A DNA stretch of 32,000 nucleotides. It comes from Candidatus Scalindua sp. Lineage in GTDB: Bacteria > Planctomycetota > Brocadiia > Brocadiales > Scalinduaceae. The notes below the pieces were generated by a model. The model saw only the letters and a program-made list of their open reading frames with translations, did not search any database and was not told the DNA's origin. Below, piece by piece: positions 1 to 32,000 of the stretch; position 1 is the stretch's first letter; each line of letters starts with the position of its first letter. Both the position numbers and the translations under genes were made by a program. The stretch covers positions 270,001-302,000 of the forward strand of contig JALDRA010000001.1 of NCBI GenBank assembly GCA_031316235.1, read 5' to 3'.

Positions 1-62
1 TCAATGGTAAGGATTTTCGTGTTTAGGGAAGCACCCTTATTAATTCCTGCCATTTGAATCAT
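1..62 (-). CDS. 5' end of a hypothetical gene running off the window (MIQMAGINKGASLNTKILTI...)
   Basis: ATG at 62..60, 17 nt downstream of the wzc-like stop on the same strand. The frame stays open to position 1. Only 20 codons are visible, so no functional call is possible. Confidence 0.3.
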   Translation of the reverse strand, partial: MIQMAGINKGASLNTKILTI

Positions 63-78
63 AAGGATATTCCCGAGT

Positions 79-2715
79 TCAATATCCGTAGTAGGTGGAG
101 TCTTTTTTCGCCTGATTCAATATAGTGCCTACGACACGTGTATCAGACTCTTTCAGGAAATTGGCTGCTTGATTCACCATTTTGACAGAAGCATGTCCAG
201 ACTTGACAACAAAGATTACGCCATCAACTAAAGGTAGCAATGGCCTCACACTGCCTAATGCTTCCAACAATGGCGGTGCATCTATAAGTACGATATCGAA
301 GCGTTGTTTCAGGATATCCAATACCTTTGTAAGGAACGTAAAATACTGTGGACCTTCATTTCTCAATTCATCACTACCTGAAGTTAATAAAGAAAGGCTC
401 AATCCCTCAATGGATTTAAGACATGAGAGAACTTCATTTTCAACCAATCTGCTGCCCACCATACGGCCCAAACGCTTGATAATGGATGAGTAATCTTCCT
501 GGAAATGAATTCTTCTGTCCTCATAGGTCTCCACATGTCCTGGTTCGAAAGCATATTCACCCTGTTTCCAGCTGAACAACTTTTGAAGGTGTTCTTCCAT
601 TTGAAGTTTTAAAGGGCCCTGTAATTGACTTTGATTAATATAGCCTGAGTTAATGAGAATATATCCCATAGGCAGACCGGTACGTTTGTTTCGATCCAGG
701 GCATCTTTCAATTGATTCTCGTCAATAAATCCACCGCGAAGAAGCATTGTTCCCAACCGATTGGCAAAGGGAACTTCCTGGCTCTGGAGGTGAACCAGCC
801 GGCCATTTTCAAAGACAACAGTCATAGCTTGAGAATCATCTTTTACCACAAGTTTTCCACTCTGCTTTTTCAAAGAAATAAGAAAGAACAGATCATCGAT
901 ACTGCACGTATCTAAAGTCCCATGATCCAGGTTCTTTGACAGTATCTTTGTCATAATATTCAACAATCCATTCCGATTCCCATTATCTAAACCAAACTTG
1001 TTATGCAGAGACGGCCGTTGCAGATCTGCATCAACCATTGCTACACGCAGCCCGCCCTTTGCCAGATTTATGGCTGAATTTGCAAGTACTGTTGTCTTTC
1101 CTTCACCAACAGTTGCACTTTCGATCAAGAGTATTTGTCCAGACATCCCCGATTCCAGGAGAGGCAATCCGCATATCAGACTACTTGAAACATTATAATA
1201 TCTCCCACTTCTCACCTTGTCTTTCTTCTGCTCGTTAAGTTTCAACTGGGACCCATTCGTCGGTAAAACAAGCGACTCTGTCCTGTTCAGATACCTGTTA
1301 TATGGTAACATGCCTATAACAGGCAGTTCAAGATGCTGCATGATGTCCTCTGGAGTCCTGATCGTTTTGTCCATATATTCAATGAAAAAAGTAAATCCCA
1401 AACCAAAAAACAGCCCCATGACTACAGCCAGTGAAATATTAAAGATAACATTTGGTTTGACAGGCAGACGGGGAATAACCGCAGCATCAACGATGCTGAT
1501 GTTTTGGCTCTCCATATTGCCAGTAAGATTGATTTCTTTGGCTTGTTTCAGCAGGATATCATAAATTGCCTTATCACTTTCCGCCTCCAATTCCAACATA
1601 CCATAATTTGTAAACTTACCATCATACAAATCAGCCTGCGAATCCTTCTCCGCCAGAATCTGTGTTTCAGTGCCCACATCAACCACTGCTCGGTCTAATT
1701 CTATCCTCATCGACTCTTTTAACCGACCCGCTTCATCAACAATACTCTTTTCCAGCTGGCTTATGCTTGAATCAATCTCAATGATCTTTGGATGCTTAGG
1801 ACCATACTTGGTATTCAGCTCCATTTTATTCGTCCTTAGCTGAACTAATTGTCTGCGCAGATCCTGGATGACATAGTGGTCTTTCACTTCCGGCAACGCG
1901 AAAAAACTGTCACTATCCACTGGATGGAAATCAATCTCATTAAATTCAAATTCGCTGATTGAAAGGATAGACTTTGCAAGCTTAATTTTATGATCTCTCA
2001 GCTGATTCTTCAGCCAGTTAAAGGTATTTTGAGATGCCATACTTTTTAATTGGTTGTTTCTCTCAACAAACGCCTTTACATGCGAATTAGCAATTCGTGC
2101 CGCCATTTCTGGAGAGTGATCGTTAAAGCTTATGCTCACTATATTGGTTTTTGGTATAGGTATAATTTCGAGTTCTGAAAGATACCAACTCACTACCTGT
2201 TTCCGCTTTAAGAGTATCTCTTCATCTTTTACATCTTTTCCGCTGCCTTGTCTTTTTGGAACTTCCGGAGTATTTGAACTCGAAGGGGATAAAGATTTTT
2301 TGATAAATCCCTGAAAGTCATTCATCAGTGAGACAATAAAGTTCGGTTTTTCCTTATTGGCCTCATAATATTCCTCCAGCTGCAAGTCTTCAGTAATCTT
2401 TCTGGCAAGATTCCTGCTTTTGAGTAATTCACACTGTGTATCAAAGTAAAAGTCACTCCGGGTATCCATATCTGAAACCTGAGTCATGCCTTTAACAGGC
2501 GAAGAAAATCCTTCGATCATCACCTGAGCGGTTGCCTGGTAGACAGGTTTTGTATAATAGGTTTTGACGGAGACCACGGATATTACCGCCAGGAAGAAGG
2601 TGATGGCAATCCATTTACGTTTCCAGATGATAGAAAGATAGTCCGCAAGATGTACTTCCTGTTCAAATGTTGTTCTCGGTGGCGGGGTATAGTCTCGATT
2701 CGTTTCATTTCTCAT
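79..2715 (-). CDS. Polysaccharide co-polymerase / bacterial tyrosine autokinase (Wzc/GumC/EpsG-like) with an inserted DUF4388-like + MshEN-like module
   Basis: ATG at 2715. N-terminal TM (res ~34-50), a long coiled-coil Wzz-like region and a second TM (res ~425-447). Walker A GEGKTT (537-542), Walker A' VAMVDADLQRP (558-568), Walker B DIVLIDAPP (807-815) and C-terminal Tyr cluster STYYGY. Starts 24 nt after the wza-like gene. Confidence 0.85.
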   Translation of the reverse strand: MRNETNRDYTPPPRTTFEQEVHLADYLSIIWKRKWIAITFFLAVISVVSVKTYYTKPVYQATAQVMIEGFSSPVKGMTQVSDMDTRSDFYFDTQCELLKSRNLARKITEDLQLEEYYEANKEKPNFIVSLMNDFQGFIKKSLSPSSSNTPEVPKRQGSGKDVKDEEILLKRKQVVSWYLSELEIIPIPKTNIVSISFNDHSPEMAARIANSHVKAFVERNNQLKSMASQNTFNWLKNQLRDHKIKLAKSILSISEFEFNEIDFHPVDSDSFFALPEVKDHYVIQDLRRQLVQLRTNKMELNTKYGPKHPKIIEIDSSISQLEKSIVDEAGRLKESMRIELDRAVVDVGTETQILAEKDSQADLYDGKFTNYGMLELEAESDKAIYDILLKQAKEINLTGNMESQNISIVDAAVIPRLPVKPNVIFNISLAVVMGLFFGLGFTFFIEYMDKTIRTPEDIMQHLELPVIGMLPYNRYLNRTESLVLPTNGSQLKLNEQKKDKVRSGRYYNVSSSLICGLPLLESGMSGQILLIESATVGEGKTTVLANSAINLAKGGLRVAMVDADLQRPSLHNKFGLDNGNRNGLLNIMTKILSKNLDHGTLDTCSIDDLFFLISLKKQSGKLVVKDDSQAMTVVFENGRLVHLQSQEVPFANRLGTMLLRGGFIDENQLKDALDRNKRTGLPMGYILINSGYINQSQLQGPLKLQMEEHLQKLFSWKQGEYAFEPGHVETYEDRRIHFQEDYSSIIKRLGRMVGSRLVENEVLSCLKSIEGLSLSLLTSGSDELRNEGPQYFTFLTKVLDILKQRFDIVLIDAPPLLEALGSVRPLLPLVDGVIFVVKSGHASVKMVNQAANFLKESDTRVVGTILNQAKKDSTYYGY

Positions 2716-2739
2716 ATTAATATCCTAACATTTTAAAGG

Positions 2740-3594
2740 TTAAAAATATCGTCCTGGAACCTTAATAATGTCGTCAGGCATCACAATATCTTCCATACGA
2801 GTATCAATTTCCTGTTCTCGACCATTTATCAGACGAATGATCTTTGTTCGTTTCAAGGCAGCATTTTCAGTATACCCTCCTGCACGGGACACAGCTTCAC
2901 GAACAGTCAGGCCTGTCTCCCATTTGAATTCACCAGGCCGCATTATCTCTCCGTTAACAAATATCCTGGAAATTTTGTTAACATAAATAGTATCACCGCT
3001 GGTAACATAAAATACATCATACGCGATATCGTCACTGTATTTCGATAGATCTAATGTTATCACACTGTTGTCTTCAAGATTCACAGGTGAAATAACCCCT
3101 TTATGATTTTGAAGTTGTTTCGGTCTTACTATTTTTATTACTCTTCCTGCCAGGTCAGTAAATCCGCCAGCCATCGAGATTAATTCCAGTATATGGGTTT
3201 TTCTTTTCAGAACATAACTTCCAGGTTTTTGTATTTCACCAAGGAGAAACACTTTTTGATTCCTGTACTGCTGAATACCAACCGACACTTCAGGCTTTAC
3301 CAGATAACCATCACTTAATCTTTTTTTTAAGTGATTTTCAAGCTCAAAGAGTGTAAGGCCGGCAGAGTGTACCTTGCCAATAAGGGGAAAGGTAAATGCA
3401 CCGTCCTTTGATACCTCAACAACACGGTTTAAATCGTCATTGTCCCACACCTGTATAGTGAGAATGTCATCTGAACCTATATGGTATTCTTCATCAAAAA
3501 GAGTTTCAGCAGAGATATCTGAGTCTGAAATTCTAGAAAAAACGAGGAGGCAAAGACTTGTCAATAGTATTTTTAAAAGAAATTTATAACACAT
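2740..3594 (-). CDS. Outer-membrane polysaccharide export (OPX) protein, Wza/GumB-like
   Basis: ATG at 3594 and an N-terminal signal peptide (LLKILLTSLCLLVF). Poly_export-type region DDILTIQVWDNDDL...DGAFTFPLIGKVHSAGLTLFELENHLKKRLSDGYLVKPEVSV, followed by SLBB-like repeats (VFLLGEIQKPGSY; IFVNGEIMRPGEF). Confidence 0.85.
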   Translation of the reverse strand: MCYKFLLKILLTSLCLLVFSRISDSDISAETLFDEEYHIGSDDILTIQVWDNDDLNRVVEVSKDGAFTFPLIGKVHSAGLTLFELENHLKKRLSDGYLVKPEVSVGIQQYRNQKVFLLGEIQKPGSYVLKRKTHILELISMAGGFTDLAGRVIKIVRPKQLQNHKGVISPVNLEDNSVITLDLSKYSDDIAYDVFYVTSGDTIYVNKISRIFVNGEIMRPGEFKWETGLTVREAVSRAGGYTENAALKRTKIIRLINGREQEIDTRMEDIVMPDDIIKVPGRYF

Positions 3595-4332
3595 TAATCA
3601 ACAACTCCCAAAAAATTATATTAACAAAATTAATGGCAATTGAAAGAGAAATCCACAACCTGTTTTCTTAACCGCGGAGGTCGAAAAATCGTACTTTTGA
3701 ACCTTTTTCAATAACCAGACGCTCTTTATTATTGCCTATCCGGGTAGAAAAAACCTTTTGCAGCCTCTCATATTCAGATTGCTCTCTCAAATAATTATCG
3801 AAAGCACCATATAAATCTGTAGACTTTTTTTAATTGCCCGCACAATGATCTTAGGGAATGGGCCGGTAAATAGTATTCCAGCAATTGGAGTGCCGCAGTC
3901 CTCAAAAAAAACAATACCCGGAACGGAATCTGGCAGTATTCCTGATGAGGAATTAAGATAGTGAGGTTAAAACTACCTCTAACAGTGGTTTTAAAGGAGG
4001 CAAAATAAGTTATGGCTGTTTTTAAAATCAATATCCTTTTTATTAATTTTCCTGAAAAACATAACGGCTGAACGGTTTAATTGAAAATGGGATACAATAG
4101 TTGACAAGTAAAAGCACTGGTTTTTTATTTCTTAGTGATTCCTTTTTGCAGAAAAACAGCATACTGACCCATGAGGTTGTCTAAATAGTAGACAACTACT
4201 CACCAGGATAGGCAGAAAAATAGACAGCGGCTGACTGCTACGTTAAAGACTTCATCCCTTATCTCCCTTTTAGGTCAACACGAAGAGATACCTATACCGC
4301 ACAATGTCTACCTGAAGTGGCAAGTGGTTTGA

Positions 4333-4444
4333 TATACTAAAACCGATTTGGTTTTCGGTTTTACCGGAAACCAAATCCTGGTGAAGGTATACTCGCTCAA
4401 TTTTATCTCGGATATTATCCGAAATCCAGTATGAGATGAGTATA
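4333..4444 (+). repeat. Two-hairpin dispersed repeat, copy 1 (short form, 112 bp)
   Basis: tatactaaaaccgatttggttttcggttttaccggaaaccaaatcctggtgaaggtatactcgctcaattttatctcggatattatccgaaatccagtatgagatgagtata. Termini are TATACT/AGTATA. It ends 26 nt from the kinase stop codon. Confidence 0.9.
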
Positions 4445-4469
4445 GTGAAAATGTTAGCTTACGGAATAG

Positions 4470-6587
4470 TTAAGTTGTCGGTACTTCCGGGCTTTTTTCA
4501 CTTTTCAAGGGAAGGCACATCCTCAAGGACATTAATATTTTATCTGCAGGCTCACCAAGTTCGGAGTAAGGCTGTATGTTATAATTACAACTCTTCGTCT
4601 CTGATTCTTTGATGCTCACTAAATTTTTATATATTGAGCCCACTAAATGCTTCAGGTCTAATTCTGAAAATGATTTCGTTTGTCTGGCTGTTGGAGAATC
4701 TTTTATAGTATCTGTCTTCACATTCTTGCCATCATCGTTGATCCCGCCCTCTGCAGAAACATAACTATGTGTCTTATTTCTCGTCATACATTTAACTATT
4801 TCGAAAAGGATTGAAAACGGTATTGGTTTTCCGTTTGTGTCTGTCAAATAGTACCTGATAATGGGGTTTATTTTCATAGACTTCAGGTATCCATGGAGCA
4901 ATTCATTAGCACCAAGCCGTGATGTCTGGGTTCGGTGTATTATATAGCCGAAAACCGTTTTTTCCTTTAATTCAAATAAAGATTGCTTTTTAAACTTCAT
5001 AAGCTCCAAATCAAAATCAGTAGAATATTTACCATAGTTATTGGCTTTTATCTCTTCCTCAACTAAATGTGTTTCATCCAGACATAAAGCAATAGCCAAT
5101 GTCATGCAGGAACCATGTATTTTCTTTATATCTTCATTTTCCTGTGATAGTGATGGCTCCAGGCATTTTACGTAAAATTTTTCCGGGTTTTTCCCCCCGG
5201 ATGACAGAAAATACAAGATAGAGCCTAATGAGAAAATATCACTATGTTGACTTGTCTGCTTAACGATATAAGCATGGTAATACAACTTGGGTACAATTGG
5301 TATTATTTTTGTCTTTACCGTGACAATAAATAAGTTATCTTCGATTCGTATATCTTCAATCTTGGTAATTTGCCTTGCATTTTCTTTACTTCCAAAAAAG
5401 ACCTCTTGACTTTCAAGCCAGTCTCCCGGTTCAAGTATTTTATCACCTATATTGAGAAATGTTATTGTTGTATGGGTGTCATCATCGTTACTCTTGCCAT
5501 CTAAAATGGTAAAATGGATTTCATAACCGTTATCAATTTGTTCCGGGGCTCGGAAAGGTATCGTTCCTAATGCCAAAGCACCTGGTTCCTTAGAACTTCT
5601 GGCCATTGTGTCAGAACCGTTTATGATCGAATTAACACCGCTTACAAAACCCAGATCGGAAATCTTAATGTTGAAATAATTAATTTCAGGAGGCTGTAAC
5701 GAAATTAAAAAATTGCCAGGCTTGATATCCCTGTGTGCCAATGCGCCGTCTTCAGATATTGTCTCATGAATATTTCGTACTGATGCTAATATTTGTGTAA
5801 ATAAATCTATTATGATTCGATATTTCAGCGGATTAGAAAGTTTCCCTATTAATCGTAAAATATTAATACCGCTGAAGTCACTTATTCCGCCTATCTCTAC
5901 CCGCTCTTCTAATTGTGCTTTGTTATTCAAATCATCAAAGAGTTTCCTTATAAATACCTCTTTTCTGTTTCTAAATTCAGTCAAAGCATACCCAAGCTTA
6001 TCACTTACCGCATACAATGTGTGATCACGCCAAGGATGTTGATAGGTAATCAAATCATCCAAAGTACCATGCTCTGCCCTCATTACAAAAAAATCGCCTT
6101 GCAGTTTATCAAGAAACTCTTTAGAAAGATTGTTTACAATACTTTCATTATTTCTCCTTGAGGATTCCGCATATTGTTCTCTGCTGACAAATTCTAAAAC
6201 CTCCTTTTCGTCTTCAGTCTCTTCTCTAAGAATATTTTCATAAGGAGGAGAAGTAAAAATATTGGAGAAACCGACATACTGCACAAAATGGTCAAATTTA
6301 TCTATTCCAAATGTTCTTGTCTTGTTTATCTCCTCGTAGAATCTTCTTAATGCAATTTGAGAAAACATTAAACTTTGATCATCATATTTAAGAAATTTAA
6401 TAGCATAAAACTCAGTTGCACTTGAAGGGTTAGATGAATTGGAAGCCAATGCTACATTAGCATATCTACCGCTCCCCATAATTACCGGTTTTTCATCATA
6501 TAAGATAAAAAATATTTCTTTAATAATCTTTTTTCCTTTTGTATCTTCCAATCCTGTAGCAATGTATAAAGGAATTGCTTTAACCAT
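4470..6587 (-). CDS. Atypical Hanks-type Ser/Thr protein kinase with several large insertions and an uncharacterised ~250-aa C-terminal region
   Basis: Numbering follows the 713-aa track ORF. Gly loop GSGRYANV (46-53), AIK Lys72, HRDIKPGN (293-300), DLG (319-321), APE (355-357), DIFSLG (458-463). The track start at 6611 is TTG. The ATG at 6587 is preceded by GGAG with a 5-nt spacer, so I prefer it. Confidence 0.75.
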   Translation of the reverse strand: MVKAIPLYIATGLEDTKGKKIIKEIFFILYDEKPVIMGSGRYANVALASNSSNPSSATEFYAIKFLKYDDQSLMFSQIALRRFYEEINKTRTFGIDKFDHFVQYVGFSNIFTSPPYENILREETEDEKEVLEFVSREQYAESSRRNNESIVNNLSKEFLDKLQGDFFVMRAEHGTLDDLITYQHPWRDHTLYAVSDKLGYALTEFRNRKEVFIRKLFDDLNNKAQLEERVEIGGISDFSGINILRLIGKLSNPLKYRIIIDLFTQILASVRNIHETISEDGALAHRDIKPGNFLISLQPPEINYFNIKISDLGFVSGVNSIINGSDTMARSSKEPGALALGTIPFRAPEQIDNGYEIHFTILDGKSNDDDTHTTITFLNIGDKILEPGDWLESQEVFFGSKENARQITKIEDIRIEDNLFIVTVKTKIIPIVPKLYYHAYIVKQTSQHSDIFSLGSILYFLSSGGKNPEKFYVKCLEPSLSQENEDIKKIHGSCMTLAIALCLDETHLVEEEIKANNYGKYSTDFDLELMKFKKQSLFELKEKTVFGYIIHRTQTSRLGANELLHGYLKSMKINPIIRYYLTDTNGKPIPFSILFEIVKCMTRNKTHSYVSAEGGINDDGKNVKTDTIKDSPTARQTKSFSELDLKHLVGSIYKNLVSIKESETKSCNYNIQPYSELGEPADKILMSLRMCLPLKSEKSPEVPTT

Positions 6588-6782
6588 TTTTTCTCCAATT
6601 TCACTAACCAATAATTATAAATGACACTGAAACAACTCACCTGATTCCTTTATTCAGTACGAGAAAAAAGCCGGGCAGTTGTCTTATAAATATCTTACCG
6701 TCTCAGAAGCATTATAATCACAATCCTTATTAATGGAGAGAGCGGCTCTTTATCTTTCAATAAAAATAACCGATTACAATGT

Positions 6783-6843
6783 CCAACAAATCCAAAATAC
6801 CGGATTGTATGCTGATGGGGTACCGATCAGGGTATTGAGTATA
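6783..6843 (+). repeat. Possible degenerate relic of the two-hairpin repeat
   Basis: Shares cggattgtat (6801-6810) and the terminal gagtata (6837-6843) with the long-form copies, in the same order but with different spacing. The match is weak. Confidence 0.2.
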
Positions 6844-6942
6844 TAACAGGTACTGCTTCCTTACAAGTAATTTTTTGCACTAACATACCAAAGCTGAAAA
6901 CAGATTATTCGTTTTTTTATCTTTTCAAAATGAGTGAGAAGA

Positions 6943-7176
6943 TTATCTTTCGCTCAGAACAAAAAGATAGATCTGAAACGAGAATTTCTGTATATTTACT
7001 TCAGATAGCATTTGAAAGGATACCTTGTAGTTCAACAGGACATTAACCGTATCACTGTTATTGGCAACAACTGGTTTTACCGCTGCTCTTCTCTCAATTG
7101 TGGACCGACTGACATTCCAGCTGTTCCGATCTAAATTTCTTTTGATGCATTTCAATTTCATAACTGGTATACTCAC
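6943..7176 (-). CDS. Hypothetical small protein (77 aa), downstream member of an overlapping ORF pair
   Basis: GTG start overlaps the stop of the upstream ORF (GTGA, 7173-7176). There is only a vague HicA-like pattern (KCIKRNLDRNSW...TVNV), and the GSH catalytic motif is missing. Confidence 0.25.
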   Translation of the reverse strand: MSIPVMKLKCIKRNLDRNSWNVSRSTIERRAAVKPVVANNSDTVNVLLNYKVSFQMLSEVNIQKFSFQIYLFVLSER

Positions 7177-7439
7177 AGGAATTGAATTTCTGATCTCTGC
7201 CAGGCTGCACTTGTTTCGTAAAGAAAATCAGGGAAAATGCCGTAATCTTCGCTGGTGCAGACGGAGTTTGTGGTTCTATCTGCGCTATACTTTTCCGCAG
7301 CCCTAATTTGTCCCCCTATGCGATACGCCTGTTTCATGGATGACTGTAATGACCTTAACATTGGTAAATATGCTTCTTTTACCACCCCTTTACCATCAGA
7401 AAAGGAAACCTCTGTAAAATAAGACGATGAATTGTCCAT
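7173..7439 (-). CDS. Hypothetical small protein (88 aa), upstream member of an overlapping ORF pair
   Basis: ATG at 7439. It overlaps the next ORF by 4 nt. No recognisable motif. Confidence 0.25.
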   Translation of the reverse strand: MDNSSSYFTEVSFSDGKGVVKEAYLPMLRSLQSSMKQAYRIGGQIRAAEKYSADRTTNSVCTSEDYGIFPDFLYETSAAWQRSEIQFL

Positions 7440-7603
7440 TCTGCAATTTTGATCTTAGTAGTGTTGACCTTATAAAGACCTGTGAGGGCTGCCTTACCTC
7501 TAAAGGTTGCACGATGATAAGATGCCCTAATTGTCGATATGAAACTATCCCTGATCCCGATCTGTTAAGAGAGATCAAGAGGATGAGAAAGAAGAAGAAA
7601 TAA
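7427..7603 (+). CDS. Small zinc-ribbon protein (58 aa), not in the supplied ORF track
   Basis: My translation: MNCPFCNFDLSSVDLIKTCEGCLTSKGCTMIRCPNCRYETIPDPDLLREIKRMRKKKK. It has three CxxC knuckles plus one extra Cys and a basic tail. There is an in-frame TAA at 7415-7417 upstream, and the ORF ends 29 nt before the next plus-strand gene. Confidence 0.5.
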   Translation: MNCPFCNFDLSSVDLIKTCEGCLTSKGCTMIRCPNCRYETIPDPDLLREIKRMRKKKK

Positions 7604-7632
7604 AGACCTTCAAGAGAGCACTCGCTTTTATC

Positions 7633-8067
7633 ATGAAAAACAGCCAGACACCTGAAAAAAATGTCGGAAATGCAGCAAACCTGATCATCTTTCTCGGCAT
7701 ACTTTATACGTGCTTAAGCATTGCTTCTATTTCAGGATGCAGTTACCTTGCATCAAGGGGATACGGTATCACGAGTATTATCATTGGCTCTACCATAGTA
7801 GGGTCAGGGTACGGTACCCGTTATGGAAGTAATATATCGTTATACTCAGCGACCTTTCTCTTTGGAACACTCGCCCTCTATTTTACGTATACCTTTTTTA
7901 TCAACCCTGCCATGAGCCCAATCCTTCGTTCTGGTTTGTGCATATGGGCCGGAAGCAGGTTAGTTAGGGTTTTTCCTGAAATGAAGATGCTAAAAGAGAC
8001 AGGTTCTTCTCCTGATAAAGAGAGCCGTTATAAAAGCTTTTTTCTCAAAAGAACACGGCAGAAATAA
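7633..8067 (+). CDS. Small integral membrane protein (144 aa, about 3-4 TM segments)
   Basis: ATG at 7633. Hydrophobic stretches are LIIFLGILYTCLSIASI, ITSIIIGSTIVGSG and ATFLFGTLALYFTYTFFI, followed by a basic C-terminal tail. Confidence 0.55.
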   Translation: MKNSQTPEKNVGNAANLIIFLGILYTCLSIASISGCSYLASRGYGITSIIIGSTIVGSGYGTRYGSNISLYSATFLFGTLALYFTYTFFINPAMSPILRSGLCIWAGSRLVRVFPEMKMLKETGSSPDKESRYKSFFLKRTRQK

Positions 8068-8112
8068 TCTTAATCGGTTCAATAACCTACTGGAGATACA
8101 CCCTCCCCCCGC

Positions 8113-8212
8113 TATACTAAAACCGATTTGGTTTTCGGTTTTACCGGAAATCAAATCCTGGTGAAGGTATACTCGCTCAATTTTATCCGAAATCCAGTAT
8201 GAAATGAGTATA
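8113..8212 (+). repeat. Two-hairpin dispersed repeat, copy 2 (100 bp deletion variant)
   Basis: Same as copy 1 except for one stem transition (aaaccaaatc to aaatcaaatc), gagatg to gaaatg, and loss of 12 nt (ctcggatattat), which removes one arm of the distal inner hairpin. Confidence 0.9.
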
Positions 8213-8296
8213 TCTCCAAAATGGTGTAAATTATAATGCGGAATTTACCAGTTCGCTTCAGCTGATCAGCAGTTACAGTTTTCAATAGTATTTATT

Positions 8297-8325
8297 TTGA
8301 CTCAGGTTCAGCGTGATGGTAATAT
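8297..8325 (+). promoter_or_regulatory. Sigma70-like promoter candidate upstream of argG
   Basis: TTGACT (8297-8302), 17-nt spacer, TAATAT (8320-8325). It lies about 50 nt upstream of the argG ATG. Confidence 0.45.
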
Positions 8326-8377
8326 GCGTTTTTCACGTATATTCTAACAATTTATGCATTTTGAGGTAAAACGAGTA

Positions 8378-9586
8378 ATGGGAAAAAAGAAGGTTGTTCT
8401 GGCATATTCAGGAGGACTTGATACCTCTGTCGCCATTAAATGGATACAAGAAAAGTATAAAATGGACGTAATTGCCTTGAGCATTGATTTGGGAGCAGAA
8501 AAAGATCTCAAACCTGCAGAAAAAAAGGCACTCCAGATCGGTGCGATTAAATCAATGACCATAGAAGCAAAAGAGGAATTTATCGATTCCTTTATCTTTC
8601 CAGCCCTGCAGGCCGGCGCTCTTTATGAGAAAGTGTATCCGCTGGCAACTGCCCTGGGAAGACCACTGATTGCAAAGATACTCGTTGATACCGCAAAGTC
8701 TGAAGGGGCGACCGCTGTTGCTCATGGTTGCACCGGCAAAGGTAATGATCAGGTCAGGTTTGACGTTGCCATAAACACCCTTAATCCATCTCTGCAGATA
8801 ATCGCACCGCTGCGGGAGTGGAATATGACACGAAACGATGCAATAGAATATGCTAAAAAGAACGGAATACCCGTTGAGGTGACCAAAAAGAGTCCGTACA
8901 GTATTGATGAGAACATCTGGGGGAGAAGTATTGAGTGCGGTGTTCTTGAAGATCCATGGATAGAACCACCCGAAGAGGTATACAAATGGACAAACGAGAT
9001 AAACAAAACACCTGATACACCAACTTATCTGGAGATTGGTTTTGAGAAAGGCATTCCTGTTTCTCTCAACGGAAAAGAGAGAGATGGTCTCAGCTTGATA
9101 CAGGAACTGAACCAGATTGCAGGGGAGAATGGAGTGGGCCGGATAGACCATCTGGAGAACCGCGTTGTCGGAATTAAATCGAGAGAAATCTATGAATCTC
9201 CTGCAGCCATATTGCTCTTTAAGGCACATCATGCATTAGAAGAGATTACCATGACAAAAGATGCCTTGAGATTTAAAGATCTGGTGTCAACGCAATACTC
9301 TGATATGGTCTACAGCGGTTTATGGTTTTCAACATTCCACCAGGATTTAACCGCCTATGTCCTCAGTAGTCAGCGTTTTGTAACCGGTACAATACGCATA
9401 AAACTATTAAAAAGTAACTGTTCCGTCGTTGGAAGAAAGTCACCGTTCTCATTATATACACGCTCCCTTGCGACATATGACAAAGGAGACACCTTCGATC
9501 ATAATGCAGCAACCGGCTTTATCAAGATTTTCGGTTTAGCAACCAAGACACAGGCACAGATCCAGAAAAATGCAGCAGTATTGTGA
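8378..9586 (+). CDS. argG: Argininosuccinate synthase
   Basis: MGKKKVVLAYSGGLDTS ATP-pyrophosphatase motif, plus HGCTGKGNDQVRF and ENRVVGIKSREIYE. The track ORF begins 8 codons earlier (8354). ArgG proteins normally begin just before the VLAYSGGLDTS motif. Confidence 0.95.
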   Translation: MGKKKVVLAYSGGLDTSVAIKWIQEKYKMDVIALSIDLGAEKDLKPAEKKALQIGAIKSMTIEAKEEFIDSFIFPALQAGALYEKVYPLATALGRPLIAKILVDTAKSEGATAVAHGCTGKGNDQVRFDVAINTLNPSLQIIAPLREWNMTRNDAIEYAKKNGIPVEVTKKSPYSIDENIWGRSIECGVLEDPWIEPPEEVYKWTNEINKTPDTPTYLEIGFEKGIPVSLNGKERDGLSLIQELNQIAGENGVGRIDHLENRVVGIKSREIYESPAAILLFKAHHALEEITMTKDALRFKDLVSTQYSDMVYSGLWFSTFHQDLTAYVLSSQRFVTGTIRIKLLKSNCSVVGRKSPFSLYTRSLATYDKGDTFDHNAATGFIKIFGLATKTQAQIQKNAAVL

Positions 9587-9595
9587 GAAACAGCG

Positions 9596-9905
9596 ATGAA
9601 GATTCTGGTAATTGGTGCAGGAACTGCAGGCGGTTACCTTGGAGGATTGCTTGCCAGGGGAGGAGAAGACGTTACCTTTGATGCAAGGGGTGATTACCTC
9701 GCATCAATTAATGCATCAGGCCTCAGAAGAAGTTACCGAGTCATGGGAAATACTCCACTACTGCTTCGGAAAATTAATAATTATAGGAGAATTGGACAGG
9801 AGGGTATCAGACAGGAGTCAGATGATTTCTGAAACTTTTAAGAAGGCCGGCATTCCCTGTTCTATCTCTGATGATATCCAGCTTGAGAGAATAGCTAATG
9901 ATTGA
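9596..9905 (+). pseudogene. Decayed remnant of 2-dehydropantoate 2-reductase (PanE/ApbA family)
   Basis: Frame 1 gives MKILVIGAGTAGGYLGGLLARGGEDVTFDARG, a Rossmann N-terminus. Another frame continues with GKLIIIGELDRRVSDRSQMISETFKKAGIPCSISDDI. About 100 codons remain where roughly 300 are expected. Confidence 0.6.
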
Positions 9906-9960
9906 GGTATCAGTGTCAGCTTTTTAACAAATCATTGTATTGCAGCCTTGAGAGCCACTT

Positions 9961-10455
9961 CTATTGCTTTAAGGAGCACAGGGTTCGCCTCATTTGCTTT
10001 ATACCGCTCAGCCACATTTCTCTTTCAGGCGCTGTCAGCGCTGATTTGCCGATTGCCTGTTCAAGGTTTTCAAGAAACCTGATTTCCATACTCCCAGCCC
10101 CCCTGACTTCCCCCCGGTTTTCAGCGATCGCGTTATAAGGGCTGGCAGCGTTCATGTAACGTATGCCATTGTTTGTCAACCACGCACAGGTTGACAGCGT
10201 CAACAAGCCCGGAAGAGATAAGCTTTTTTAAAGGTTTCCTGATAGTTTTTTCTTTAAATTCATATTCTTCTATAATAGCCTCAAAGGTCTTAATTTTGCT
10301 GGTGCCGCATTGTTTCCAGAGAGTATAAAGATTTTCAAGTATGAATTGTTCAAAGGGAGATTTTTCCATAGTTGAAATTCATCATCCGATACGGTCTCAA
10401 AAAAAAATAGCTCACCATGGCCGTTCTGACGGGTACGGTGAATAATTACTTTCAA
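9961..10455 (-). pseudogene. Possible frameshifted remnant of an unknown (winged-helix-like?) gene
   Basis: Three consecutive minus-strand ORF fragments (10455-10270, 10369-10133, 10206-9961) sit in three different frames and overlap each other. The middle fragment contains KTIRKPLKKLISSGLVDAV. Alternatively, only the 78-aa middle ORF is real. Confidence 0.3.
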
Positions 10456-10509
10456 ATCGTCTTTCAGTATAGAGAAGCTGCCAACGCTGACATGCGGTAA
10501 CCATTTCTG

Positions 10510-11907
10510 CTACATCATGAACCTGGTCACAAACCACCAGGTGATAATACTTCCGACATAACCAAGCGCAATGATAGGTGCCCATTTTATATGAGACATG
10601 AATGTATAGTGTTCTCTGTTAACACCCATAACAGCGACACCTGCCGCCGATCCTATCGACAAGAGACTTCCTCCCACACCGGTAGTCAAGGTGATGAGCA
10701 ACCATTGATCGAGTCCCATCGGCATGTCCATCTTAAGCACTGCATACATAAGGGGTATATTGTCTCCAACGGCAGAAACAATTCCAATCGCCACATTTGC
10801 AAACGTATATCCAAGGGTACCGTACAAAGCATCTCCAACTACGGCAAGGTGCCCCATATACTGCAATGCCCCTACAGCCGTCAATACTCCAAAAAAGAAG
10901 AGCAGGGTATCGAACTCCACCTGTTCCACTTTTTTAAAAAAATCGTAGCTTGATACATCCCTTCTCTCTTTTCCAGGGCCCGATTGGTTCCTTAAAAATT
11001 TCCCTTCCCCCCAGTGTTGCATGTAATACGATACGAACATGAGAAATCCCATACCCAGCATCATACCCATAAAAGGAGGTAGATGGAGGAATTGATGAAA
11101 AGAGACACCCAAAGCAATGGTGAGAACACCAAAAAATATGGTCCTTCTGGCACCCGGCTTAAGAGCTGCAGTTTCCTTACCGCATTCAGGTTTTCCCCTG
11201 GGTATCCATAAACTCATGATAAAAGCCGGAACAAGCCAGTTGACAAGAGAGGGGAGAATCAGATAGAGGAACTTCAGCGTCTCAACTTTTCCCTCCATCC
11301 AAACCATCAATGTCGTAATATCTCCAAAAGGACTCCATGCGCCGCCGGCATTAGCAGCCACTACAATGTTGACAAAGGCCGGTACTATGAATTTCTTATT
11401 ACCGCCACTTACCGCCAATGCTACCGTTGACATAAGCATGGCGCTGGTCAGATTGTCTGCAAATGGAGAGATGATAAAAGTCAGTCCTCCTGTGGCCCAG
11501 AAGAGGGACTTATAACCCATCCCCCTGGATAACAGCTTTGCACGGATGGCCTGAAATACGTTAAGGGAACTTAGGGTATTAATATAAGTCATGGCTACCA
11601 GGAGAAAGAAAAAAAGACCTCCGATCTCTGCAATGAGGTGTTCAATGAATTCATGAGTTCCACCCCCATGCCTTACCTCATAGAAAATGGTACTATCCTT
11701 CCGCAATGAATATGTTGTGGTTGCAGTATGTCCGACTCCATGCATCGCCTCATAAACACCAATGCACAGCCACATCAAACAACTGACCAATACGATTGGC
11801 TTTGACTTCCTGAGGTGTAGTTTATCCTCAAATATGATAAGAATATAACCAATAAAGAACAAAAACAGTGAGAAGTAACCAACCCAGCTATTCACCAAGT
11901 TCGTCAT
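10510..11907 (-). CDS. nhaD: Na+/H+ antiporter, NhaD family
   Basis: 465 aa and polytopic. The N-terminus IIFEDKLHLRKSKPIVL is typical of NhaD. Also ANAGGAWSPFGDITTLMVW and VGDNIPLMYAVL. Confidence 0.8.
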   Translation of the reverse strand: MTNLVNSWVGYFSLFLFFIGYILIIFEDKLHLRKSKPIVLVSCLMWLCIGVYEAMHGVGHTATTTYSLRKDSTIFYEVRHGGGTHEFIEHLIAEIGGLFFFLLVAMTYINTLSSLNVFQAIRAKLLSRGMGYKSLFWATGGLTFIISPFADNLTSAMLMSTVALAVSGGNKKFIVPAFVNIVVAANAGGAWSPFGDITTLMVWMEGKVETLKFLYLILPSLVNWLVPAFIMSLWIPRGKPECGKETAALKPGARRTIFFGVLTIALGVSFHQFLHLPPFMGMMLGMGFLMFVSYYMQHWGEGKFLRNQSGPGKERRDVSSYDFFKKVEQVEFDTLLFFFGVLTAVGALQYMGHLAVVGDALYGTLGYTFANVAIGIVSAVGDNIPLMYAVLKMDMPMGLDQWLLITLTTGVGGSLLSIGSAAGVAVMGVNREHYTFMSHIKWAPIIALGYVGSIITWWFVTRFMM

Positions 11908-11909
11908 GC

Positions 11910-11937
11910 TATACCCCCTTTAAAGGAAATGAGTATA
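11910..11937 (+). repeat. Mini-fragment carrying the right terminus of the dispersed repeat
   Basis: tataccccctttaaaggaaatgagtata. The last 12 nt (gaaatgagtata) are identical to the terminus of copy 2. It abuts the nhaD start codon (11907). Confidence 0.4.
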
Positions 11938-12042
11938 CAATTAACCAAAAACGGTAAAATTCGCTCCTCTACCGGCAGAAATCGGCTGTTAATGTAAGAA
12001 CTCCCCATTTCAAAGTTTGTGAATTAAAGAATGGCCACATTA

Positions 12043-12216
12043 TATACTAAAACCGATCCGGTTCTAGATTTTTCTAAAAACCAATGCCTGGTTAATGATA
12101 TCCTTGATGCTAACCCCATACTTCCTTATATGAAAACCAGACTTAATATGCTCATCTCATACTGGATTTCGGATAAAATCCGAGATAAACCGGTATTCAT
12201 GTACCTTTAATATACT
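12043..12216. repeat. Composite or degenerate locus of the dispersed repeat (copy 3)
   Basis: A diverged left unit in + orientation (tatactaaaaccgatccggtt..., from 12043), then the right unit in reverse orientation (tatgctcatctcatactggatttcggataaaatccgagataaa, from 12147). Confidence 0.75.
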
Positions 12217-12351
12217 CCTGCCCATGACAAACTGAAGAATCAATCGAAATATGCTGATTCACACAAGCACCCTCCTCACATTCCTCTACATTTTCAAAAT
12301 TTTCCCTGTCACCTGAAAAGGCAGCCCCGGGAATTGACCAGAACTATCCAT

Positions 12352-12888
12352 CTACTCATTAACTTGTTCACTCTCCTCCAGTGTCGTACTTATGAGATCC
12401 TCCATGTCCAATTCCCTTCCCAGCTTCTCAAAAAATATTTCATGACATTGATCACAGGACTTTGTTAAACTATCAAATTCCGATTTTAATTGTGTAGCAT
12501 CGTGTTTCTTACTGCAAAGCATTAATTTATTAAGAGCACTGACAAACCTGTTGCTCAGGGAAATAAACTCACTGGGGATACCATCGTGTTCGATCATATA
12601 GAGTTCAACGCAATAATAGCCGATTCCTTCTTTGAGTTCTTGAGTCCATATATCCATCTCAGCCCAATCGTTGCGTTCTACAGCCCTCGCCAACCTCCTC
12701 ATAACCCGGGAGGCTTTTTTCATGGCCATCACAAGACCCTCCTGTTCGGGAGCGTCAGTGACTGTTTCCTGAACCCTCTCCACTAGTACTTCCTCAGATC
12801 TCTCACAGGAAACAAGTGACAGACATATTCCTAAAATTATTGCAGTCTTACCTATTATTGAATTGTTCATATTTCGCATGGTCATCAC
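12352..12888 (-). CDS. Lipoprotein, class II c-type cytochrome (cytochrome c'/c-556-like four-helix bundle) candidate
   Basis: Lipobox LVSC (Cys28). A single CDQCH haem-c motif (res 145-149, nt 12442-12456) lies near the C-terminus. The sequence between looks helical. Confidence 0.5.
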   Translation of the reverse strand: MMTMRNMNNSIIGKTAIILGICLSLVSCERSEEVLVERVQETVTDAPEQEGLVMAMKKASRVMRRLARAVERNDWAEMDIWTQELKEGIGYYCVELYMIEHDGIPSEFISLSNRFVSALNKLMLCSKKHDATQLKSEFDSLTKSCDQCHEIFFEKLGRELDMEDLISTTLEESEQVNE

Positions 12889-13109
12889 CTCTCAATTAAT
12901 TCCTTATCCCAACCAGAAAAACCAATCGTGTTGTCAAAAATTCCAGTTTCCGTTGCTTTCTTCCCATACACATCCATATTTTCGGTATTATGCTGTGTAA
13001 TCATACCATCCTCTAATGCTAAACTTCCGTAAAAAAAAATCGATCTGGTTATCCCATTTATTGGTTTTACAAAAATTGTCAGAATTCCTGGACAGTCAAT
13101 TCCTCTTTT

Positions 13110-16100
13110 TTATCGTGTCGATAATGAAAGGGTTGTATGTATGCGATCGCCATTTACGGATTTGTTGATTTTACCATCTATAATAAATAGCTGTTCATTT
13201 GGTACTCCTCCCTTCACGATAAGATAGTTCTTGATCTGTTTTGCTCTCTCCCGGGCCAAAGTTCTCAGCATTGTATCATCAATAAGAATTTTATCGATGA
13301 GGTGTCTTTTGGCTGCCGCTACAACCCCTCCGGGTTCAACTGTTCCAGCTTTGCTCTCTGGATGTTCATCCTTGTCACTATTTTCACGATGAAAATCAGG
13401 GCCACCATCATCACCAAACAGCTTCTTTGGATGGTGACCAAAATCTCTCTTATACATCGTAATGATAAGACGTCCATACTCCTCATCTGATAAAGAGATG
13501 TCTTGAGTCCGGGAATAATCCGTCCCGGTCGGGATCGTCCTTCCTCCTTCACTCAACATCCTGTTATGTAATTCCCACTCTCCCAATGCCTTCCGGTCAT
13601 TCTTGTCATCTGCAGATGCCCTGATTTCAAGCATAAGCATAGGTCTCTCAAAAAGTGCCTTAGCCAGTTTGTCCAGTTTCCTGACTTCCCGATCACTGAG
13701 TTCCGATCTTCCGTATTTAAACTCAACAGATCCAAGCTCTTCATCTCCTCCACCTACAAGCCCCGCCAGGACAGAAAATGGCGAGGTCACTATCTTGGTA
13801 ACCAGACCCACGAAAGCCTTCAGAATAACACTTCCATAATTAAACTCCGGGTCATTGAGTTCTCCACGAATCGGCAGATCCAGGTCTATTCTCCCTTGAC
13901 GGTCTTTAAGCAGGGCTATTGCAAGTTTGACAGGTAATTTTGTGGCATCTTTACTGTCAATACGATCACCAAGAGTCAGCTGATCTACCCGGATTACATT
14001 CTCGCCAATAAGCAGATTTTCTGACAGTTTGTACTTCAAATTTAACGATATTTTCCCTTTCTCGATGGGATATCCTGCAAATTTTGCAGAGTATGGAGTA
14101 GCTGTGGTGAGTTCCATGTTTTTGAAGATAAGTGATAAATCGGCATATTTTTGAGCACTTAAAAGATTTATTTTACCCGCAATGGTTACCGGTGCATGTT
14201 CATCAACTTCACCCTTGAGTACAACATCAGCTCTTGTCCCAGACTCAGAGGTTACCCCCTTCACAATCCCGTTTAACCCCTCCATATGAATAACAAAATT
14301 TGGCTTGAGGGTAAGATCGGTAAAATCGGCTGATCCATTTTCAATTCGAATTTCATCAATGTTAATGGGAAAGGGGCTGAGATCAAAAGTGGAACTCCCT
14401 TCTGCCACCAAAGAGTCTCCGTCTGACTTCCGGTCATCTTCTGCAGGCAACACCCTGGACAAGAACAGTTTTTCTTGACCTTTCCTGCTGTCTGACATCG
14501 CCAGCACCGTTGACAAATTTATGGTACCGTCCTGCCAGATAATGACCTTTGCGTATGGTTTACTGGCAACAACTTCGGAAATATTTATCCCATAAGGTAT
14601 TACGTTGCAGGATATTCCACTTAATGAGAGTGATTCCCACTTAAGTAACTCTTCAGAGAATATTTGATCTGAAATCCGCAAACTCTCAATCTTCGCATCA
14701 CCCTCATAGCGCACAAGAGGTCCTTCGCTCCCCAAGCTCATATAGTTAACTGAGCCATCAAGGTCTAGGGTACCGCCAACAATAGTAATCTTTGTGAAGG
14801 CATTCAATGTCGGCTGAAAAGAGCTCAGGGGCAATCTGGTTGCCTTGGCATGAGCGACTGCAAAAACAGGATCCATACCCGCCTCTCCTGCAAGATGTAT
14901 GGTCCCGGTTTCATTCAGCCCAAGATCTATGGAGAGTTCCATTTTCGAATCTTTCTCATTGCTCAGATTCTTCAGATTTACCGTAACAGGATCAAGATTT
15001 AATTTTTGTATTTCGGGTAATGTATGATTTTGCATACGTATGCGAGAATCTTCCACGTTCACTTCATGAACAGTAAAACGCCAGGTCTTCCCCTCTCCGG
15101 CAGCACTGGTTAACCTCGTAAAATCCCCCTCATCCCTCTCACGAACGCTATCAGGAATAAAGAGTTTCTGGGAGTGCATAATGCCATCCTTATCAAGCCT
15201 GTCGTGAAATTTCAAATCCATAGTATACACTTTGCCAATAACAGCCTCCTTTTGTGAGAAATCAATGTCAATACCTTTCACAGAAAGGGAAGGTATCGAG
15301 AGCAATTCACCCGTATTCTCCTTCTCAACAAGTTCCAATCCACCAAGTTTCATATTGCCATCTACAAGTTTCAGATCGATCCCCCCCCCACTCAAACCCA
15401 CACTGTATCCTGCATCCATGTCAAGATAACCATCTGATACTATGAAACCAACCTGATCTTGAATGTATTCCCATAAAGTACTGGTCTGTACTTTCGATAG
15501 GGTAAGCTTTCCATGAGAACCCAGAGGATTGACAGAAATATCTCCTTCACAGTAGAGCTCTCCACCTTTGCTTGTTTTTGCCCTGACGAGATAGCGGCCA
15601 GCACTATTTTCCCTGGTACTGAAACTCTCTAACAAAATTTTTACTGGAGACAATTTTACTTCGAAAGGAGTAGGATGCGAGAGATCACTGTATTCAAGAC
15701 GGCCCCGCTCGATCTGTAACCGTGAAATGATAACTGGAGGCAGGGCACTGTTTTTTTCAGTTAAAGAACCACTCGTACCCAGTGAAGCAATGAGATCAGA
15801 AAAATTAAATTTCCCATCAGGTAGAATCTGCACCTTTCCATCAGGCCTAACCAGGCGGATCTGCGCAAAAGTAAATGCCCTGCGAAAAAGAGATGAAAAC
15901 TGGAAGTTAACATACAACTCATCAAAATGAAAAAATCTCTCTCCATTCAGTTCACTCATTTCAAAATCTCCCACGGTTAATGAAAGAGCAAATGGGTTGA
16001 TTCTCACTTGTTCAATGACGACATTACGGCCAAATGTCTCAGTCAGACCTGATATGAGCTTAGATCTCACAATTGAGGGTGCAATAAGTAATCCTGTAAT

Positions 16101-16184
16101 GGTATATAAAAGAAAGATGGCAGCTGCAATGGTGACATACTTCATGGCAGCCGGCAGCTTGTGGTAAAACTCACCTATCCCCAT
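13110..16184 (-). CDS. DUF748 / AsmA-like large envelope protein
   Basis: N-terminal TM anchor (VTIAAAIFLLYTITGLLIAP) and a long beta-rich repeat body. DUF748-type segment: FKNMELTTATPYSAKFAGYPIEKGKISLNLKYKL. The track start at 16196 is GTG. The ATG at 16184 has GGAG with a 6-nt spacer. Confidence 0.7.
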   Translation of the reverse strand: MGIGEFYHKLPAAMKYVTIAAAIFLLYTITGLLIAPSIVRSKLISGLTETFGRNVVIEQVRINPFALSLTVGDFEMSELNGERFFHFDELYVNFQFSSLFRRAFTFAQIRLVRPDGKVQILPDGKFNFSDLIASLGTSGSLTEKNSALPPVIISRLQIERGRLEYSDLSHPTPFEVKLSPVKILLESFSTRENSAGRYLVRAKTSKGGELYCEGDISVNPLGSHGKLTLSKVQTSTLWEYIQDQVGFIVSDGYLDMDAGYSVGLSGGGIDLKLVDGNMKLGGLELVEKENTGELLSIPSLSVKGIDIDFSQKEAVIGKVYTMDLKFHDRLDKDGIMHSQKLFIPDSVRERDEGDFTRLTSAAGEGKTWRFTVHEVNVEDSRIRMQNHTLPEIQKLNLDPVTVNLKNLSNEKDSKMELSIDLGLNETGTIHLAGEAGMDPVFAVAHAKATRLPLSSFQPTLNAFTKITIVGGTLDLDGSVNYMSLGSEGPLVRYEGDAKIESLRISDQIFSEELLKWESLSLSGISCNVIPYGINISEVVASKPYAKVIIWQDGTINLSTVLAMSDSRKGQEKLFLSRVLPAEDDRKSDGDSLVAEGSSTFDLSPFPINIDEIRIENGSADFTDLTLKPNFVIHMEGLNGIVKGVTSESGTRADVVLKGEVDEHAPVTIAGKINLLSAQKYADLSLIFKNMELTTATPYSAKFAGYPIEKGKISLNLKYKLSENLLIGENVIRVDQLTLGDRIDSKDATKLPVKLAIALLKDRQGRIDLDLPIRGELNDPEFNYGSVILKAFVGLVTKIVTSPFSVLAGLVGGGDEELGSVEFKYGRSELSDREVRKLDKLAKALFERPMLMLEIRASADDKNDRKALGEWELHNRMLSEGGRTIPTGTDYSRTQDISLSDEEYGRLIITMYKRDFGHHPKKLFGDDGGPDFHRENSDKDEHPESKAGTVEPGGVVAAAKRHLIDKILIDDTMLRTLARERAKQIKNYLIVKGGVPNEQLFIIDGKINKSVNGDRIHTTLSLSTR

Positions 16185-16235
16185 AGAAAACTCCACCTGT
16201 AAAGATATGATAGAAATAAAACAGCTTCTCAGCGA

Positions 16236-17426
16236 TTATACATATTGCCCGGCACAATATCCTGATGACCAGGCCCACTGAAGATTATAGCCTCCCAACC
16301 ACCCGGTCACATCTATCACTTCACCGATAAAATAGAGGCCTTCCACTCTCCTGGCTTCAAAAGTTTTAGACGATAATTCTTCGGTATCGACTCCCCCTTT
16401 TGTTACTTCCGCTTTACGATATCCCTCCGTACCGGTAGGATAAACATGCCACTTATGAAAGAGATCGGAGATCTCGCTGATCTCTTTACTAGTATACTGA
16501 TTTGCAGGTTTATTCTGAACCGATAATTCCAGCCATCGATTGGCAAGCCGCCTGGTCAATAGCTCCCCAATCAGATTTTTCATCTCAACTTTTGGCCTTT
16601 CACACTTCCATTTTTCTATAAGCTCCACTGCATTAAACTCCGGGAGTAAATTGATAATAATTTCATCTCCGGCTTTCCAGTAATTTGAAATCTGCAGGAT
16701 CGCTGGACCACTTAAACCCTTGTGAGTAAATAGGATTGATCCTCGAAAAGAGTATCCATTGCAGGCAACCACTGCATCTACCGATATTCCGTACAGACCT
16801 TCCAAATCCTTCATGACCTGACTACTCAAGGTGAGGGGAACGAGTCCAGGCTGGCAGTCTAAAATATTAATTCCAAACTGTTTCGCCACCTCATATCCTA
16901 GATGAGCTACTCCTTTTTCGAGCAGGGATACACCTCCGGTGGCTATCACCAGAGATTCTGATCTATAGGTACCTCTGCTTGTCGTTACCGTGAAATGCCT
17001 CCCTTTTTCTATTTTCAAAACGGAACATCTCTTTTGAATCTTTACCCCTGCAGTGCGGCACTCTTCCACTAAAAGCCTTACAATTTCACCCGCATCTCCA
17101 TCACAGAAAAGCTGACCTGATGTTTTCTCATGGTAGCTTACAGTATGTTTTTCAACTAACTTAATAAAATCATACTGGGTAAAGCGCTTTAGAGCAGACT
17201 TGCAGAAATGTGGATTACTCGATATATAGTTATCAGCAGCTACCAGTAAATTGGTAAAATTACAGTGTCCGCCCCCTGATATCAGGATCTTTTCTCCGAC
17301 ACTTTCCGCACGGTCCAGAAGCAAGACTTTACGTCCTCTCTTACCAGCCGATTGTGCACACATTAATCCCGATGCCCCCGCTCCAACGATTACGACTTCA
17401 AAATCTTGAATGCTGCTCATCATCAT
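16236..17426 (-). CDS. NAD(P)/FAD-dependent oxidoreductase, HI0933/BaiN family flavoprotein
   Basis: VVIVGAGASGLMCA dinucleotide-binding motif, ILISGGGHCNFTN, and C-terminal YFIGEVIDVTGWLGGYNLQWAWSSG. There are three consecutive ATGs at the start. Confidence 0.9.
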   Translation of the reverse strand: MMMSSIQDFEVVIVGAGASGLMCAQSAGKRGRKVLLLDRAESVGEKILISGGGHCNFTNLLVAADNYISSNPHFCKSALKRFTQYDFIKLVEKHTVSYHEKTSGQLFCDGDAGEIVRLLVEECRTAGVKIQKRCSVLKIEKGRHFTVTTSRGTYRSESLVIATGGVSLLEKGVAHLGYEVAKQFGINILDCQPGLVPLTLSSQVMKDLEGLYGISVDAVVACNGYSFRGSILFTHKGLSGPAILQISNYWKAGDEIIINLLPEFNAVELIEKWKCERPKVEMKNLIGELLTRRLANRWLELSVQNKPANQYTSKEISEISDLFHKWHVYPTGTEGYRKAEVTKGGVDTEELSSKTFEARRVEGLYFIGEVIDVTGWLGGYNLQWAWSSGYCAGQYV

Positions 17427-17609
17427 CTGAAAAACAGAAGTGTTTCACTCTTTACAGACTGTATACCCACTCACTATTGATCGATTGAAGGGTACCCTGT
17501 GGCTGAACTGAAACTGCCCATATATAAGGAGCTCATTTTGCAGCAGGAACGGTTGAGGATCACTGAATTCTTACCTCAACGCGGTAGATTGGTAGTTTCC
17601 GTTCAACCA

Positions 17610-18428
17610 CTACTCAACTATCTCTTTCTCTTTTACCAGAGGAACGAAACGCACAGGAATTGTTTTTTTTATATCTATTTCACCTTCATCGTTTTTTTCA
17701 ACGATTAGCAAATCCTGACCACGATAGGTATTATCAACCGGAATCACCAACCTTCCGCCATGTTTTAACTGATTGATCAATGCACCTGGAATTTTTTCTG
17801 CTGCTGCTGTTACAATAATCGCATCGAAGGGTGACTTGTCCGGCAACCCAATTGATCCGTCAGCCAGTTTCACATCCACATTATGATATCCAAGTCGTTT
17901 TAACCGCTCCGTTGCCTGGATTCCCAGTTCATCGATTATTTCAATGGTATACACCTTTTTTACAATAGTTGCCAGGACTGCGGCCTGGTACCCCGAACCA
18001 GTTCCAATCTCAAGAACAATATCATCACTATCGAGTTCCAGCATCTCAGTCATTAAAGCTACTATATAAGGTTGAGATATTGTTTGCCCTAGCCCTATTG
18101 GAAATGGTGCATCATGGTAACTGAACCCTCTTAAATCTTCGGGAATGAAAAGATGTCGAGGAACTGTCGCCATAGCCTCAAGCACCTTTTTATCTCTTAC
18201 TCCTCTGGCCGCTATCTGAGACTCTACCATCTTCCTTCTTTGTAAATCATACTCTTCCCCTGATTGTTCAACCACCTTTTTTGCAAAAACAAGTGAATTC
18301 ATTCCGGCACCATTTACAAAAGGCTGACAACGAAAAAGTACACAGAGAAACACTATAATAACGGATACCATAATCACCGGTTTCATTTTATTTAACACAT
18401 GTTGAAATGAGTCCAGGATGTTAATCAT
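17610..18428 (-). CDS. pcm: Protein-L-isoaspartate O-methyltransferase with an N-terminal signal/anchor sequence
   Basis: VPRHLFIPE, ISQPYIVALMTE and the SAM motif VLEIGTGSGYQAAVLA. The hydrophobic segment MKPVIMVSVIIVFLCVLF precedes the catalytic domain. The start is ambiguous: ATG at 18428 or 18386. The track start at 18533 seems too long. Confidence 0.85.
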   Translation of the reverse strand: MINILDSFQHVLNKMKPVIMVSVIIVFLCVLFRCQPFVNGAGMNSLVFAKKVVEQSGEEYDLQRRKMVESQIAARGVRDKKVLEAMATVPRHLFIPEDLRGFSYHDAPFPIGLGQTISQPYIVALMTEMLELDSDDIVLEIGTGSGYQAAVLATIVKKVYTIEIIDELGIQATERLKRLGYHNVDVKLADGSIGLPDKSPFDAIIVTAAAEKIPGALINQLKHGGRLVIPVDNTYRGQDLLIVEKNDEGEIDIKKTIPVRFVPLVKEKEIVE

Positions 18429-18630
18429 TTTACTTCTCACCCCCTGTTCATCAGAAACATTCAGGTTTTCTCCCTGAGTCCATAGCTTGTTATCACTTTG
18501 AGGGCGAAAACAATAAACAGATAATAAAAACACATATATTGTATGTCATGTATAGTGAAACTGTATTATTATAGCACGACAAAGAATAGTGTCAAGGAGA
18601 CCATAATCAATAAAACCACAGGCTTTAATC

Positions 18631-18659
18631 TTGAAGAAATCACTCATTACAATTATACT
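18631..18659 (+). promoter_or_regulatory. Sigma70-like promoter candidate upstream of the PIN-domain gene
   Basis: TTGAAG (18631-18636), 17-nt spacer, TATACT (18654-18659). It lies 58 nt upstream of the ATG at 18717. Confidence 0.35.
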
Positions 18660-18716
18660 TAGTCCTCATTAACCTGTACAATTCACTGAAATCTGCATTT
18701 CTTACAAAAATACAGC

Positions 18717-19331
18717 ATGGATAGAGCAAAAAAAAACAAAAAGAGAAAGAGTTTGAAAGAAGAAATATTTGTCATCGATACAAGCATCTTTACTAATAAG
18801 GAGGTAAGTAAGTCGTTTGGAAAGACACCGACAACCGCTTTAAGAAAATTTTTACGCCTGATTAATAAATTCGAAGGGCCTTATTTCTACATGCCGCCCT
18901 CTATTTACAGTGAACTCATGAATTTTATCGATGTTGAAAAAATACCAAAAGATCTCCAGATTAAAATCTTCCAGAAGCCGCCGAAAAAATACGAGATGAG
19001 TGTTCCATCCTTTTTGCTTTATGAGTTGATCGAAGATGTCCGTCTGCGCATTGATAAGGGTTTGAGAGTTGCAGAACAGGCTGTAAGGAACGTAATGACG
19101 AATACCGAACCCGAAAACATCACAAATCTACGGAAAAAATACCGCTCTGCATTACGGGAAGGTATCATTGACAGCACTGAAGATGTTGATCTGATCCTCC
19201 TGGCAAAGGAGCTCGATGGTATTCTGGTTACCGCCGATACGGGAATTATGACCTGGGCAGACAAACTGGGCATACGTTTCATTGAATCAAGAAACCTCCG
19301 GGGGATTCTTGACAGCTTAATCAAAATGTGA
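18717..19331 (+). CDS. PIN-domain protein of the 'RNA ligase partner' (MJ_0950-like) family
   Basis: PIN acidic residues in IFVIDTSIF (D21), [18 protein letters not shown] and LVTADTGI. It is adjacent to, and its 3' end overlaps, a Pab1020-type RNA ligase gene. Confidence 0.7.
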
Positions 19332-20453
19332 AAGACCTTCCCAGTATTTCCGGATAATTTCGTACGTAGGATAACATCTCCTCTCAAATTTTACATGCCA
19401 ATAGTTCCCTATCTTTCTCTGGTTGATTAATACCGCATTTACGCTGCATTTATGAAAATGATCGAACAGCTTCTGTATGCTTTTCTCATGAATGAGCCTT
19501 ACATGAAACTCTTCAGCAACCATTTCTCCAGAGATCGCTTTCTTTGCACTCTCAAATAGTGGGAGTAACAGAGATTCCCCGGTCTTCTGCATGATAGTTT
19601 TATCAAGCGGGAGCTCATTGTCCAGAAGGTAAAAAATTACTCTGAATAGCCTCTGGGTAAAAAACTCTGCCGGAATTTCCAACATCAAACCAGAAGTTAC
19701 TCTCATGTCACGGTAACACGAACCTGCTGTAACGTATTTTACCATTTTTTCATCCGGACTCACCGGCTTTAACACAACGCCTTCACACCCTCTGTCATTA
19801 AGCTCTTTCAGGACTCTTTTTATCCTTCCTATATCTGAGTTAGTGTGTCTTCCAAAGCAGGTTACCGTGGGTATCTTATACCTGTCGAACAATCTGTACT
19901 TCTCTTCTGTCGGGACGTGTTTGTCCGTATTTTTCGTTCTTATGTCGAATGCGAAGAACTTAACGTCCTCCTTTACATAGGAAGGATATCCTCTATTATA
20001 GGGGTTTTCGGGACCAGCTATTTCCCCACACACTATCAAATGCGGATTATCGCTGAAAAATTCTTCACTGTTAAAGAAATCTCCTACTCTATCGGTAGTA
20101 AATGGACAGACATAACTTCCTCGTGTGAAGGCGAACACATTACCCCCTATCTCAGCAACTCTTACGTTGTAGCCATCCACCTTTTCCTCAATATAAAAGG
20201 GTCTGTTAAAAGCTGCTTTTATACCACTTTCTAACCGCATAATTCTTGCTATCTGTGGAAAATGGAAAATGATATCGGACTCGTTAACGACCGAACCTTT
20301 CTCTAGTTGTCCAACTTTTTTGACAAATCGATAATAGGTAAAACCATCGAACTCATCAGCAACTACCTTGTGGTTATCCAGTGCTTCTCTCCACTGATCT
20401 TCTGTTATATTAACCTTTGAGAGTGTTTCCAGAATCCCTGACATTTTATTCAC
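19317..20453 (-). CDS. ATP-dependent RNA ligase, Pab1020/Rnl3-like (archaeal type)
   Basis: Nucleotidyltransferase motif [12 protein letters not shown] (Lys91), motif III-like [13 protein letters not shown], motif [10 protein letters not shown], motif V MVKYVT. Length is 378 aa. Confidence 0.8.
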
Positions 20454-20640
20454 CCGATGAAATTCTTTATCGTTTAAGGTTCTCCGTTGATTATGTTACA
20501 GGGGAAATTTTATACCATTATCCCTTTCGCATGAATCATTACATTGCCATATCCCGCAAATTCTCCTGAAGCAAAAGCAGCAGGATAGCATGATTATTGC
20601 TTCAACGATCAATAGGGAATGCATTTGCTGAATCATAAAG

Positions 20641-20904
20641 TCACACACGTGTTAAATCAAGAGGAAAACATATCGGTAGAAATCGATCTTGGTCTTTGAT
20701 CTCCCACAAATAGAGTCCATGTCGATTGCACATTTTCGGGTTCTTTTCATGGAGATCCGACAAATCCCGAAAAAACCATTTCTGCAGCAGTAAATAGAGC
20801 GTATAATGACAGGGAAATGCGGATACGAAGCGGGGTCTACCCTGAATCACTCTCAATATCCAGGCATCTGCACATTGTCCGTAATTCGGATGAAGGCAAT
20901 TTAA
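20641..20904 (-). pseudogene. N-terminally truncated transglutaminase-like (Cys-His-Asp core) fragment
   Basis: The open frame reads ...NYGQCADAWILRVIQGRPRFVSAF..CHYTLYLLLQKWFFRDLSD. This resembles the transglutaminase core pattern GxCxDxA...GxPxRxVSxY...HxW...W..FD. The putative catalytic Cys lies upstream of every possible start codon (first TTG at 20856). An in-frame stop lies at 20905-20907. Confidence 0.35.
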
Positions 20905-21046
20905 CTATCGGTCAATAAGAAGATCTCTCCCCTTCTCTGCAGAACAGTTTAAATATTATTTCTTATTGTCTGCTCCCCCTATTTATGGTAAGGTGTGCAG
21001 TTAGATTTGAGAAGCACATTCAGGACAAATTATCACTGTATCTAAC

Positions 21047-21289
21047 ATGACAGGAAAATTAGAAAAAAAAAGATCCATATGCAATAATTGCCATAACCAG
21101 CACGGCTGTTTGACAGAGGAACCTTTATGCTTGCTGGTGGAACGAAAGAAATCAGAAATTTCTCTTTCCGGAAAAGATCTTATGAAAAAGAGAGGTCGTC
21201 TCAGAGAGTGTCGGAAATGTGCTCATTTCAATTTATGCTGGGCTCAGGAAACCTATAAGTTGGCTATACGAAAACTGAAATCGAGATAG
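21047..21289 (+). CDS. Hypothetical Cys-rich small basic protein (80 aa)
   Basis: ATG start. It has 7 Cys, including CNNCHNQHGC, PLC and CRKCAHFNLC. No signal peptide and no recognisable family. Confidence 0.35.
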   Translation: MTGKLEKKRSICNNCHNQHGCLTEEPLCLLVERKKSEISLSGKDLMKKRGRLRECRKCAHFNLCWAQETYKLAIRKLKSR

Positions 21290-21415
21290 ATCGTTTCACA
21301 GACCACCACACTTTTCGAGATTGTATCACGGCTACCTGTGCATACCGTAATCTGATTCACAAACCCCTGCAACCCGTTACCTGCTTGTGCCACGCATTAC
21401 CATACAAACAAATTA

Positions 21416-21444
21416 TTGACGATATGGTATTTATATCATATAAC
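21416..21444 (+). promoter_or_regulatory. Sigma70-like promoter candidate upstream of glgP
   Basis: TTGACG (21416-21421), 17-nt spacer, TATAAC (21439-21444). It lies about 80 nt upstream of the ATG at 21523. Confidence 0.4.
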
Positions 21445-21522
21445 TTACATCTTTATTGTAAAGGCTTCAGATCTGTTTGTCTGAGATAATTTATTAAGAA
21501 AATCAAAACTTTGGAGTACCTA

Positions 21523-24069
21523 ATGAACAGAGAAATCACACATAATGACCTTTCAAACAATAATTCTCCCTCAGCTGATTCCCTTAAGAAAGATGTCGAA
21601 TATCATATTAAAAATACACTGGGGCTTGGCTTAAGGGGTGTTACCACAGTCCATAAAGCGTTACAACAGAAACTTTTTCTCCACCTCTATAAAGCATTAG
21701 CGCTCGCCTTACGGGACAAAATCATGGATAAATGGATCGCCACAAACAGGACATATAAAGAAATAGACGCAAAACAGCTTTATTATCTCTCCGCAGAATA
21801 TTTACCTGGCAGGTTTCTTGGAAACAACGTGATAAATCTGGGGGCGCAGGGCGAGGTTGAAGCTCTTTTGAAAACTCTTGATTTAAACTTCAATGAATTA
21901 GAGAACAGGGAAATGGACGCTGGACTTGGTAACGGGGGTTTAGGCCGTTTAGCAGCATGTTTCCTGGATTCGATTGCCACCTTGGAACTACCCGGCCATG
22001 GATACGGTCTGCGTTACGATTACGGAATTTTTCGTCAGGAAATTCTCGATGGATACCAGATTGAGCACCCGGACCAGTGGCTTCAGCATGGAAACCCATG
22101 GGAAATTCAGCGAGAAGAGGATGCCGTAACCGTTACGTTTGGAGGGCTCATAAAAAGAGAGAAAAACTTAACGAATAAACAAAAGAGCGAAATTGTGGAT
22201 GGTGAAACGGTTTCTACAATGCCTTTTGATACCCCTGTTGTCGGCTTTGGCAACAATACCGTTAATACCTTAAGGTTATGGAGCACATCTGTTCCTGATT
22301 ACGAACAGTTTGATATTCAGGCGTTCGATCAGGGTGATTATGGAGAGGCCTTAAAAAATGTTCTTTGCCATGACGACCTGACAATGGTTTCCATTCTCTA
22401 TCCAAATGACAACCACGATTCAGGAAAACGACTGCGTTTAAAACAACAATATATTCTTGTATCAGCCAGTATCCAGGATATTATCAGGACATATAAAAAA
22501 AACCATTCGTCTTTTGACCTTTTCCACAAAAAAGTAGCTATTCAGATCAACGACACGCATCCATCCCTGGTGATCACAGAACTGATGAGGATCCTGGTAG
22601 ACCAGGAAGAAATTGACTGGGACCGGGCCTGGGACATCACCGTCAAGGCCTGCGCTTACACCAACCACACTGTCCTGAGTGAGGCGTTAGAACAATGGGA
22701 TGTAAGTATGATGAAGAAGATTCTTCCAAGGAATTTTGAGATTGTTCAAATCATCAACCATGACTTCTGTGTATTTGTAGGGAAACAATACTCAGGAGAC
22801 ATGGACCGTGTCCGTCGTGTTTCTATCGTGGAAGATGGAAAGGTGAAAATGGCGCATCTGGCTATCGTAGGCAGTCATTCGATCAACGGAGTAGCCAAAC
22901 TGCATACCCAGATTCTGAAAGAAGAAACACTGCGCGATTTTTACGAGATCTTTCCCGAAAAATTTAATTGTAAGACTAACGGTATTACTCCACGAAGATG
23001 GTTACTGAAATCCAACCCCGAACTCGCCAGTCTGATTACAGACAGAATCGGCAGCGGATGGATAACTGATCTGTCAGAACTTGAAAAACTGGAAAAGTAT
23101 GCAGATGATACCGGCTTCCTGAACAAGATCATGGAAATCAAGCTTCGGAACAAAGAGCGGTTAAAGGACTACGTATACAGACAAAATCCAGTCAAGGACG
23201 AAAAGGGTAAAATTGTTGAAAAGATAGAAGTCAACCAGGATTCAATATTTGATGTTCATGCCAAGAGACTGCATGAGTACAAAAGACAATTAATGAATGC
23301 CCTCCATATTCTCATGTTATATAATGAATTAAAAGGAAATCCCGACAAAGTAATCATACCGAGAACATTCTTTTTTGCAGCAAAGTCTGCCCCGGGATAT
23401 GAAATGGCAAAAACTATTATAAAATTTATCAACATCCTCGCACGAGTTATCAATAACGATCGAGACGTTAAGGGTATGATTACCGTCGTGTTTCTGGAAA
23501 ACTATAATGTATCGCTGGCAGAGATACTTCTGACGGCAGCTGATGTGAGTGAACAGATATCCACCGCAGGGCTTGAAGCTTCAGGGACAGGAAATATGAA
23601 GCTTGCCTTAAACGGAGCACTCACAATCGGAACGATGGATGGGGCAAATGTTGAAATGGCTGAAGAGATAGGAGAGGAAAATATGTTCATATTCGGGCTG
23701 AGAAGAGATGAGGTCAGACACTTAAAAGAAAACGGATATAATCCCGGTGAAGAATGTAACAAATCAGGAGCTATCAAGAGAATCATCAACCAATTGTATT
23801 CAGAAGAATTGACTCATGTTCCGAAAGAAAGACAAATCCTCAAACGGATCGCAGATTCATTAATGCATGAGGATAAACATTTCATTCTCAAGGATTTAAT
23901 ACCCTATAAAGAGGCTCAGGATAAAGTATCAGAATTATATCGGGATAAAATTTCCTGGGCAAAAAAAGCCTTACTTAATATCGCAAGGTCGGGTAAATTC
24001 TCAAGTGATAGAACTATCAGAGAGTACAGTGATGAAATCTGGCATTTAAGTAAGATACCGATTAAATAA
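21523..24069 (+). CDS. glgP: Glycogen/maltodextrin phosphorylase
   Basis: GLGNGGLGRLAACFLDS, RLWS, and the PLP-Lys region EASGTGNMKLALNGALTIGTMDGANVE. The track start at 21511 is TTG. The ATG at 21523 has GGAG with a 6-nt spacer. Confidence 0.95.
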   Translation: MNREITHNDLSNNNSPSADSLKKDVEYHIKNTLGLGLRGVTTVHKALQQKLFLHLYKALALALRDKIMDKWIATNRTYKEIDAKQLYYLSAEYLPGRFLGNNVINLGAQGEVEALLKTLDLNFNELENREMDAGLGNGGLGRLAACFLDSIATLELPGHGYGLRYDYGIFRQEILDGYQIEHPDQWLQHGNPWEIQREEDAVTVTFGGLIKREKNLTNKQKSEIVDGETVSTMPFDTPVVGFGNNTVNTLRLWSTSVPDYEQFDIQAFDQGDYGEALKNVLCHDDLTMVSILYPNDNHDSGKRLRLKQQYILVSASIQDIIRTYKKNHSSFDLFHKKVAIQINDTHPSLVITELMRILVDQEEIDWDRAWDITVKACAYTNHTVLSEALEQWDVSMMKKILPRNFEIVQIINHDFCVFVGKQYSGDMDRVRRVSIVEDGKVKMAHLAIVGSHSINGVAKLHTQILKEETLRDFYEIFPEKFNCKTNGITPRRWLLKSNPELASLITDRIGSGWITDLSELEKLEKYADDTGFLNKIMEIKLRNKERLKDYVYRQNPVKDEKGKIVEKIEVNQDSIFDVHAKRLHEYKRQLMNALHILMLYNELKGNPDKVIIPRTFFFAAKSAPGYEMAKTIIKFINILARVINNDRDVKGMITVVFLENYNVSLAEILLTAADVSEQISTAGLEASGTGNMKLALNGALTIGTMDGANVEMAEEIGEENMFIFGLRRDEVRHLKENGYNPGEECNKSGAIKRIINQLYSEELTHVPKERQILKRIADSLMHEDKHFILKDLIPYKEAQDKVSELYRDKISWAKKALLNIARSGKFSSDRTIREYSDEIWHLSKIPIK

Positions 24070-24119
24070 AATTAATTTGACTGATAAAACACCTGCCCAA
24101 TAAGCATGAGGAAGCCGCA

Positions 24120-24147
24120 GCAGCTGTGCCGATATGGCAACAGCTGC
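24120..24147 (+). terminator. Hairpin downstream of glgP (weak intrinsic terminator candidate)
   Basis: gcagctgtgcc-gatat-ggcaacagctgc: an 11-bp stem with one bulged A and a 5-nt loop, 51 nt after the stop codon. It is followed by a T/C-rich tract, not a clean T-run. Confidence 0.3.
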
Positions 24148-24472
24148 ATGCGTCTTCTCTTCTCTCAGCTTTCAAATCCACTCTCTTCTTTACAGTCCTG
24201 TCCTGTTTCCTTTTTCTCTCATGTTCCGTGAGTTCTCTGGAAAGGAAATGACAAGATCAGAGAAGAAACCTGATAGTAAGCTGTAGTGCTGCAGTCACTT
24301 GTCCGCCTTTGGAATACCAGAAATATTTTCTTAAGACTCTTTAAGCAAGATTCTGGTAATAACAAAAGTCTCTTGCCGTGATTTCCTCTTTGAGTTACAT
24401 GATGTGGAATGCTTAATAGTGTGCTCGTGCAATTCGAGGCATAAAAGGATTTTATGTTTCTGTATTCTCTTG

Positions 24473-24611
24473 TATACTCATCTCATACTGGATTTCGGAT
24501 ACAATCCGAGATAAAATTGAGCGAGTAAAGTCCTCGGCGCTTTTTGTCCGGGGATACCTTCACCAGGATTTGGTTTCCAGTAAAACCGAAAACCAATTCG
24601 GTTTTAATATA
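24473..24611 (-). repeat. Two-hairpin dispersed repeat, copy 4 (long form, 139 bp, inverted)
   Basis: The reverse complement differs from copy 5 at only 4 positions, all in the left hairpin unit. It carries the same 27-nt internal insertion. Confidence 0.9.
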
Positions 24612-24717
24612 TCAATTTTATGGGTTTCTGTTTTCTGATTAATTGTTTCATTATTAAACATTCTTTGTCAAAATCCTGAAATTTTCGATTCAACCTGATA
24701 TTTTTCAAAAAATAATG

Positions 24718-24746
24718 TTGACTTATGGTAATAATTTCACTAGCAT
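24718..24746 (+). promoter_or_regulatory. Sigma70-like promoter candidate
   Basis: TTGACT (24718-24723), 17-nt spacer, TAGCAT (24741-24746). It lies upstream of the ORF starting at 24795. Confidence 0.3.
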
Positions 24747-24794
24747 CATTGAGACTCAAAAAAGCAATTCTTTATCAATTAATTTTTTTACCCT

Positions 24795-25214
24795 TTGGCA
24801 AAAAAAAACTATTACACATTAATGGTTAACCAATTCTATCAATCAATTCTTTCATTAATTCTTATATGTAGTACTCTCTGCTCTTTCGGATTTGGAGAGC
24901 CTTGTACCTATGAGACTCAGTCAAAACATCAGCAAGCTGGGACTTCGATTGATTCACATAAGGATAGCTTTTCAAGTGGTATTATTGGTGATTACCGTGA
25001 TCATCTGAAATACCCTTTCACACCTTTTCAGGTTGAAAATTGGGAGGAGGGAGAAGATCCTGAAAAGAAACAAAGGATTCTTCTGGGATATTATTCCAAC
25101 GGAGATCAATTAACACATCAGATAAATGTGCTGCCGCTCCCGTCTGTCCCCTTATCGATTTGTGACCTTTACCATCCTGCCTACTACCTTCTATTTGAAG
25201 TATTCTTACTTTGA
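24795..25214 (+). CDS. Hypothetical secreted protein (139 aa)
   Basis: The TTG start gives a basic n-region (AKKN) followed by the hydrophobic core ILSLILICSTLCSF. An alternative ATG lies at 24822. No recognisable domain, so coding status is uncertain. Confidence 0.35.
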   Translation: MAKKNYYTLMVNQFYQSILSLILICSTLCSFGFGEPCTYETQSKHQQAGTSIDSHKDSFSSGIIGDYRDHLKYPFTPFQVENWEEGEDPEKKQRILLGYYSNGDQLTHQINVLPLPSVPLSICDLYHPAYYLLFEVFLL

Positions 25215-25421
25215 TTCCTTCTGCATAAGGAGCCTTTTGTTCAACCAATCTGCGCTGCTGCCTAAAGCACTTCATCAGTGTGTGGACGCATTGGTGATGT
25301 AAGCAGGTTTACAAGTTGAGGCTCTATCTATACCCTTTCTGCTGACCATCTCAGCTGAAAATATATCTGTTACAATTTTCTCATTTGTTTATAACAAGCA
25401 TTTAAAATGTGTGGAGCATTG

Positions 25422-26507
25422 ATGAAAAGACATTTCATACTCGTAAGCCTGATTGCCCTGTTATTCCATGCAGGCTGTGAAACAGAACACAGAGAACATA
25501 AAAAAGAGGATGTCAAATTTCTGGTTACCTGCCCGACGAGAAAAGACACTTCCATTACCAGGGATTACGTATGTCAAATCCATGCCATACAACATATTGA
25601 AATAAGAGCACTTGAAGGAGGCTACTTAGAGAAGACTTTTGTTGATGAAGGGCAGCTGGTAGAGAAAGGGCAGCTTATATTTCAGATCATGCCCGTCATA
25701 TACCAGGCCGAATTTGAGAAAGCACAGGCCGAAGCAGAAGGGGCAAAAATTGAATACTTAAATACCAAGTCGCTTGCGGACAACAATGTAGTATCTCCTA
25801 ATGAGTTGGCAATGAGTAAGGCCAGATTCGATAAAGCGAAGGCTGAAATGGACCTGGCCCAGGCACACTTGAGGTTTGCGGAGATCAGAGCTCCCTTTGA
25901 TGGTTTGATGGGCCGCTTCCAGGTAAGGCTTGGAAGCCTTTTGGAAGAAGGCGAACTGCTCACCACTTTGTCGGACAACAGTGAAATGTGGGTGTATTTC
26001 AATGTGCCGGAAGCGGAATATTTAGATTACAAAACAAGGAAAAAAAACGACAGCCCGGTAGAAGTCAAGTTACAAATGGCAAATAATCAGCTTTTTGAAC
26101 ACCCAGGAGTAGTTACCGCCATTGAAGCCGACTTTAACAACGAAACAGGCAATATTGCTTTCAGGGCAACATTTCCCAACCCGGAAGGACTGTTAAGGCA
26201 TGGGGAAACAGGTAATATCCTAATGACCAAAGCTCTCAAAAATGCACTGCTGATCCCGCAGAAAGTCACTTTTGAGATCATGGACAAGAAATACGTTTTT
26301 GTCATAGATGAAAACAATGTGGTAAGACCAAGACAAATTACTATAGGTGAAGAAATGACGCACATCTATGTGATAAAAGAAGGTTTGACTGAAAGCGATA
26401 AGATACTATTACAAGGTCTGCGCAAAGTAAGAGATAAGGATGTAATAACCTATGAATTTCAGGAGCCCGATTCGGTAATGGCTCACCTGGAATTATATGC
26501 AGAATAA
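25422..26507 (+). CDS. RND efflux periplasmic adaptor (membrane fusion protein, AcrA/MexA-like) lipoprotein
   Basis: Lipobox FHAGC. Also a biotinyl/lipoyl-like hairpin (GYLEKTFVDEGQLVEKGQLIFQI), a coiled-coil hairpin, and IRAPFDGLMG. The ATG at 25422 has GGAG with a 5-nt spacer. The track start is 25407. Confidence 0.9.
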   Translation: MKRHFILVSLIALLFHAGCETEHREHKKEDVKFLVTCPTRKDTSITRDYVCQIHAIQHIEIRALEGGYLEKTFVDEGQLVEKGQLIFQIMPVIYQAEFEKAQAEAEGAKIEYLNTKSLADNNVVSPNELAMSKARFDKAKAEMDLAQAHLRFAEIRAPFDGLMGRFQVRLGSLLEEGELLTTLSDNSEMWVYFNVPEAEYLDYKTRKKNDSPVEVKLQMANNQLFEHPGVVTAIEADFNNETGNIAFRATFPNPEGLLRHGETGNILMTKALKNALLIPQKVTFEIMDKKYVFVIDENNVVRPRQITIGEEMTHIYVIKEGLTESDKILLQGLRKVRDKDVITYEFQEPDSVMAHLELYAE

Positions 26508-26509
26508 TG

Positions 26510-26648
26510 TATACTAAAACCGATTTGGTTTTCGGTTTTACCGGAAACCAAGTCCTGGTGAAGGTATCCCCGGACAAAAAGCGCCGAGGACTTTACTCGC
26601 TCAATTTTATCTCGGATTGTATCCGAAATCCAGTATGAGATGAGTATA
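26510..26648 (+). repeat. Two-hairpin dispersed repeat, copy 5 (long form, 139 bp) inside the efflux operon
   Basis: It starts 3 nt after the MFP stop codon and ends 28 nt before the RND pump ATG. The 27-nt insertion ccccggacaaaaagcgccgaggacttt (26568-26594) is relative to the short form. Confidence 0.9.
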
Positions 26649-26676
26649 AGTAACAAGAAAGGTAAAAAAGACAATC

Positions 26677-29600
26677 ATGTTCAGTACAATTCTTCACAGG
26701 CCTATCTTCGCAATTGTCATATCGCTCGTCATTGTTTTCATGGGTGGATTGGCCATAACACAGCTACCGGTATCGCAGTTTCCGGAAATCGCTCCCACAA
26801 CGGTAAATATTTTTATCGCTTATCCGGGCTCCAGTGCCGATGTGTTGGTTAATTCCACCCTTATTCCATTGGAAACGGCTATCAATGGTGTTCAGGGAAT
26901 GAGGTACATAGCATCTGACGCTACCAGTGCCGGAGAGGCTACCATCCGGATAATATTTGAACCCGGTACTGACCCTAATCAGGCGGTTATAAGAGTGAAA
27001 ACAAGGGTGGATCAGGTGATGCCCCTTCTTCCTCTGCTGGTTCAACGGGAAGGAGTCATCATCACACCGATACAGCCCAGCATGTTGATGTATGTGAACC
27101 TCTACAGTGAAGATAAAGATACCGATGAAATGTTCCTTTACAATTACTCCTATACCAAAATGATACCGGAAATACAACGAATTAACGGTATAGCGATGGC
27201 GCAAATACTGGGGAGTCGGAAATATGCAATGCGCATCTGGTTGAAACCTGATCGGATGCGGGCATATAACATCTCGGCAGAAGAAGTGATGAAGTCAATG
27301 GCGGAGCAAAGCATCATAGGCAGGCCGGGAAGATTAGGGCAAAGTTCAGGAATACATGCACAATCGGTGGAATATGTGCTGACATACCAGGGAAGGTATA
27401 ACAAGCCGGAACAATATGGGAATATCATCATTCGGGCCAATGAAGAAGGTGAAATACTCTACCTGAAAGATATAGCCAATGTAGAGCTGGGAAGCGAATT
27501 TTTTGACATCTATTCCAACATTGACGGTCATCCGGCGGCATCCATTGTTTTAAAACAAACAGTCGGCAGTAATGCCAAAGATGTAATCAGGCAGGTAAAG
27601 ACCAAACTGGAAGAATTAAAAGCGGAATTCCCACCGGAAATGGATTATAAGATCAGTTATGATGTATCGCAATTTTTGAGTGCCTCTATTGAACAAGTGA
27701 TGCATACGTTACGAGATGCATTTATATTGGTAGCTTTAGTCGTATTTATCTTTCTTGGCGACTGGCGCTCCACGTTGATTCCGACACTGGCCGTTCCGGT
27801 ATCCCTGATCGGCGCCTTCTTTGTCATGCAGTTTTTCGGACTTTCCATCAACCTGGTCACCTTATTTGCCCTTGTACTGGCCATTGGTATTGTCGTTGAC
27901 GATGCCATTGTGGTGGTAGAGGCCGTACATGCCAAAATGGATAAAGAGCACCTGTCGCCATACAGTGCCACCAAACAGGTGATGAAAGAGATCAGCGGCG
28001 CCATTATTGCCATTACAATGGTTATGACAGCAGTATTTATCCCTGTCTCATTCATGACGGGCCCGGTAGGTGTATTCTACCGGCAGTTTTCCATTACGAT
28101 GGCTGCTTCCATTATTATTTCGGGTATTGTTGCACTTACGCTTACACCGGTGCTGTGTGCCATCATATTGAAGAATACGCATGGTAAAACGAGAAGAAAA
28201 TCACCGATCAAGTGGTTGCTCGGCTACTTCAACAAGGGGTTCGAAAAGCTGACAGGAAAATATGTAGGATTGCTGAAATTAATAGCAAACAGAAGATTGG
28301 TCACTTTCGGGATATTGCTGGTATTTGGTGTAGGGATATTCCTGGTAAATATGGTTGTTCCGACAGGATTTGTTCCCGGCGAAGACCAGGGAACAATCTA
28401 TGCCATTATACAAACCCCTCCGGGCTCCACTCTGGAATTAACCAATCAGGTAGCCCAAGAACTGCAGAAAATTTGCAAAGAAACTGATGATATTGAATCG
28501 GTTGTTTCATTGGCGGGTTATGAGATCATGACAGAAGGACGAGGCTCTAATGCGGGGACATGCCTGATCAGCCTTAAGGAGTGGTCGGGCCGTAAACAAT
28601 CGGTTCGTGAGATCATAGAGGAAATGGAAGAAAAAACGAAGGATCTTGGAGCCATCATAGAGTTTTTTGAACCACCTCCTGTGCCGGGATTTGGTTCTTC
28701 CGGCGGTTTTTCCCTGCGCCTGCTTGATAAAACCAATTCTACGGATTACCATGAATTTGAAAAAATAAATAATGAATTCATGGACGCCATGCGCAGGCGA
28801 AATGAGCTGTCCGGCTTATTTACCTTTTACGCGGCCAATTACCCTCAATATGAGTTGGAGATAGACAACAAAGCTGCAATGCAGAAAGGAGTGTCTATCG
28901 AAAGAGCAATAGAAAACCTCAACATTCTGATAGGGAGTACTTATGAGCAAGGATTTATTCGATTTGGCCGTTTTTTCAAAGTTTACACACAGTCGGTTCC
29001 GGAAAGCCGAAGGTTCCCATCGGATATTGAGAAACTGTATGTAAAAAATAAACATGATGAGATGGTGCCTTATTCATCATTCATGAAGATGAAAAAAACA
29101 CAAGGCCCCAATGAAATTACCCGTTATAACTTATACAATTCGGCAGCCATCAGGGGATTTCCCGCACGGGGGCACACCACTGGCGAGGCCATACAAGCGA
29201 TACGGGAGATAGCTGAGGAAACTTTGCCCATAGGGTATGACATCGCCTGGGAAGGCCTTTCGTTTGATGAAGCCGCACGGGGAAATGAAGCGGTTTATAT
29301 CTTTGCTATCGTGCTCATTTTTGTCTATTTAGTGCTTGCCGCACAGTACGAGAGCTTCATCTTGCCACTGGCGGTAATCTTTTCTCTGCCGATCGGAATA
29401 TTCGGTTCGTTTTTACTGCTCAAGCTCACGGGATTGGCCAACGACGTTTACGCCCAGGTGGGAATGATCATGTTGATCGGCCTGCTGACCAAAAATGCCG
29501 TGCTGATCGTGGAATTTGCCGTTCAGAAACATCGACAGGGAGCGACCATACTCGATGCGGCCATAGAAGGTGCCAGGGTGCGTTTTCGACCAATCCTGAT

Positions 29601-29910
29601 GACTTCCTTTGCCTTTTGTGCGGGATTGATACCCCTGGTTACTGCCACCGGTCCTGGTGCCATTGGTAATCGTACCATAGGCTCATCCTCTCTTGGGGGT
29701 ATGCTTATGGGAACCGTTTTCGGGGTAATCGTTATTCCCGGATTATATTACATATTCGGTAAACTCATCGAAGGCCGCCAACTCGTAAGAGGTGAATATA
29801 GCGAACCCCTGACCGAGGGATATGTACATTCAAAAGACATACATCTCAACGTTTGTACTGGCCTTTCCACCGGCCTGAGCAAAGAAGATGTACCTTCAAA
29901 GGGACGTTAG
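26677..29910 (+). CDS. RND multidrug efflux permease (AcrB/HAE1 family)
   Basis: 1077 aa. N-terminus FIHRP-like (ILHRPIFAIVISL). 12-TM architecture with two large periplasmic loops. Conserved GIVVDDAIVVVE and LLTKNAVLIVEFA. Confidence 0.95.
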   Translation: MFSTILHRPIFAIVISLVIVFMGGLAITQLPVSQFPEIAPTTVNIFIAYPGSSADVLVNSTLIPLETAINGVQGMRYIASDATSAGEATIRIIFEPGTDPNQAVIRVKTRVDQVMPLLPLLVQREGVIITPIQPSMLMYVNLYSEDKDTDEMFLYNYSYTKMIPEIQRINGIAMAQILGSRKYAMRIWLKPDRMRAYNISAEEVMKSMAEQSIIGRPGRLGQSSGIHAQSVEYVLTYQGRYNKPEQYGNIIIRANEEGEILYLKDIANVELGSEFFDIYSNIDGHPAASIVLKQTVGSNAKDVIRQVKTKLEELKAEFPPEMDYKISYDVSQFLSASIEQVMHTLRDAFILVALVVFIFLGDWRSTLIPTLAVPVSLIGAFFVMQFFGLSINLVTLFALVLAIGIVVDDAIVVVEAVHAKMDKEHLSPYSATKQVMKEISGAIIAITMVMTAVFIPVSFMTGPVGVFYRQFSITMAASIIISGIVALTLTPVLCAIILKNTHGKTRRKSPIKWLLGYFNKGFEKLTGKYVGLLKLIANRRLVTFGILLVFGVGIFLVNMVVPTGFVPGEDQGTIYAIIQTPPGSTLELTNQVAQELQKICKETDDIESVVSLAGYEIMTEGRGSNAGTCLISLKEWSGRKQSVREIIEEMEEKTKDLGAIIEFFEPPPVPGFGSSGGFSLRLLDKTNSTDYHEFEKINNEFMDAMRRRNELSGLFTFYAANYPQYELEIDNKAAMQKGVSIERAIENLNILIGSTYEQGFIRFGRFFKVYTQSVPESRRFPSDIEKLYVKNKHDEMVPYSSFMKMKKTQGPNEITRYNLYNSAAIRGFPARGHTTGEAIQAIREIAEETLPIGYDIAWEGLSFDEAARGNEAVYIFAIVLIFVYLVLAAQYESFILPLAVIFSLPIGIFGSFLLLKLTGLANDVYAQVGMIMLIGLLTKNAVLIVEFAVQKHRQGATILDAAIEGARVRFRPILMTSFAFCAGLIPLVTATGPGAIGNRTIGSSSLGGMLMGTVFGVIVIPGLYYIFGKLIEGRQLVRGEYSEPLTEGYVHSKDIHLNVCTGLSTGLSKEDVPSKGR

Positions 29911-30001
29911 AACAAGTTCTTAAAAATCTGCGGAAGGCTAACAAACTGATTAAAAGATTGTTAAGGAGCAAAAAAGAGAGTAATCAAAGAAATGAAATAC
30001 C

Positions 30002-31438
30002 ATGAATAAAGACAACATATTGCGCTATATAGGGATAATCTGTATTTCTCTGGTATTCAAAGGCTGTGCACCTGCGTTGTTACAGAAAACAGAAAACAAC
30101 AGCGTTCCTGAAAGTTATCATGATGTGCAGGAGACAACCAATACGGCACAGATCAGTTTGGAGGAATTTTTCACCGATACCAATCTTATAACTCTGGTTG
30201 ATATCGCGCTGCAAAACAACCAGGAACTGAATATCACACTGCAGGAAATTATCATTGCTGGAAATGAAGTTCGAGCCAGAAGAGGGGAGTATCTGCCTTT
30301 TGTAAATCTTAAGGCAGGAGCCGGAACTGAAAAGGTGGGCGAGTTTACCAGGAGTGGGGCTGTTGAAAAAAATCTTGACATTAAACCCGGTGAGGAGTTC
30401 CCTGAAACACTGCAGGATTATCTGATATCCGCCAATGTTTCATGGGAAGTTGATATATGGAAAAAGTTGCGGAATGCCAAAAAAGCAGCGGCATTGAAGT
30501 ATCTGTCCACAATTGAAGGGAAAAATTTCATGGTAACTAAGCTGGTTGCCGAAATAGCCAGTTCTTATTACGAACTGATGTCGTTCGATAACCTGCTGGA
30601 AGCAATAAAAAAGTATATTGAAATCCAAAAAAATGCCCTGGAAATCGTAAAGTTACAGAAACAAGCAGCTAAAGCCACCGAACTGGCAGTGCGTAAGTTT
30701 GAAGCAGAGGTGCTCAAAAACCAAAGTTATCAGTACACTATTGAACAAAAGATCACGATAACGGAAAACAGGATCAACTTCCTGGTCGGTAGATTTCCTC
30801 AGCATGTTCAGCGAAACTCTCAGGGATATAATGATTTGGTGCCTGACACGATCCATGCCGGTCTACCATCACAATTATTGACCAACCGTCCTGACATTAA
30901 ACAAGCCGAACTGGAGCTGGCAGCAGCAAAGCTGGATGTGAAGGTCGCGAGAGCAAGGTTTTATCCTTCGTTAGGCATAACTGCAGGCGTAGGTTATCAG
31001 GCATTTGAGCCGAAGTATTTAATAAGACCAGAATCCATGCTGTATAATTTGGCCGGAGATTTGGCGGTACCCCTGATCAACAGAAACGCACTAAAGGCAG
31101 CCTACTGCAATGCAAACGCAAAGCAGATACAAGCTGTTTACAATTACGAACGTACCATTCTGAACGCTTACATTGAAGTTGTCAATAAACTGTCAAATAT
31201 CAGTAACCTGAAAAAGACTTATGACCTGAAGGCAAAGGAGGTGGAGGCGCTTACCCAGTCGATTACTCTTGCAGATAAGCTGTTCAAATCGGCCAGGGCC
31301 GATTATCTGGAAGTGTTAATGACCCAACGTGATGCGCTGCAAGCGAAAATGGAATTGATTGAAACGAAAGTACTGCAAATGAACGCAATGATTAGTATTT
31401 ACCAGGCGCTGGGTGGGGGATGGAAGTCAATTATGTGA
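30002..31438 (+). CDS. Efflux outer-membrane factor lipoprotein (NodT/OprM family)
   Basis: Lipobox FKGC. Two TolC-like repeats. RPDIKQAELELAAAKLDVKVARARFYPSL and C-terminal YQALGGGW. Confidence 0.9.
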   Translation: MNKDNILRYIGIICISLVFKGCAPALLQKTENNSVPESYHDVQETTNTAQISLEEFFTDTNLITLVDIALQNNQELNITLQEIIIAGNEVRARRGEYLPFVNLKAGAGTEKVGEFTRSGAVEKNLDIKPGEEFPETLQDYLISANVSWEVDIWKKLRNAKKAAALKYLSTIEGKNFMVTKLVAEIASSYYELMSFDNLLEAIKKYIEIQKNALEIVKLQKQAAKATELAVRKFEAEVLKNQSYQYTIEQKITITENRINFLVGRFPQHVQRNSQGYNDLVPDTIHAGLPSQLLTNRPDIKQAELELAAAKLDVKVARARFYPSLGITAGVGYQAFEPKYLIRPESMLYNLAGDLAVPLINRNALKAAYCNANAKQIQAVYNYERTILNAYIEVVNKLSNISNLKKTYDLKAKEVEALTQSITLADKLFKSARADYLEVLMTQRDALQAKMELIETKVLQMNAMISIYQALGGGWKSIM

Positions 31439-31544
31439 AATACTAACTACACTATCTCAAGGATACTATCTTTGGATAAAAGTGTACAATTACAATATTT
31501 TTTTGCCGTACAAATTTAAAAATCGCTTAATTGGGGTTTTGGTA

Positions 31545-32000
31545 TCAAGCTGAATCCGTGAGATCAGGAAGTCTGAACCTGGTATTCTCTCCCGCTCCAA
31601 CCTCACGCCACACCTCATGAGACTCCATACATAATGATATCTTGTCATCGTTGAGCTTCTGCCGAATAAGATTCCATAGCTTCCGGTATATTTCGACCCT
31701 AAGAGGTCTAAAATAGCGATATTTGCCGTCAACGCATGGCACAAATTCCCCTAACAGGATATCTGTGTCTGGATTTCTCTCCCTTATTACGTTAGAAAGA
31801 GACGGGAGAAACCTGAAACCTCCGAGACTGACAAACTTGATCCTTTTATGGTCGAGTCTGCTGAAGAGCCTGGTAATCATTATATCATATTTCTTAAACC
31901 ATCCATCGCATCGTATTATGGGGTCCAGGCAGAGACCAATGAAATATCCAGCTTCCTGCACCTTTGCCGCTGCATCTATTCGTTCCTCTATCGAGGGTGT
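31545..32000 (-). CDS. 3' part of a spore-photoproduct-lyase-like radical SAM protein (SplB/COG1533-like), 5' end outside the window
   Basis: The frame is open to position 32000; the track 'M' at 31961 is an internal GTG. ...TPSIEERIDAAAKVQEAGYFIGLCLDPII..DGW...FVSLGGFRFLP...DGKYRYF matches the C-terminal pattern of SplB-type enzymes. Confidence 0.5.
   Translation of the reverse strand, partial: TPSIEERIDAAAKVQEAGYFIGLCLDPIIRCDGWFKKYDIMITRLFSRLDHKRIKFVSLGGFRFLPSLSNVIRERNPDTDILLGEFVPCVDGKYRYFRPLRVEIYRKLWNLIRQKLNDDKISLCMESHEVWREVGAGENTRFRLPDLTDSA

Follow-up and report, generated by a model that had tools for sequence, protein, structure and literature searches.

A PATAN/DUF4388 domain with a predicted MshEN_N-type c-di-GMP site interrupts the P-loop domain of a Wzc-like protein in Candidatus Scalindua

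The window analysed here, a stretch of 32,000 nucleotides from Candidatus Scalindua sp., carries a gene for a Wzc-like PCP-2a protein whose 878-aa product is identical, by exact look-up, to NCBI entry MDR4503364.1, [quoted passage not shown]. A gene encoding an OPX protein lies 24 nt upstream of the kinase gene, and the neighbouring genes are involved in polysaccharide export and biosynthesis. All residue and nucleotide positions given in an initial annotation of this DNA were recovered in the open reading frame at 79-2715. The genes, domains and motifs are as follows:

2740..3594, minus strand: upstream partner gene, 284-aa Wza-like OPX protein with Poly_export and two SLBB domains (Pfam)
79..2715, minus strand: whole gene of the Wzc-like PCP-2a protein, 878 aa (ORF; Pfam and NCBIfam domains; exact look-up)
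2386..2658, minus strand: Wzz chain-length-determinant domain, residues 20-110, including TM1 at about residues 34-54 (Pfam PF02706, E = 2.9e-8; hydropathy)
1375..1596, minus strand: GNVR motif region, residues 374-444, with TM2 at about residues 423-447 (Pfam PF13807, E = 9.7e-13; hydropathy)
931..1143, minus strand: N-terminal half of the BY-kinase P-loop domain, residues 525-595 (Pfam, NCBIfam, alignment, AF2 strand and helices)
1090-1107, minus strand: Walker A GEGKTT, residues 537-542
1012-1044, minus strand: Walker A' VAMVDADLQRP (DxD), residues 558-568
418..930, minus strand: inserted PATAN/DUF4388 domain, residues 596-766 (Pfam PF14332; gap against insert-less kinases; AF2)
601..759, minus strand: MshEN_N-type motif inside PATAN, 53 residues, residues 653-705 (NF053729; 5HTL match; Foldseek; entropy)
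82..417, minus strand: C-terminal half of the P-loop domain, residues 767-878, with the strand LSLLTSG (alignments)
271-297, minus strand: Walker B DIVLIDAPP, residues 807-815
82-99, minus strand: C-terminal tyrosines STYYGY, three Tyr

The scaffold of the Scalindua protein is that of a BY-kinase, and its sequence predicts an autokinase. As in E. coli Wzc and Etk, S. aureus CapAB, V. cholerae VpsO and B. cepacia BceF, a Wzz/GNVR periplasmic domain lies between two TM helices, Walker A, A' (DxD) and B motifs sit in a MinD/ParA-like fold, tyrosines cluster at the C-terminus (three here), and an OPX gene is adjacent. Both kinase halves align with VpsO, CapB, BceF, Etk and Wzc, and the AF2 model of the protein (pLDDT 88.4, pTM 0.87) has Wzc, CapAB, Etk, VpsO and BceF as its top Foldseek matches (E 5e-8 to 1e-6), with TM-scores of 0.57-0.74 that are normalised to kinase-domain-only targets. 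Unlike these kinases, the Scalindua protein carries a 170-aa insertion after the Walker A' helix and lacks both the EX2RX2R and, in the alignment with insert-less BY-kinases, the PxNPxELL motif. EX2RX2R, which serves for ring contacts in canonical BY-kinases, belongs to the helix preceding Walker A; at this place the alignment shows YYNVSSSLICGL, both here and in the PCP-2a insert family. The regulatory Tyr569/Tyr574 also have no equivalent, Ser569 standing at that place. Pfam finds the P-loop domain (ParA/AAA_31/CbiA) as two pieces, 527-588 and about 794-872. The NCBIfam BY-kinase models match in two or more stretches and score below their cut-offs (TIGR01007, 72.9 against 108 bits; TIGR01005, 157 against 411.7; PRK11519, 84.7 against 1068), as is expected because the domain is split into two pieces.

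The initial annotation had proposed that a DUF4388/PATAN module splits the P-loop domain of a Wzc-like kinase, and both Pfam and the alignments support this. PF14332 matches at residues 598-733 (E = 4.6e-21, 75.6 bits against a cut-off of 25; 81.7 bits on the isolated insert), with profile positions 1-102 stretched over 136 residues and the alpha-helical insertion of PATAN domains present. Aligned with insert-less BY-kinases, the inserted segment amounts to about 170 aa, flanked by the helix GLLNIMTKIL on one side and the strand LSLLTSG on the other; the helix that follows Walker A' (GLLNIMTKILSK) belongs to the N-terminal half of the P-loop domain. The end of the module, formerly placed at about residue 750, lies at about residue 766 (nt 418) according to the predicted structure. 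This structure consists of beta-strands and one helix, a four-helix insertion, one further strand and two closing helices, and modelling of the insert alone by AF2 gave a pLDDT of 84 and a pTM of 0.76. A Foldseek search with the insert returned no significant solved relative of the PATAN core, only weak actin/PilM-like matches (probability 0.2-0.4). The notion of a sensor inside the ATPase fold holds as regards the nested position, but the module is predicted to be an autonomous domain in a surface loop and not a part of the P-loop core.

At the centre of the insert lies the sequence RLGTMLLRGGFIDENQLKDALDRN-KRTGL-PMGYILINSGYINQSQLQGPLKLQ, in which half I (653-676) and half II (682-705) are joined by the spacer KRTGL (677-681). 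The relaxed 24-residue pattern of Wang et al. 2016 matches at residues 653 and 682, i.e., twice with the exact 5-residue spacer, whereas composition predicts only some 2e-9 tandem matches of this kind per protein, so that a chance motif was rejected. The curated NCBIfam model NF053729 (c-di-GMP motif, MshE-related) exceeded its cut-off of 38 with both the whole protein (48.3 bits) and the isolated insert (52.6 bits), and by phmmer residues 652-706 align without gaps to residues 8-62 of V. cholerae MshE (PDB 5HTL, E = 3e-5), while T. thermophilus PilF (6F8L) matches the motif at E = 1e-8. Four helices were predicted by AF2 (650-660, 666-679, 683-689 and 695-715), and in this model the bundle superposes on ligand-bound MshEN domains, with an rmsd of 1.4 A over 54 columns for 5htl_B (Foldseek probability 1.00 with a weak E-value of 4.7e-2) and of 0.7 A over 52 columns for 9gl5_A, PilF GSPII-B (probability 1.00 with a weak E-value of 0.34). 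The earlier reading of the insert centre as an MshEN-type motif is thus borne out by a profile model, a match to sequences in the PDB and a predicted fold. The Pfam model T2SSE_N (PF05157), which had been suggested as a check, gave no match even at E <= 10, because it also covers the C-terminal subdomain (MshEN_C), which is absent here; the Scalindua protein falls in the "MshEN_N only" class together with EpsG and cce_1044 of Wang et al. Judged from sequence and model, the nesting has three levels, the P-loop domain enclosing PATAN and PATAN enclosing the motif bundle, and domain-based annotation consequently misses both the kinase thresholds and the predicted receptor.

Both halves of the motif hold the position-3 glycine and the Leu clusters (positions 2, 17 and 21, with M683 at position 2 of half II), the position-1 Arg is present only in half I, and the position-24 Gln only in half II. 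The strict motif is departed from at four places, N676, P682, M683 and Y692 (positions I-24, II-1, II-2 and II-11). The initial annotation was right about the end of half I and the start of half II but wrong to call these the only deviations, as it had missed Tyr692 at a position where the strict motif has L/V/I/F. Previous studies showed that PilF GSPII-C has a Pro at the position of P682 (P335) and binds c-di-GMP with MshEN-like affinity, and that PilF GSPII-B binds it at 6 nM with Lys and Leu replacing both arginines (PMC11731258). In GSPII-C, a proven binder, the Arg-to-Pro change is tolerated. In addition, isolated MshEN_N (residues 1-62) was reported to be sufficient for binding (PMC5013675). 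On the other side, binding in the MshEN family can be lost through minor deviations and through the domain context: PilF GSPII-A, with one good half-motif, does not bind, and restoring the consensus did not rescue it (PMC12002112).

In 34 full-length homologues, which stem from genomes of anammox bacteria, Desulfobacterota and Nitrospirota, no segment of the protein is better conserved than the motif. Its mean entropy in the family, 0.81 bits, is the lowest of any region; the two catalytic halves reach 1.45 and 1.62 bits. One orthologue belongs to the culturable Desulfosarcina variabilis. In the 38 homologues from three phyla, G655, P682 and L698 are invariant (38/38 each), G684 and Q705 are kept in 37 of 38 and R653 in 36, while position I-24 is N in 26, H in seven, Q in four and S in one. 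This survey confirmed that orthologues keep the motif, so two grounds for doubt listed in the initial annotation fall away. Members of the family likewise keep the Walker A Lys, the Walker A' DxD and the Walker B Asp, and the C-terminal tail is Tyr-rich in most members, with two to six Tyr (YYGY, YYYK, up to GYYGYYGY); four homologues (L018, L022, L024 and L034) end without tyrosine. A frameshift or fusion artefact was rejected, as independent assemblies contain 34 complete genes with the same full-length architecture. A restriction of the insert to anammox bacteria was rejected too, for it also occurs in Desulfobacterota, in Nitrospirota and in P0102, a stand-alone CapB-like kinase that keeps ESYRTL, PPNPPELL and a Tyr tail together with the same insert. 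PATAN with the embedded motif is found much more widely, mostly in uncharacterised proteins of about 400 aa: 612 representatives match the insert at E <= 1e-10, and all 85 of the ~400-aa representatives tested match both models. Judging by these sequence matches, the present insert is not alone in bringing an MshEN_N motif; PATAN plus motif is a widespread composite.

A link between MshEN_N and BY-kinases had been catalogued before. Wang et al. 2016 (PMC5013675, Supplementary Table 4) list EpsG of Methylobacillus sp. 12S (TIGR03029) as "MshEN_N - AAA_31", so the idea is not wholly new. Like EpsG, the Scalindua protein unites an MshEN_N motif and a BY-kinase P-loop as part of an exopolysaccharide chain-length system, and a c-di-GMP response is predicted for both. 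In EpsG, however, the motif is simply joined to the N-terminus of a stand-alone kinase, whereas here the motif is internal, lying within PATAN within the P-loop of a membrane-anchored PCP-2a protein; TIGR03029 reaches only 45.2 bits (cut-off 313.8) and covers the P-loop only. With MshE, PilB and the GSPII domains of PilF (5HTL, 8PDK, 9GL5), which belong to ATPases of type IV pili and type II secretion, the protein shares an in-register 24 + 5 + 24 motif, a four-helix bundle (predicted here) and attachment of the module to an ATPase powering an envelope-spanning machine, and with PilF GSPII-C the Pro at half II position 1. It differs from them in having the N-terminal subdomain without MshEN_C, which adds ligand contacts in MshE and PilF, in its host ATPase (a MinD/ParA-class BY-kinase instead of a PilT-class hexamer) and in the internal, nested position of a module that is N-terminal in the others. 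The hallmark alpha-helical insertion is shared with PATAN (DUF4388, PF14332) of PatA-type response regulators (Makarova et al. 2006, as cited in PMC12448109), while in known PATAN proteins the domain is terminal, either alone or with REC, instead of interrupting another domain as here. Han et al. went no further than noting a GspE_N co-annotation of some DUF4388 proteins, and we found no publication on the PATAN helical insertion as a c-di-GMP site. NfrB (GT2 - MshEN), a c-di-GMP-activated E. coli exopolysaccharide synthase, likewise carries an MshEN-type motif on a polysaccharide machine (PMC8669469), and NfrB models match weakly at the same residues of the Scalindua protein; NfrB, however, is a synthase-dependent glycosyltransferase, in contrast to a co-polymerase and kinase of a PCP/OPX, probably Wzx/Wzy-dependent, pathway. 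No description of the nested architecture was found in the literature on BY-kinases with c-di-GMP or on DUF4388. What is new is the nested position of the motif inside the kinase fold.

Of the 38 related loci, 25 have an OPX-family gene upstream of the one for the kinase. Among these related loci, Bac_transf, Polysacc_synt_2, DegT, UDP-sugar dehydrogenase and Wzx-like genes are found, with STAS-PilZ genes and a Glycos_transf_4-PilZ fusion in some clusters. No GGDEF, EAL or HD-GYP gene was detected in the window or the 38 loci (Pfam on selected ORFs; regex), a regex match to HD-GYP in one locus (L025, 1649-2626) being rejected as a universal stress protein. The window also holds no c-di-GMP riboswitch or other Rfam family at gathering score, and promoter and terminator scans of positions 1-4600 gave sites no more numerous than in shuffled sequence.

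A PATAN insert with a well-conserved MshE-type motif suggests that c-di-GMP probably controls the export machine directly. Binding of c-di-GMP by the insert itself is, from sequence and model, a probable event. The PATAN domain would occupy, as an autonomous domain, a surface loop between the post-Walker A' helix and the next beta-strand, with its helical insertion forming the MshEN_N bundle. One c-di-GMP molecule would bind the bundle as in MshE and PilF, with the guanines stacking on the Leu clusters (L654, L698, L702 / M683, L669, L673) and receiving hydrogen bonds from the backbone amides at G655 and G684. Binding may then change the packing of PATAN against the P-loop domain or neighbouring subunits, shifting the assembly and trans-autophosphorylation cycle of the kinase ring, and this cycle would govern polymerisation and export through the adjacent OPX protein. 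For this mechanism as a whole, from binding in a PCP-2a protein to polymer export, our expectation is only a little above even. Beyond binding, we infer a coupling of the sensor to kinase activity or to oligomerisation, as well as the sense in which it acts; high c-di-GMP favouring EPS would fit the general paradigm. With EX2RX2R absent and four homologues ending without tyrosine, the assembly and phosphorylation cycle of Wzc may not apply as such.

The alternative that survives best, which we nevertheless consider unlikely, is that the insert serves as a protein-protein interaction or oligomerisation module, the bundle being only structural and a degenerate receptor like XpsE/GspE or PilF GSPII-A. 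PATAN would then recruit a partner, or give the subunit contacts supplied elsewhere by EX2RX2R, and no nucleotide would be sensed. Cyanobacterial PatA-type PATAN domains indeed act by binding PilB1 (10.1101/2021.06.11.447907, PMC9090330), EX2RX2R is missing in the insert family, non-binding degenerate MshEN domains are documented (PMC5013675, PMC12002112), and the motif deviates at I-24, II-1, II-2 and II-11. However, conservation is strictest at the residues that contact the ligand (both position-3 glycines, the Leu clusters and Q705), and the catalytic core is less conserved than the motif. In XpsE, which does not bind, eight key positions are changed, both glycines among them (PMC5013675); the Scalindua protein has no change of that kind. 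The Pro variant occurs in a proven binder, PilF GSPII-C. Interaction and sensing are also compatible with each other.

Less probable still is that the P-loop domain is a MinD/ParA-like ATPase or a pseudokinase scaffold and not a tyrosine autokinase, in which case the signal from the insert would act on ATP-dependent dimerisation or on periplasmic conformation instead of a phosphotyrosine cycle. The absence of EX2RX2R and PxNPxELL, the small number of C-terminal tyrosines (three here, none at the end of L018, L022, L024 and L034) and the curated BY-kinase models left unreached (TIGR01007, 72.9 bits against 108) point in this direction. Yet the Walker residues are conserved through the family, a Tyr-rich tail ends most members, the best structural matches are all BY-kinases, sub-threshold scores are expected from a domain in two pieces, and P0102 combines the same insert with ESYRTL, PPNPPELL and a Tyr tail. 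That the bundle binds another nucleotide (3',3'-cGAMP, pGpG or another cyclic dinucleotide) and the kinase answers that signal is very improbable: VcMshEN binds cGAMP more weakly (PMC5013675, Fig. 1 legend) and the invariant Pro682 with Asn/His/Gln at I-24 are family-specific, ligand-proximal changes, but MshEN backbone amides read guanine O6 and N7 in both half-sites and c-di-AMP is not bound, the glycine and Leu clusters are kept in both half-sites here, and PilZ domains in related clusters point to c-di-GMP.

Taking direct sensing of c-di-GMP by the kinase as the preferred reading, the wider proposal is that many PATAN/DUF4388 domains, a large subset of the whole, have a functional MshEN_N c-di-GMP site in their helical insertion, and that in the kinase family this module switches the PCP/OPX machine directly; we offer this tentatively, at somewhat less than an even chance. 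Han et al. count more than 8000 members of PATAN, a domain of unknown function, and the conserved MshEN_N motif, common in PATAN domains, suggests a ligand for it. If true, thousands of "DUF4388 domain-containing" proteins in Acidobacteriota, Nitrospirota, Desulfobacterota, Planctomycetota and other groups would be unrecognised c-di-GMP receptors, and a second messenger would act at the protein level as a direct switch of a PCP/OPX (Wzx/Wzy-type) polysaccharide machine. A 2025 review (PMC12220298) mentions post-translational c-di-GMP control only for synthase-dependent systems, e.g., BcsA, and in the open-access sources found none was described beyond these systems. A c-di-GMP sensor in the kinase domain of a co-polymerase would extend such control to Wzx/Wzy-type PCP/OPX pathways and would offer a testable handle on the regulation of BY-kinase cycling. 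Anammox and sulfate-reducing bacteria share an aggregate lifestyle. According to a review, anammox granules are important for wastewater treatment, and their EPS content correlates with the c-di-GMP level (PMC11224092). The Scalindua kinase would be a concrete candidate receptor linking the c-di-GMP level with EPS in anammox granules.

The minus-strand ORF at 79-2715 encodes a Wzc-like protein of 878 aa (residue i corresponds to nt 2715-3(i-1)), in which hydrophobic segments at about 34-54 and 423-447 lie on either side of a Wzz/GNVR periplasmic region, the layout of a PCP-2a (Wzc) protein. The exact protein match in NCBI is MDR4503364.1, named "DUF4388 domain-containing protein" of Candidatus Scalindua sp., and the closest genome loci are Candidatus Scalinduaceae/Scalindua MAGs with 91-92% identity, so the window derives from a marine anammox planctomycete. 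The initial annotation proposed that the BY-kinase P-loop domain of this protein is split by a module carrying a motif for c-di-GMP binding, and every sequence string that it quoted was recovered in place. The features read from the protein sequence are as follows:

Residues 537-542 (-): Walker A, GEGKTT
Residues 558-568 (-): Walker A', VAMVDADLQRP
Residues 599-624 (-): GTLDTCSIDDLFFLISLKKQSGKLVV
Residues 653-676 (-): half-motif I
Residues 677-681 (-): spacer KRTGL
Residues 682-705 (-): half-motif II
Residues 710-726 (-): LQKLFSWKQGEYAFEPG
Residues 769-780 (-): IEGLSLSLLTSG
Residues 807-815 (-): Walker B, DIVLIDAPP
Residues 873-878 (-): C-terminal STYYGY

The split of the Wzc-like kinase domain was borne out by profile, alignment and structure comparisons. 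Pfam and NCBIfam models matched the P-loop domain in two pieces, ~527-590 and ~794-878. The same was seen by phmmer against PDB sequences, where residues 84-142 of the CapA1B1 chimera aligned with query 28-88 and residues 155-265 with query 269-378, leaving ~180 query residues where CapB has ~13. Alignment with 44 insert-less CapB/Wzc-type kinases (MAFFT) opened one clean gap of ~170 columns, which follows the helix GL(L/T)N..... and precedes the strand NLxLLTSG. An AlphaFold2 model of residues 501-878 (82-sequence alignment) reached a pLDDT of 88.4 and a pTM of 0.87, and its top Foldseek matches were all BY-kinases (Wzc 7NHR/3LA6, CapAB 4JMP/2VED/3BFV, Etk 3CIO, VpsO 6U1Q, and BceF 6Z0P; E 5e-8 to 1e-6), with alignments covering both halves.

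The insert is one complete PATAN/DUF4388 domain. The DUF4388 profile PF14332 scored 75.6 bits on the whole protein (cut-off 25, E = 4.6e-21) and 81.7 bits on the excised insert. The insert spans about residues 596-766 (nt 418-930), slightly longer than the 466-930 first assigned to it; the end at nt 930 was kept, and the far end was moved outwards. Its predicted secondary structure consists of a strand, a helix, three strands, four helices, a strand, a loop, and two helices. Because residues 596-766 folded confidently when modelled alone (pLDDT 84, pTM 0.76), the insert is an autonomous domain set in a loop of the P-loop fold. The PATAN core of this model (residues 596-649 plus 720-766) has no significant solved structural relative by Foldseek, matching only weakly to actin, PilM, and Ppx-type folds (probability 0.2-0.4).

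Four independent tests agree that the centre of the insert is an MshEN-type motif, i.e., two 24-residue halves (I and II) with a 5-residue spacer. First, NF053729 (NCBIfam, "cyclic di-GMP-binding domain, MshE-related") covers residues 653-700 (48.3 bits for the full-length protein, 52.6 bits for the insert, cut-off 38), and NfrB models match the same residues weakly. Second, phmmer against PDB gave a gapless alignment of residues 652-706 with V. cholerae MshE (residues 8-62) in its c-di-GMP complex (5HTL, E = 3e-5), pairing R653 with R9, N676 with Q32, P682 with R38, and Q705 with Q61; T. thermophilus PilF was matched through its three GSPII domains (E = 1e-8). Third, the relaxed pattern used by Wang et al. 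in their census (PMC5013675) fits both halves with the 5-residue spacer between them, and ~2e-9 tandem matches are expected from the protein composition. Fourth, the best Foldseek match of the insert model was 5htl_B, "MshE with cdg" (probability 1.00, rmsd 1.4 A over 54 columns, 39% identity), and c-di-GMP-bound PilF GSPII-B (9gl5_A) superposed at 0.7 A over 52 columns; the E-values (4.7e-2 and 0.34, respectively) are weak because the match is short. Pfam T2SSE_N, also suggested initially, gave no match; this model spans the full GSPII domain, of which the window protein lacks the C-terminal subdomain. The deviations from the strict consensus are four rather than three: N676 (position 24 of half I), P682 and M683 (positions 1 and 2 of half II) had been listed correctly, and Y692 (position 11 of half II) is added.

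When 185,579 species, each represented by one genome, were scanned by pattern, the same architecture was found at 38 loci, hereafter the PCP-2a insert family, of which 34 carry complete genes (810-922 aa). The hosts are the anammox bacteria Scalindua, Jettenia, Brocadia, Kuenenia, Anammoxibacter, and Loosdrechtia, together with Desulfosarcina variabilis (orthologue WP_419662196.1), Desulfatitalea, Desulfosudis oleivorans, other Desulfobacterales, and Nitrospirota MAGs; a few of the locus records bear other bin labels. The gene is often multi-copy (L002, L014, L019, L033): the Desulfatitalea locus L033 holds two copies (1977-4619 and a second 911-aa ORF), and Scalindua SCAELEC01 carries the gene three times, with ~27 kb between two of these paralogues on the same contig. 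In the 38-sequence alignment, G655, P682, and L698 are invariant, L658, L669, G684, and Q705 are kept in 37 and R653 in 36, while position 24 of half I is N in 26, H in 7, Q in 4, and S in 1. The motif is thus conserved among homologues, since no other part of the protein is as conserved as the MshEN_N segment (mean column entropy 0.81 bits, versus 1.45 and 1.62 bits for the P-loop halves and 1.96 bits for the periplasmic domain), which is 61% identical between the window protein and the Desulfobacterota and Nitrospirota members, compared with 37-47% for the catalytic halves.

Previous studies are relevant to these deviations. The sole consensus difference of T. thermophilus PilF GSPII-C is Pro335 at position 1 of motif II, and this domain binds c-di-GMP at ~0.5 uM, an affinity similar to that of MshEN (PMC11731258). 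The PilF sequence at this place is KPLGEILV, and the PCP-2a insert family shows PLG or PMG. GSPII-B, in which the two "Arg" positions are taken by Lys and Leu, binds c-di-GMP at 6 nM and was reported as the first arginine-independent c-di-GMP domain (PMC11731258), and MshEN_N alone (residues 1-62), without its C-terminal subdomain, binds c-di-GMP at 0.35 uM (PMC5013675). By analogy with these domains, the four-helix bundle of the window protein is predicted to bind c-di-GMP, and we consider this likely. On the other side stands GSPII-A, a non-binder with one half near-perfect and the other degenerate, which was not rescued by consensus restoration alone; a helix cap and subdomain contacts obstruct its site (PMC12002112). 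Binding can therefore be overridden by the domain context. That the insert serves a structural or docking purpose with no ligand is unlikely in our view.

The family departs from canonical BY-kinases in several respects. EX2RX2R, which is said in the CapAB and Wzc structure papers to make ring contacts in CapB and Wzc, is absent from the whole family (L001-L036), and a YYNVSSSLICGL-like sequence is present instead (window 1153-1191, ~residues 509-521). Unlike CapB/Wzc-type kinases, the family has lost PxNPxELL after LLTSG, the place of Wzc Tyr569 is taken by Ser569 in the window protein, and four members end without tyrosine. A Wzc-type ring and phosphorylation cycle are accordingly not a given, and the PATAN module may have taken over the subunit contacts. 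The Walker A Lys, DxD, and Walker B Asp are conserved throughout the family, and most members keep a Tyr-rich tail. With these departures and retained residues together, a P-loop domain acting as a non-kinase ATPase scaffold, which overlaps in part with the other alternatives, is judged improbable. Binding of a different nucleotide by the bundle is very unlikely.

The genes upstream of the kinase gene in the window are:

2740-3594 (-): OPX (outer-membrane polysaccharide export) gene, 284 aa, Poly_export and two SLBB domains, 24 nt ahead of the kinase gene
4470-6611 (-): 713-aa ORF beyond the OPX gene; Pkinase matches it only partially (residues 262-361)

Conservation of the 713-aa ORF is confined to L001-L003, the three Scalindua loci closest to the window, and the genes downstream of the kinase gene in L001 are convergent and unrelated. 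An OPX gene lies upstream of the kinase gene at 25 of the 38 loci. In Desulfobacterota and Nitrospirota (L025, L026, L027, L030-L032, L034-L036), it is preceded by a 400-430-aa BBP2_2 beta-barrel ORF, which matches the layout of the composite short-OPX/beta-barrel translocon (Schwabe et al. 2022, PMC9601211); among the 38 loci, no BBP2_2 gene was seen beside the anammox ones. Many loci run on into Bac_transf, Polysacc_synt_2, DegT, Gfo/Idh-hexapeptide, UDP-sugar dehydrogenase, Wzx-like, or ABC-2 genes. In Brocadia pituitae (L013, 4098-6230), the usual place of the OPX gene is occupied by a 710-aa ORF, probably a transposase insertion because of its DruA-like, Tn5 DNA-binding, and Tn5 dimerisation domains. 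Unrelated to the kinase, the window also encodes a 1028-aa DUF748 protein (13110-16196, -), a Pab1020-type RNA ligase (19317-20453, -), and an RND efflux operon (HlyD, AcrB, OEP; 25407-31438, +).

No cyclase, phosphodiesterase, or riboswitch was found within the window. Two-domain STAS-PilZ proteins (~250-270 aa) are encoded upstream of the kinase gene, at a distance of a few genes, at four anammox loci (Brocadia, Scalindua), and a Glycos_transf_4-PilZ fusion (477 aa, PilZ C-terminal) directly upstream of the OPX/kinase pair at two Scalindua paralogous loci:

L010, 490-1263: STAS-PilZ
L018, 2388-3134: STAS-PilZ
L019, 949-1758: STAS-PilZ
L020, 3156-3905: STAS-PilZ
L008, 3894-5327: Glycos_transf_4-PilZ (WecA/MraY-type initiating transferase)
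L019, 2814-4247: Glycos_transf_4-PilZ (WecA/MraY-type initiating transferase)

The fusion is a predicted second c-di-GMP input in the L008 and L019 clusters. Taken with the STAS-PilZ genes, receptor domains for c-di-GMP are therefore recurrent in the kinase clusters.

When the 187-aa insert was searched exhaustively by phmmer against 1.84 billion cluster representatives, 5088 of them matched at E <= 1e-3; 612 of these matches reached E <= 1e-10, and 30 reached E <= 1e-30. Among the best 150 of the 5088, 35 are insert-bearing BY-kinases (DUF4388 in 35/35, NF053729 in 33/35), 85 are proteins of <= 540 aa, mostly ~400 aa, matched mostly N-terminally and all with DUF4388 and NF053729 (P0051 has the motif at residues 59-111), and 28 are longer, with as many as five PATAN repeats and, in some of them, REC, TPR, or DnaJ domains. 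Three proteins of 1455-1492 aa (P0039, P0040, P0056) carry five tandem DUF4388 repeats, with a half-motif in several of them. In the 85 (alignment A3), Gly at position 3 (84/85 and 85/85), Gln at position 24 (73/85 and 75/85), and R 48, K 18, and P 11 at position 1 of half II are counts biased upward, because the query used to pick the set itself bears the motif. With one ~400-aa protein as query, a word-indexed search reached 3022 clusters at E <= 1e-10; their names are without exception "DUF4388 domain-containing" or "hypothetical", and those with an organism name are mostly from Acidobacteriota and Nitrospirae. Some of the ~400-aa proteins have a T2SSG-like region at the C-terminal end. From these counts, PATAN with embedded MshEN_N is a widespread, uncharacterised composite, of which the kinase family, with the composite placed into a P-loop domain, is a rare offshoot. 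The ~400-aa proteins with near-consensus MshEN_N may be c-di-GMP receptors that have gone unrecognised. P0102 (390 aa), a stand-alone CapB-like kinase from the insert search, has the same insert at the same site and retains ESYRTL, PPNPPELL, RLG in both half-motifs, and the Tyr tail, so the insertion extends beyond the divergent PCP-2a lineage.

The architecture is real, no artefact, and uncharacterised, and its homology, conservation, and gene context are shown by the analysis. The parts that make it up, and the idea in general, were known before. Wang et al. 2016 catalogued "MshEN_N - AAA_31" (the chain-length tyrosine kinase EpsG of Methylobacillus) and "MshEN - HD-GYP - REC - DUF4388" (MXAN_2809) in their Supplementary Table 4 (PMC5013675), and Han et al. 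noted some DUF4388 proteins co-annotated with GspE_N, taken as a PilB link. In the open-access literature, we found no description of PATAN-embedded MshEN_N as a c-di-GMP site or of c-di-GMP binding by any BY-kinase, and in a capsule biosynthesis review from 2025, c-di-GMP comes up for synthase-dependent systems only (PMC12220298).

The best-supported reading, which we favour with slightly better than even confidence, is a PCP-2a co-polymerase/kinase whose cytoplasmic domain bears a predicted PATAN-MshEN_N sensor. c-di-GMP would bind the four-helix bundle of the insert, and the signal would enter the P-loop fold via two short connections, one just past the Walker A' helix and the other just before the strand leading towards Walker B, or alternatively pass through inter-subunit contacts. 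In whichever direction the effect runs, assembly and autophosphorylation may thereby be tuned, and hence polysaccharide polymerisation and export.

Follow-up and report, generated by a model that had tools for sequence, protein, structure and literature searches.

The question raised by this locus was what kind of element is represented by the short two-hairpin repeats that occur at five places in a 32,000-nt window (the whole stretch of DNA analysed) of the anammox bacterium Candidatus Scalindua sp. (Planctomycetota). A sequence-only reading had described them as dispersed, non-coding and mobile-element-like, and this description was supported. The repeats are probably a TA-duplicating MITE of Candidatus Scalindua, most likely mobilised by an IS630/Tc1-mariner transposase. 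The family is undescribed but of an ordinary, well-known kind.

All five repeat loci were confirmed, together with their coordinates. The 19-nt core TATCCGAAATCCAGTATGA matched five times in the window (0.02 expected by chance), and the 33-nt left hairpin matched four times (0 expected). Copy c1 (4333..4444, + strand) is a short form of 112 nt, including both flanking TA, with a left and a right hairpin unit. In its left hairpin (4345..4377, +), 15 pairs, GATTTGGTTTTCGGT / ACCGGAAACCAAATC, surround a TTT loop, and a single T.G pair occurs in the + sense; in the right hairpin unit (4388..4444, +) TATACTCGCTC...GAGATGAGTATA enclose the distal stem TCGGAT-ATT-ATCCGA. As c1 is located on the + strand about 25-26 nt beyond the stop of a minus-strand protein-kinase gene (4470-6611), it is antisense to the protein-kinase transcript. 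Copy c2 (8113..8212, +) is a short form reduced to 100 nt by a 12-nt deletion (TCTCGGATATTA), with which the 5' arm and the loop of the distal right stem are gone. It is situated between a 144-aa ORF and argG and is in sense to both.

Copies c4 (24473..24611, minus strand) and c5 (26510..26648, +) are long forms of 139 nt that are 97% identical to each other. Within the window only these two contain the 27-nt middle module from which the 139-nt form results (24528..24554 on the minus strand in c4, TCCCCGGACAAAAAGCGCCGAGGACTT, itself a small hairpin; 26567..26593 on the + strand in c5). Downstream of glgP, c4 falls within about 560 nt of sequence for which Scalindua AMX11 has no counterpart. 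The insertion that gave c5 lies in an RND efflux operon, in sense orientation, 2-3 nt past the stop codon of an HlyD-type adaptor gene and 28 nt ahead of the start of AcrB, whose ribosome-binding region is intact. The five window copies all lie outside ORFs of at least 80 aa, and the distances from stop codons previously given for three of them (26, 46 and 3 nt) were correct.

Copy c3 (12043..12216) is composite. It begins with a diverged left unit (+, about 12043-12100) of 60-67% identity to c1. Unrelated sequence of about 45 nt separates this unit from a reversed right unit at 12147-12189 (95% identity), after which comes a short remnant, TACCTT..TATACT. Most likely c3 is an old copy beside a second, truncated and oppositely oriented copy. 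A diverged 139-nt copy in the related locus L033, at a comparable distance from the stop of the cytochrome c' gene, is a candidate ortholog. Two further stretches had been taken for relics of the element, and both are conserved host sequence: relatives that lack the element there share the intergenic sequence of 6783-6843, in conserved form, at the orthologous position, and 11910-11937 is the conserved leader of a CitMHS transporter gene.

Measured from TACT to AGTA, the element proper is 110 nt long in its short form and 137 nt in its long form. A left and a right hairpin flank none, one or two of the 27-nt hairpin modules in the middle, and the outer arms of these two larger hairpins are imperfect terminal inverted repeats. 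When the right end is reverse-complemented, it matches the left end at 17 of 26 positions, including a shared TGGnTTTCGG block, and the perfect part is only TACT/AGTA (4 bp, or 6 bp with the TA). The terminal repeat is imperfect and short in comparison with many MITEs, and its perfect part is short for IS630-derived MITEs. The two-hairpin fold proposed for the intact copies was reproduced by RNAfold on either strand, with energies of -33 to -48 kcal/mol and z values of -4.2 to -7.3 against dinucleotide shuffles (c1: -42 kcal/mol, z -6.85). Bacterial MITEs are about 50-500 bp long, have no coding capacity of their own, carry terminal inverted repeats, are flanked by a target-site duplication and occur in many near-identical copies. 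The copies in the window are 100-139 nt long, too short for any protein family, and their open frames are read-through frames only; the element has no coding capacity.

The syntenic loci of related Candidatus Scalindua genomes were used for comparison and provided two clean empty sites. At the HlyD/AcrB junction the window reads AATAATG-TA-[TACT..AGTA, 137 nt]-TA-AGTAAC around c5 (duplicated TA at 26510..26511 and 26647-26648), while four related loci (L029/L030/L031 of the Scalindua AMX11 type, and L032) read AATAATG-TA-AG. At c2 (duplicated TA at 8113..8114 and 8211-8212) the filled site is ..CCCCGC-TA-[98 nt]-TA-TCTCCAAAATGG.., and the empty site upstream of argG in L033 is ..CCGCTC-TA-TCTCCAGAATGG.., with TCTCC after the TA in both. 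Where the window has TA-[TACT...AGTA]-TA, the relatives therefore have a single TA, and this identifies the repeat as a non-autonomous transposon that duplicates its TA target. Of the two ways in which the termini had been read, the two empty sites show the one with a TA duplication flanking TACT...AGTA, although in formal terms the filled/empty comparison would also fit a one-TA element inserting next to a TA. At the position orthologous to c1, too, L033, L034 and L035 have no element, but this site was not clean. All copies, both those of the window and those of four further contigs of metagenomic or genomic origin, are bounded by TA, and no longer duplication or other flank consensus was found in this set. 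The left flanks (GATA, CGCTA, ATGTA, TGCTA, CAGATA and TCGTTA) have only the TA in common.

The mutual identity of c1, c2, c4 and c5 is 95-98%, while the flanking genes are only 84-86% identical to those of the closest relative, whose sites are empty. Because the copies are so much more alike than the flanking genes are to those of the nearest relative (about 85%), the sequence comparison points to a recent burst of the four intact copies in this lineage, after the lineages had split.

Outside the window the family is present at numerous independent sites. One more copy, a long form, was detected on the same 4.15-Mb contig, where the annotated N-terminus of the predicted protein P0002 reads through it, and further copies occur in L026, L027, L028, L030 and L033. 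Logan short-read contigs of the same organism end inside c1, c2 and c3, which is the behaviour of a multi-copy repeat. The orientation relative to neighbouring genes is mixed, with 2 sense and 6 antisense copies (2 and 3, respectively, without the copies found through the open-frame search). A variant of 113 nt exists elsewhere whose net insertion is 111 nt, or 37 codons, with one fully open frame; its translation was present in 26 different predicted proteins with different flanks in each. In L026 (10182-10294) this variant is in frame and constitutes residues 62-98 of the DEDDh exonuclease P0004; the residues on either side of the insert correspond to the contiguous residues 58 and 59 of E. 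coli ExoX. The phosphoribosyltransferase-like protein P0258 is a second in-frame case. The earlier statement that all copies are intergenic consequently applies to the window copies and not to the family; in-frame insertion in a conserved protein gene was seen in relatives of the window copies only.

The mobilising enzyme would most likely be a cut-and-paste DDE transposase of the IS630/Tc1-mariner family, because insertion at TA dinucleotides with duplication of the TA is the signature of that family. This type of insertion has been established experimentally for IS630/ISY100 (PMC2170065), IS630-family insertion sequences have been reported in anammox genomes (PMC7814187), and TA is also found at the termini of the bacterial MITEs RUP, Correia and ERIC (PMC2229807). 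As the element has no coding capacity, it would have to be moved in trans by an external transposase. The window and about 190 kb of related loci encode no transposase at all, and none with matching ends was found. Pattern scans with the repeat core gave chance matches only in genome and metagenome collections, which do not include the genome of the window.

The hairpins could also be read as recognition structures of single-strand DNA transposition, either REP/BIME-like via RAYT or by an IS200/IS605 derivative via a Y1 HUH TnpA, with the TA as an adjoining target and without duplication. A strong subterminal hairpin is present at each end, the units are modular (the middle module occurs 0, 1 or 2 times, and in c3 the right unit stands by itself in inverted orientation), the T.G pair is kept in the + sense (-42 kcal/mol for the + strand versus -38.5 for the - strand), and the filled and empty sites are compatible with insertion beside a TA. 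The inverted right unit of c3, apart from a left unit, also counts against a strict whole-unit transposon model, under which a second insertion and deletions would be required. IS200/IS605 elements, however, have asymmetric ends without inverted repeats and insert 3' of a conserved 4-5-nt target without duplicating it, whereas the ends of the repeat are symmetric (TA-TACT...AGTA-TA) with the 17/26 inverted repeat, and its flanks share a target of 2 nt only. In addition, the GTAG/CGTC tag is absent from the copies and a Y1/RAYT gene from all related loci examined, so that single-strand transposition is very unlikely.

Two specific candidates of this type were rejected. REP units are 20-40 nt long and carry GTAG/CGTC tags (PMC3733652), and REP/BIME are defined as palindromic 20-40-nt units with a GTAG or CGTC head, no target duplication and a RAYT gene (PMC3733652, PMC2817692). 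The unit moving here has 110-137 nt, a TA duplication and no GTAG/CGTC head, and the loci contain no Y1 gene. An IS200/IS605-derived palindrome-associated element was discarded on account of the symmetric ends and of left flanks sharing only TA. Of the likenesses to ERIC/BOX/REP or MITE elements that had been suggested, the one to MITEs held; those to REP and BOX fit badly, since it is a complete unit of about 110-137 nt that moves, with TA duplication.

A TA-duplicating MITE could alternatively be moved by a DDE transposase outside IS630, such as that of an IS5-family subgroup with TA-containing duplications of 2-4 bp or of an uncharacterised family. The very short perfect terminal repeat would suit such an enzyme, as would the failure to find a partner element, although the searched collections lack the genome of the window. 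Against it, duplication of exactly the 2 bp TA typifies IS630 among bacterial insertion sequences (PMC2170065) and anammox genomes contain IS630 elements (PMC7814187), which leaves this alternative with little probability.

The substitutions in the left stem had also been taken as a hint at selection on structure, and the repeats might then be primarily a selected cis-acting RNA element, i.e. a stabiliser, RNase III site, attenuator or one-orientation terminator. The fold is stable on either strand, and three window copies are located just past stop codons. In antisense orientation GGUUUUAGUAUA follows the left hairpin, the antisense copies c1, L028a and L033 occur 25-99 nt past the gene end, and both sense copies (c2 and c5) are at places where read-through is needed. 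ERIC and Correia transcripts have been reported to modulate neighbouring mRNAs (PMC2229807). Selection on structure was nevertheless not borne out: only 1 of 36 pairs was compensatory, the RNAalifold covariation term was +1.16, and covariation was not significant (33-59 of 500 shuffles reached the observed measures). The supposed excess of transitions preserving G-U pairs in the + sense disappeared once external copies were added, with about 3 G.U versus about 6 C.A stem transitions. The fold was lost in the old L033 copy (z -0.6), and the same intergenic sites are empty in close relatives; the copies are therefore not needed there. A terminator scan flagged none of the intact copies c1, c2, c4 and c5; of the 7 sites that it yielded, versus 6.5 in shuffles, a single one fell in the family, at 12051-12063, where the diverged left unit of c3 has a stem of 5 pairs. 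The whole window gave 0 covariance-model matches in Rfam at E<=1 on both strands. A primarily selected RNA element is thus highly improbable, and under the MITE reading the hairpins would be inherited parts of the element (end-binding sequence and complement) and not independently selected RNA structure. Individual copies may affect neighbouring transcripts.

The repeat had not been recognised as a named family, and no match was obtained in Rfam or in a plasmid collection, nor was a MITE description for anammox bacteria found in the literature. The MITE was compared with known systems of similar construction. RUP, an IS630-Spn1-associated MITE of Streptococcus pneumoniae, is about 107 bp long with TA at both termini, and inserts at TA, and its movement in trans is attributed to an IS630-family transposase; like the Scalindua element it is non-coding, multi-copy and mostly intergenic (PMC2229807). 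The partner insertion sequence of RUP is known from its matching ends, whereas none was found for the Scalindua element in the loci examined. The two sequences are unrelated, the host belongs to a different phylum, and the two-hairpin modular body with optional middle modules distinguishes the Scalindua element from RUP.

Correia/NEMIS elements of Neisseria (100-160 bp) likewise have a TA duplication, and their size classes differ by an internal segment, as do the 112- and 139-nt forms in Scalindua; their transcripts form long hairpins, and a shorter form has open frames and is fused to ORFs (PMC2229807). They differ in near-perfect terminal repeats of 24-26 bp, compared with the imperfect 17/26 repeat here; one Correia class has an IHF site. 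Correia and the Scalindua element are not known to share any sequence similarity. ERIC/IRU elements of enterobacteria share TA termini, short perfect terminal repeats and hairpin RNA; they are about 127 bp long with 7-bp perfect terminal repeats and internal insertion/deletion variants, and lie in transcribed regions between genes (PMC2229807). ERIC copies are old and for the most part immobile, and effects on mRNA that depend on their orientation have been reported; the window copies, by contrast, are young (identity 95-98%) and vary in presence between closely related lineages.

For the Rickettsia palindromic elements (RPE), in-frame insertion into genes is the defining behaviour (PMC2229807). 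The 113-nt Scalindua variant, in frame inside conserved protein genes, resembles RPE in behaviour and not by homology; sequences and hosts are unrelated. The window variants differ from RPE in that they are all intergenic; they add 98, 110 or 137 nt and would therefore shift the frame.

The repeat family reveals no new mechanism. Its consensus, ends and target are now defined for the annotation of anammox genomes, and it explains the fragmentation of short-read Scalindua assemblies at the copies as well as spurious N-terminal extensions or internal inserts of 37-47 residues in predicted proteins (P0001, P0002, P0004 and P0258). The filled/empty polymorphism between close Scalindua lineages is a ready strain marker, and the family indicates that at least one TA-specific transposase was recently active in this lineage. 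Both the copy within the RND efflux operon and the in-frame copies within enzymes can serve as natural experiments on the tolerance of the element.

A joint reading that goes beyond a plain MITE appears doubtful. According to it, the open-frame 37-codon variant would be repeatedly fixed in frame inside protein genes, and RPE-like "protein tinkering" would then also occur in free-living anammox Planctomycetota. Through selection that depends on orientation, antisense copies resembling terminators would remain behind genes, and sense copies within operons. A second, smaller hairpin element would land specifically in the hairpin loops, from which single-strand (HUH-type) insertion into extruded hairpins of the MITE would follow. 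The smaller hairpin element was always located directly after TTTTA in the loop.

Repeat detection over the whole window, read together with the flanking sequences, recovered the five repeat loci at the coordinates claimed by an earlier sequence-only reading: c1 (4333-4444, + strand, 112 nt), c2 (8113-8212, +, 100 nt), the composite c3 (12043-12216), c4 (24473-24611, -, 139 nt) and c5 (26510-26648, +, 139 nt). The 19-nt core of the right hairpin unit occurred exactly five times in the window, while 0.02 occurrences were expected from shuffles, and the 33-nt left hairpin occurred four times at ≤2 mismatches against an expectation of 0. The ends of the element are TACTAAAACCGATTTGGTTTTCGG and TACTCATCTCATACTGGATTTCGG. 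The 139-nt form differs from the 112-nt form by 27 nt, TCCCCGGACAAAAAGCGCCGAGGACTT, which in the window are confined to c4 and c5. Compared with c1, c2 has a 12-nt deletion, by which half of the distal right-hand stem is gone. Short-read (Logan) contigs from the same organism end within c1, c2 and c3, as is usual for assemblies at multi-copy repeats. The surrounding genes are of an ordinary chromosomal kind and include those for Wzz/tyrosine kinase, polysaccharide export, ArgG, a CitMHS transporter, cytochrome c', DUF748, glycogen phosphorylase and RND efflux (an operon), and the HlyD and ArgG proteins have their best homologues in Candidatus Scalindua, the marine anammox bacteria.

The homologues of HlyD and ArgG were used to reach syntenic loci in related genomes. 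These comprised three loci of the Scalindua AMX11 type (L029, L030 and L031), two further AMX11 loci (L034 and L035), SOET01000027.1 of GCA_021646465.1 (L032), and a 2.9-Mb contig whose ArgG is 92% identical (L033). At the positions of c1, c2 and c5 the element profile found nothing in any of these loci. The junction of the HlyD and AcrB genes reads AATAATG-TA-AG...GGTAAAAAAG..ATG in the relatives and AATAATG-TA-[TACT...AGTA]-TA-AGTAAC...GGTAAAAAAG..ATG in the window, where c5 is inserted. Upstream of argG, at the c2 site, L033 has CCGCTC-TA-TCTCCAGAATGG and the window CCCCGC-TA-[TACT...AGTA]-TA-TCTCCAAAATGG. Two independent clean empty sites thus show a single TA that became two TAs around the insert, and of the two descriptions of the termini offered earlier it is the alternative, a TA duplication flanking TACT...AGTA, that applies. 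The relatives lack c1 as well, but about 15 unrelated nucleotides are present at that site and the junction is not clean. For c4 no junction could be compared, since it lies downstream of glgP within about 560 nt of sequence (24070-24630) for which AMX11 (L029/L030) has no counterpart at all. Homology with AMX11 is regained at about 24630, where a conserved AT-rich region precedes the efflux operon. Compared as inverted repeats, the two ends match at 17 of 26 positions, with TATACT followed by TGGnTTTCGG at positions 17-26, so that the terminal repeat is formed by the outer arm of each large hairpin and its complement by the inner arm.

The copies c1, c2, c4 and c5 are mutually 95-98% identical, while the argG, kinase and CitMHS genes of the window are only 84-86% identical to those of L033. 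Together with the empty sites, this indicates that the copies were inserted after the lineages had split. The family itself is older than this burst, as L033, the closest relative, contains a single long-form copy that has diverged (83% identity to those of the window) and whose fold has decayed (z -0.6), and AMX11 a partial, degenerate one (L030 20784-20896) made up of a middle module and a right unit that encloses a nested hairpin. Both c3 and the L033 copy lie about 100-135 nt past the stop codon of the cytochrome c' gene in strongly diverged flanks, and c3 may be an old insertion common to the two. The interval between the CitMHS and cytochrome c' genes, which in the window holds only c3, contains three extra genes in L033 (17268-18435), encoding an NTPase, a PIN_10/DUF5615 protein and a DUF433 protein; the latter two have the look of a toxin-antitoxin pair. 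The two stretches previously proposed as possible relics do not belong to the family. The first (6783-6843) is conserved host sequence, which aligns, TGAGTATATA motif included, with the orthologous intergenic sequence of L033 and L035, where neither has an element. The second (11910-11937) is a leader that all three genomes conserve directly 5' of the CitMHS start codon.

The repeat is thus a non-coding unit of 98-137 nt with imperfect terminal inverted repeats, a TA duplication, recent multiplication and absence from orthologous sites. It is a real and well-delimited family of miniature inverted-repeat transposable elements (MITEs) of Candidatus Scalindua, which duplicates TA and was recently active in the lineage of the window. 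The resemblance to MITEs and ERIC noted earlier was borne out, the nearest known elements being the TA-flanked bacterial MITEs RUP, Correia/NEMIS and ERIC (reviewed in PMC2229807). The element would be moved by a DDE cut-and-paste transposase supplied in trans. This enzyme would most likely belong to the IS630/Tc1-mariner family, because insertion at TA with TA duplication is the established behaviour of that family. These features have been demonstrated experimentally, and about 24-30 bp of end sequence suffice in cis (PMC2170065); IS630 elements have been reported from anammox genomes (PMC7814187). As no description of MITEs in anammox bacteria was found in the literature, the family appears to be undescribed so far.

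As several reading frames through the element are open, further copies were sought by searching protein databases with its translations, which detects ORFs called through copies. Four proteins with the element were obtained, and copies were read on the contigs L026 (10182-10294, - strand, 113 nt), L027 (1409-1521, 113 nt) and L028. In the copy at L028 2050-2248, two middle modules in tandem separate the left unit from a right unit that contains a nested 33-nt hairpin; the copy at L028 4800-4861 is a left unit that contains the same nested hairpin and is truncated by the end of the contig. All external copies are bounded by TA and have no other flanking sequence in common. The N-terminus of protein P0002, KSSALFVRGYLHQDLVSGKTENQIGFSI, is identical to the translation of c5 and represents a further long-form copy, which we infer to lie on the same contig as the window. 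In P0001 (L028 2084-2623), a cytochrome c, and in P0002, a homocysteine S-methyltransferase, the translated element forms an N-terminal extension; these extensions are probably due to start codons mis-called in the open antisense frame of the element. A HMMER search with the peptide of the 113-nt variant yielded 26 more proteins carrying this variant, all with different flanking residues, so the family is widespread at independent sites; most of these proteins are short and evidently come from spurious ORFs. The top match of this search, P0245, is an unrelated low-complexity repeat protein and was discarded as a false positive.

Nucleotide searches added no copies. In representative genomes, a set without the genome of the window, the 18/19-nt core of the right unit gave one chance match of 19-21 nt, in Maritalea, and in metagenomes, likewise without that genome, 20 loci, all with matches of 18-21 nt and none a real copy. 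Both scans used the exact core, and a left-unit or degenerate pattern might do better. A scan of viral contigs gave 0 matches, and blastn against a plasmid collection no match to the element.

All five window copies lie between ORFs, as had been claimed, but the claim that the family is entirely intergenic does not extend to the 113-nt variants, two of which are in frame within genes outside the window. In the gene of a DEDDh (RNase_T family) exonuclease at L026 10001-10603, the variant separates the Exo I motif from Exo II and lengthens the gene by 37 codons (111 nt net), with the frame and all three Exo motifs intact; the insertion point lies between residues 58 and 59, which are adjacent in E. 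coli ExoX. The second case is P0258 (ENA, 157-kb contig), a phosphoribosyltransferase-like protein. In place of six residues of T. thermophilus TT1426, it has the translated element and a nested module of 10 residues, NPPGLSAVRT. About 60 residues are missing elsewhere in P0258 relative to TT1426, and it may be the product of a decaying gene. This in-frame behaviour is comparable with that of RPE. It is no novelty, since bacterial MITEs are known to have their open frames fused to host ORFs (PMC2229807).

The two-hairpin structure drawn earlier was reproduced by RNAfold, which gave the same fold for every intact copy on either strand (-33 to -48 kcal/mol, z-scores -4.2 to -7.3). No match was found in Rfam at E≤1. 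Covariation was determined on an alignment of eight full copies from which middle modules and nested inserts had been removed, with 36 consensus pairs. In one pair a compensatory change had replaced G-C by U-A (in L033), four had one-sided changes with pairing kept, and about 10 cells were broken. The RNAalifold covariation term was +1.16. Column shuffles reached the observed covariation score in 33 of 500 cases and the paired fraction in 59 of 500. The covariation is therefore not significant, and the selection on structure hinted at earlier was not confirmed. The bias of three in four stem substitutions towards G-U pairs was a small-sample effect; with more copies, about three events gave G.U in the + sense and about six C.A, which corresponds to G.U in the - sense.

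A function of the element as a terminator was rejected, as a terminator consensus scan of the window flagged none of the intact copies (c1, c2, c4 and c5) and gave seven sites in total compared to 6.5 in shuffles. The only match within the family was a 5-pair stem at 12051-12063, which belongs to the diverged left unit of c3. Read in antisense, the left hairpin precedes GGUUUUAGUAUA; this succession of hairpin and GGUUUU is only suggestive of a terminator. Relative to the flanking genes, two copies are in sense and six in antisense orientation, or two and three if those found through the open antisense frame are omitted. The antisense copies c1, L028a (on contig L028) and that of L033 lie shortly after gene ends, and those in sense, c2 and c5, occupy positions that require read-through; this pattern, on six cases, is worth testing.

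Small dispersed repeats appear to be abundant in Scalindua genomes. The loop of the left or right MITE hairpin can contain a second hairpin element, which is smaller, about 28-33 nt (CCTGTCTGCGTGCGTCCCTTACGCACAGGCAGG and variants). It occurs at L028 2077-2109, L028 4831-4861 and L030 20811-20838, always directly after TTTT(A/G) and with no visible duplication; it is absent from the window. An insert SPPGLSAVRTGK in P0258, P0259, P0261 and P0264 looks like this element translated. Its loop-specific insertion resembles single-strand (HUH-type) targeting. Another MITE-like family of about 195 nt is bounded by GTCCGGTTAGGTTTTTGC...GCAAAAACCTAACCGGAC, terminal inverted repeats of 18 bp. In AMX11 it is inserted 5' of the efflux operon (L029/L030 9174-9368), a site that is without it in the window, and a related copy (L023 3842-3889), about 700 nt past the 3' end of the window, ends a Logan contig. 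A third dispersed family of about 150 nt, with copies 78-84% identical, is common to several Scalindua loci (L030 14388-14545; L035 1088-1236 and 9882-9988; L033 15094-15248 and 16845-17001) and was not detected in the window; in AMX11 it has a copy 5' of argG. Its presence on L027 (676-854) suggests that the host of that contig is Scalindua-like.

Between the kinase gene and a 144-aa ORF, L033 and L035 contain spermine-synthase-like and radical-SAM genes, about 5 kb. About 1 kb of this is left in the window (6612-7632), namely the upstream intergenic part (6677-6879) and what remains of the spermine-synthase-like gene at its 3' end (7075-7599). Immediately beyond the start of the window there is a spermine-synthase-like gene of 517 aa (L024 4549-6102). 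The L032 protein is labelled 'Candidatus Kuenenia sp.'; the efflux adaptor of L032 shares 86% identity with that of the window and the operon junction matches Scalindua, so the taxon label may be wrong. At 18717-20453 the genes of a PIN_5 ribonuclease (+) and a Pab1020-type RNA ligase (-) converge with a 3' overlap of 15 nt. AMX11 (L029/L030) has the PIN_5 gene, but the interval from there to glgP contains no called RNA ligase gene.
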